Assembly: GCA_051294375.1 (NCBI GenBank)
Contig: CM119271.1
Coordinates: forward strand, 6,065,991 to 6,129,990
Length of the DNA: 64,000 bases
From: Paraspadella gotoi
Taxonomy: Eukaryota > Animalia > Chaetognatha
Direction of reading: 5' to 3'
Both the position numbers and the translations under genes were made by a program. Below the pieces are notes generated by a model that had not been told where the DNA came from, ran no database searches, and saw only the letters and a program-made list of their open reading frames with translations. Below are positions 1-64,000 of the stretch, in pieces; the stretch's first letter is position 1, and the number at the start of each line of letters is the position of its first letter.

Positions 1-71
1 AACATTCAGATACCGAAGATCGATTTCAACTACTAATAATCCACGCCTTACCCCAATTCCCTCCCACTCAC

Positions 72-2734
72 TCACCCTTTCAACGCGACCACGCATTCGC
101 AGACTTTCTCCACGGCCTTGGGCGGCTTCGCGAAACTCCGGATCTCCGTGATGTCGGACTTTTCGAGATTGTCCAGCGCCCGCGCCGCCTCCTCCAGCGC
201 CGGAAGCGCCTCCGCCAGTGCCTCCTCCGCGTCCGCCTGACAAGAGACTCGAATGATCGAAAGACGACGACGATCACAACGGAACACTTCCCCTTCGCCC
301 CATCCCTCTCTCTCACCTTCTCGACGTTGATCTCCCTGGAAAAGACGATGATCTCTCTCTCCTTTTGATTCGCGGCCGCCTTCTTCTCCGTGGCTATTTT
401 GGTCCCCGCCACGATCTCGCCCAGCAGCAGTTCGCAAGCCTTCGATTTTTCTGACCGAGACAAACGTCGTTGTCATTCTTATCAATAAATGTTTAGTACT
501 TTTTTTTTTATCACTAAGATTTTTCGAAGATTTTTTACGTATATCGTACATATATATATATCGTTTACAAGATTCTAAATGATTTCAATAAAGATGAGTA
601 ATGCTCTCCAGCATGGTTGAAAACAAAAAGATGTGGCACAGCTTAAAGCTGCTCAGCTGGCTGTCCGTCCCTCAGGCCCTCGTCTCAATGGTGAGCAGGC
701 TAAATCTATTATATCCGATCCTGCGTTGCGTCGGTTAAATCCCTGGGTATTCGCGTTCTGGCTTAAATGTGACGGTGCGGTATGGAAATGCAGTGACAGG
801 AGCGGTGCAGGTAGGGTCCGCAGCCCTACGCCAGTGGTGAGATACGGCCTGGCCCACGCGGTATCACAGGCTATCCTCCCGTTGCCCATAATATAATATA
901 TATATATCGTTTACAAGATTCTAAATGATTTCAATAAAAGATGAGTAATCTCTACCAGATGGTTGGAAAACAAAGAGTGTGGCAGCAAGACTAAAGCTGC
1001 CTCACTGCTGTCCGTCCTCAGCTCGTCTCAATGCGTAGCAGGCCTAAATCATCTCATTCCATCCGTGCGTCCCGGGTTCAATCCCTGGTATCCCGGTTTC
1101 TGGCTTAAATGTGACGGTGCCGGTATAAACATGCCAGTGACAGGAGGCGGTTCACTGAGGGTCCGCAGCCCCTACGCCAGTTGGTGAGATACCCCGCGCC
1201 CCGGTATCACAGGCTATCCTCCGTTGCCATAATATTATATATATATATCGTTTACCAGATTCTAAATGATTTCAATAATAAGACGAGTAATCTCTACCAG
1301 ATGGTTGGAAAACAAAAGAGTGTGGCAGCAAGACTTAAAGCTGCCTACTGCTGTCCGTCCTCAGCCTCGTCTCAATGGCTGAGCAGGCTAAATCATCTCA
1401 TTCCATCCGTGCGTCCGGGTTCAATCCCCGGGTATCCCGTGTTCTGGCTTAAATGTGACGGTGCCGGTAATAAACATGCCAGTGACAGGAGGCGGTCACT
1501 GAGGGTCCGCAGCCCCTACGCCAGTTTGTAGATACCGCGCCCCGGGTATCACAGGCTATCCTCCCGTTCCATAAATATGATATATATATATATCGTTACA
1601 AATTCTAATGATTTTCAATAAAAGACGAGTAATCTCTACCAGATTGGTTGGAAGACAAAAGAGTGTGCAGCAAGACTTAAAGCTGTCCTCACTGCGTCCG
1701 TCCCAGCCTTCGTGCTCAATGGGTTGCTGGCTTCAGCAGCGCTCATATCATCTCATTCCGATTTCCGTGCGCGTCTCCGGGTTCATCCCGCGGGCTATCC
1801 CGGGTTCTCGGCTTAAATGTGACGGTTGCCGGGTCTACAAACATGCCAGTGACAGGAGGCGGTCACTGACGGTCCCGCAGCCCCTACGCCGAGTTGGTTG
1901 TATATTATCTTTCCCTGCCTTCTGGGTATCTACAGGCTAGTCCTCTTGTTGTTGCCATAAATTATATTATATATATCGTTTACATAGATTTCTAAATTGA
2001 TTTCAAGTAAAAACGACGAAGTAATCTCTACCAGATGGTTGGGAAAAACAAAAAGAGCATTCTTATGAGTAGTAGTTTCGATAAAATTATGCCTTTTGTT
2101 TAAACTTTCCCACCGGCGACGGCTTTCTTCTGAATGACCAGTAATTTGTTCAACTCTTCAAGCTGTATGCTCGCTTCGGCCAGTTTCTCCATGCCACCCA
2201 TGAGCCGTTGGCACTAGAACAAACAACATTTTTGTTTGTGCTCATTCTTTTATTCTCTTTTCTGCGACGCATTCTCATTGGAACCTGTCCCAAGATGTAT
2301 TTGTCTTTATCCTCCAGCAATCTGGTGTAGGTATTGATGTAGTCGAGGTAGTTTTTGGGCGTGACGTAGTTGAAGCGTCTGAGCTTTTGAGCAAACGTGG
2401 CCGAGTAATCTCCCACGGAGTTGTGGGTGTTGACGATGTGATCGATGACTGCCTCTCGGTGCTCAGTGGGGATCAGTTTGTTCTGAATGGCCAACAGTTT
2501 TTGATTAAGTATGACAACCTGGAGGGAGCTCTTTTGATAAAATAAGGAAGGATTGATGCACGAATGGTGTAACAAATACAAATAAACTACCTCGGGAGAG
2601 ATAAACCTTGACGCTACAGCTAACAAAGCTTGTTGAGGCCAAGCAGAGAACCAATCAATAATGCAGTTGTTAACCAAACCTACGGATTAAAAGTAATTTT
2701 TTTTTTTTCGTTTAATTTCTGCCATAAAATTCTA

Positions 2735-2822
<88 letters not shown>

Positions 2823-5800
2823 GAAAGGCTCTGCATCTGTTTCTCAGCGTATCTCCAACCGGGGACATGGCGACGACTACATGAAGATTATTGAAGCACT
2901 TGTCGACGAAGTATGTCCAAATTGATTCTTTGGTGTGGTAACCAGCCTTGGCGGCTTCGTTACGTAACTGTCACGAAGGCGTGACAGTTGAAAAAAGTTT
3001 TAAAAAAGTTGAAGACAGATCGAATCGCCAATCGAATAACGTTCGATCGAATATTGATGTCTGTTAGTTGAATACTCGATAGGAATTTATATTGTTACAG
3101 TGTTAATTTTAATAATTTCATCAATGAATTTATCAAACAATCAATGACCAATTGACCATGTTCCCCACCTGTCCAATGATTCCCTCTTTCTCGTCGTCGG
3201 CGAAAAGAGCGGGCACCATGCCGGAAGTGAGCATGTTGTTGACGAGCTCCAGAAATCCTTCCTCCATCACGTGTTGATCCCCAAAGTAAAAGACCATCTT
3301 CTTGCTTTCCATGCCCAGAGAGTTGTAGAGGATCTGAAGAGAAGAGTGTGTGTGTAGAAAAAAGGGTTTTGTGAAAAAGTTTGGCTGGAACACTCGTTTT
3401 AGTTTTGGCAAGATCGAACTGAATAAGACCCTTTTCGGTCGACCTGTCGATCACTCCGTCCATAAGTATTTAAGTAATAGAATAAAGGGAAGAAGAATAT
3501 GAAAAAAATTAAACGACACTTATCCTTCATACACTTCGTATGCACATACACACAAATTACACATATATACATACACAATACACATATACTTCATCGCAGG
3601 AAAAAAAAAACCAATAACAAAAAAAATTATTCGAATTTATTATGAGAGCCGCGACTGATTTGGAATACTGGAAAGGGAACTTTTTATTAAACTTATTTTC
3701 AAAGGAAACAAAGTTTGTTTTGTTTACAAACAATGAGTCTTATTTACGAACGGACACGTTTTCAACTCTTTTTTCAAGTGTTCTGAAGCGAAGAAGAATA
3801 TAAGCTTGCAGAAACCTGCTATGTTATTATCTTGTAAGTGTGATGGAGGCCTTGAACCACCAAAGCCTGTCTAAAGTCAGGGACAAGATAGCTTATTTAT
3901 TAAACGAATGGATAATTTTTATATCGGTTGTACCAATTTCATAAAGATGTCCGTTTGTAAATAAAACTCATTCGTAAACAAAAGCGAAACGGTTTTCTCT
4001 CTAAATCTTACGCGCAAAAGTACTCTATACCACAATAAATTATCATCCTTTTTTTCATTTCCGGTCCAACGAAATTATTCCTCGCCTTGAGATCGTCGCG
4101 AAAGTTGGCTTCTCCGTATCCTCGACTCAGCACGATCTCGAAGATCTCGCATCCGGCCGCGAAGCTGGCGAGCTTGGTCAGGGATCCCTTGCCGGAGCCT
4201 CCGACGCCGACGAGGAGCGCGTTGCCGTGCTCGAGTCGGAGAATGCGGTGGATGCGCGTCAGGTGCTCGAGAGCGTCGTCGAAAAGGACCAGGTGCATCG
4301 GCTGATTGCGCTCGTTGTACTCGTCCGCCACCTGGGGGTAAGGGAGATTAGGGTTAAATAGGGTTACTAACCCCATATGTCACTGTGGTACATTCGGCTG
4401 TTAACCGAAACGTTGGTGGTTCAAGTCCACCCTGGCACGTTATTTTTCATACGCTAGTAACATTAGGAAATATAATTAATAACATTGTTAATGAAGGACA
4501 ACAATCATTTGTTCTCCTTTTTGTCCGCTACCTCGAGTTATAGCCAGATCTCTCTCTCTCTCTTTTTTTAATTAAAACACCAGGAAAATCATCTTTAGTT
4601 TTACGCCCAGTTTTCCCTCTTCTTCTTCTCGCCCGCCACAGTTCACTCACCTCCTCGAATATCATCTTTACTGTAGCATGGTCTCCCAGGTCCTCGTAGT
4701 ATCGAGGTTCGTTCTCGTCCAAGGCGTTGCGATAATCACCGTACAGCATCGGATCCACCAGCACGAACTCTATGAGATCCTCCTTGAAGTAGGCTAGGAG
4801 CTGCTCCTTGATGATGCCCTGAAGGGATCGCACCGAATACTGCGTCGCTCTTCTTTACCGATTGAGGGTTTTTTTTGTTTTTTTTATCCACGGATCCCGT
4901 CAGATCCGGATAAAAACCAAAGACGACGACAATGACGACGATCGCAACGACGACGACGACCACAACGACAATAATCTCTCACGTCGACGAGCTCTTTGTC
5001 GGTGTCGTTGATGAGCCGATCGCAGAAAACGCGGAGGGACTCGTTGCGCCAGACGCGGACGAACGCTTCCGGTGTCTAAAAGGTGATGGAGGAGGAAAAG
5101 GAGGTGGAGGAGGAATAGGAAGATGAAGAGGAGAAAAAAGACCGAAGATATTTTTCTTCTTTCTTTCGTACTTTCTTCTTTTCTCTTTCCTTTTTCCTCT
5201 ATTTATCTTTTTCTTTCTCCCTCTTAGTCTTACTCTCTCTATATATTCCTCCTTCTTTCTTTCTTTCTTTGATTCTTTCTTTATTTCTTTCTTTCTTTCT
5301 CTTTCTTCTCCCTCTCTTTCTCTCTGTCTCTGTATCTGTCTCTCTGTCTCTGTCTTTCTGTCTCCTTTCCTCTCTCTTTTCTACCGACCTCTATCATCTT
5401 TGGCACCGTGCTGCACATCCCGTGGATGATTCTCGACAGATCGCGAAGGTTGAAAATATAATGAAACTTGGATGGCGTCGGAGGCAAATCGTTGGAAATG
5501 CGTCTGTCCGGTTTTTCACATGTAAAATAATTAATTGAATAGTTATAAAACTTATCAATGAGATGTAATAATAGTACAAGTGATATATCTGATAACCACA
5601 CATGCTCGTAATAATCCATTCTATTTTTCCAGCAATGCTTCCATTGTTTTTGATAATTATCTTAGGAAGAGAAAGATATGAAAGAAAGAGTGACACAAAA
5701 GCTTTTCAACGTCTTTATTATTATCTAAATAACACGCTACTTATTAGCTATTTGGAACCGCCCCCCATTACTTGTAGAGCTCCATGGTCATCTTGACGAG

Positions 5801-8800
5801 CTTGCTGACCGTGTCCTGAACGTCCTTGGAGAATTTGAGGCAATGACCCTCAAGGATCGAGGCGAAGATGTGAAGCAAGGCCTCGTCGGATGGGAAGGTC
5901 ATGTTGAAGACCGTGAAGAGGGAGAGAAAACGGGGATCGACCTGGGGGAGAAGATGAGAGGAAGGAAAGCGAGAGTTGGCTTAGAAACTTATGTAATTTA
6001 ACTATACTATCTAGGAAAAAAGTATATAACATTTTTAATAAAGGATATCTATTCGAAAACTTAGTTGCTTTAAAAAAAAATCAGAATATTTCCGGGACTA
6101 CATTGAATTTTTTTTTCGTAGCTTACTTTCATTTTTTTGTTTAGAAGTTACATGCCAAAAAATATTATTACTTCAAATGAAAAATGGCGAAAAAAAATCA
6201 TATTTAGTTTTCCTCCATTTTTAGTATTTAGTTATTTTTTTTTTTTTTTGAATAGAATTAGTTATTTTTTTTATTTTTTTTTTAAATTAGCAATGCTAAA
6301 GGCCTTGCACCTTTTTTTGGTTAAAAAAAAATCCTAATATACCTTTTAGAAAAGAGGGAAAGATATGCAACATCAACATCGGGTCTGAAAAGAATTGCGT
6401 TAAAGATGTGAAAAAACATTTCACTGTCATACCTCAATTTGCTGTATGAGAGCATGGCTAAACATATGTAGGCAGTAATCGATGCCGAGGAAGGGCATAC
6501 CAAATATTGAGAATGTTTCACCCATGTTTTGTATACTTTTTATTGAATAAATGAATTATGTTTTATACTTTTTTTCCTAGATAGTAGATTGATAGACTTT
6601 TAAAACTTGCCTCGTTTCTGCCGCCGCCCGCTTTCCCCATGGCACCAATCACGTCGTAGTCCTTGATTATTTTCCAATTGAGATCCTTGCCTCGGTCGTA
6701 GAGCCCGCCTGAAGAAAGGGGGGAAGCGAAAGGTTTAAAGAGGCTCAACGAAAAGTTTAACAAAGTTCAACGAATGCTTTTTTTTTTAATTGGCAGTTGA
6801 CATAATTTACTGCCGGCTTTTTTCATAATGCAACACTCGAATTAGGTATATATTTTATAAATATTAAAGACCAATAGACAACGCTTCCCACCTTTCTCGA
6901 TGAAGAGCTTCAAAAGGGCGATGGGTTGCTGGGTTCCGTAAGTGTCGACCTGCGGCATGTTCATGTCGTCGATGTAGATGATGAGACGACGACCGGGCGG
7001 AGGTCCGTAGATGTCCTTGGTTCGCTTCTCCACGTTGGCCTCGAGAGAACGTTGCACGTCCATCGAGTTGGTGCGCGAGGAGAAGTTCATGTTCAGGATG
7101 AGCTGAAAAGAAAACGACGGAAAAAAAATCAAGGAAGGTTAGTTATGAGGGATTGCGCCGAATAAGCCGTTGGATTGATCATTTGTTTTCCACAAGCCTC
7201 AATTCAAACTTCTTTTGCATAATAATAAAAAAAAGAGAAACATTATAATAACAATTTATCAATTTTAAATTATCGTAATTCTCTTGTCTCATAAGTGATC
7301 AGGTTTCTCTTTTTCTTCCACTTAGCCGGTGTCACGTTACTCGTAGTCAGACTCTCTCGGTCTTTGCTTTCAGTCGATACTCTAAAAGTTAAAAAATATT
7401 TTTAGGAAAATAGCCTGATTCGCCAAGAATCATTTTTCCAAGGTTTTTAAAATATAAGTTATTTGGGATTTTAGGAATATCGATCAAAATACTCGACGTA
7501 AGCTCTGCAGAAAAAAACAGTAAATTAATTAATTAATTAATTAACCGTGGCGTCCTGATCCAGGGTTCGCAGAAATTGTTGAATGGTCGCCGTCTTTGAC
7601 GTCCCCGTTTCACCGATCAACACGCAAGGCTTTTTGATGCTCAGCATGAGCTTCAAGAGCCACTGGCATCGCTCCGTGTCCGCCGTCGGCACGAGGATCT
7701 CGTGAAATTTCTTGCTCGGGTCGTGCACATATCTTGAACGGGACGACGCGGTGGGAAAATGAACAAAGATAGCATTTGTAGCCGTCGAACCCCTTAATCT
7801 TTTATCTCCCTCCCTCTCACTTCGGCAAAAGGTTGTGACGCAATTTCCATTTAAGTTTCACGTCGTCAAAGTGAAAATCGTAGATGGTTCGAGTTCCCGG
7901 CAAAGTCCCGCCGACGCCGTCTGACAGATGAACATCGATTTTGTGTATCTTCTCGTTATCGAGGGGTACGTGAACTATTTTCGAACCCGCGACCTACCGG
8001 GTCCGGCGAGCGTTGTTTCTTCGGCGATCAACGGCATCGCTGCCAACTTCTTCGCCAAGGAGTCGAACTTGATTTTAGACTCCTCGATGAGAGATCCCCC
8101 GAGCGACCAGTAGTAGGCTATTTGAAAAGATTTTGTTATACATTGATAGCCTTTTTATTTAAAAAAAAAAAAAGCCAAATATTCTGGTCGTCTGGGAATA
8201 TTTAATTTTAAACAAAATCGTAAATAAAAGATTGTAGAAGACCACGACATAGGGACGTGGGAGATCATTCATAGCAAATAAGTTGAAACACAGGAAAAGA
8301 GACAACAACGGGTTGAAACGGTTGTGTCACTCGAGGCTACGGCCACGACCGAAGAAAGCCGTTAAAGCCCGGGACGACAAGACCAATTACCGTCTAAGGT
8401 CAAAGGTCATGTGGCCGTTAATGGAAAAGAGAGAGAGGGCCGAGGTAGCCGGCCTCAGCTTTCTAGGTTTCGATAAGTTATTATCGTCATAGGCCACGAT
8501 GAAGGAAGGTGTGTCATCCTCCAAAACTCCGCGCCCCTTGGCGTGGAGCTAGGGGCGCCTCAAGGGGCGACCCCGGGGGCGTTTTACTTTACCTTGTAAA
8601 GAAAGCAACGACGATTATGAAGACGATGAAGAAATGAGAACTCAGGAATATCCCGATTAAATTTGAAATGTATGGAATTTTAAGAGTCATACGATTTTAA
8701 TGTTTGAGCTGCTTCAACTTTTTGGCTGACTTTTAAAAATATCTCTTACTTTGCTTCACTGTCGTACACACCTTGGACCACTTGGCATTCTAGGATTTCC

Positions 8801-9572
8801 CTGTCTGTATATTCCTTGACCAATAACGCGTCCAACATGAAACAGAACTGCATCATCTGCGCGGAGGAAAGTGATTTCGGCTTTTATCGCGCATCATTTA
8901 AAATTTAAATCAATCCGTCGATCCTTACCATATTGAGATTTGTGAGCGGGGCGATGGTCTTCAACTTGCTACTTTGTTTTCCATCCAAAACTCCCTCGTG
9001 TATGTAGAGCATCATCTCGGGAATGTATTTATCGTACATTTCGCCGAGAGCTAAAGTCGAAGTTAAAGATTATAAAATGAAGGCGCTGATTGGATTTACC
9101 CGAAGGTAAGGTTTGGGACTGACCGACTTGCTCTTCGCGGTTCTGTCGTCCGTTTAACCAACGCTTCCAGTAGGGTTCATAACCTTTATTAAGGAAAAGA
9201 ATCGCCGTCGATCAATCGAAAAACTCAAGATCGAAACTTCAGATTCTCGATCGATAATATTTCTCAGTTTTTGTTCTCTCTTTCTTGAAAGAAAAGCCCA
9301 TTCAACTTCGACAATTTTCATTCATTAACAATGACATCCGGGTCGCCCTAACACCTAAATTCTTTGGATCGACGAAGACCATTCCGCATCGTGAAACTGT
9401 CGCGGGCGAGGCATATTGCATGTCGAACACCTGAACGAATCGTGAATAATTCGTGTTTGAGATTTCTTTCTATTACATCGTTCGATTCGTGAATTTCTTT
9501 TTAATTCCCCCCAAATTCTTTTCTTTTATCATTTATGTATATATCTATTCACACAGTACTGTAGATGTCTCT

Positions 9573-9623
<51 letters not shown>

Positions 9624-10234
9624 GAGCCCACCCAGGGACGATTTTTATGTCTCAAACATCAAAACAACACCCAGGGACGATTTTTATCAAAACAAGATAG
9701 CAATCACAATGTAAATGAAAGTCGACATTCTCTCTCGTTACCACGCACCTCAAACAAAAGGGCTGCGTGCGACATCAGCCTGATTCTTTCCCCATTCGCC
9801 AGAGTTAAAAGTTTGTTGTCGTCCATGACTGAATTCATGTTTTCCACCCAGAGGGCGTCCACGTCGCCGTCGAACAGAATGTAGCGTCTCTCCTTTTTGT
9901 CTATTATTTTTTTAAACAATAACATTTTGTTTTATCAAAGAAATAAGAATATATCGATGCGGGCTTTTTTAGATTTAGACATTTCTACGGTATTCAGCGG
10001 AAATGCTTTAACAAAAGCTCACCCGTCGGCTTGTTGATGTCCCTGAAAATGTTGGAGAGGAGACCGTCGATCCAATCCCTTGTCGTTGGATCCAAGATTC
10101 CGTAGAGTTCGATCACGGAGGTGGCTTTCGGATTTATCGTGTACAGCTTGGTGATCAAACCAAGCTTGGTCTTGATTCCGTGGAAGCATAATGGATAATT
10201 GGGAGAATAGAGAAATATAAGCTCAGATGTCTCT

Positions 10235-10285
<51 letters not shown>

Positions 10286-11407
10286 GAGCCCACCCAGGGA
10301 CGTAATTTTTTTTTATGATGGACAAGATGACAAATATGAAATTTACGACAGTAATCTGTTAAGGGGAAATATCAGGCGTAAAATTGATCTTTTGTTTCTT
10401 TTCTCACCTGCGCCTGACAGAGAGTGTGAATGACTACCGACTTCCCGCCTCCCGTCGGGCCGACCACCATAGTGGTGTGTCGGGTCATCATCGTTTCGTA
10501 GCTGAGAGGAAACGGAAAGGACAAATTTTACAGGGATAGAGGTTGTTACCACGAAAGGTAATGCTGCAGAGATTGAGAAAAAAGACCCCCCAAAAAAAGA
10601 TAAAAAATAAGAGAAAGAAAATATTTTTTTTTTGGATGGGTACTTTGACATCGCCAAGGTCATCACAAGATCCTTTGGGCTGAACGACATCGGTTACTCA
10701 CAGTTGAATGACTTTGTCGATCTGATTCGACATCAGCATCATCCTCTGCTCGAGGAGGCAACTTTCGACGGCGTCGTTGAAGCTCGGGTATCGAACGCGT
10801 GGACAATCGAGGCCAGGAAAGAGATCCTACGGGTGGGGAAGAAAGTAAGGTAAGGTAAGGTAAGGTAGGATAAAACTCAAACGGATAAAAACTCTTGTTT
10901 TTGTAGAAAAAATATTCTTAAAAATCTTTTAAGCTTAATATCGATTCAACTACTTTTACTTGGGATGAAATTGAACTGAAATTGAAGGATCTAATTTCTG
11001 CGTCCTTTTTTTTTTATATTTTATTTACACATTTTAATTGTAAAATTATTATGTTTTGTTTAGTTACCAACCACCCAACTTGCCCATTGCCCAATGCCCA
11101 TTGCGCAGTCCCAAATTCCTCACCGTGATCAGCCCCAAAAAGAGCGGGACGTCCTCGAAGACAAACTTGGGTAAGTTCATGTCCCTGAGAGCGCGCATAA
11201 GGACGGTGTCCTCGGTAAGGTCGGGCGATCCTCGCTTCAAGTTGCCCGCCATCACCAGGACGGACTTGAGGGCGCGGAGACCGAAGTCGTAGTGGTGCTG
11301 CTTGGAAAGCTGCTCCCGGGAAAGCTTGTAGAGAACGGTCATTTTCTTTGCAAGTATCTGAAATATAGGGTTTTTAAGTACCAGTGAATAAATCGTTCGA
11401 CAGTGAA

Positions 11408-11461
<54 letters not shown>

Positions 11462-14400
11462 CTCTCTCTCTCTCCATACCATCACTTCACATCGAATCAT
11501 ATCAGATCTCCGATCACCTTGGCGAGACCGAACCCTTCGGAAAACAACATGATCTCGCAGATTTGCTGCAGATCCGGCACTATGCAAACGACGGGTCTGA
11601 AGAGAGCCTTCACCGACTCCGGCAATTCGGTACGACCAGCGTAACCGGGATTCATGGTGATGATGATACCAACGCGCCCGTCGAGCGGAATCTCGTGACC
11701 TTCGAACTTATGGGAGTTGAGTTGGGGTGTGGAAGGGGAATGAGGTAAAAGACGGGAAAGAGAAAGAGAGAAAGATGAAGAGGAATGGAAAGAAAAATAA
11801 TTCGCCCCCCCCAAAAAAAAAACTCAATTTTGACTCACGCTAAATAAGGTGAGTTTGGACTGAAGAGCCTTTTGAATGACTTGGATCTGAGTAGCAATGA
11901 CGGACAAAACTTCGGCTTCGATTCTGTTAAACTCGTCGAAGCAGCCCCAGGCGCCGTTCATGCAGAAACCCATAAACAGTTTGCCTATTTGCTGCGGGAG
12001 AGGAAGGTTGGTTGAGCGGATAAGGGGGGGTTTAATTGTTGCTTAATGGTCAGGTGGACTTACACATTTTTAGTTGCGCCGAGAGTACTAGCTACTACTT
12101 TTCGGTCGGTCGGTCGGTATGTCCGTCGGTCTTAAAAAATTGTCATTGTTCAAGACAAAAATTTACCCGAAAAATGAGGTTAATCAAAAAAGTTTCAAAA
12201 TGTACAAAAGTTTTATGGTCATCTCACCCCAAAGTCAATGCTGAAAAAGTCATAAACTTCATAAAATAAGAAGATCATTTTCACCTTAAAGTCCATCCCT
12301 TCCCCGCAGTTGGTGACGATACAAAGAAGACCCAAGGCTTTGGCCAGATCCTTTGTCGTCTCGGTCTTTCCGGTGCCTGCGGGACCGGCCGGAGCCCCAC
12401 CCAGGAACATTGAATGGGCTTGGGTCAAGGTCAGATAGATCCTTAAGGACAATGAACGACGAAGTCTCTTTAGTATCAAAAATCTCAAACTAAGACAATT
12501 TAATTAGCCTAATCTTAAAAAAAAAAATCCTCAACAAAGGTTTGAGCGCAATACAATTACAAATTAAAATGCATTAGACTAAGCGAAACCCCAAACCTCA
12601 CCTGTCCGTGAGAGGCGTAATGACCAGCCGACCATTAAGTCCCATGTACTCGTAACCGTAGTAAAAAGCGCAGGTGCATTGACGTACGAGCAGCTGATCC
12701 GATTCTCGCTCCCAGTAGAAGCGGAGCTGCATTTCCCAACTGAACTCACGGGCGTCCAAAATGCTGCGTGGGAAATGTTGGAAACATAGTATTTCTTGTT
12801 ATTAGTCGTTGCTTTTATTTGTTGTTAGATGTTGTTATTTATGTTGTTCCTTGTTTGTTTCGGTTAGTCGTGTGGTGGAGATTAAGCTTTCTCTCACTCA
12901 GCCAATCCCAAATGGTTTCTATAAATTTCCGAAAACTGAATACTTGCCTGTCTCGCACGAAGCCGTCGGTGATGTCTCTAGTGTGCACGTCGACGATGAG
13001 GACCGTGTTCATCTTCCTTCGGTCCAGAGACTTCATCTTCGGGTTTCTAACTCCCTCCACCAACTCTTGGATCTGGCCGTGCGTCTTTTTCGCGTAGTTC
13101 TTCATCGCCAGTTTATGTTCGCCGCCCTTCTTGACCTTCTTGAAGACGTCCTCGACCTCCCAGGTCCACCAAACCTGATTCCCCGCCAGAACAACCATGC
13201 CCTGGTAGTCCAACATCCAGTCGAACCTTTGGAAAGAAGACAGAAACATCATGAATCGGACGAAAGGTTATTACTTAACAAAAGAAGACGAAACGAACCT
13301 CGTTTTCTCGTAAGCGTAATAAAATATGGCCTCCTTGGTGATGAGCCTGTTCGCCTTGAGCATCTCCTTCAACACCGTCGTCATCCACTCCTCGACTTTG
13401 CCGTCCGCGACGACGGCCTTGCGAAATTCCATGACCTCGCCCTCGGCCGACCGCATCCCCGTCGCCAGAGTCTCATTGTTTCCGCCTTTGGTGAAGTTTA
13501 AACTCCCGATGTTGTCGTACATCTGACCGAGGAGAGAGGATGGGTGGGTGTTACGTGACGGTGTTACAGCACTTGGCATTGCCCACTTTGCTTGCAACAG
13601 ACAGTTATTAATTTCTAAAAGTTTAAAATTTTGACGTGACGCAGCTCTCATCATCGTCGCCTTTCAACAGATGTGTGGTGCCGTTATGAATATATGAGTA
13701 TGTTCATGAATACCATAGGCAATGTCCACCGGTGATTATTCAAAAAAACTACCATCAATACAATACCACAAATATTAATTTAATTGAATAAATATAATGA
13801 ATATAATGAAATATTTTTGTTTCAGTTTCAGCATCATTGACAAACAAGATTACCTCTTTTTTTAAAAATAATAAGCAAATGAGTTTCAAAGTGAGGCTTG
13901 AAAAAACAAATGAGCAATCCGAGAGTCAATTCGATGACGTCGTCGACAAATAAGACGACGCCTAAACAACCGGAAAAGTCCTTACTTCCCTTAAACTCAC
14001 CTTTATCATGTGCTCCTGAACGCAGGTCGGCTCCGACGATCCAAGTATGCTGAGCAGTTCGTCATCAGAGATAAAAAAGAAGCGAGCGAAGGCCTGACGT
14101 TTCGAGTCCAAATAGTCGGTCAACGCTTTCTGACATTTCTCCAGACCGTCGGAGAGGTTTTCCAGGTCATTGAATCGATTCGGCACGTGACACGCCTCCT
14201 TCACGTTCGGCTTTTTCACCGTGTCCGCCATGATCTGGAAAAGGAAGGTGGTGAGTCGGTGAGTCGGTGAGTCGGTTGTCAGCGTTTTGGGAATTCTTAA
14301 AACATCCTAATAAATGGAACATACTGATGTGGCATTTTCTTGATTCGTCTCTTCAAACGCAACAGACACGCAAAACCGTACGATTCCAACGATTCTGTCA

Positions 14401-17400
14401 ATTCTCCTCAAGTTGTCTATTTATTGCTTCTGGCCAAACTTAAGCGAATTCGATTGTTATTGTTATTCATTACTGACATCTACTTACAACTATTTTCCAA
14501 TACTTTTTCTCTCAGGCTTTTTCGACAATCGTCAGCAATTCCCTGCTCAAACCTTTCTAAAAGTCTTATCGATGTTGTCGAACTTCTTGGCCTCCTCCGG
14601 CAACTGAGATCGGATGTCGCCGCCGACGAAGATGCTCTCCAAGTACATCCACTTCCGCTGCACAACGATCCAGATGTCGATGACCTCGCTGATCAGAGAG
14701 AGAGCTTTCTCCCAGGACTGCACCGTTGCGAGGAAGGGGCCGATGAAGCTGGTAAAAAAGGGAAGTCGGGAGGTGGATGAAGATGCATCGAATACCAGAT
14801 TCATCATTTGTTTTCAAGAAGCATCGTCTGAAAACTTACTTGCTCTTTATTAGTTGCGCCGCGAGTACCCGCGGAGCAACTCTATAAGTCACTTTTCGGT
14901 CGGTCTGTCGGTCGGTCGGTCAGTATGTCTCTCCGTCGGTCTGTCCCACTTAGATTAATTCGATGCTCATCTGTTAAAACCGGAATAGAACCGCAAAGCT
15001 CAGCGACTGCTAGAGCTATCTTTCGTTTTTAAAGAAAACTATAAAGAATAAAAAACGTGATTCCAACACAGCGCATGTCGAAAATATTCGGAAATACACG
15101 GGATAAGAAAGTTACTGCGGCGCAACACACATTAAAATTACTATTCTTATTTCTTATATATAATATATATAATATTACAAAATTTAATAATTCAATTGGT
15201 GCGTTAACGAGTGTCCTATTTTATGTAATTGCATCTCAAAGTGATCTTGCGGCGAAGCAAAAATTAATATGCACAAAGCGCGTCTCTTCATATATCACCC
15301 ATATGCAAAGTTTAGTATTTGGAAACAGACAGACAGACCGGCGCAACTAGAAACAGACCAGGGAATTAACGCTGATATAAAATCTCCTCACCGCGAGGCC
15401 GACATGCTCTGCAGGTTCATGGCGTTGTCCTCGATCGCTGTGCCGATCTCGTCCACGGGACCGAGAATAAACCCGCGATCCGAAACTCCTTTGATATATC
15501 GAATCACGGTGAACTTCATGTTCTCCCAGATTTCTTGAACTTCCCTCACGCCCTACGATGGGGGAAGGAAAGTAAGAGCTTGATGGCAGGATAACTTCCC
15601 GTTGGCCAACTGCCATTGTATTAAATTGCATTAAATTACATTCATTGATAGGGAAGCAAGGTACTCTGGGAGTAAATAAACGAGACTGTGAGAGAGTCTT
15701 GATTGAAAGCTTGCAGGAACCTGCTCTTTCATTATCTTGTAAGAGTGATGAAGGCCTTAAACCACCAACGCCTGTCCAAAGTCAGGGGCAAGATGGCTTA
15801 TTTATAAAATGAATGGATAATTTTCATATTGATTGTACCAATTTCATAAAACGAGTTTCGACCCAAACTTGTGCCACGTACCTTTTCGATGCTTAACTCC
15901 TTGACGGCGGAAGTCACGATTTCCCCGATCGTATCCTGGTAATTGTGAAGACCCATGGCGAACAAGTTGGCCAGGGTGAACGTCTCCGGGTTCATGTCAA
16001 ACTCTTTGCCAGTCTTGACCATCAGCTCTTTCCAATGCCTAATTTCATGGATTGTTTTAATGACGGCCGCTTGATATCGACAAAAAATGGGTAATCCAAA
16101 ATTTTGAATAAGTTTGATTGATTGATTGATTATTTAATTAATGAATGGATCGATTGAAGTTTTATTTTTTTGGGTTTATAATTGGTTGGATAACGGTTTA
16201 AATAATTAAATAAACTCATATTTAATTACCTGTCCCTCAACGCCTCGTTCTTCAAATCCATGAAGAGCGGGATGGAGTCTTTGAACTCCTTCATCTTCGC
16301 CTCCAAGACTTTGGCCACCTCCATCCCTTTAACGTCGCGCGGAAGACGGCGGAACTGCTTCAGCAGCGACTCGATCCCGTCGAGCAGATGCTGCACGTCC
16401 AGGTTGGCCCAAAGGGTCTCCGCCCACTCCGCCCGGGCTCGCTTTCGCGCGAGAGGGGAAAGGAAGGGAGATAAGAAACGATGGATGTCAAGAGACGAAA
16501 TAATACGTGTATTTGCACAAAAATCACGCTCTCCGCTCGAATTACGTTCTGCTCTTCGTAGAGTCCGTAGATCATCTCCAGGCCTCTCATCTCCTTCTGA
16601 ATGAACTGCATCTCCGGATACATTGTGATCGGGATGTCGAACAGTTTCTCCGCGTTGGCCAATTCCAGCCGGGTGTTCTCAAACTTGCCCATCTCCATCT
16701 TGAAGGGCTTCATGCGTTCCAGGCCTGGAAAAGGATGGAAAGAGAGTGAGGTATAAAGGAAGAAAAAAAGAAAGAGATGAAGATATAAACAAATAAAAAA
16801 AATTAAAGATAAAAAAAAAGAAAAGTTCTGTAATAACAAGAAAACAAAAAAAAGGAGAAAAAATGAAAAAAAGGAAATTAAAAAAAAATTAAGGCAGAAA
16901 CAAACAAAAAAAGAGAAAAAAAAAAACAATATGAAAATAAAGAGAAAGAGAAAGAAAGAAAAAAAAACAGAATGAGAAAATAAAGAAAACACACGAAAAA
17001 AAAAGAGAGAAAAAAAATTGAAGAAGGAAGGGCGTTCTTCCCTGACCCAAATCTAAGTCGGTCCCAATGTTTCCGGGTCCGTCTTTCAAGAACCGCAAAT
17101 AGAACTGGTGCAGATCGCCCGTGTAGTCGACGATGTGAACCATGGTGATCTCGGTGAACTTCTTCTTCACAACCACCAAAGATGCCTCCACCACCTTCGA
17201 CTCCAGGAAGAGCGCCTCCCAAGTATCCTTCATGGAGCGCTGAAGATCGAGCTCTTCTTGGGTCACCTAAGATGGAAAGATTTGTTATTAATTTATTTAT
17301 TTATTTTTATGTTTGTTTTCTTTTTTTTTCTTTTTTAGTCGGATCTGCTTATCAGCAGATCCCGACTCTATAACTCACTTTTTCGGTCCGTCGGTCCGCC

Positions 17401-19220
17401 CCCTCAATATTGTCGGGCACACACTTATATCATGTCAGAACATCGAATTATGATAAAATTATGCAAAAAAAATGATGTCGTCCGTCCGTCTGTCTGTCGT
17501 CCCGTCCGTCCGTCGTCCGTCCGTCCCGTCCGTCCCACCTTAGCAAAAAAACTCCAATTACCCGTGATTGGATGGATGGATTGGTATGAAAATTTTTGTG
17601 TGTGGGTAGGAAACTGGTGTGATTGAGATGGATATGAGTATTTCGAGGGAATCGTTGCGAGTGGAACTTGGGTTAAATGAAAAAACAAAAAAATATACTT
17701 CACTATTTGAACGCCAAAATTGCTCATGAGTGGAATAGTGCAATTGACTTGAAATTTTGTATGATGGTAGGAAAGTGTTGTGATTGAGCCGGAATATAAA
17801 GTTTCGAATGGATCGTGCGAGTGGAAAATGAGTAAAAATGGAAAAAACAAAAGTCATATTTACTTGAAGTATTTTTTACTTAATTTACTCATAATATTTT
17901 GTTTATTAAAAATTGGATAGATAAATCGAAATTGATTTTGTGTGTGGTAGGAAAGTATGTTGATAAAGCTGGATAAAAATTTTTTGAAATGGAATCGTAG
18001 GAGTGGAAAAAGAGTTCAAATTAGAAAACCAAAAGACACATTTATTTTGAATTTTTAAGTTTCTCTCTCTCTCTCTCTGATGATTGATGATTGATTGATT
18101 GATTGAATGACCAAATTAATGGTAATTGACCAAATTATGCCAGTTGACCAAACTCTGCAAGTTAATCAAGTTTTTGCAAAGTTGACCAAATTATGCCTGT
18201 TGACCAAATTAGGCTAGTTGATAAAATTAGCAGTTAACCAAATTATGCCGGTTGACCAAATTATCTTAATTGATCAAATATGTCAGTTGACCAATTATGT
18301 CAGTTGACCAAATTATGTCAGTAGACCAAATTATGTCAGTTAACAAATTATGCAAGTTGATTAAATTATGCAGTGACCAGATAGCTTATTACATTAATTA
18401 TCGACTTGACCTGGAATTTTGTATGTGAGTAGAAAAGTGTGTGATTGAACAGGAAACCAAGTTTCGATGGATCTTTGAGTGGAAATGAAGTTTAAATGGA
18501 AAAAACAAAAAAAACCTGTTTCACTAATTGATTATGCTTCTTTTTCCCTTTTATATTAAATGTTATATGCAGGATGTATTAATAAGTCAAATATTAATCA
18601 GTTAATTAATCAATTAGTCAATTAATTAATCATAATTAATAATCAGTCAATCAATCCGTCCATCCGTCCCACCTTAGCAAAAAGCTCCAATACTCTGAAT
18701 TGGCTGGTTGGATTGAAATGAAATTTTGTGTGTGGGTAGGAAAGTGTGTGATAAAGCTGGATATTAATTTTCGACGGAATCGTGTGAGTGGAAATGAGTT
18801 TAAGTGGAAAAAACATAAGTCGCATTTACTAAAATCTTTTACTTATTTTAACCAATAAGTACTCTAATTAATCATAATTGGATGGATAGATTGAGTTCAA
18901 ATTTTTTGTGTGGGTAGAAAAATGTGTATCGATGCTTGATTAAAGTTTCGGGGAAACGTAACGAGTGGAAATGAGTTAAATGAAAAAAATATGAAAGTCA
19001 CATTTACTTGAATCTTTTACTTATTTTAAACCCATAATAGATTGAGATGAAATTTTGTGAGCGGGTAGGAAAGTGTGTGAAAAAAGCTAGATATAAAGTT
19101 TTTGAGTGGAATTGTGCCAGTGGAAATGAGTTTAAATGAAAAAAAAAAAGTCACATTTACTTGAAGCAGAAAAAATGATACAAGTTAAAAAAATCCTAAA
19201 GCATAAGGATCGTCGCAATT

Positions 19221-19279
<59 letters not shown>

Positions 19280-19917
19280 AGTAAATGAGCATAAGGATCG
19301 TCGCAATTTCAAAGAGAGAGAGAGAGGAGAGAGAGAGAGAAGAGAGAAGAGAGAGAGAGAGAGAAGAGAGAGAAGAAAGAAGAAAAAGAGAGAGAGTCCG
19401 AGATGAAAAAATAGCGAATAAAAAAGTTGTTATTTTACTCACTGAATAAAAATACTTAAAAATACTACAAAATACATAAAATTGATAAATTATTATTCCG
19501 ATAACATTGTTTATATCACATGCATATATCTAGTAAGGCTTAATATCTAGTAAGGCGGGCCAAAATTGAACACTTTTATAACTTCTAGTTCTCTTTAAAT
19601 TTTTTTCCTTTTATACTAAATCGATTTTCATATAACTTTTTGAATTAGTTCATTGGGTTGTTGCACTGAAGCTTTTATAATATTTATTAATATATAATAA
19701 TATATAAAGTATTACGGAATTGTGCCAGGGGAAATGAGTTTAGATGGAAAAAACATAGTCACATTACTTGAATCTTTAAATATTAATGATTACTAATAAA
19801 TGTTTTAAATTAATTAATGAATTAATTAATTAAATTAATGTGAAAAAATGATGCAAGTTTAAATTCTGGAAAGCATAAAGATCGTCGCAATTGCAGAAAA
19901 AAGAGAGGAGAGAGAGA

Positions 19918-19975
<58 letters not shown>

Positions 19976-22060
19976 GTGAGTGAGAGAGAGTGAGTGAGAG
20001 AGAGAGAGAGAAGGAGACATAAAAAATAAAATAGAGGATATTTGTTTGTTTTGATAAAATGTAAAAAAAACATATTTAATAACTGTCCCTAACCCAATTT
20101 TAAAGGACATCGATGATGATAAGCTGAATATAAATTTAAAATTAATTATTAACATATTAAAATTAATTAATTAATTAATTAATTAATTAATTAATCGATT
20201 AATTAATTAATTATTAATTTATTTATTTATTTTTATGTTTGTTTCTATTTTTTTTTTTTTGGTCAATCTGTCTCGCTTTTACTTCCTTTTTTTTCCCCCG
20301 TCTTTCATTTCATTTCTTAACTTTGTACTGTAACTGTTACCCCTCTAGCTATCTTTTGTAATAACCTAGTCCCGAGGACAGCTTTTTCACCCCATCCCAT
20401 CACTCACAGCAATGTTGTACATCAGCATCGTCCTGTATCTCTCCTCCAGATCCAAATATTGAAACTCGACTTCGAGCGACATGTCCTTGATGTCGTTGAT
20501 GGTCGAGAGAACGAATTTGAGGTCATCCATGGAATCTATGACTCTGTCGAAACGCAAGGAAGGTCGTCATGGACTTGAAAAAAATTCCCCCCAAAAAATA
20601 AACCTCTCTCGTGCCAACCCCCTCCCCCAGCTCACTCACTTGGCCAAGTCCTTTGTCTTGTGCTCCAGTTCGGCTTTCAGAAGGTAGAGCTTCTCCTTGG
20701 AGGAATCCTGCAACGACTTGGCGATGAGGGCGATCCAAGCGCGAATATGCTCCTTGACGGTGGACGCGAGCGGCGCTAGGGTGAGACGAATCAATTCGAG
20801 ATCTTTGTGCTTCGGGAGTTCGTGGATCTATTTTCGGATGGGGGGGGGGGTAAAACGACGAATTTCGATGTCGTAAGGGTCATTGCAATTTCATCACTGC
20901 CGATTAGCCAATCAAAGGCTTTTCACAAATGTTTCATTTTTTTTTAAATTGTAATGTACCATACGCAGTAAAATCGTTGAGCTAATATTTATCTACCAAA
21001 GATAGCGTAAAAAGAATGAGTGATAGAGCGTTAGCAAAAAGAAAAAAAAACTATTTACCAACTAAATTGTAAACGAATTTTTATCGGTGATAAACGGTTA
21101 AATATAAGCCGGTCAGTAGGCCAGGTCCTCCATCACCTCGTCCAGAGTCCTGTAGTAAAAGACGAGCTTCTCGTCGTGCATTCCCACGGTCGGAATCTTG
21201 AGGAACCACTTCTCCAGACTCGCGTGTTTGTCAGGTTTCCACAGATTCCGGAACTTTTTCCACACCGACAAGTAACGCTGTAGCCTTGAGAGAGCCCTCT
21301 GGAAATTGAGCTGGATGAAAAGGGGGAAAAAAATAGGATATTAATTCTGGAGCAGAATAGGAATAGAAACCTCGCTGCCACGTGCAGTTATTACTTTTTG
21401 GTAAATGTATAGTTTTAAAATTTTGATACGATCTGGATGAAACAGTATTACAATTTTTTTTTTCTCGAAATGACCGCCACCGTTTTAAGAACGAAAATAG
21501 TATAAATCTGTTATAGTTATCATATGAAATAGTTAAAAAAAAAAATGAAATTGAAATCGAACATACAACCCAAAACGAATTCGAAAAATGAAAAATTAAC
21601 TTTGAATCGTCTCCTCCAGTCACCACGAGCTTCCGGACCTGAATGCTGCCAACGAGTTCGACGACCTCCGTGTTCTGCGCGACTTGAGGGAAGAAGTTGA
21701 AACTAATTTCGTCGTCCTCGCCGTCGACGCGTTGGGGCGGCGCCTCCACGCACGTCCCGTTCATCCAACGCTGAAACACTTTGGTTCTGAGGGGGGGACG
21801 TGGGGGGTGATGAAGAATGGAGAATTGTTCTCAACCGATAGTAAAAGTTCGCAACACTTTTTTTTTAAAGTCAAAAATAACAACAACGACACAACCGCAT
21901 TGCATCAGAGAACGATTATCATGGCATCAATAAATGATTATCATGGCATCAATAAATGATTATCATCGCATCAATAAATGATTATCATCGTACCTCTGAA
22001 TAACTATCATTGTACCCATGTATTATTATCTTCGCGTTTTTAAATAACTATTGTCGTGCA

Positions 22061-22093
<33 letters not shown>

Positions 22094-25000
22094 TCCAATA
22101 TCAAAAAATAAAAATCATGAATTGCGAATCATATATTAAAAATAGTGAATTTACGATGGTGAATTGACGATCATGAAGACGAAGATCATGAAGTAACGAT
22201 CGCGAAGAGGCTCACGAGAAGTAACGATCGGGAAGAGACGATTGGGAAGTCACGATCTTGAGTTGACTTTTTTTACTTTTACTTTGAATTTTTGCCGTAT
22301 GATTGATTGATTGATTGATTGCCAGATTGTTTTGTTGTATTATTAAGAAATCTGTTATGATTGGTTATGTTATGATCTGTTCTTATCAGATATTAAAATA
22401 TACGGCTAAATTATCGTAGGCGGATCTAACATTTTTTTGAATATTATGAATATTATGAATATTATGAATATTATGAATATTATGAATATTATGCATCCGT
22501 AATCAATGAATCCTTAGAAGTTAGATGATCTTCTAAACAGAATTGTCTCCACTATTCTCACTCACCCTTCGACCAAATCTAGGACACATTGATAGCAGAT
22601 TTTGCTGACTTCGTTAGCAGGCGGGTGAAGGACGACGTCAGGCGCCGCCAACAGGCACTCCACCTGCAAGAACGTCGAGAGTAATGTCAATAAAGATGAT
22701 TATATGATGATAAGATGTTAATGGCAAAGATGAAAATTATTAGAATAATAATGACGATGATAAGGATTATCCTGATAATTATATAAGGAAGGAACCTTTG
22801 ATACAACCAAGAATGAGATTGAGTTCATCAATCTCATTTGCATATTGTCGTATTGACATCGACTTGTCATTAATTCTGTTCCTGTGTCATTTCATGTTCT
22901 CATTTTACGAATTCACTTTTCTCATTAGTGTAGCAATCGATGATAATGATTGATTAGAGAGTTTGGGACATTTATTGATAATAATTATTTTAGGACCATT
23001 TAGCTCTCTTACAATTACAATTATGATGACGATATTGATAACGATGATGACAAACGAGAACCTGAAATCTGGCGATTGTCGAAGAGGTGACGGCATCGTT
23101 GAATCGCTGAAGATTCTTAACAACTATTTTGGTGATGCTGTTGAAGACCCTGTCGAGGAAGAAAAGAGAGAGTGTAAATGACAAGACAGAAAGACAAAGA
23201 GACAAACGGTCACGTCGACGGACAGCGAAACAGACAGAGAGTCAGTCTTCCAAAGAAAACCTGAGTTCCCAATAGTTGTAGTATTCCAAAAGCTTCGGCT
23301 CCTTGCCCGAGTTTGTACCCATGACGAGCCCCTCCATCTTCGTCAGAAGAGGACCGATAGTGCGGTATCTGGTGTTGATGACCTCGTATTCCCTCGCCCG
23401 CTCCTTGGCAACGTACTCGAAAAATTCCTGCAGTTTTTTTTTCCGAAAGGGATCGACGGCGAGGTAAATTATTGGATTTTCGCTTTAATATGAGTTTTAT
23501 TTCGAATTTAACAAGGTTGATTCAGTACATACATGAGCATCAAAAAAGCTAAGACTAAAGACAAAACAAAATTAAAGATGGCATGAAAACTACCACTATA
23601 GACAAAACAATGTTAAAGCAAAATAGTTCAATCATTAAAGAATGCGACTATTCTTTTGAGAACTAAATTTTTCGAACAGTAGATCTTAGAAATAAAATTC
23701 TTTGTACGTTGGTTAAACATGGTAATAATGTCACAGTAACCAAACATACTCCGTAGCTTGAGTCTTAACTATTCATAATTAATTAAAAACGTTGACATCG
23801 ATTGAATACTTTCCAATTTAAAATTCATCCCACCCTCCACCCCTTCTTCCCACCTTGGCGCTCGGGAGGCCGTAGCCTGGAATCTGCGGAGGGTAGCAAA
23901 AGAGATTGGCCTCCTCGATGTCCCGCAGTCTCGAGTTGATGTCCTGACTGCTTTTCTTGATTTGGTTGTTGAGCGACTCGAACTTGGCGATCCAGTGCTC
24001 ACACTTGACAAGGAACTCCGGGATGCCTGGACCCGAAAAAAAAAACTCTCTCCTTCACCTATTTGTTCTTTTATTTCTTTATCCCTCACCCAGCGAGTTC
24101 CAGTTAAGCCTCGACGCCCCGGGCGAAATGATTCGCCTCAACTGCACAATGTGTTCGTACAGTAGGTGAACCTCCGACTCGTGCAGGCCGCCCAGCACTT
24201 CGTAGTACCGCAGCAGCATGTGTTGGAGACCGCCGTAATAGCCGACGTACCTGAAAGGCAAATAAACTTGCACATTAGCCTCTGCAAGGGATACCTAAAG
24301 AATTTCGACCACGCCGCACTTTTCCTCCTGCAACGCCACATTGCGAGCCAATTCCGGCACCGGGAAATCCAACTTCTCCATCAACCGGGATTCCGCGATT
24401 ATCTCCGTCAACTTTTCCGGAAAATCGACGGAGTATTTGGGTTCGCCTGAAGAGAGAAAAGAATAACGATGACGATCACTAAAAAAACAATTATTTGCGA
24501 GTGGTTTACGGTGGTAATCCCTTTTACTTTGCTACTCTGAAAAGGATTGACTGCAATACAGAACTAAAAATTATTTTTTCGCTTTGAAAAATAATATCAA
24601 TGAGGCGACTTACCACCGGTCTCTCTCTTTCTCTCTCTTTTTCGTCTTCTACATCAACTTATAAAAGTTAAAATGGGTTTCCGTCATCCTTAACTTAATT
24701 GTTGAATTTCACTTAACAACTTAACTTATATACAGTAGATACTAATCGACAAACGTACGGTCGAAAGACTCTACCGAAATCGCCGAGCGCGATGTCAAAA
24801 TCTTTCGCGTCGAGTTCCTCCTTCAATTCGTCCACGCGAATCAGGACGTGCCGCTTGAGCAGCGACGGCAGCGCCGCCATCGCGGACTCGACCCAACCCG
24901 CGTAGCAACGCTCTTCGTAGGTCCTCATCTCTCGGGCCACGGCCATGTATTGAGCGCGGACCTTTAAAAAACGTCATTATATATTATATATTGGAGAGAA

Positions 25001-28000
25001 TATAAAGATATTAAAAAAATTTTAAAGACTAGTATTCGCCTTCTTTCCTTGCTCGGTGTGAAACAACGCTTCGTTGCTTTGAAAACATATGACGGTGTGT
25101 TTGATGCGAAAAAACAGCGCTCGTTCCCAGTAAATGGAGCCGGCGGCTAAAGATAAAAGGGTTAAATTTTACTTTCGCCGACCGCGGTTTTGGGGTCTTT
25201 TGAAAAACTACTTGAAAATATTTATTTAAAAAAAAAATTCTAAAAAATATTACCTAATTACCCTAACTCTAAACCCACTTAACTCTAACCACCCCTAACC
25301 CTAAACCACTCTTAAACCATCCTTAACCCCAACCCCTCCCTTACCCCGATCGGCTAAAGTAAAAGTAACACAAACAAAGTCCTATCCATAAGTGGCATAA
25401 CAACAACGTCATCTATTTACATTATTAATTATGTTTGGCAATTATGGTCACCCTCCAGTTTTTTAAAATTTTTAACCACCTGGGGGATGGTTCTTGTGAA
25501 CCGGGGGATCGTCGGTATATTCGTGGAAAATGAGGGAGATCTTTTCTACTTCCTTTCCGTATTGAAGCAAAATGTCGTTGAACTTTTTCATCATCAGTTT
25601 GTTGATGGCGTCGCGGCTCCTGTTCAAATTAAAAATTAATAAATTTATTAACCTTATTATTTAATAATCATTTTATTAATTGTGGCGGAAAAAACAGGGC
25701 AAGTTCAAATCTGTGTCCCATTTTCTTTCTTCACCAAAAAAATCATTGTGGCGAATCATACTCAGAAGTTCAATAATATTTATAGGATAATACCCTAGTT
25801 AACATTGTAACATGTCATGTTCTTCTTGGCGCGCGAATAAGTTGGTTATTAATAATGATAATTTAAATTCAAAAACATTTTTGAATTCACTTGATTTTGG
25901 CTTTTAGTCGATACCTAAAATTCTATGAAAAAAAACTTTTTTAAATATATCACTTTTTTCGCCATGAGTCATTTTTTCAAGGTTTTGAAAAGTTATTTGG
26001 GACTGACCTCATATGGAAACCATACATCATAGAGGAAATATAAAGATAGTTTTAATCCGCTTGGCCTTTCCTTTAATTTTATATCCAAATTGACCCCTCA
26101 ATTCACTATTTAATTTAGTAATTTGTACGTTTTGTTTAAGTTATCAAAACAGTTTGGAAAATTTTTAAAACAGTCCTAAAACACTCATGCCAATTTTTAA
26201 GAAAAAAAAAAAATTTTCTACTTCAAATGAATTTTTCCCAAAAGAGCGCGCGGACTCTGTAGTCTCTACTTGATGTGCTGAAAGTTGAGCAACATGTCGA
26301 AGGCTGCCTCCGCGCTGCGCAAGCTTTTGAAGCAAGCGTCGATGAAGTGTCGGGCTTCGTTCTCCAGGAACTGCGTCTCGCGGTAGAACCAGTCCATGAC
26401 CGACATCCACGAGATGTGCTGTCGACTGTCGAAGGGGTCAAAGGTTACCTGGAGCGATTTAGGGGGGGGAAAACTTACCAATTTTCAACAACGATTATGA
26501 AATGAAAAGCCTTAAAATTATTAGTTACAAAACATGAGTTATTATATAGATCTATAGAATTCGTATTTGTTAGGAATCGGTTATAAATTATTAGTAATTA
26601 ATCGATATTAATGAATAACCTGTTCGATGGGTACGATGAGATCAGTGACTCGTTTAACGACCTCATCGATCTTCCGAGGGTCGCCCGAAACCGCCTTCAA
26701 CTCCGGACCGAAAATGTTGAAGAATTCCTCCAGAACCTGCACAGAACGCCGGAACAATCAGACGGATAGGTTGATTTTATTTTTTTTTTTTTCATGTATA
26801 ACCTGCGCAGCATCGTGCAAATCTTGACAAATCGTTGCCATGTGATCGGTTTTTTCGAACAACCTTTTTTTATCAAACTCCCATCTGAAGGAACAAAATA
26901 AACATTAAAAAAAATGGTAAATTTTTTTTTAGTCAAAGGTGTCGATGTTATTTTTTTTCACTTCGCCGTTGACATTTGTTTTGTTTCACCACCTGGTGTC
27001 TCTTCCTGACAACTCAATCTTTGATCTCGTTTCCAGATAGCAGTCGTGCCAAAGAGTTAAAACCTTTTTAGCTTCGCTCGTCTTCCGTTTGATCTCGTGA
27101 ACGGGCTCACTACGGCAAAAGAACGAAAAATACTGAAGACATAAACGTTCACCAATAACCATTCTTAAATCACTCACTTGAAAAGCGTCCTGACGCTTAT
27201 GACTCTCTGCACCCTCTCCGCCAGTTCCCACGAGATACGCTCCATGAGCGGCACCATGCGCTCGTCGCGGTTATAGTGGCGAGAGATGATCCAGATCAGG
27301 CGGAGAGCGTTGAGAAGAGGAGGGATCGTTTCCAGTACCACGTGGAAGTTGGCGCCATAGCTTAGGTTCTGAACGGCAGTACAGTTGAAGTGGAAGAGAA
27401 GATTTATCAACTCAAGCAATGTCTCAATCTGTAGCAAGCTTTAATTTTAAAGAGAGCGCAATTTGTCAATCTTTATAAAATGCCCTCGTGATGTTTTCGG
27501 CGAGGTAATTTCACTCCCTCCATCTATAAAAAAGCTATTAGTATTAGACACTGATTTATCGAGAAAAAAAATAATCACCTTGAAATGCCTTTCCAACGTC
27601 GTCAAAAACTTTGCGTTATCTTTAGCCTCGATATAAAATTTCTCCAATTCAGCTCTTTGAAATTCAAAGTTCTGGACCGCGTTGTTGTTGCAGACTTGAA
27701 CGGCGGAGACGTACCTCCTAACCGTTTCCGTTTGCAGTTGCTCCACCAGGGCGCTGAGCAAAATGATTGGTTTCCCTCAGGTAACGAAGACTTACACGTG
27801 AATAACCAGGACGAAACGATACAACATGAGAAATTTAAAAAAAAACTATAACCTGAGCGCCGCCGTTCGTTCTCTCCAGTAATCGATTTCCGCCAAAGGC
27901 CCTTCCCCTTGAGGCGTCTTGGCCAATTGCTCCTCGACGCTGTCGGTGATTTGATGCTCCCACGTCATCACTACCGACTCCAGCGCCGCCTGGATCTCCG

Positions 28001-30712
28001 GATCAGACTTGGCGGCTTCTGTTGTTAAACGGAGGATTAAAAAAAAATTGAAGAACCGTGACCTCTCAATGACGACTTTTAAGTGTAAGGCCGAAGTTTG
28101 ATTCGAACCTCATAGGCTAATAAACATGCATTTATAAATAATTGTCTCTTCTGCTATCCCCTATTTTCTTCGCCTTTCCTTTCTTTTTTTAATCTCTCCA
28201 TTGCTTACCCTCCAAACCGCCTTCGATCTGCAGGTCGGGCAGCTGGAGCCGAACTTCGCCCTCGATCTGTTGTATTGTTCGATTCATGGCGCTCTGGAAC
28301 TTGCGGAGGTTCACGTTGAATTCATCCCTCAGCATGGCTTTGTGCGCCGGTACCTGTAGGAGAGGGGTAGAAAATTTTATCGGAATTAGTCGGCTTCAAG
28401 AAAGAATATTTTAACAAGGATAAAATCTAAATCTAAATCTTTCAAAAATACAAGTGGATGAGTTCTTGAAAAAATTTTAGGATGTATTCACCATAATATA
28501 ATCACCGGATATCATTGGTATTGTATTAGTTACTAAATTTTGAAAATTAAAATTTATGAACTGATATGTAAATAAAAAAAAAAGAAGCCATATCCATACC
28601 TTGTCCCCGTCGCCTTGAGGAGCGTTCTTCGACAACTCCTTGGTACTGCCCGGTTTGTGCTCCTTGAAGTCGATGTTCGGCTGAAGTTGATCCACGAGAT
28701 CATGGATTTGCCCAAAGTGGGCCATCTGACGGGTAATCAACTGGCGACGAAAAAAAAAAAAAAAATAGGATGAAAAAAATCGCTTCCAAAATTTGTTTCC
28801 CCTTAGTTTCTTCGGGTCTTCTTAGTCCCTTGCCTGAGACTTGCATGTTTCATAACCTCAGGTTCCTTGTAACCTTATTGGTCATTTCCCTCAGCGCCGC
28901 GAAGGCAGGGCCCGTAAAAGCGCCAAAGCAGATATAGTCAGGCAGCCTCATTTCAGCCTCCTCGATCGTGGTGAAGCTTGGCACGGTCGCCACGCCCACG
29001 TGACGCATGAAATAGATGACGCGGCTCTGATCAATCCGCTCGGGAATCGTCTCTCGACACATATGAATATTGGTCTTTAGGTACTTTTCCATCGCCAGTC
29101 GCTGCGGGAAACGGTCGAGTTCGACATATTATAGAAAAAAGAAAGTGTACAAACTAACAAAGTATTAAATGTCTATAATTACCATTTCGTATCGAATCAA
29201 ATCGGGGATTTTCGGTGGAGGCGGTGGCGGCTTCTTTCCTTTTTTGCCCTTTTTCCCTTTCTTCCCCTTCTTGCCTTTGACTCCGCTCTTCCCCCCTCCG
29301 ACCTTTCCTTTCTTCCCTTTTGGAACTTCAGGGGGCGGGGGCGGCGGCGCCTCCTCTTCCTCCTCTTCGACGATGGTCCATCCCTCCTCGACCATCCTGG
29401 CCAGCCACTGCTCGAAAGTTTCCACGGGTTCCAGAACCTTTTTCTTTTTCTTTTTTTTCCCTTTGCCCTTCTTCTTGGCCAAGGCCTTGGCCCGCTCTTC
29501 CGCCTCGTGCTCCGCTTGCAGCTCGGCGAGCGTCTTCTTGACGGCCTTTGGAGCATCGGTCATCTCCTCGCCGAATCCCTCGTCCACTTCCGCCTCTGAT
29601 TCCTCGCCTTGCTCCTCTTCGCCGTCGCTGGGTGACACGACGGCCTCGTCGTCGTCGGCGTTTTGATTCACGTTCGAGGAATAGTTGATGTTTCGAGCTT
29701 TTTTCTTCGTGGAGTCGGATATTCAATCAGTTAATCAATTAATTAATGTATAATAGGATAATGAAGAGTAAATTTTACCTTGCCCTTTTTTCCTTTTCCT
29801 CCTTTTCCTTTTTTTCCCTTCTTTTTCACGACTCTGAAAAGCAAAGTCAGTCTTGACGGCCAAACATATCTCACTATATTTTATTAACCAACTAAAGATG
29901 AAATCGGATCGGCGACTCGGATAAAATCTACTTAAATGATGACATCAAATAGATATAATCATTTTCACGAGAAAACTAGTTTAATTGTAAAATAACCATT
30001 AACTTTGTCATGTCATGTCGACACAATGTAATTACACTGGTTCCTCTACAGGCGGTGGTTCCTCAACGACTTCCACGGGTTTCGGTAAGTAATCTTCGCG
30101 ATTGAACTCCAAAAATTTTTCGACGACAGTTTCCTTGAACGTCTCTCTTCCATCGATATGATGACGCCAGAAAATTTCTTTCAAATTTCGCAAATAAAAG
30201 CGAATTATGAACTTCCATCTCGCTGCATTTCTGAATTTTCGTTCATTAATTTTAATCGACTAACTAATAAACTACGCACCGACTTTAATGAGAATTTCTC
30301 TCTCCAACTCTCTCGTTTCCTCCCAAAATATGAGCCTCTTGGCGGATGGGTCGTCGTCCTTCTCCACATTTGTCAAGAATGCGATGATCTCAGCCTCCGA
30401 CGCCCCATTCTCGGCACCAAGGAATTCCTCAAATAGTTCAAACTTGTCTCCCAAAGCGAGGGCCTAGAAAATTATAAACGAAAATCATCTAATCCTTAAA
30501 ATAAATAGGCTTAATAAGTGAATGAGTATGTAGATATTTGCTATATACGTTTAAATAACCTGGAAAATTCTATCCCTCATCCATTCTAAACGGGTGTCGA
30601 ACTGCGCCATTTCTCGAATAGGCTCGAATAGAGTGCTTTCTACTTTCTCCCGAGGCGATGCCTCTGCATCTCCTTCTTCCTCAATTCTCGTATTCACTGT
30701 TAATTTCGACAT
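72..30712 (-). CDS. DNAH10: Axonemal dynein heavy chain, DNAH10-like (inner arm I1/f alpha); multi-exon, 3' part lies beyond the left window edge
   Basis: Ordered minus-strand exons encode the tail, linker ([15 protein letters not shown]), AAA1 P-loop ([24 protein letters not shown]), AAA2 ([25 protein letters not shown]), AAA3 (GETGTSKT; [33 protein letters not shown]), AAA4 ([13 protein letters not shown]) and the stalk start (ALPALEEA...EIRSFAKPP). Probable ATG at 30712. Paralog assignment rests on recalled motif similarity. Confidence 0.92.
758..834 (+). ncRNA. Degenerate twister copy (array unit 1)
   Basis: Retains ATGTGACGG and GGGTCCGCAGCCC. The TAA site and P3 are disrupted. Confidence 0.55.
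1100..1180 (+). ncRNA. Twister ribozyme, type-P5 permutation (array unit 2)
   Basis: P5 CTGGC/GCCAG; P2 ATGT/ACAT; conserved GA then CGG pairing with CCG in L4 (T1); TAA cleavage motif at 1126-1128; GC/GC pseudoknot T2; P3 CAGTGA/TCACTG; P4 AGGG/CCCT with loop TCCGCAGC. Confidence 0.85.
1444..1524 (+). ncRNA. Twister ribozyme, type-P5 permutation (array unit 3)
   Basis: Same elements as unit 2, with P3 CAGTGAC/GTCACTG. Predicted cleavage at U1471^A1472. Confidence 0.82.
1807..1893 (+). ncRNA. Degenerate twister copy (array unit 4)
   Basis: Retains P2, P3 and T2. Indels lie in the P1/cleavage region and in P4/L4. Confidence 0.55.
2738..2817. repeat. (CT)n microsatellite; similar tracts near 11416-11474, 19225-19395, 19900-20010, 60445-60495 and 60592-60652
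   Basis: Directly visible dinucleotide runs. Confidence 0.95.
3703..4002. mobile_element. Palindromic MITE-like element interrupted by the twister-bearing repeat; short related palindrome at ~31078-31162
   Basis: Inverted arms at 3732-3756 and 3948-3972 (22/25 match). The motif aaacaaagtttgttttgtttacaaacaa is shared with the ~31085 copy. Confidence 0.6.
3802..3945 (+). mobile_element. Interspersed repeat family 2 carrying a type-P5 twister-like motif (3828-3890)
   Basis: ~140 bp closely similar to 15708-15850. P5 TATCTTGT/ACAAGATA; GA-TGG, AGGCCT, TGA (TAA in the other copy); P4 CCTG/CAGG with loop TCTAAAGT. Confidence 0.7.
4379..4439 (+). pseudogene. tRNA-Asn(GTT) pseudogene with D-arm deletion
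   Basis: ttcggctgttaaccgaaa anticodon arm is identical to the intact copies. The D arm is missing, the acceptor stem has mismatches, and a T-run follows. Confidence 0.85.
6005..6586. mobile_element. MITE-like element with ~22-bp terminal inverted repeats
   Basis: tactatctaggaaaaaagtata (6005-6026) and its reverse complement at 6564-6586; AT-rich interior. Confidence 0.65.
8240..8590 (-). mobile_element. GC-rich structured intronic insert with a degenerate minimal hammerhead-like motif
   Basis: Minus strand 8494-8463 reads CCTATGA-C-GATAA-TAAC-TTATC-GAAAC-CTAG. Additional stems are ACGGCCAC/GTGGCCGT and CTCCGCGCC/GGCGTGGAG. Confidence 0.4.
9567..9640 (+). tRNA. tRNA-Asn (GTT), intronic, antisense to DNAH10
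   Basis: Canonical 74-nt eukaryotic tRNA-Asn sequence GTCTCTGTGGCGCAATCGG...CCCAGGGACG followed by a T5 terminator. Confidence 0.98.
10229..10302 (+). tRNA. tRNA-Asn (GTT), second identical intronic copy
   Basis: Identical to 9567-9640, followed by a T9 run. Confidence 0.98.
12071..12135 (+). mobile_element. Truncated Helentron/HINE-like end
   Basis: tagttgcgccg...cttttcggtcggtcggtcgg, shared with the element at 14851. Confidence 0.5.
14851..15350 (+). mobile_element. Non-autonomous Helentron-associated (HINE/DINE-1-like) element
   Basis: Subterminal inverted repeat TAGTTGCGCC ... GGCGCAACTA, a 5' hairpin, and a (GTCG/GTCT)n microsatellite just inside the end. Confidence 0.6.
15708..15850 (+). 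mobile_element. Interspersed repeat family 2, second copy, with twister-like motif (15733-15795)
   Basis: P5 TATCTTGT/GCAAGATG; GA-TGA, AGGCCT, TAA, ACCACCAACG; P4 CCTG/CAGG with loop TCCAAAGT. Confidence 0.72.
17336..20250 (+). mobile_element. Helentron/HINE-like composite filling a ~3-kb intron, with internal tandem blocks and a ~20-bp minisatellite (18108-18380)
   Basis: 5' hairpin agtcggatctgct..agcagatcccgact followed by (GTCC)n. Repeated blocks gaaattttgtgtgtgggtaggaaagtgtg...gagtggaaatgagtt and a gttgaccaaattatgtca array follow. Confidence 0.55.
22437..22493. repeat. 9-bp tandem repeat (TGAATATTA)n
   Basis: Six direct copies. Confidence 0.9.
25162..25369. mobile_element. MITE-like element with degenerate CCCTAA interior; remnant at ~32842-32893
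   Basis: TIR ttttactttcgccga / tcggctaaagtaaaa (14/15 match). Confidence 0.6.
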
Positions 30713-31251
30713 TTTGGATTTTTCGGGGTTTTTTTTTTTTTGGTTTGTGGTTGTTGTTTAACGGTAAAAGTAATAAGTATAAAGAATGGAGCTTGAAGTT
30801 GCAGTGACGAGACTGCTCGCGTCAAGGTTAATATTTTTCGATACGCGTTTTGTGTTGAGTATGTAGAAGAATTTCACGTTTTTTTTATGAAATTATTTCT
30901 TAAAAACAGTTTGGGAATTAAAATCTAAAAAATGAACTTAGTTTGGGAAGACGGCATCGTTTTAATTAGAATAGATGATATACTTCTCATCGCTCTTTTT
31001 ACCCGAAGATAAAAGAAAACATTGAACATCAAGACGATACTCAAGGAACTATTTATTATTTTATAATTATATATTGAGAGAGAAAACAAAGTTTGTTTTT
31101 GTTTACAAACAACGAAGTTTATTTCTTGTTTGTAAACAAAAACAAACTTTGTTTTCAATCTCAATTTAAAAACGCAACGAAACGAAAGTCCTTTCACTAT
31201 ATTTTATAAATTAAACTTTACGGCGCCCGCCGCTCCCGTAACCGTTCATCA

Positions 31252-31401
31252 GCGGCCATTGGTGCCGAAGGCAAGTCATTCGCCTCCCAACCCAAAGGTC
31301 CGGAGTTCTAGCCCGGTGGTCGCCTAGCAGTTAAGAGGGACGGGGCGCTTAACCCTCCTGTAACATTGTGTTACAGCCTGATCCAAAGCTCAGAGACTGC
31401 T
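31252..31401 (+). mobile_element. tRNA-derived SINE-like element (family 3): tRNA-like head 31252-31324 plus twister-like motif 31326-31401
   Basis: Acceptor stem GCGGCCA/TGGTCGC over 73 nt with a tRNA-Gly-like ttcgcctccca and a degenerate T arm. Then P5 AGCAGT/ACTGCT, GA-CGG, GGCGCT, TAA, P3 TGTAAC/GTTACA, P4 CTGA/TCAG with loop TCCAAAGC. Confidence 0.72.
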
Positions 31402-31496
31402 TATATTGAACGGTTCTGTCACTAACACATAACATTAATTACAGTCTCTTCAGTTGTAAGATTTTGCTTGTTTCAACTCGGAAAATAACATTGAAA

Positions 31497-34400
31497 ATGG
31501 CAAGTAAATTTAATTGAAATCATTTAAGCAAATGGGAAGCATAAATCTTTTGTCCGATTTGTCCAATTAATTTCCTTTTTCTCCGCTAAGATCGCTTCGG
31601 CGACGAAGACGACGACGACGATGGATGGGGAACTGAAAGAAAAGCCAAGGGAAGAGCGATAGAGAGCGAGACAGAGCCAAACTGAGCCAGAGAGATTCTG
31701 GCAAACCAGAGTCACGCTGCCGAAGTTGAAAGCCTCATTCATGACGAGCCTCGAATTAATCGTATCAAAAGTCTCGTGACGCCGACGTGGGCGTCTCTGT
31801 TTAATGAGACCCTAACTTTACGTAGCGCCCGCACGAAACTTGACTCCTATTGCGTTGTTTTGGTTTCAAGCTGACGCCCAGATGTCTTTCGACCTGAATC
31901 AAATGGCTTGATTATTAGGCTTTTATTGCATCATCTCATCGTTTATTCACTTCTTTTTTTCCCCAGAAATCAATTTAGCTCCTGACCCAAAAATGTCAAT
32001 TTATTCCAATTATTCGAATCGAAAGAGAACTGCTTGATTTTTATCGCAACCAGCGAGGGGAAGGCCTGGGATCGAAAAGCGGGACAGAGCATCTGTCAGA
32101 GGTAATTCGTACATTGAACCCGCCGTAAAAAAAAAAGCTACGATATTATGTACTTATTCGAAACGTATAAATTCGAAACGTTTAAATTAAATTCAAAGAT
32201 AAACCGACCCATTTCTTGTTTGTAAATGTTATTACTCCGCGGCAATGATTTAAAAACATCGGAAATAAACAGAAAAAAAAATTAATAAAATATTAAACAA
32301 ATTATTCTGGTACGTATTGCTCTTTTTGACTTAGTAATTCCATTTAGTATACTGTATCATCGCTACGTTTTTTCTTTGTAGAATTCGAGATGGATTCTTC
32401 TTACCCAGAGCCGGACTCAACAAAAAATGGAAAAGCCAAACGAAAAAGTAAATTTTGTGAACACTGAACAGTACTTTTAAATTAATGATTACAAATTAAT
32501 CATTTTGTTAATACCATTTAAGGAAATACTATATAGTGTAGTAGTAAATTTAAATTTGATTTCAAAATAGCGTATTTTTCCATTCTTGCACAATACCTTA
32601 ATATTGTTTTTTTAATTTCAACTTCAAGCTACGTAAAAGAATGGTTACACTGTATTTATACCCCATTTAAATAATAATTAAATCATTTAAGTGATCATTT
32701 TTTCGATTTTAATTTTTTTCGTATCTTTAGGTGATAAGAAAGAAAAAAGGTCCCAACGATCTACCGGCAGCCTTAAAAGGTCACTGAAATGGCTAATGGA
32801 CCGAGGAAAGAAAAAAGAGCGGTAGGTCGTTCCTTTCTTTAAAATTTTACTTAGACTATTACCAAAACCCTGGTCGGCGAAAGAGAAATTTTACCATTAT
32901 CTGTCCTATTTAGTTCGGAGAGTGAAGATGACGCCGAGGAAACTTCGTTCACCACCGCCCTCGAGACCAGCGGCGCCGATCTCTTCGGAAATTCGTCGAG
33001 CTACGAAAGGTTTAATCTAATCCAATAAAGTCAGAGAAATAAACTTATATATATAAATTGTATTATTTTCTCTCTTTTCGTTGCTAAGTGAATATTGATA
33101 AAGGTTTAATGTTTTGCCAATACAACGATTTTTATTGTTAATAGTACATGTTTCAACTCTCTTAGTTCGACAAAGGTGGGACTCTGGCGATGTGATCGGG
33201 TCATTGGCTTGTCATAGACCGAGATGATATTCTTGTAGAGTGGGATATCTTAGGGTCAGATAGAGACCCGGCTGGGAAAATAACAAGTGCCACTCTAATA
33301 TCTATTTGGCCTGATAAGCCTGCCGAAGGCCCTCCTCTCACCTGACGGTGAGCTGGGCGGTTGCCTGTTTTGGTGCAGGATATACAGACTCCTCTCCTTC
33401 CTGTAGCCGTCGTTTTTGGCGTCGCCCGGTGCTCGGAGAGGCACGCCAAGTTGCTACAGGTTCAGGAGAGGCATCGGACGTCCATTGCCTGCCTGGAGGC
33501 CTCCACCTGACCCGTTGAGTTGGGACAGGAATCACCGTGCGGTTGATAGCTTGGAGGGAGATCGAATCGTCCTCCATGGTTCAAAGAGGGCTCGAGGGCT
33601 TTGATGTAGACTGCCTCTCTAATACCTCTTGAGAACCAATTTTGGTCATGGGACAGCATGAGGCAGTCGGACTCTCTAAACAAATGGCCAGAAGATGCCG
33701 AATGCTCGGCAATAGCCGATAAGAAGTGACCAAGTGTGTCACAATACAGCTTTTTGAACCGATCTGAGAGACTTCCCGGTCTTGTTCCACGTATGCTGCT
33801 GTGCAAGGTTGGTTGCCCGCCCCGGCACAGGCCGCCCAATAGACGGCTCCTGAAGTATGCGGTCTGGGGATTTTGTCTTTCGGTTTCACTAATTGCTCAC
33901 GTAAAGAGCCGCGTGTCGTCACTGAAGTGGAGATCCCCTTCTTTGCTAGTACCCGCACCAAAGCTTCAGTGATCCCCTGGTGGTAGGGGAGGGACAAATG
34001 ACCTACCGTCTTGAGGCGCTTCTGCTTATCTCCCAGTTGCGCTGTGGTGGGCGCGGTTGGTCCTTCAGCAGCAAGGCCTTGTTCTTCCTCCTGGGGGGTG
34101 GAGCTTGAACTTGCGTCAACAGTTACTTGGACAGCACCTTGGTGGCCACTGTCCTCAGCCTGGTTCAGCCGGAATCTGGCCTTCTCGAAAGCCCACCGGT
34201 AACCATTGAGCGCCAAGGCTCTTTTGACATGCTCAAGCTCGGCGGCCTGAAGCTCGGGGGTCGACGGAATCAGTAGGGCTCTTCTGGTAAGGGACCTGAC
34301 TGTGGGGAGTTTGTGCGACAAGGGAGCATGTGAATCAAATGGAATGTATTGGTCAGTATGAGTTGGTTTGCAATATCTGGCCACTGTCCTTTACTCAGCC

Positions 34401-37400
34401 CTTTGTTGGAAACTCTCCCTCAATCTTTCTCTCTCTCTCTCTTTAACTCAATGTGTAGAGCAATTTTGCTAATGTTTTTTCAAAGCTAATGAAGACTCGA
34501 ACTAAGAGAGTGGAAACATGTACTATTAACAATAAAAATCGTTGTATTGGCAAAACATTAAACCTTTATCAAATATAAATTTTAAATAATTCAGAAACGG
34601 GGAATACGAGGAAGATTCTAGCGTTTTCGAAGGAGGCTCGCTGTCCCGACCGGATATGAAAAGGTACATGTACCTACATTGGTACATGCGTTATTTTTAC
34701 TTCTATGAGTCATTTTCATCATCGCAATCGCTTGCGCTTGCGACGAATATGGGACGATGTTCCCAATCAACGTCGTCGTCGTCGGCATTCCAAATTATAG
34801 ATCACCTTATTATAAAAGTGTGCAATTGTATAAAGCTGAAGATTTAGATATAGGCTTTCATCGTCAAGAATTTTTGAAATTGAGAAGCATATATTCCAAA
34901 TGTTTGATTTAATTTGGATTCACTTTACATTATGATTAACTGATTAACTGTAATATGCAAATTAGTATATAGTTTAGGAATTTTTTTTTTCCTCAGTTGC
35001 TGCGTTTTCTTATTCGTTGAGCTTTGCAGCGGTTGAGCTGAAAGTTTCGTGTCTCTCCCTCTCTCTCTTTCTTTGTTTTTATTTTAAAAAATGTCAGTAT
35101 GATGAGCGGGGTTTTCCGTCAGTTGCTCACCCTTCTGAGAGTATCTATATCGTAGGATTTAATGAGTCTTTAGAGATAAAGAACTGGAGGTAAGCAAAAG
35201 GCAAGCATCGGTTAAAGATAGTAACAACAATGACCTCTTTTTTTTCTTTTGTTTCTCTTAGTTTCACTTATTTTTCTTTCTATTTACTTATAGAATTTTG
35301 TGTCTGTTTGTCCATCTGTCATTTGATATTCCTTTTGTTCTTATACATATATTTATATATTTATTTATTTATAAAACTTAGATTTCCTGTATCAAATTTG
35401 ATTTTTTTGAGTATTAAAGTTTGTCATGGGTCCAGATTTTTTTTTAAATTTATTTTATCAATTTTGTTTTTCCTTTTTTTTAAGACAACGTCCTTCGACT
35501 CGCTCATCCTCCTCCTCGTCGAGCTCCTCTTCGGATTCGGAGGTGGAAGCGGGGCCCTTTTGCGGAGCCTCGAGGCCCAAGAGAAGCGGAGAGAAGAAAA
35601 GAAAAAAAGAGAAGAAAAGAAAGGAAGAAGCCGCAGCACGGAATGGACGGCGAGAGAATTCAAAGAAGAGAAAAGCAGAGATGGAGTTTTCTTCCGACGA
35701 AGAAGAAGATTACGGAAAGGTCTGTCTAACAAAAACCTTTTTTCCCCCTTCATCTCTGCCAATGATTAACATTCGGTGGCCTTCAGGTCGTTCTTCAATT
35801 TCCGTCGGGAGAGGGCTCGTCTTCCAATGGAGCAATCTCTCCTCGCTCGTCCACCTGTCGTGAGGCGTTGGAGGAGAACCTGGTCGACGAAGACAACGAC
35901 GAAAGGCTCGAGGTTCGGTTAACTTTCTCCTTTCAGCGTTTCGTTTCTTCCTTGGATCAATTCACTTTTTTCTCGGTCAGGATCCTGATGCTACTGACGC
36001 CACGGTCACTGTTGTCAAGCGCAGCAAAAAGAACGGCGGGACTTGGCCGCGCCAGAATGCCAATCCGACTGCGTGCTCAAGCGTGGCTTCGACGCACCCC
36101 AGAAGAGGGTGAGTTTTGAGTGTAGTATCTTTGCTTTGCTTTGCCCTTTGCTTAGAAAAAAAAAAGGATTCGTAACGTTTCTTGAGCCTGAGCTGAGGTA
36201 AAGTTAATAATGAACGGAGTAAAAAGACAGAATAATTGTTATTACGGGTCCAGCCCCAGGGCCCTGTATCTCTTGTCAGGGGTTGAATATCAAAATTCAC
36301 CTCGATAGTTCCATTTATATCGTCATCGAATTTCGATCGGGTTGTTTGTTGGGAACAGTTTCTGGTAACAAAAAACCACCACCTCATTTTATAACATGGA
36401 GCTTTCTTTAGATATTAAATTTTACATATTACATTTTACATATTACATTTTAATTTCTCTATGCAGTCGAAACTCGGAATCGAATCCTCCCGCCGCAAAA
36501 TCGCCGGTGAGGAACGAGGCTCCCTCCGGAAGCAGCGGGGACGTCGAAGTCCGTGTCGTTCATTCCTCTCGAGGGATGTCCGTTTCTGTCCTTCTGCCGT
36601 CTTCAACACCGGTACGTCGTGATCATTTTCTTTGCGCGATTTGTCGAGTTTCTTGAAACTTTAGCTCATAGTTCCGAGTGAACGGTAAGGCGTAGTAAAA
36701 TTTCTAAATTTAACTTTTATTAAAATTCTAAAAGTGAGAAACGAACAACATTATACTAATGAACATTTATGTATAAAAAAAATTTATAATAAATTTTACA
36801 ATTTACGCAGTAGGCCATATTTATACTAGTACTAATCCAATAAATGTTAAAATTTCAAAACAGTTTTTTCTAAGGTTTTTTTGCAGATTTGGATTCGTCA
36901 TAAAAAGTTGATAAAAAGAAATATAACTCTTTTTAAAAAATTCCTTCATTAAGTGGGTCAAAAATTAGAAAAAGCTATATTTTAAGCTGAAAATTAACTT
37001 TTTATATATTAAATATAGTTTTTGTAATTTTTAACCCACTTAATGAAAGAATTTTTAAAAATAATTTATATTTTCTTTTATCAACTTTTATCAAATCTGC
37101 AATCAAAATTAAGAAAAGCCTATTTTAAAATTTTTCGATTAAATATAGCCTACTGCGAAAATTAAAAAACATAAAATTAATTTTTTTTACAAATTAATGT
37201 TCACTGATGGTATGTTGTTCATAATTGACCTTTAGAATTTTCGTACGTAACTTTCACTACGCCTTAGTGAACGGGTTTAGAACGAGACGGATTTAACTGA
37301 ACAAATTGTTTACACACTTTTTTCTATTTAATTTTTGCCTTCAGAGTGGTCGATCAAGCAGCGCGCGCGATATTCGCAGCAACGCGCCTCTGCCGCCATC

Positions 37401-40400
37401 GCAAACGACAACCCTGCAAAGAAGGTGACTGAAGGCTGAAGCTAAACATTTAACAATTCTTAATCTATCTTTCTTTCATATCGTTTTTTTTTTTTTTTTC
37501 AGACGCCGACAGTCGGGAAATCGTCGAAACTCGTTGCCCGCGGCAACTCATCACGGCGTCCTCGGCGCTAACAACGCCGTCGCCTCGGCCTCTTTTCCAG
37601 ATGTGACCGAAGAGTCGACGCCGACAACGACGTCACCTCGGAAAGTTCCGTCGAGACGCGCCTCCGTCATACAGATCGATGACGAGGACGATGGCGTGGA
37701 AGAGAGCGGCGAGGAGTCGGACGAACCCTTGGTGGAGTTTGAGAGGATGTGCCCTGAACGAATTGTCGATTCGGGTGAGGCTTGTGCTGTTTGGTGCTGT
37801 TTTAAAAAAAGTGGTGTCGTAATCGACGTTCTCTATATCCATTATCCACCATTTTTAATAAGAAACTCGAATTCGAAAATTATTTTTAATGCTATTTACA
37901 GTACAACGACGTAAGTACAGTAAGGCGCAGTGAGCATAAGCCCATATTTATACATAGAAAATGTCAAAATTTTATAATAGTTTTTTTTTAATTTTGAAAG
38001 CAGATTCGAATTCCTCATAAAAAGTTGATAAAAGAATTAGAATATATGTCTTAATCAAAAATGATTTCATTAAGTTAGCCAAAAATTTTAAAAAATATAT
38101 ATTTTTTAGACTAAAATTTAATTATAAGTTAATTATAATAGTTAAATGAAATGAGTTATATTTCCTTAAATCAATTTTTCGTAAGGAATTCGAATCTGCT
38201 TTTAAAAATAGGAAAAAAACATTTTAAAATGTTGACATTTTCTATGGTGAGTACTATGTATAAATATGGGCTAATGCGTAAATTGAAAAATAAAAAATAC
38301 ATATTTTTTTTAATTAACAGGTACAAGCCTGTTCATGATCCACTATTCTAATATGGATTCTACTTGATTTTAATATTTTTGTTACGCTTTAATGTACATT
38401 GTACAGTTGTTCAATGTACATGAATAATAACCTAGTTGTAAACGGCATTTAAAATAATTTTATTATTTTAATTTCAAAAGCAAGAATGAAAACGATTAGA
38501 TATGCTAGGACCGGCGGGTCCTAACAGATATTAAAAATAGTGAACCGACTTTATTAACTCCCCAGACGACGTTGAAGAGCTAACTGAAGAAAGCTTAAAC
38601 GCAACTACTGTATTGGGAGATACGCCTGCTTCACCTGATGCCGTAACGGGTAAGTAAAAAAAAGCTAATGGTACAAGTTTGAAGACCTGAATATAGAGAT
38701 TCCTTAACCGTTAAAACGGTTAAAATTGTAATTAACTTTACTTTTTCTTTGTTTTAAAACTTTAAAAACCATTATCTTTCAATTAACAAATTATAAAAAA
38801 TTGGTACAACCAATATAAAATTAACCATCCATCCATTTATTTTAATTAATAAAAATACTTATCCTGATCAATCATTCATGTAAGAATTCTTAAAAATCTT
38901 ATAAAAATTATATTATTATATGCTGAATTATTTTAAATAAAAAATTAATTTCCATTAATTTCTATTAAATAATATTAATTTCCATTAATTTCTATTAAAT
39001 AATATTAATTAAAATTCATGATAATCATTAATTACAATAAAGGAAACTCTCGAACAGGAAGAATTAAAAATTAAGAATTAAAAAGCCAAAAAAAACCTAC
39101 AGTTATCAACCAAATCGACGACGACGCCCGGTTGGCTCGGCAACTGCAGGAAGAGTTTGACCGCGAGATGGCTACGACAATGGCCCAGGAGATGGAACGA
39201 CAAACCGTTGACCGCGACTTTTCCGTCGATAGAGATCTCGCGGGCGCTGGATCCTTCCGCTACACCGGTAGAGATGCCGAAGCGGTTCCGGGGGCTCCCG
39301 GCCCGTATTACGACTTGTCGACGAGAAGGTATGGAAATATAATAATTTCGTGAGTATTTTCTTTCTCAATTTTTTTTTTATAATTAAAAAGGCGAAACCT
39401 CTCCCGAGCATTGCTCAACTCTTCGACCCACGCGGGCGACGTTTCTCGGGCGCCCCACGCCCTTCGTCGCGCCGGTGCAATCATGCCGGTCGATTTCCTG
39501 TCACTGGCGCCGTTCGAGAACGAAGACGAGGACGAACAACTGGATGCGCTGTTCGACGAAGACAGCAACGACACGAATCGAATGGGCTTTGATGGTAAAG
39601 CTCCCTTCTCTTGTTTACATTCGTAAAAAACGAATATCTTGCCTGCTATTCCTGTGTGCATTAACTACATAATATTTTCGATAAAAATTTTCAGCCGCCA
39701 TTCCCTCTACTTCCACGGCGTTTACTCATCGTTCGCCGCCACCGTTCGAAGACTCTCGGAATCGTCGACATTCTCGCGCTCTGTCGAGAGGGCCCGAGGG
39801 AAGAGCGAGCTCCTCCCGGAGAGGAGCGCAACCATTAGGTAATGCCGGGTATTAGACCCTTTGACGGATCTGTTTTTAAACCAAGACTGTATTCGTATTA
39901 GGATTGAGCTCTCGGGGACAACGTTCCTCCTCGTTCGCGGAGGAGGAAGATGAAAGCAGGGAGGACGAACCTATGGATGTCGACTCAACGGGGCCTTTAC
40001 ATGAAAATCTCAATCTTGGTAAGTTGTCTTCTTTCTCTTATCGTTTTCTTTTTCACATTACTTTTCTTTCATTTTTTTAAATTGGGTTCATTTTTCGATT
40101 AAACGTTCCGCAGACTCGTCAAGCCAGTCAACCTCCCAGGTTGCCGCCGGCGCGCCCCGCCGAAGCAGGCGCCTTCTCCGCGGCCTTTCCGGTTCTAGTC
40201 TCCTCATCCCCGCAGGAGGCGGCGTCAGTGCGCGGGGGGCCGAGAACGTCCGGTCGTCGTCCTCACCTCTATCTTCCTCGCTTAACGATATCGTGATTCC
40301 ACTTAACCGCGTCAACCCGACAAAGTAAGTCTTCACATGATAATAGCTAATTTTTGACCTCTCGCGCTACGCTCAGTCCCAGACGGTCTTGTGAGAAATA

Positions 40401-42105
40401 AGTTATGCAATGTAAAAAGTGGTAAAAAGTTACGTAATTTAAAAAGTGGCTTATTTGTAAACGGTGGTTTTCATGCGTTCACAGCATGGGGGGAAGACTG
40501 CGTCGCTTTCGTCCTCAATTTTCATTCCATTTGTATTTCATTTCTTGTTTTTAGCTCCAGAAGTGGCACACCCACTTCGGTTGATAGGGGCATTTTATCC
40601 GCCGCTCGTGGAATCTTGCGCGGTCGGCTCGCACGCGCAAACCTGACTTCGTCCACCCCAACGTTAAGCACCCTGGGGATGAGCGCCGCCTCAACTACGG
40701 CATCCAGAGGGTGAGTTTATTTGTGAAATTTTTGAATTACTGTAGAATGTGAAAAATTGAACTGAAGCGTGTTACATGGCTGATTTCTTAATTTCAGATC
40801 CCGCCCGTTGGCAACGTCCCGATCGCCCACAGGGAGAGCCACTCGCCTTTCTCAACGCACCCGCGGGGTCAGCGACTCTCGCGTGGAACAGCCTTCCGAG
40901 GAGGAGGAAGACGGCGTCGAGGAATCCACCGGAAGTAGCGTCCCTTGTGCCGCATGCGAAGCCATTCAGGGGCGCATCCAGACTTACCTCGAGCATGTCC
41001 GGAATCTCCAGGAGACCCCTGTCGAGGGCTACGACGCCAATTTTGAGCGAATGCGTGTCACGACGCAGTTGATGCGACAGACGAACGAGGTTTTTCTGAA
41101 AGTTACGGCCGCACTAAAAAGGGCCTGTGTAAAAAATTTTCGATTTTTACAGGCCATGCGAGAATGGCGTGCCCACACTAGCGAGGCTTCGCACCACAGT
41201 CTGGAGGAAAGATCTCACCGACTTAACACGATGTCAAGCATCTACCGTCAGATCAGTGACATCATCCAGGGCGCCGTGAGGGGCTTAGCGCCGGGAACGC
41301 CCCTCTCGAGCTCCCGGAGCCGGTCTCGCCAAACTCGGCGCGGATCCGGTGGCTCCAATTCGCGGTCACTTACTGCGGAAGCCGGCCCGTCAACTTCATC
41401 GGGGACATCAAGAGCGACGGGGCGCCGTCGGTGAGGGACATAAGAATAGGGAGCAGTTAAAATATTGGTTATTTTGATATTGTGAACAATCTAAGCTTTA
41501 TTTATTTTATTCAGTTATCCCGTCGAATTCAACTTGAACCGCCGCCCTCGAACCCCCGGCCCCGTCGGCTTTCCTATGCCGCGGGTCTTCATTGGCCAGT
41601 TTCCTGGAACAGCGGCAGCGGGACTCGTCTCATTGGCTAACTTCGACTACGAGTCACTGTTACGCCTGGGTGACATCATGGGCGAAGTGGCTCCGAGAGG
41701 ATTGTCGCAGACACAGATTAATCGATTACCCACTCAAGTCTTCGATGGCACGGTTCGTCTCATGCAGATTTTTTCCACATTTTTATAAGAGTTCGTTCTA
41801 TTTTGGTTTTTGTTTCTTAGAAAAATGCATCCGCCTCATCTGAAGAACATGAAGATCGGAAGCAATGCCACGTGTGTTTGACCGAGTACGACGATGGGGA
41901 ACAGCTCAGGATCCTTCCTTGCTTTCATCGATTTCACTCAAGTGGGTGAACAGTAGATTCGGTTTGTCTTTTAAAAATAAAATTATTTAAATCCATTTTT
42001 ACCTAGATTTTTAAATTTTGTTTTTTTAAAGGCTGCATCGACGAATGGATCAAATCCAATCCGACTTGTCCTTTGTGCAGAGTCAGAGTTGAATTCGATG
42101 ATTAA
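31497..42105 (+). CDS. RING-H2 E3 ubiquitin ligase (RNF38/RNF44/RNF111-like C-terminus) with long disordered N-terminus; multi-exon, 5' boundary uncertain
   Basis: Last exons encode [29 protein letters not shown] and [41 protein letters not shown], with stop at 42103-42105. Many short GT-AG exons lie upstream. The start codon could not be fixed. Confidence 0.75.
33090..34576 (-). mobile_element. 5'-truncated, frameshifted Penelope-like retroelement (RT C-terminus + GIY-YIG endonuclease) bounded by ~78-bp inverted pLTR segments
   Basis: [29 protein letters not shown]; GAVY..C..C..YV; SAIAEH...GH...[17 protein letters not shown]. Segment 33090-33169 is the reverse complement of 34497-34576. 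Confidence 0.88.
34486..34523 (+). ncRNA. Minimal Penelope-type hammerhead ribozyme, degenerate
   Basis: CTAATGA-A-GACTC-loop-GAGTG-GAAAC-ATGT-A, with palindromic stem III ACATGT. The core has CTAATGA instead of CTGATGA. Confidence 0.65.
36686..37266. mobile_element. hAT-type MITE
   Basis: TIR TAAGGCGTAGT/ACTACGCCTTA; perfect 8-bp TSD GTGAACGG (36678-36685, 37267-37274); long internal inverted arms. Confidence 0.9.
37921..38391. mobile_element. Older copy of the same hAT-type MITE family
   Basis: Ends taaggcgcagt / gttacgcttta, internal similarity to 36686-37266, imperfect 8-bp flanks aagtacag/atgtacat. Confidence 0.65.
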
Positions 42106-42692
42106 TCGGTTCCCACGAGAATTTGTTTGGCTTTTCTGCAATATCAACACGTCGACACTTGAGTTATTGTTTTACTTGAGACGCACTTCGTTATTGGTTG
42201 TCACCGGTTTTTTTTATAAAAATGAGAATATTGTTAATATTTAATATTAGTTATCATTTGATTTGATTTTTGAGCACAAATGCCGTGTGGCACTTCGTTA
42301 ACCGTAATTCGATATCATTTTTTAATGCTGCTATGCTAATCTATGAGTAGTGTTAAAAATTGGAGGGACTTTTGTACTGGTTATGTTTCACGATTTATGA
42401 GCATTTAAGATGAAACATTCTATTTAGTCACGTTTGTAAGTGGCGATTTAGAATTTTCAAGGCCGCCGTGCCGCTTCTGTCGTAGATTTTCAAAATAAGG
42501 GCCCATAAATGAAAAAAAATTTTGGGTTCGATTAAATTTACCTGTTAGAAAGTTATTAATATTGTTTACGTTGATTGAATCACTACACTATTTAATAGTA
42601 TTTTTATTTATAAATTGTTTTTGGTTTTAAAATATTACATTTGGTCATGAAAAAAATTTTGTTCCTTAGGCACACTTTCAGCGTAAAAATAA

Positions 42693-43085
42693 ATGTTTCG
42701 TGTTGCGGTTGTCAAAAAACGTTTAACTTCTCGTAATGAAGGACTTGGTCAAGCAGCAATAAAGGCATTTCACAATCAAGGACTCAATGCTGCCTATCAC
42801 AAATTGGACCTTGATTCGGAACAGCATCTCCCGCTTTGCATATTTCCTTTTAAAAAGCATGATGGCTTTTACGTTCTTATCTTTTTGATAAAGCAAAAAA
42901 TCATGCTGATAAAGGTTGGCCCAAATTTGCTTATGGAGGTTCCAAGATGGGAAATGATGTAATTTTTAGTTCTTGTCCCGGCCATTTCGATACTAATATG
43001 AGCCCCAGACCTGCTGATGTTGCTATTTTTTTGGCTACACTGCCTCCCAAGTGGAACGAGGACGGTTTTGGGCTGAGAGAAAACT
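42693..43085 (+). pseudogene. Decayed tandem duplicate of the carbonyl reductase gene
   Basis: Colinear blocks match 44087-44920 (LTSRNEGLGQAA..GLNAAYHKLDLDSEQ; GNDVIFSSCPG..DT.MS.PRPADVAIFLATLPPK), with large deletions and frameshifts. Confidence 0.88.
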
Positions 43086-43453
43086 TTATCAGTGGAAACG
43101 CTAATTGCCATAACCAATGTAAAGATTCCCGTAATTCTATTTCTCATCAAAATATTCTTTATTACCCAATTCCTGACATAGTCATTTCTGACCCTTTACA
43201 TATTCTTATTACCTAATTATGCAACTTGTTTTACCATTTTAAATTTTATTAATGATTTGAATAATTTCAATCTAAATTTTGTGATTTAATTTTCATTCCA
43301 ACTTTAAAAGACTTTAAAAGAGACTGGCGTTTTACCCGATTACTATCTGCGATATTGATACTCTCAGAAAGAGAGAGAGACGGAAAACCCCGCTCATCAC
43401 CTATTTTTATTTTGTAGTCGGGCATTGCATATGTTCACCCCGCCTTCAATCGT

Positions 43454-43680
43454 GATCCTGTGGCTCATTGAGTAAAGCCAGAAGCTCATGACCACTAGGT
43501 ACCGGGTTCAATCCCGTCCTCACGGTTCAATCCCAACCCGATACCTGACCTGTGGGGAGCTTGAGGACGGCCGTAAACTGCTTTGGGGGCGTGGAAAACC
43601 CTCAGGCCTGGTTCCAAGCCCAGGACCTGTTCCATCGCTTTAAGAGGGGTTAAAGAAGTTCCGGATTGCACTCTTCAGCC
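43454..43680 (+). mobile_element. tRNA(Met-like)-derived SINE-like element (family 4) with type-P5 twister motif (~43552-43635)
   Basis: A box TGGCTCATTGAG (43461), CTCATGA loop, B box GGTTCAATCCC (43505, duplicated at 43524). Then GA-GGA, CGGCCG, TAA, ACT-GC, P3 TTTGGGGG/CCCTCAGG, P4 CCTGG/CCAGG with loop TTCCAAGC. Confidence 0.78.
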
Positions 43681-44086
43681 CACTTTTTTTTGTGTTTTGT
43701 TCGGTTAATTTTAGATTTAAACTATTAAGAATATGTTTCTGTGAATGGGACAGTTTATACATCATACTTTTTTTGTTATGGTTTTTCATTTTCATTAATT
43801 CATTCATAAACCTTAGAAATAATTTTTCAGATAATCTTTCTTAGTTTTATTGCCAATTTTTACAATATTTTAAACGTTTATTAAGACAATTGCTTCTTAG
43901 TTACTTTTTTTCAGTGTATATATACACTGAAAATATATCCTTTTTTTTTATTTTTAATTTTTAGATATAAATAGTAGAAATGTGGAATAATTTACTCTTT
44001 AGCAACTCGTTTAATTACTACTATTTTATATTATTTATAATAATTTTTTTTCATAGCTATCTTCTCGGACTTTGCATATAATAACT

Positions 44087-44920
44087 ATGTCTCGCATTGC
44101 GGTTGTAACTGGAGCCAATAAAGGCATAGGATTTTCCATTGTCAAAATTCTTTTAAAAACCCAAGCATCAGATGTTGTATATTTAACATCTCGTAATGAA
44201 GAGCTTGGACAAGCTGCATTAAAGGATTTACAAAAGGAAGGTCTGAACGCTGCCTACCACCAACTGGACCTTGATTCGGAGCAGAGCATCTCTCACTTTG
44301 CAGATTTCATCAAAGAAAAACACGGTGGCTTGGATGTGCTCATTAATAATGCTGGCATAGCTTACAAGCAAGCTTCCACTGCGCCCTTCGAAGAACAGGC
44401 TGAAGTCACAAGCAAAACCAACTATTTTGGAACTGTTAATGTTTGCAAAGCTTTGGTTCCCCTGATAAGGGATGGCGGGAGGGTTGTTTTTGTGAGTTCT
44501 CGAGGTGGTCACATGGCCTATTCTAAGTCATCCTCAAGCATTCAAGACCGTTTTGACAACAAGGAGTTGTCTCTAGAGGAGCTTTCAGATTTGATAAATT
44601 CCTTTATCGCCGCTACCAAAGAAAAAAATCATACTGATAAAGGTTGGCCCAATTCTGCTTATGGGGTTTCCAAGATGGGCATGTCGACGCTCTGCCGCAT
44701 AATGCAACGTGACTACGACGAAGCTCACCCAGGAAACGACGTGATTTTCAGCTCTTGTTGTCCCGGCTATTGTGATACGGACATGAGCTCTCATAAGGGT
44801 CCTAGACCGGCTGACGAAGGGGCTGACGTTGCCATTTTTTTGGCCACCTTGCCTCCTAAGTCCGGGGCTGCACGCGGACAGTTTTGGGCAGAAAGAGAAC
44901 TTCATCCGTGGAAACGTTGA
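44087..44920 (+). CDS. Carbonyl reductase [NADPH] (CBR1/3-like SDR), intronless CDS
   Basis: VTGANKGIG Rossmann motif, LINNAG, catalytic YGVSK, CCPGYCDTDM. Confidence 0.95.
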   Translation: MSRIAVVTGANKGIGFSIVKILLKTQASDVVYLTSRNEELGQAALKDLQKEGLNAAYHQLDLDSEQSISHFADFIKEKHGGLDVLINNAGIAYKQASTAPFEEQAEVTSKTNYFGTVNVCKALVPLIRDGGRVVFVSSRGGHMAYSKSSSSIQDRFDNKELSLEELSDLINSFIAATKEKNHTDKGWPNSAYGVSKMGMSTLCRIMQRDYDEAHPGNDVIFSSCCPGYCDTDMSSHKGPRPADEGADVAIFLATLPPKSGAARGQFWAERELHPWKR

Positions 44921-45245
44921 CTCGTCTCTCCGAAAGAAACTTGAACGAACATAATGTTCTATGGGCCATAGTAAATGCGCCCGGTCCCGTCTGTTTCGTT
45001 TTCATACTTTTTCTGTGATAGTTTACTTTGGCACCAGATTTATGTAGCTATTAAAAAAAATTCACTTTAGTTTTTGGGAAATGTAAGTTCTGCTTTGTGG
45101 TACTGGAAAAAAAAATTATTGATTGCACTGGTCATGGCTTTACTAATTTTTAATCGTTCAATTAACGCCCTTTTAATGGAATTTTATATTTTCAGCTTCA
45201 TGGCCATTACTGATTAGTAATTGTATAAAAAACGTCGAGAATAAG

Positions 45246-46747
45246 ATGGCGACCCAAGAGGTTACCGAGACCCCTCCACACGAAAAGATCCGTCCTCAGT
45301 TCGGAAATCGATACTTGACTGATAAGACGCAAGTTTTTCAGCATAATGCTTGGGACGACGTCGAGTGGGACGAAGAACTCTTGAACGAAGCCAAGAAAAG
45401 AGTCGAATCCAATTCTGCCACCTTCGTTTCTCCCGACCGCAAAATGGAGCTTGAACGAGAAGCACCCGCGCAATGGGACAAATTTTACGCTATTCACGAC
45501 AATCGCTTTTTCAAAGACAGGAACTGGCTCTTCACGGAATTTCCCGAACTGGGTTCCTCCGATAACTCTTCGTCCATGTCCAAAACCCGCTTCAACGTGC
45601 TCGAAGTCGGTTGCGGCGCGGGCAATACCGTATTTCCTATCCTGGCGACGAATCCCGACGAGAATCTCTTCGTGTTTTGCTGCGATTTTTCTCAAGTCGC
45701 CGTCGATATAGTCGCTAATCACGAGTCGTACGACGAACGACGGTGCCGCGCCTTTCGTTGGGATTTGACGGAAACGGATAAGGATTTGCCGATGGAAGAT
45801 GAGAGCATAGGTGAGGGTTGCTTTGATTTTAACATAGTCCCAGGGGCGGCGAGAGGGGGGTTTCATTCGCCTCAAGTGAAGGGCCCGGGCCCCAGGGGGG
45901 GCGGGATTGGCCTGAGAAAATAGAAAAAAGAAAAAAAGAAGGGATGAAAAAGGAAAAATAAAAGGAATTGAGTGATTATGAAATGACAGGTTGCAAGTCC
46001 TGGAGCCAGAAGTTTGAGCACTGGAGCAATTTTCAAGGCAGAAAGTCGGTAATCAAAAATTAAAAAACTAAAATTATGGAAAGCGAGGTCTTTTTAGAAA
46101 ATCAGGCAGTGTGGGGGGGGGGGCGGCTAGGAGACCAGAGGGGGGCCCGCCATTTCTCTCGCCGACCCTGCATAGTCTGTGTCTTTTTAGTTTCTTCCGA
46201 GTCTGTTCTTAGTCACATTTTGTTGGATCTATCCGCGGACCTTGTGTTTAAAAAAAACAAAAAAAAACTGAATGATCGGTCATTGAATCTCTAATGAAAG
46301 AGCTGTTAAAAAGGGAGTCTGTCAAATACAATAGGTTGGGGCTCGCTCTCTCTCTCTCACAAAATAAAAAGTGAAAACTTATTTTCAGATTTGATTACTC
46401 TGCTCTTCGTCCTCTCGGCCATCGATCCAGCAAACTTTCACCGTGTAGTTTCCCGGCTCGCCCGTCTCCTCCGACCCGGCGGAAAAATTCTATTCCGCGA
46501 CTACGGACGCTACGACATGGCGCAGTTGCGCTTCAAACCAGGCAGCGCCATCTCCGAAAACTTTTACGTCCGCGGCGACGGAACTCGCGTCTACTTCTTC
46601 ACCGAGGCGGAAACTCGAGCCCTCTTTGTCGGCGCGGGATTGGAGGAGGAAATGAACGCCAGTGACAAACGATTACAAGTCAATCGGGGAAAGCAGCTTA
46701 AGATGTATCGCGTCTGGCTTCAGTGCAAATTCAGAAAACCTTTGTAA
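45246..46747 (+). CDS. METTL2: tRNA m3C32 methyltransferase METTL2; exons 45246-45810 and 46389-46747
   Basis: [68 protein letters not shown]. Confidence 0.93.
45841..46170. mobile_element. hAT-type MITE in the METTL2 intron
   Basis: TIR CAGGGGCGGCGAGAG / CTCTCGCCGACCCTG (14/15); 8-bp TSD catagtcc / catagtct. Confidence 0.85.
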
Positions 46748-46834
46748 TCGGTTTACAAAGTTGGTTATTTATTGTTTCCTTTTTTTTAAAACCTTTTACT
46801 TTTTCAGGTTTTTTTAGTTTTAAATTAGAACAGG

Positions 46835-47899
46835 ATGCCTCGTTTACCCACAAAAACCTCCAAGACCTACACGACCCCGCGTCGTCCTTTCGAGAAAGAG
46901 CGTCTCGACCAAGAGCTTAAGCTCATCGGAGAGTTCGGTCTTCGCAACAAGCGCGAAGTCTGGCGCGTCAAACTCGCTCTGGCCAAAATCCGAAAATCCG
47001 CCAGGGTTCTGCTCACTCTCGACGAGAAAAATCCTCGCCGTCTCTTCGAGGGTGAGTTCAAATAAAAGTTATTGTGGCCGATTTTCTTTACTTTCATACG
47101 TAGCTGAAATAGACCAGGAAATGGGCTGTTGATGACTCTTTGTTGTAGTCAATTCTGTTATAACCATTTACTATTTAGAACCAATTACTTTTTAAACCAG
47201 TGGCTGCGCCAATAAATGTAACAGTTCAGTTTAAGCCCTTGAATGAAAGCGATTTACATTTTAGTACTTAAAAAAAATATTTTGTAAATCAAAACTATAT
47301 TTTTTTTCTCGCATCATTTTTCTCATTTTTGTATTTGCATACTTTTTAAATTTGTTTACATTTAAAAAGATAATATTAATACTAAATTGGTAGTTTGAAA
47401 ACTTATATTTTAAATTTCAATAGGTAACGCTCTTCTTCGTCGTCTGGTGCGCATCGGTGTCTTGGACGAGTCGAAAATGAAGCTTGATTACGTTTTGGGT
47501 CTTCGCATCGAAGACTTCCTGGAACGCAGATTGCAGACGCAAGTATTTAAGCTCGGTAAATGCACCCAAATTTTTGAAGGATCCCTGGAACTGTCAACAT
47601 TTCTATTCATCGTTTTTATCATCGTAAAATTTCGTTTTCCTTCCAAATATCGATCCTATTTCTTCCTTTATTCAGGCCTTGCAAAGTCCATCCACCACGC
47701 CCGCGTGCTGATCCGACAGCGTCACATCCGCGTGCGCAAGCAGCTCGTCAACATCCCCTCGTTCATCGTGCGTCTCGACTCGCAGAAGCACATCGACTTC
47801 AGCCTCAAGTCGCCCTACGGCGGCGGACCTCCCGGCCGAGTCAAGAGGATGAACGCTAAGAAGGGCACCAAGGGCGACGACGATGAAGACGAGGATTAA
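46835..47899 (+). CDS. RPS9: 40S ribosomal protein S9 (uS4); exons 46835-47051, 47424-47555, 47676-47899
   Basis: [37 protein letters not shown]...[20 protein letters not shown]; GT-AG introns. Confidence 0.98.
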
Positions 47900-48434
47900 T
47901 TTGCGGCCACCGAATATCGTTTTGCCGCAAAACAAAGGAAACAAAACGAGAAAAAAATTAAACTGATAAATTTTCTGATTTGAGGTCATAAGTTTTATAA
48001 TGTTTCCATAATAAAAGTTTGAAAGAAGTCACTTTTCCAGATTGTAATTAAGCATTTAGATTAAGCTTCCAAATTTTTTTCCTTTTCTACCTAGGTGGTT
48101 GAATATAAATAAACTTTGTTTGGCGCCTCAAAAAGAACCCAAAATATTCAACATGAGAACTAATTTATTACTTAATGATTCGTTTTGTTTTTGGTAAATT
48201 TATTTTATAGCCTTTTAGTTTTTTACCAGATTTTCGATCAAACTAGTGTGACGCGACATGGTACGAAAACGTTTTTCCACACTCGACCAACTCTTATCTC
48301 GAATGTTTCGTGCGCCGTTCGCTTCGTTTCTTCATCCCTAAGAGCTGTATTGGTGATAATTCTAGCTGCTTCTCTTAATCGTTAATCAACACCATCTCGC
48401 CGTGGCCCCTGTTCTTGGCCAACCGGTCCCCGTC

Positions 48435-51400
48435 ATGGATGGGGGCAACCGTCGTGTTGCCGTCTCGTCCAAGCTGTTTGCCCAGACGGTGCTAGATCCG
48501 AAGGAAGCAGAGGACGAGCGGTTGGAGAGAGCCGAACGCGCCATCGCACACCTCGTCGGTGACTCCGCCTCCGAGAAGGAAGTGCACGACAACCTTCAAA
48601 AATATTCCTCTAAAGGGGCCCAACAAAACGAAGAGGTGTGCCTGGGTCTTCTTTACAGAATCCTCACGGGTTCCGCTGAGCCCAAGTTGAGCCAACAATA
48701 CTTGAGAGACTTGAATCTGATCAGTCGCGACGGCGTCAAGCTGCCGATCGAGCGTGTTAACTACCTGATCCTCGAAAAGTTCCACAAGCTCCTCGACGGT
48801 TCGAGGATGCAAGTCCTCTTCTTCGTGCGCGAGATGGTGCGCGCGGGGGTGGCGATGGCCGACATGCTCTGCTTCTCCCTCATGCGGCAGATAGCCGGTG
48901 GTGACGTGTCCCCGAAAAACATGTGGCTCGCCGATCAAGTACTCAGTTTGTTCGTCGACAACAAGCAGTGGTTCCTTTCGTTCCCAATTCTCCTCCAGAC
49001 GGCGGTTTACACTTACCTCCGCGTGATCGTCGATCACCACGGGCCCCGCTTTGCAGCCTTGCGCCAGCGAGAAGTCGATTTCACCGCCTCTATCATCAGG
49101 GAAAAGTTCGACGTCGTTATGGCCGTCGGACGAGACTTAGTTCGTCTTTTGCAGGGCGTGGCCCGCATCCCGGAGTTCGCCGCCATCTGGACCTCGATAC
49201 TTCACAACCCGTCCTCCCTCTCCTCAAACTTCTCCGGAGTCCCGCAGCTCATGCGCTGTCGAACTCGCCGGACTTTTATCCAGTGTCGTCTCACGCCCGA
49301 CATGGAAAAGAAACTTACCTTTCTCACTTCGACGGTAAAGTTCGGCCAACAGAAAAGATACCAAGACTGGTTTCAACGAACTTACTTGGGCACTCCGGAA
49401 AGCCAAAGCCTGCGCTGTGATCTAATTCGTTACATTTGCTGCATCATTCATCCCCCCAACGAGGTCCTCTGCTCGGACATTATTCCGCGTTGGGCGGTCA
49501 TTGGTTGGCTGTTGACCACGTGCACCTCCAACGTTGATGCCTCCAACGCCAAACTCTCCCTCTTTTACGACTGGCTTTTTTTCGATCCGGAGACGGACAA
49601 CATCATGAATATTGAGCCCGCCATTCTCGTCATGTATCACTCCATTCGGCCGCATCCTTCAATCACCGCCACTTTAATAGATTTCCTTTGTCGCATCATG
49701 AAAAACTTTTCCATTCCGCTGGCGGACAAAGTGCGCAGCGGTATTCACAATGCCCTTCGCACTATAACATCGAAACGGGTCCTACCATCACTCTCACCGC
49801 TTTTCGACAACCCCAAGTTGGACGAAGAGCTTCGGGGAATGGTTCGCGAAAGCTTCGGCGAGTTTTGTTCCAAAACCTCTGTAGAGGCCGGGAATAACTT
49901 GATTCCACAAGGCTTCGCTGCGCACCACGCCTCGCCCCATTCTCCTTCCCTCCCGCCCATCCACTCGGTTAACCACGTGGGTCCCGCTGCTTCCTCGAAC
50001 TTCTCAACCTCCGCTATCGAGGATGTTGCGGATTCTCTCAACCACAAACTGTCGGAGAGCTCTGATATTGCTGAAGGAAAGTTTTCCGAGGATGAAGAAG
50101 ACGTCGAACCTTCGCCGATCGTCGTCGCGGAAGAAAAAACACCCAAAGTACCTCCTCTCCCCTCCAAGAGAAACGCTTCGACGCCGTCACAGCTCCTAAA
50201 CTCTTCGGAACTCGCTGCCACGAGGGCGCGCCTTCATTCCACGACACGATTGCTGATGGCGCCGATAGACATCGAGCCGTTTATTGCTCAGGTCGAGAGC
50301 CAGAGTTTGAAGGACGAGATTCTCGCTTACATCGCTTCTGACGACGAGGAAGAAAACTGTGGAATTATGGAGAGGATCGTCCAGGAGATACTCGGCGACG
50401 ACGATTTCGCCGATTCGGAGGTCGCCGCACCCATCGCTGCCATTTTGTGCCAGTTGCTCATAGACGTTTTCAATAGCGACATCTTTCCCCAAGAGTTGAC
50501 GGAAGATGCGATGGCGGCTTCGGTAGAATCGCCGCTCTTCGTCATCTTTCGCATTCTGGAAACTATGGCGGAAGAAGATCCGAGTCGTAGTACACTTTTG
50601 ACCTTAATCACGGAAATGCACAAGCGGCAACGAAAAATCGGATATCTGATGCTCTACTTTCTTAAAGTCGACAAGAGCCACGACAGCAATCACGAAGACG
50701 GCAAAATGGCTCCTTACCGCGACTTTATCAAGTCCATAATCGAATCGGGTTCGGCGTCTTCGACGGACCTCGGCTCTGATTGTTCCGACATTTCCTCGTG
50801 CCTTCTGTCCGACCTGCGCTGCTGTGTCGACGACGACGCACGTATATTTTGCCTCCTTTTGCCGGACATTTACGCTCAGTTTTCGGGGTCAGCATTGGGC
50901 AACGCGGATCTGATACATCTTGTAGTGTCGTCCATCGACGCTGCTCAGCTCCAAGACATAGTTTGCCACGTCTTGCTTGGTCATCTCACCATGTTTCGCA
51001 AGGAGAACCTCATGGGCATCCTCAACGCGTCTCTCGACTGGGAGTCCATAGAGCAAATTTTTCTTTGGCAGATCGTGGCCGCCCACGATTGCGTCTCGGC
51101 CGAGCATGTGTTGCCGCTATTGCCGAAGCTGGAGTACACGCAGCACGCGGAGGCACTGACTTCCCTGTTGCTCCTTCTCAAACGGGAAACGCCCACCTTG
51201 GAACTGGTCAGGCACGTGTTCAATCGAGAGCAGAAGGACGGCGATATCTTCGTCATTTCTATTCTTCGTCACTGGGTGGCGGACCATGAGGAGAAGCTTG
51301 CCCAACTTGTCCAACAGCAATTTCAAAAGTCCTTGCAGACTCAACCCTCGAACCCGTTGTCCTCTCCACGGAAAAGGCTTTCCGCCAGTGCCGTCCAGTC

Positions 51401-52704
51401 CTTCGCTGGCGCCCGTAGCCACGGCGCCGGATCGAACGGCGAACCTACCGTCGAGACGATCCTCGCCCACCTGGAGCATCTTAGACGAACTTGCCCATCC
51501 AATCTTAACACATTCTTCTTCAGGGACTCTCTCCAGTCGGCGCTAAGTCAGGTAATAACCTTATAACTGCTCTTACTCTATATTAAATCACAATTTTTGG
51601 TTCAAAAAGTATACGTTTCGTAAAAGAGCGGCGGGCGTTTTGTAAATTATTAACATAAATTAACTTCGGTTTAATTTTGCATCCCCGCTGTCTTTAAACA
51701 AATCACATCTTTGTTATTTTTATCCTGCACGTAAGTTACAAGTTATGATCATCTTTTTTACCTTCTGTTTACGAATTGTCCTTTATAAATTTTTTTGGAT
51801 TCGTGAACCAAATCGCCGACCACAAATTATTTTTACACAAATCTTAGTTAGGGTTTAATTTAATTAAAGACATAGAATCGTTATTAGTTAAGGCGTGGTT
51901 TAGCTGGTTATTTTTATCTGTTCGTCATTAACCGATTGGTGTCCTCGGTCTATTTCGGTTTTTTCATAATTATTTTAATCGCCAATAAAATTGGATGAAT
52001 TTGGCTCTCCGATTTTCCCTCATCCATCCGTAACACGTTTCGTTGCTTTTGTTATCCCCCACTCTATGCACCAACCTATTATTTTTTGTTTGCCTCGCCA
52101 CTCAATGGGTGTCCTTTCCCGACAACAGGTCCAACAGGCATGCAGTGAGGCGCAGAAGATGCGATACAGTGACCTCCTCTCTTTGGCCGACGACTTCGAG
52201 GATCCACGCGTCACGCGCAACCTCCGCCACGTGGCAGCACGGAGAGCTAATCAGGCGGCCGCAAATTCCACCGGCGGCTCCGGGACGACCACGGGACGAC
52301 AGCATGCCGCTTCAAGTTAGTTCTTTCATTATTCAAGTTGAAAGTTTATAAAATGCTTCTTTGCTTAAAGCTCATACTTAAGTTTCTATTTCATTATAAT
52401 TCCTATTATTGTGATGAAATAAGAAAGCGGAATATGAATTATATATCTTCTTCCCTTTTTTTTTAAAGACAATAATTCTTCAGAACGAAGGGGGCTGAAG
52501 CGCGATCGAGCTGGCTCCAAATCCAGTCGATCGTCCGCGAGAAGCGGCTTCGCCGAGGACGAGGAATCTGACGACAGCGATAACGACGACGATGGCTCTT
52601 CATCGTCGTCTTCGAGCGACAGCGAGGAGGAACAGAGCGGCAAAACCCTGCCGCCAAGAAAAAGAAATCCCCCTCCCTTACCCGATAAAATCAACTTGTT
52701 TTAG
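48435..52704 (+). CDS. INTS3: Integrator complex subunit 3 (SOSS-A); 3.1-kb first exon (to 51551) plus two small exons
   Basis: MRQIAGGDVSPKNMWLA, VKFGQQKRYQDWFQRTYL.TPESQSLRCDLIRYIC, NIMNIEPAILVM, SLDWESIEQ. Confidence 0.95.
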
Positions 52705-53325
52705 GCATTAAAGTTATTTCTTTTTAGTTTTTCAAACGTATTAAAAAAAAAATGGGGGAAAAAATTAAAGAAAGCTTTCGGACGCTAATCTTTTCTGAAA
52801 AAAAATTGTAACTTGATATACCATACTCAATCACAAGGCGTTACATAATTTATGCTCTTAATTTTTTTTTTTTCAGTCATACTTATTACTTTGTTTGTTT
52901 TATCTTTCAACTCCAGATTATATGTTTTCTTTTTCTTTCGCGATTATTTTTAATATACTTTTTAACCAATTCATGATCTATTGTGTTATAATCCTCAATG
53001 CCATAAATTGTTTCACACAAATTTGCATTAGTAAATTTCGTCAATGCCTATTTTCCAAGAAAAAAAAAGAAATTGTGATTGATATGTTTTTTCTGCATTT
53101 TTAAACAAAAATAGTAATGTGACGTTTTTGCAAATAGAATCAATTTACTCACTTCGATGTCCTCCTTCCCGATGGTTTAGTGCCGAAGACGAAGAGGTTT
53201 TATTCGCGTCTCCAGCCACATCAAAATTCAGAAACTTGAGATGGAGTAAATCCCAGAGATCCCAACTTTAAAAGCCTCGTACATATTCCTGCCTCTTCAC
53301 CCGACTTTTACTTTTCCGACAAACG

Positions 53326-56300
53326 ATGATGGCGGAATTATCTCAGGCCTCCGTTATGTCGATCGTCGGCTCTTCCACGGATGACCCCACCTTGCAACCC
53401 CGTGCCTTGGAGTGCTTCGAAAGCCTTAAATCGCACCAAGGCGGTTGGACCCTCTGCGCCGAGATCCTCGCCACGGGTGCTGCCGATCCCTCCTGTAATG
53501 ATCATGTCAAGTTCTTCTGCTTTCAAGTCATCGAACACCACGTGCGCCATCGCTATCAGGCCTCGGACGAGACTGAAATGATGCGCCAGGCCCTCATGAC
53601 CTGGCTCTCTGTCATCGAGTCAGCTCCAAGAGAAGAGGCCGTCTTCATCCGCAACAAGGCGGCACAGGTCTTCTCTTTGGCCTGCGTTGCTGATTTCCCC
53701 GCTAGATGGCCATCTTTTTTTGCCGACATCATGAGCCTAAACCAAAGAGGCCCTCGTATGGTCGACATGTTTTACCGCATCCTCAAAGCTATCGATAGCG
53801 AAGTGGTCGACCGCGAGATCCCCCACTCGCCGGCCGAAGCCGATCGCAACACTCTGATTAAGGACGCCATGAGGGACCACGCCGTTGGCGATTTGGTAGA
53901 AAACTGGTACGCCACTATCATCCGCTTCGAAAATACTGACGCAGATATCACGCGCATGTGTCTTCAAGTTATTGGTGCTTATGTTTCCTGGATCGACATT
54001 TCCCTTATAGCCAACGATCGGTTCGTCGCTATCCTTCTTCGTCATCTCCAAACTCCACAGCTGAGGGAATCATCGGCCGATTGCTTATGCTACATTATCG
54101 CTAAGGGCATGGAGCCCGTGGCCAAGATCAAGCTAGTCGAGAGCTATATGATCGTCTTGGAAGAGTCGAACCTCGTGGTTCCGTCCGCGGAGGAGGAAAC
54201 CGACTTCGTGATCAAGATGGCGTCGTTGATGAACTGCGTTGGCATTCAACTCATTGACTGTTGGCGAAAAGTTGTTCGTGTTGCTGATCGCCGCAATGCC
54301 TCGGACTGCCTCACCGCTATCGAAAAGAAGATCCCTTACTTGCTGCGCTTTTTTTCTGACGATGATGACGACGTCTCCCTCGCCGTTTGCCCCTTCGCTT
54401 ACGAGTACATTGCCACGGTCAAGCAGCTCAATCCCATGTCCGACCAACAGCGGTCAAATGTAGTCCGCATACTTCACGCTTGCGTTGCCAAAATGAAATA
54501 CGACCAAGACTATGATTTTGATAGTGAGGGAGAGGAAGAGGCCGAGTTCGAAGAGTACAGAAAGCAACTCAAGGTCATCTTCGACTTCGTGGCCAAGCTG
54601 GAACCGGATCTGGTTCTGCAAACCGTTCACTCCATCGTCACCAACGCACTCAATCAATGGAACACTTTGAGTTTTCGCGACGTGGAGGTCGCAATCCGCC
54701 TGCTTTACAACGTGGCCGAGGCACTGCCGACCGTCGGAGGTGCCCACTTCACCGGCGACACGCCCAAAGCTACGGCCATGGTTGACATGATGTCCACGTT
54801 AATCGCCTCGACCGTCTCTCGACTCGATCACGTCGCCGTTGTTTTGCAATATTTCGAAACCGTCGTCCGCTATCATCGTTTCTTTTCCACCAATCAGGCC
54901 TTCCTGCCTGACGTGCTCGTCTCCTTTATCGACGAACGGGGTCTTCGTCATCGCGATCCCAAGGTTCGTGGGCGTGTTTCCTATCTTTTCACGCGATTCG
55001 TCAAAGAGGTCCGACCCCTCATGAATGAATTCACCGAGGATATACTTGATAGAATTAAGGATCTTTTGGTGATTCTGCCTCCCTCCGACGTTCCCGTTGC
55101 CCCTCGTGAACCTAAACCCCACGGGGTCAAGGAATTATTACGCAACGGGGTTGGTGGAAACCGTCCGTCGCCCAGCCCGTCTCCAGCTTTAACCAACGGT
55201 TCTTCGATGGCGCCGGCCCTCCATCCGGACGACCAGATGTACATTTTCGAAGTCGCTGGCATACTCATCGTCAACAGCGATTACGTGGCGGAGAAAAAGA
55301 AAAAACTCATGCACGACCTTATGTCACCATTAGTCACCCAGTTTGGGCCTCTGCTGAGACAGATGGAAACACTGGAAAACGAAGAGCACCAGAAGGCCTA
55401 TGCCGAATGTCTCACCATAGCCGTGAACTTCGCTGCTAGGGTATCAAAGGCCTTCTCCAATCAGCAAACCATGAAGATGTGCGGGTAAATAATGGTTAAT
55501 TTGTTTTCTTGATGGCATGAAGGGAGTTTAGATATGATTTTAGCGCTTCGAAACGAAATATTTCACACAAGGTAATCTAAATGAAGTTTTTTTATTGTCC
55601 TTAGGTGCACTCCTGCTTTCGTGGAGACCCTTCGTGTTTTTCTCACCGCGTTTGACGCGACCGTTCAGCGTCACACGGTCCTGTCCGCCGTCCGCACCTT
55701 TTTCCACCGAATGGTCGTTTGTCTCGATGATGAGATCATGGACTTCGTTCCCGTCACCGTCGATTACCTTCTCCGCAGCAGCGACTCAAAATCCGTCGTT
55801 GACTTCGTCCCCCTACTCTCCCAGATTATCTGCAAGTTTAAAAAAAAACTAATCCCTTATTTTCAGCACGTCTTCATGCCTATCATCCACAAAATGTGGA
55901 TCCTGATGGCCGAGCAGCCCGTCGACGATACTGACTCTGTACTCCGATCCGAGCGCGAGGCTCTTCGCCGCGCCTACTTCACCTTCCTTCAAACTGTCGT
56001 CACGCAAGACGTTATCGAAGTCATCTCCTCTCAGGACCCCGGCGACGCGCAGCGAGTATTACAGACGGTCGTGCAGGGCGCCGTCGAACTGCCCGACCCC
56101 GTTACCCAAAAGATCTGTTTCAGCATTCTTCGCACTTTGGTGGAGAAATGGGGAGATGGGAACTCGAACGCCACCGAGTCTGACGGATTCCGCGTCTTTA
56201 TTTACGACGAGATCGTGCCCGCCTGCTTCCGCGCCCCGTTGCAGCCGCACTTCGACCTCAACGACGCCCAGTACTCGTTGGCTGCCGGAGAGTGCGCCAT

Positions 56301-56496
56301 GTGCCTCAAGACTTTGCACGAAAAGCGCGGAAACGAACTCGTGGATCACCTCAACAACAACGTCTTCAACGCACCCAGCTTCGGAACGGACGTGGCCGAG
56401 CAGTTCGCTACGGCTATCAGGAGAGAACCGAAGGAGTTTAAAAGGTTTCTCGGCAATTTCTTCAAGATGGCCCGAACCTCGACGAGAGCCTCTTGA
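53326..56496 (+). CDS. XPOT: Exportin-T (tRNA exportin); two exons, intron ~55485-55604
   Basis: VKFFCFQV, FIRNKAAQVF, IDSEVVDR..RNTLIKDAMR, YVSWIDISLIAND, FIDERGLRH..VR.RVSYLF.RFVK. Confidence 0.93.
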
Positions 56497-57730
56497 CGTC
56501 GGCCCGCTTCGAGTGGGACGGGATTGTCGGGACACGGTCACATACGCCGAAGTCTGTTTTTGATACTCAGTTGATTTTACAACCAACATTTATCCTTTAT
56601 TTTAAGGGATGATTGGAAAGTGACAATACTTGACGTCGTTGAGCAATTATTTAAATGTAATTCGTTATGATAATTATTAAATTTGGGAATGAATTTGACA
56701 GTGGCGTTGCTACTCTTTTAATAGAAAGTGTAGTAAATAAAAATTCGTCATTTTGCCATACATTGTGATACAATTTTTGTTTTGGTACTTTTTGTTAAAT
56801 TTTGTTACCGTCGAATTTTTTTTGGAAAAAATTTGGTGAAAACCATTTCACGATGATTCTATTGAAATTTAGTTTTTAGACGTATTGTTAATATCATTTG
56901 AATTTAACAGAAGCTAGTTTATTTTCAATGAAATATTAATCTATATTTTTGTACTTACTAGGTCGTTTTACGTACGTAACCGGTACTTATTAATAATTGT
57001 AATAAGAACATTATTTTTTTAAAAACTTGAATCTGATAGTAATTCTTAAATAGATAAGCATGAATTATTAAAATGTAAAATTTCCAGATAAAAAACCGTT
57101 ATCATTACATTAAAAAGCAATAACATGATGGGCTCATTATTATTCAAAACTTGAGACGTTAATAACCTCCTTAATTCAGTCAAAAACAGGAAAAAAATAA
57201 ATAAATATTTAAAAATTTGTTTTTTAGATAGTACTGTAACTTGTTTAAAATAATGTATTAATTTCCTAAAATAAGATATTGAGTTTGTGCATATCATTTG
57301 ATTTTATTTAGATTTTTAGAAGTCATTTCATAATTATTTTTTTCAAAATTAGGAAAAGAAGGTATAGTACATACATAATGTAATACATATATAATACATA
57401 ACATAGAATACAAATGAGATTAAAGGTATTTTACGTACCGTGACGTTAAAAAATGTAAGTCAATCATTCGTTCAATTTTTTTTCGTGAATCATGGGTAGA
57501 CTTAGATGCATTTGTCAGCCATTCAATCAGTTAAATTTTTTTCTCAAATACATACATACATTCCGTCTGTTGCGGTATTTGCTCGGTCGTGAATCACGCT
57601 TAACTTTGGTTTGATAGAATAAGAAAATTTATAACATTTAAAAAAAAATTTCAGGCCTTGTTACTGATAAAAGATTGAAAAGAGAAGAAGTTGATAACAA
57701 ATTTAGTCTCCGCTGCGATTTACCATCATT

Positions 57731-60442
57731 ATGCTTCCGGCATCGGAACATCTTTCTTCGTCTGGTTCTTCCATTGAAGATGGTGCGACATTTCCCGACT
57801 CAACGCCTCTGGAGAATCCCGTTTTGGATGTCCCGGAAGACGACAGTTGGGATGAGGAATACATAAATTTTACGTCTTACGAAACCGGACCTGGCAAGAC
57901 TTTTCAGGAACAACGTCGCCTCGGCAACGAGGATAACCCCAAGCTAAAAATATCGAACGTTCCCAAAGGAACGAAAGGCGCCGCCTTGAGGCGAGAATGC
58001 GAAACTTACGGGACTGTGGTCGACCTTCGCCTCGTGCCCGACAATAGCGACGATGAGAAACCCTGGCACGCCTTCGTCACTTTCGCGACCATGGCGGGAG
58101 CGTTGGCTGCCCTTCATCATTTCGAAAATTTTCGTATTGGAAATCATAAGATTAGGGCTGTCGTAGCTAAGACCAAAGAGCAGAAGATGCTCGAGAAAGA
58201 GGAGAGACGAAAGACAAACGAGCTCCTCCGGGAATGCGGCTACACCGACGTCCGCGACGACGTATTTCGAGTGACGGAAAAAATTTGTGCTCTCTGCGGT
58301 CGAGACGATGAAAATCTGAAAAACCTGAGCCTCAAAAAGTGCACGGGTTGCAATAAGGTCTACTACTGTTCTAAACAGTGCGCGAGCAAACACCGACTCA
58401 AGCATAAAAGCTCTTGTTCGTCCTCGGTGGTTCATCGTGCCTCAAGACCCGCATTTCCGTCCGCCGTCTTCAAAACATTTGAAAACAACGCGTCTTACTC
58501 GGCTATAGTGTGGAACGTATTCTCTCCCGATGCCTTTGGACTGATTCCGGACGACGACGAACCAGCTGATTATTTTTTCATGAACGAACAAATCGAAGAG
58601 TTCGCCAACGGCGCCGCAATCCACGAGGTCATCGATAGGCCTAACATTGGAGAGCTCGTTATCGCGCGGTCCGAAGCGGAAGATGCGCACCGACGCGCGG
58701 TCGTCGTCGATATTCACGACGCCGTCGTCGACCTGTGGTTCGTCGACGAGGGCATTGCCGAAACGGGCCTTAATGTCAAGGAGCTCTTACCTATCCGCGA
58801 ATTTGTTGATTTTTTGAGAAATTTCAAAAGAAATGGCGACTTAGCTTGGCTCAACGTCGATCGTTTCAAAAGAATGCCAGCCCGAGTGATTCCTTGCTTT
58901 CTTCATGCCATCGACCCCGATACAGGTTCGTTTGCATGAATCGTTGGAAGGTGGTAAAAATGTGGTGATTGAAATTCTGTTGCTGCAATATTTTTTTGGG
59001 ATTAATTTTTAAGTTTTGTACCTACATATTTTTTTTTTTTTTTTTTTTTTTTGTCCAGGGAGGTCCCGAAAGTTGGAGCCAATAACTTCCGAGGTCACAA
59101 ATTCGTGGTCTGACGAAGCCATCTCTGTGATGAAGAAATTAACATCCCAAACGTTCGACGTCGTAGCTGTTCATCGAAGCGGCGACGTTTTTCCGAAATG
59201 GGGCGTCCAGTTGTCTAAGGATTTGGGAGACATTTTCTTTGACGTCGGGGAAACTTTCGTCGAAGAGGGAATGGCGGATTTCGAACCCGATCCTGATATG
59301 GATGGATCGATTGAAAAATTGTCTCTCGTTCGAGTTTTGCCAGAAACTGTCCCACGCCTCCCGATCTTTAACGGCCCTGTGCTCGTTACACATTTCGAGT
59401 CTCCCTCTCGCTTCTACGCTGTTAACATCCCCGCCGGCGTCGCCGAATTGGAACGAATGCCAGCCCCCCTAGCCAAATGTGTCGAGAACGCGAAGCCGTT
59501 CAGTCTCGAAGACCCGCCCTCCGTTGGGGACCTCGTCATTGCACCTTTAGACCGCATCCTCGCCCGTGCTACTGTTCTCGATTGGCCCGAAAGGGAGCTC
59601 CTTTCCTTGTTCTTCATAGATTGGGGCTCGACGAAGTTGGTTCCTCTGTCCTCTGTCTATCCCTCTGTCGCTGAGATTGCTTCATTCGCCTGTCCGACGA
59701 CCCTCTGCGGTGTGGTTCCCGAAGATCTTGACGTCGTCGGCGGCGAGGATATCGCTCGCGCTTTTATGAAAAGCAGCGCGGGCCTCAAAATAATCATCGC
59801 CTCCCGTAAGGAATACGAATCCGAGCCTCGATGCCTTGTCACTCTCTCCGACGGAAATGGCGTCCAAATGCGCAACGTCGTTCACCGTCTTCTCGGCCTT
59901 CCGCGTCTCCGCGACCTCAACCTGCGCAGGGATCTCTTCCTGAAAGAGTTCAGCTGCGAAGTCCGATTCTTCGACGACGTTCTCGTCGATTTTGTCGTCG
60001 TGGCGCTGGAAACCTCGGAAAAGCTCCAGCGACTAGAGGAAGAGCTAGCGTGTTTCTTTCCTCGCGTGACGGAGGAGAATTATTTTTTGCCCCGTGCCGG
60101 TCGCGTCGTCGTGGGGATGAACGATCGAGGGGACGTGAGACGGTACGAGTTGATGGAAGACGCGCGGGACACAAATCAAATCATCAAGGTATTGTTAGGC
60201 ATAGCCGATGAAATTTAAACAATGTTAAAATAATCTATCATGGAATTAAAATGTTTTTTTGTCAAAAATGTTTTCTTCTGAAGGTACTATATATAATATA
60301 TTATTAATATATTAAGAAAACGAAAGTTTTAAATGCAAAAACAACGATTTTTAATACAAGAACGTACATGTTTCGACTCATTGGTTCGAGTCTTCTTCAG
60401 CGTTTTGATTTTAGCAAAATTTTTATTACAAACATTGAGTTG

Positions 60443-60499
<57 letters not shown>

Positions 60500-60588
60500 T
60501 GTTTCCAACAAAGAATTGATCGCCTTTTTGATGATTAATTTTGGGTGTATGAAGCTGAAAATTTATAAATGTTTTGTTTACGATTTGG

Positions 60589-60654
<66 letters not shown>

Positions 60655-61383
60655 GTTTTTATAAAAAAAAAATTGAATTAGGATTGAATTAGGCATCGCA
60701 TTCGTGCATGTTATCATTTTGCTATCGCAACATCGGGTTTTTATTTCGTTCTTTCTTCTCGTCACTCTCTATTTATTTTTATTTTTCTTTCTATTCTTTC
60801 TTTCCTTTTTATTCTTTCTTTCTTTTCTATTCTTTCTTTCCTTTCTATTTTTTCTTTATATTTATTATTTTCTGTTTAAAAATTAATTTTCTTTTCTCAA
60901 ATTTGATTTTTTTTAGTATCAAAATTTGTCTTCAATCCAGATTTTTCTTATGCGATTGCAACGATATGCTTTTAATATTTTTTCTTTTTTTTTTTTGATT
61001 GCGACCATTTTCAAGTCTTTAACACAGAGTTTTTAATAAACCCCGTAACATTTAACCCTGGTCCACTACCCCCCAAACAATTGGCTACGTAGGTTCGATG
61101 CATCGACTACGGATTCGAAGAGTCAATCTCCGTTTCCTCATTACGTCGCCTCCCGCCATCTGGAGATATTGCCGACATACCCGTGCAGACCTTCCACTCT
61201 CGTTTGAAAGATGCTCCGGTTCCTGGATCCCCAGACGCCGATCATGTTGCTCACTTAATAAAGGATGCCGTCGAATGTGGCAGTCCGATTTCTTGTCGAT
61301 TCGACCGAATATTGGAGAAAATCTTTGTCGTTGAACTCTTCGTTAATGGTCAAAACATTAAGGAAATGCGTCGTAATTATTAG
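57731..61383 (+). CDS. RRM + MYND zinc finger + multi-Tudor protein (Vreteno/TDRD1-like, probable piRNA pathway); exons ~57731-58925, ~59059-60188, ~61073-61383
   Basis: RRM (LKISNVP...HAFVTF), MYND (CALC..CTGCNKVYYCSKQC...HK..C), extended Tudor repeats (RRAVV..LWFVDEG; VTHFESPSRFY..RATV..FFIDWG; CIDYG). Confidence 0.8.
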
Positions 61384-61515
61384 AATTATTGTTAAATTCT
61401 TTTCTAATTCAGTATATAATTGCATGAATTATTTTCACTTTTATTAAGTTCGAAGCCTTTTTTTTTTCTAGAAAAGCTTCCATTATTATTGATTATCGCA
61501 TTCAGTCATGTTAGT

Positions 61516-64000
61516 ATGCTTAATTCGGAACCCAATAAGGAAACCGGGGAATTCATCGCTACAGACCCTCGGAATTTCCTTGAGCCCAACATCCTCCTGC
61601 CTTCGGAAATTGCTCGCCTCGTTCTGGGTTACCTCCGCGAAAATGGTTTGCCCTCTTCGAGCGCCACCTTTCTGCAGGAGAGTCAGGATTTGGACGAATA
61701 CCGTCGCGTCTCTGACTGTGGTAAAAACATCTCCACTTCCGTCGGCGGCCTCACGCTCGTCGATATGCTCGAGGAATATTGCACTTTAAAACTTCAAAGG
61801 TTGGTTTCGGATGATCCGCGTCAAAAGAGAATTACCGACACTTGGGAAAGGTTTGAAAAGCTCATGAGTATGCAGCGTTTGGTAGCTAATCAACTCAAGT
61901 GCTTCGCGTACTTGGAAGTAAATAAACAACCGCTGGGAAACAAGTCCTCTCGAGTCCAAGGGAGCCGATCACGCAACGCCAACAGTGAGCTGCGAAGACG
62001 TCGAGCTTTGAAAACTCCTAACCTCGCTCCTAAAGCGACCTCTGGCGATCATCATCCGACTTCATACTCAACAAATCCATTTGGTCACGCAACGCCCACA
62101 CTTGTTCCAATAAATTCGCCAGCGGTTCCTTTAACGATAAACACTTACCCGGAGAAAAATCCCGAGGCGCTGCCCTCATGCAGCACCTTAGAAGAAGTAA
62201 TCACCAAAACCATTGGCTCACCTCCGCGAGAAAGTCCTAGTAACGAAGCCGATGCGAAAAAAAGCGTTCGTCGTTCTCCGAGACGAAAGTTGCAAACGCC
62301 AAGAAAAGGAAAAGCGACGGTCAATCATGGCGCTCAATCATCGTTCGTCGGTGACGTTGGGCTTTCCGCCCAAGAGTTCGAAGACTGGTTGGCAAAACTT
62401 GAGACCACTGATTTTCCTAATAAAATCGCTCAAATCGCGAACGAAGCGATCATGGGAAAGGACTCTGTAAGTATGAGTGCGGTCATGGAAAACTCGTCGA
62501 AGATAATGCCCGACTCCCTTGTTCGAAACAGAAATTCCTCGGAATCTGAACGAGTTTTAGACGACCTCATCAATCAATCGAAACCTATAACAACCGATAT
62601 CTTGGACGGTCTCGTCTCTTGGATGGAAAAATCGGAAGAATGCGGGTCCTTGCTAAGCATGTTTAACTGCAGCTCTAACGTTCTAAGCGGAGATTTGAAT
62701 CAAACTTTTCAAGTAAATTCTATGCAGAAGGAACCGTCAAAAGTTCTCGTTGCAACCAATTCACAAATTCTCCCGGATGGAACGCTTAATGTCGATGAAG
62801 CGGCCAAAGAGCATCTCTCGAAAGTCGCTTCCGTTTCTGTCGATAACGCCGTTGCACCTTCTCCGATCGACGCCGCTGCACCTGTTCCTTTTGACACTAC
62901 CTCCTCGTTCTCTATCTCTGAAACGCCGAGCAAACGAACCGCCACCGGAGATTGCTATTCCAGCATAACTATAGATTTTGGAAATCTTCTCAAGCCGCCT
63001 CCTACGTCGAGCGAGGACTTACCGATCAGTTCGTCAGTTGATCCAGCGGTGCAGAGAAACCTAACAGAACGGTACATATTACCTAAGCCTTGCCCCGACG
63101 TAAAAGTTTACTCATCTGCGGAAGACAAAATATGTCACGAACCAACATCGAACAACAAGACGATTGTGGAAGCAGGACCTCCAAAAACTTTTCAGAAAAA
63201 CCGTCAACGTAAGCAAAATATCGTCGTGACGGAAGAAAAAGTTGAGATCGTCACCACGAATATTGAGACTCCCGTTAAGTTAACTTCGGCTCCAGGTTTA
63301 GAATCACGGGATGGCCCCCAAGAAGTTGCATTGTCCGAATTAAATCCTCTGACGAGAAGTAAATGGAAAAATTCTAACGAAGAAACGAACCAGACCGATT
63401 TAGCCGCGAAGAAATCGTCTCATATTAGGAAGTTTCATGGGGAATCTACCCAGGGAAAGTCTATCTCTGCTTATGTTGACTCGGCCCCAGAAGAATCTGG
63501 TCGTGGGGAATCGAACTCCGAACAATCGACGAAGTCTTTGAGCACGCTTACTTCATCAGAAAGCAATAATAATGAAAAAACGAAACTAGCTATAAATACT
63601 CGTTTGCTGGAAACTTTGCCAGAAAAATCTCAGATGATTGAATCAAAGGATTCCTCCAGTGGAGCGCCAGAAAACAAATCATTTTTGACCAACTCGGATT
63701 CGTTTCGTAAAAAATTAAACTCGATTGATCTCGTGACCGCTTCTTCGTTCTTGTCCGGCCGAAAATCTCTGAAAAAGAAAAAGACAAAAACACGCGCGAC
63801 TGTCCTAGATCCTGACCTCAAAACTAAATCTGTGACGGAAGATTCCGAGGAAACTATTGAACAAGTCCAATTTGGTGCGATTTCCCGCCCAAAAGTCGAG
63901 TTTGAGCATTCTGAGACAAATCAGCCTCATTCTGTTGTTTTAGACGAATCGACGGCTCATTCTTTTTCGTCGCTCGATACGACACAAATGTTCGAAACAC
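61516..64000 (+). CDS. NPAT: NPAT/Mxc-like histone-locus-body scaffold; partial, appears open to the right edge
   Basis: N-terminal LisH ILLPSEIARLVLGYLRENGL..SATFLQES.DLDEY followed by Ser/Thr-rich disordered sequence. In-frame ATG at 61516. It is absent from the ORF track, consistent with no stop inside the window. Confidence 0.82.
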   Translation, partial: MLNSEPNKETGEFIATDPRNFLEPNILLPSEIARLVLGYLRENGLPSSSATFLQESQDLDEYRRVSDCGKNISTSVGGLTLVDMLEEYCTLKLQRLVSDDPRQKRITDTWERFEKLMSMQRLVANQLKCFAYLEVNKQPLGNKSSRVQGSRSRNANSELRRRRALKTPNLAPKATSGDHHPTSYSTNPFGHATPTLVPINSPAVPLTINTYPEKNPEALPSCSTLEEVITKTIGSPPRESPSNEADAKKSVRRSPRRKLQTPRKGKATVNHGAQSSFVGDVGLSAQEFEDWLAKLETTDFPNKIAQIANEAIMGKDSVSMSAVMENSSKIMPDSLVRNRNSSESERVLDDLINQSKPITTDILDGLVSWMEKSEECGSLLSMFNCSSNVLSGDLNQTFQVNSMQKEPSKVLVATNSQILPDGTLNVDEAAKEHLSKVASVSVDNAVAPSPIDAAAPVPFDTTSSFSISETPSKRTATGDCYSSITIDFGNLLKPPPTSSEDLPISSSVDPAVQRNLTERYILPKPCPDVKVYSSAEDKICHEPTSNNKTIVEAGPPKTFQKNRQRKQNIVVTEEKVEIVTTNIETPVKLTSAPGLESRDGPQEVALSELNPLTRSKWKNSNEETNQTDLAAKKSSHIRKFHGESTQGKSISAYVDSAPEESGRGESNSEQSTKSLSTLTSSESNNNEKTKLAINTRLLETLPEKSQMIESKDSSSGAPENKSFLTNSDSFRKKLNSIDLVTASSFLSGRKSLKKKKTKTRATVLDPDLKTKSVTEDSEETIEQVQFGAISRPKVEFEHSETNQPHSVVLDESTAHSFSSLDTTQMFET

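Follow-up and report, generated by a model that had tools for sequence, protein, structure and literature searches.

What are the short elements of the chaetognath Paraspadella gotoi in which a twister-like ribozyme fold follows, in three of four families, a tRNA-like head, and how could such elements be copied if their RNA cuts itself? They were analysed in a 64-kb window (the whole stretch of DNA examined) and in public contigs, and are best read as non-autonomous elements, some with a tRNA-like head, that are the twister equivalents of retrozymes and of Sm-alpha SINEs. With a probability of roughly 0.55, they are short non-coding elements with a type-P5 twister fold and a palindromic P1, likely cleaved as dimers and likely carried by Naiad-type Penelope-like elements (PLEs).

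The type-P5 strand order with twister-like motifs was found on the + strand at 6/6 loci, as the sequence-only reading of the window had claimed (1100 and 1444, family 1; 3828 and 15733, family 2; 31326, family 3; 43552, family 4). The catalytic GA is located at 1113, 1457, 3842, 15747, 31339 and 43563, and cleavage is predicted after the U at 1126, 1471, 3853, 15758, 31350 and 43574, respectively. The GA and the L4 core letters are present at all six loci and UAA at five; the sixth UAA (family 2, copy a) is restored in 98.4-99.8% of contig depth in 4/4 runs. P4 is Watson-Crick throughout in 6/6 loci with four different sequences. T2 is paired in 5/6 loci and T1 fully paired in 4/6 (once with a G-U), and the two pseudoknots hold, with different pairs, in families 1 and 4 and in the family 2 majority. 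P2 is a full 4-bp helix in family 1 only (2/6 loci); in families 2-4, 1-2 of its pairs are mismatched. P5 is clear in 5/6 loci and weak in family 4, for which the register used in the pairing check gave no pairing; a P3 hairpin is present in three families. The twister-like fold in type-P5 order is supported in all four families, and core letters and both pseudoknots kept with different sequences argue for selection at the RNA level. The families had been called sequence-unrelated: this holds for the ribozyme cores but not for the heads, since families 1 and 4 have 14 identical bases at the B box.

Motif counts were compared with shuffled windows. A strict grammar gave 2 matches versus 0.05 per shuffle (40 shuffles) and missed families 3 and 4; with up to 2 defects allowed, 6 matches (4 real, 2 AT-rich) were obtained versus 1.95 per shuffle. 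A palindrome-containing grammar, composed after the loci were known, gave 5 matches versus 0.325 per shuffle (200 shuffles). A palindrome-free type-P5 score, whose weights were likewise chosen after the loci were known, placed the six loci at ranks 1-6 on both strands of the window; scores of at least 36 were reached by these 6 loci versus 0.267 per shuffled window (60 shuffles).

The gathering score (37.6) of the Rfam twister-P5 model (RF02684, clan CL00120) was reached by no family. The best match, copy b of family 2 (22.5 bits, E 0.0078), was aligned in register, its P1 loop having 0 bases versus 14 in the model; family 4 scored 15.4 bits (E 0.62, match confined to P4/L4), and no twister-P5 match was found for families 1 and 3. 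The elements share with RF02684 the order P2'-GA-T1'-P1-UAA-P2-T2-P4/L4, with L4 composed of U-T1-A/C-A-T2'. They differ in their scores under gathering, in being animal repeats, in the P3 of three families and in P1, where a palindrome with no loop takes the place of 3 bp plus ~14 bases. P5 stems represent 1% of annotated twisters in the available part of PMC6154101.

Family 1 forms an array (545..2055, + strand) of four ~255-bp elements alternating with five ~90-bp local spacer copies (period 343-344). The array is rich in indels, its spacer begins in (TA)n, and it is intronic in a dynein heavy-chain gene, antisense to the gene. The spacer at 1279 was recovered in one contig per run, at depths of 341/192/24 versus ~230-280/76-107/13-21 for single-copy DNA: the 343-bp array is local and its spacer near single-copy. 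The copy number of the array was not mirrored in contig depth. The intact core (1100..1180, + strand) contains a 5-bp P5, a 4-bp P2, a P3 hairpin, a 4-bp P4, T1 CGG:CCG, T2 GC:GC and an 8-nt palindrome (1118-1125). The second core (1444..1524, + strand) has one additional base at 1469, missing from 58-99% of contig depth. It is preceded by a tRNA-like head (1359..1431, + strand), with a D-arm-like hairpin/A box at ~1366-1382 and a 5-bp T-arm with the B box at 1415-1431. A hairpin leader (1320..1358, + strand) lies upstream of the predicted Pol III start, which was placed from the A-box position. The leader is common to genomic copies: bin 1291-1401 is covered as deeply as the core, loose contig ends before 1347 match the leader (20 contigs in run X2, 5 in X9), and copies carry ~40 bases 5' of the predicted start. 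Summed contig depth of family 1 in X2 was ~2.8-3.0e5 versus ~130-400 in single-copy bins.

Family 2 is represented by two + strand copies and a tail-only fragment on the - strand (38798..38832, 89-91% identity over 32-36 bases). Copy a (3802..3945; core 3828-3890, palindrome 3847-3852) is 5'-truncated, with a damaged cut triplet and the sharp 3' end of the family at 3943-3945. Copy b (15678..15850; core 15733-15795, palindrome 15752-15757) is flanked by a perfect 7-bp direct repeat at 15678 and 15849, a candidate target duplication; the same search at three other loci gave nothing convincing. A tRNA-like head was sought in this family and is absent, and a T4-T5 run lies ~30 bases short of its 3' end. 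P2 has only two sound pairs, with a mismatch or bulge besides, also in the majority letters listed. These letters restore T1 pairing (90-99% of contig depth), so that the consensus T1 TGG:CCA put forward earlier was recovered from the public contigs. Summed contig depth in X2 was 4.0e6, versus the same ~130-400 in single-copy bins. At least 374, 396, 175 and 82 contigs leave the family at 3942-3945 in X2, X3, X5 and X9, respectively, for AT-rich sequences unrelated to one another. Depth in X2 drops 5'-ward, from 5.2e6 at 3905 to 2.7e6 at 3854 and 2.1e6 at 3839; depth 5' of the cut is 0.64-0.99 of that 3' of it, hence most ribozyme-bearing copies span the cut site.

In the public contigs, families 1 and 2 are thus abundant, mostly dispersed repeats with a fixed 3' end and 5' truncation. 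The 15/67 joints listed include no head-to-tail joint of either family and, with the sole array being local, no tandem source locus was observed. Both families are present in independent runs of three studies, with majority letters better paired than the window copies. An origin by chance resemblance or assembly artefact, for which the indel-rich array, its copy number unmatched by contig depth and the scores tuned after the loci were known might speak, is opposed by these independent runs, by the shuffle tests and by the Rfam alignment of family 2; it is extremely improbable, and largely refuted for families 1 and 2.

One damaged copy each is known of families 3 and 4. The family 3 head (31252..31323, + strand; 7-bp acceptor-like stem, B box at 31305) aligns with the 3' half of the window's tRNA-Asn (0/500 shuffles as good). 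Its damaged core (31326..31401, + strand) has a 6-bp P5, a P3 hairpin, a 4-bp P4 and a palindrome at 31344-31349, with a single mismatch each in T1, T2 and P2, the last being two pairs plus a mismatch or bulge. The family 4 head (43455..43535, + strand) has a duplicated B box (43505, 43524), and its core (43552..43635, + strand) has T1 GGA:TCC, T2 GC:GC, a 5-bp P4, an intact palindrome (43568-43573), and poor P2 and P5; a T8 run 3' of it (43684..43691, + strand) is a candidate Pol III terminator. Of the tRNA-like A/B boxes claimed upstream of three families, a B box is present in families 1, 3 and 4, at a distance of 21-47 bases upstream of P5, in a window with 20 loose B-box sites on its two strands; the heads of these families gave no Rfam tRNA match (family 1 at E<=10). 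Of the abundant, diversified ribozyme-SINE class that the sequence-only reading envisaged, the repeat status, abundance and mobile-element behaviour (unrelated 3' flanks, 5' truncation) hold for families 1 and 2, and the single copies of families 3 and 4 are candidate members.

A 6-8-base palindrome stands in for P1 in each of the four families; the four palindromes differ and have three kinds of core (GGCC, GCGC, CCGG). The linker is self-complementary in 5/6 loci (and at the sixth in the family majority) versus 21/847 shuffled matches (2.5%). An intramolecular P1 hairpin was looked for and not found, the palindromes being loopless: homoduplexes are calculated at -8.3 to -10.9 kcal/mol, the most favourable closed hairpin at +4.1 to +5.6 kcal/mol. 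Since the palindromes cannot close as a 3-bp hairpin but can pair with a second copy, cleavage likely needs two copies, and the modelled elements would probably be cut only when two copies pair. The palindrome had been listed before; this consequence had not been drawn. Precedents in the available parts of the sources are the palindromic hammerheads of PLEs, which depend on dimers, and SINEs that combine Pol III and a hammerhead.

A 1-2-bp P1 with a four-base loop could form within one molecule. On a rather improbable alternative, such a mini-twister would be active as a monomer, the palindromes incidental, and cleavage slow enough for uncut RNA to retrotranspose. An intramolecular fold requires no partner, and the source text available describes P1 as dispensable for slow cleavage and env22 as having a partly paired P1; mini-twister loops, however, need no self-complementarity, yet it is present in four families, with three cores, versus 2.5% in shuffled matches.

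The proposed LINE or PLE partner was also considered. The elements would be ordinary tRNA-derived SINEs if their body were an inactive ribozyme relic derived from an RTE-type LINE 5' end: RTE 5' parts furnish SINE bodies, twisters are located at RTE 5' ends, and P2 is weak in three families. RTE twisters, however, have P1 order and lie wholly behind the cut, where copies start, whereas here half of the ribozyme precedes the cut and copies span it. The core letters and both pseudoknots are also conserved across four differing families, and we regard this origin as very improbable. The T-variant twisters of Perere-3 (an RTE LINE of S. mansoni; PMC8501958) are likewise animal retroelement twisters with a relaxed P1, but are of P1 order, at the 5' end, with the target duplication adjoining the cut; those described here are of P5 order and internal.

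Naiad-type PLEs are a better candidate than a LINE. In 2/2 clam Naiad consensus 3' ends examined (Craig et al. supplement), the P5-order fold is present, unannotated, with palindromes before UAA; one has a 9-base P5-P2'-GA junction identical to copy 15733 and a P3 stem resembling family 1. Naiads are described as biased towards (TA)n, truncated at the 5' end, in part tandem, and lacking canonical hammerheads (Craig et al. 2021, PMC8557442). According to the same paper, their abundant 3' ends are often what short repeat models of unknown kind capture; the word twister does not occur in it. Family 1 lies at (TA)n, and family 2 has AT-rich flanks and tail-only copies, a bias and truncation that are not Naiad-specific. 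Naiads differ in being 3.4-4.4 kb coding elements with a longer linker holding two palindromes. No Naiad frame (N-terminal GIY-YIG plus RT) adjoins any locus among the window's reading frames. The PLE-like fragment of the window follows the canonical order, with a C-terminal endonuclease, and has no tail in common with the families, whose own tails are unrelated to each other. The comparison with clam Naiads suggests that the families are likely non-autonomous riders on Naiad-type PLEs.

Alternatively, family 2 and perhaps others would be no separate short element but what 5' truncation has left of the 3' end (pseudo-LTR) of an autonomous Naiad-type element, with tRNA-like heads later or incidental. 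The headless family 2, its 5'-ward fall in depth, its AT-rich flanks, the capture of Naiad 3' ends as short repeat models and the fold in clam Naiads all fit this; the B boxes of families 1, 3 and 4, standing where a Naiad 3' UTR is expected, do not, and we consider it unlikely. Of the family 2 upstream consensus, 30 letters are visible in contigs.

Among known systems, the rider reading recalls the Sm-alpha/Sj-alpha SINE-like elements of Schistosoma (tRNA-derived, Pol III, hammerhead), described in the available text as high-copy elements with a self-cleaving motif behind a tRNA-like head and a need for multimeric transcripts (PMC6765202, PMC2770079). The present elements differ in a predicted twister instead of a hammerhead, in several unrelated families and in being mostly dispersed in the data examined. 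Metazoan non-LTR retrozymes and PLE pseudo-LTR hammerheads are similar in their short non-coding units, a palindromic short helix favouring dimer cleavage and a proposed PLE dependence, with a monomer share of 0 to 1 (available parts of PMC7229834, PMC7761336, PMC6765202 and bioRxiv 10.64898/2026.07.22.740005). In the same material retrozymes are defined by tandem type I hammerheads and described as promoterless; for the present elements circles are a prediction. Neither twister nor tRNA occurs in the available part of the bioRxiv text. A search of both strands of the window for hammerhead cores with stem II at least 3 bp long gave none.

An intact ribozyme behind a promoter head requires uncut, tandem or circular templates, a logic of the sequence-only reading that is supported as reasoning. 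In the cycle that we infer, including cleavage, dimer dependence, Pol III use, circles and partner, a tandem source locus would yield a transcript with two copies by read-through, because family 1 has no T4 stop. The two palindromes would pair into one shared helix, so that each copy would contribute its 5' half (P5, P2', GA, T1') to complete the 3' half of the other (UAA, P2, T2, P4/L4). Cleavage of both sites would release unit-length RNA, which a host RtcB-type ligase may circularise. Copying of this RNA from a fixed 3' site by a Penelope-like reverse transcriptase would give dispersed copies that often lack the 5' end and retain the whole ribozyme. Copies standing alone would mostly remain uncut, so that thousands could be tolerated.

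At somewhat less than even odds, the ribozyme is a naturally occurring "double" twister that is formed by two copies and activated by its palindromic P1, in tRNA-headed elements mobilised by Naiads and not by LINEs; several independent families of these would coexist at thousands of copies in one animal genome, and Naiads would be hammerhead-free because the twister does the job. If true, twister ribozymes would have a second role in animal mobile DNA, hammerhead and twister would have converged on one palindrome-gated dimer trick, and the missing ribozyme of Naiads would be supplied. The available text of PMC5786205 expects ribozymes that follow a SINE head to be purged because they truncate the element; this expectation would be contradicted. 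The predicted compact, copy-number-gated ribozyme could serve as an RNA switch and would be easy to test. Since the motif escapes Rfam, many invertebrate genomes probably contain unannotated families of this kind.

Four families of short elements, all on the forward strand, carried a twister-like core in the type-P5 order, as follows: family 1 (cores at 1100 and 1444), family 2 (copy a at 3828 and copy b at 15733), family 3 (31326) and family 4 (43552). The ordered grammar of helices and pseudoknots proposed in the sequence-only reading was found at all six loci. Both strands of the window were scored against the layout of the Rfam twister-P5 consensus, with a score that has no palindrome term and whose weights were chosen after the loci were known; the six top-ranking GA positions were 1113, 1457, 15747, 3842, 31339 and 43563. 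Scores of at least 36 were reached at six loci (0.267 per shuffled window) and of at least 40 at three loci (none in the shuffles; 60 shuffles in both cases). A strict version of the grammar gave two matches, both in family 1 (0.05 per shuffle), and missed families 3 and 4. Pairing was perfect in helix P4 at all six loci, in pseudoknots T2 and T1 at five and four of them, and in helix P2 at two.

The Rfam search of the whole window (E ≤ 1) gave no match. On short stretches, twister-P5 matched family 2 copy b (22.5 bits, 15744-15786) and family 4 (15.4 bits), both below the gathering score of 37.6; neither family 1 nor family 3 nor the copy at 3828 had a twister-P5 match. Because two tests of type-P5 membership failed (P1 hairpin and Rfam gathering score), the cores were classed as twister-like. 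A MAFFT alignment of the cores did not recover the structural register. The four families retain the core letters with differing pairs; a useless ribozyme would decay.

In place of P1, each family carries a self-complementary 6-8-mer between T1' and UAA (four sequences, three different cores); such a linker occurred in 21 of 847 shuffled matches. Drawn as a 3-bp stem, the palindrome leaves no loop, and its computed closed hairpins (+4.1 to +5.6 kcal/mol) contrast with homoduplexes at -8.3 to -10.9 kcal/mol. Two copies pairing at the palindrome would exchange their halves, giving two active sites. The same arrangement is described for PLE (Penelope-like element) hammerheads with a palindromic stem III, in passages of PMC6765202, and for amphibian retrozymes, in passages of PMC7229834 and PMC7761336. 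Since P1 is reported to be dispensable for slow twister cleavage (in parts of PMC8501958 and PMC6154101), these palindromic cores may also be active as monomers.

Nine sequencing runs from three studies contain the first stretch of the window, and four of them (X2, X3, X5 and X9) were compared over 1180-4500, which covers families 1 and 2 only. In X2, the summed contig depth, which is inflated by overlapping short contigs and is no copy number, was ~2.8-3.0e5 for family 1 and 4.0e6 for family 2, versus ~130-400 in single-copy bins; X3 and X5 gave the same pattern. A safer measure was the count of contigs that run out of family 2 at 3942-3945 and continue in unrelated, AT-rich DNA: at least 374 (X2), 396 (X3), 175 (X5) and 82 (X9). 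Contig depth and the many unrelated flanks thus bear out, for families 1 and 2, the earlier claim of an abundant repeat class, and three family 2 pieces per 64 kb would suggest thousands per genome.

In family 2, the majority letter at 3854 was A, restoring UAA (98.4-99.8% of depth in all four runs), and at 3872 it was C, giving the T1 pairing TGG:CCA (90-99% of depth) that had been predicted as the family consensus. The extra base at 1469 in family 1 was absent in 58-99% of depth, which leaves an 8-base palindrome, and none of the substitutions in the 40 rows listed, of 49, falls within the family 1 core. 5' truncation is evident in family 2: at 3905 the depth was 1.0-1.9x that at 3854, 46 X3 contigs began at 3884, and 38798-38832 contains the tail alone. 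Over 3908-3944, 37 bases of the family 2 tail are duplicated, at single-copy depth in X2 and X3; the tail length described for PLE insertions, 30-40 bp, is close to this. AT-rich, inverted-repeat (MITE-like) sequence flanks copy a (3703-3756 and 3948-3983), and a palindrome related to these brackets lies directly upstream of family 3 (31067-31171).

Family 1 was also found within long contigs of single-copy depth elsewhere and is therefore dispersed as well. In the window it forms an array in which the element alternates with a 90-bp spacer; the depth of the spacer was ~1.2-2.5x single copy and not 5x, so the array is local, and possibly individual-specific or partly assembly noise. The spacer was rejected as a typical long RTE target duplication, these being given as 7-15 bp in the consulted part of PMC6007223.

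In the P5 order the catalytic GA lies upstream of the predicted cut (U^A), so that only uncut, multimeric or re-ligated RNA yields a complete ribozyme. Family 2 copies span the predicted cut (upstream/downstream depth 0.64-0.99 in the DNA runs), whereas in Perere-3 the target duplication abuts the cut (part of PMC8501958). Because GA precedes the cut, copies span it and the core is kept in four families, we propose a cycle in which dimer-gated cutting would be followed by circularisation of the unit RNA. Neither tandem source loci nor circles were seen in the contig data. None of the runs is recorded as RNA. In X9, taken as RNA by guess (four spliced dynein joints, families 1 and 2 present), depth upstream of the family 2 cut was 0.41-0.60 of downstream depth, lower than in the DNA runs; this ratio was not counted as cleavage evidence, contigs showing neither ends nor levels. 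Three kinds of joint were also dismissed: those resuming at 1471/1472, explained by reference indels, as evidence of cleavage; those going back 344, due to a repeat inside the compared stretch, as evidence of tandem units; and one from 1568 to 3891 (20-22 letters on its short side) as a sign of a shared tail, for which tail alignments gave no support.

Pol III heads had been assigned to three families. In families 1, 3 and 4, B boxes stand 21-47 bases upstream of P5; the Rfam tRNA model matched none of the heads, and family 2 has no head; a loose B-box pattern occurred at 20 sites in the two strands of the window (128 kb). The family 1 head has a canonical 5-bp T-arm and that of family 3 a 7-bp acceptor-like stem. 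Aligned to the tRNA-Asn of the window, the family 3 head was equalled by 0 of 500 shuffles, family 4 aligned weakly (p 0.052) and family 1 not significantly (p 0.6); the heads of families 1 and 4 have 14 bases in common. No T4 run occurs in family 1. Its copies have in common ~40 bases before the predicted Pol III start, which an internal promoter would probably be unable to copy from a single isolated element. On the reverse strand, opposite the family 3 head (31212-31270), CUGAUGA is flanked by two 4-bp hairpins and looks like a type III hammerhead core in which the G of GAAA is missing; a hammerhead scan missed it, and it is possibly a chance occurrence.

The window is intron-rich eukaryotic DNA, and its gene content would suggest an invertebrate animal: reading frames place a dynein heavy-chain gene on the reverse strand in about the first 30 kb, followed by several genes including Integrator subunit 3 and a short-chain dehydrogenase. 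The intronic ribozyme loci, although only three in number, all run opposite to the dynein gene, a bias to be expected if copies in the sense direction were harmful. That gene is split by many short introns, versus unbroken long frames for several others (48366-51566, 53272-56496 and 44057-44920). The X9 spliced joint 3333-4086, with ends CT..GC, marks a GC-AG dynein intron. Dynein introns also carry tRNA-Asn(GTT), as two identical genes (9566-9641 and 10228-10303) and one decayed copy (4379-4447), and, at 17500-19800, diverged tandem repeats whose units, ~150-180 bp long, contain an 18-bp satellite. Two long, imperfect, MITE-like inverted repeats (36722-37241 and 37934-38312) are related (~70% identity). 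The dehydrogenase gene has a partial upstream duplicate (42722-42951 and 44182-44679), with family 4 between the two.

Compared by eye, two clam Naiad 3' ends from the supplementary data of Craig et al. (PMC8557442) follow the order P2'-GA-T1'-palindromic linker-UAA-P2-T2-P3-P4/L4; T2 is CC:GG, and T1 has a single mismatch. They are Naiad_Mmer and the record preceding it (presumably Naiad_Scon, by metadata order), a selected pair that is uninformative on the other 52 Naiads. Naiad_Mmer also has P5, and a 9-base junction before T1' identical to that of copy b. Searches of consensus files for Naiad, Chlamys and Hydra gave no exact family motif that was set in a ribozyme. The word 'twister' is absent from Craig et al. 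A broken Penelope-like fragment (33095-34572, reverse strand) has thumb and then GIY-YIG-like frames (~33170-34500), lies between 76-bp inverted repeats (99% complementary) and has Atlas neighbours carrying PF26215 and PF01541. As partner it was rejected, because its tail matched none of the families (in 8 tests, the best p was 0.03) and the 16 highest scores included no twister from it. Since the window holds no Naiad reading frame and this fragment no tail match, we only infer a Naiad-type partner, on which the elements would likely ride as non-autonomous passengers; family 2 itself may be no more than the end of a Naiad.

The single metagenome match to the family 2 motif lay in bacterial coding DNA and was judged to be chance. 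Degenerate short-linker twister patterns gave 11 matches in viral contigs and 13 in prokaryote genomes, none of the 24 with a 3-bp P2 and a 4-bp P4; these patterns are narrow and thus weak evidence of absence from viruses and prokaryotes. Literature listings and the openings of abstracts, in openly accessible sources, yielded neither a twister-bearing SINE or retrozyme nor a natural twister dimer; PMC7761336 cites unpublished work on RTE twisters. The sections consulted of PMC10085705 report that no further twister permutations were found, and those of PMC10886601 add nothing on point. The design is already known from Sm-alpha SINEs and retrozymes, which carry a hammerhead where families 1-4 carry a twister-like core; the twister version appears to be new.
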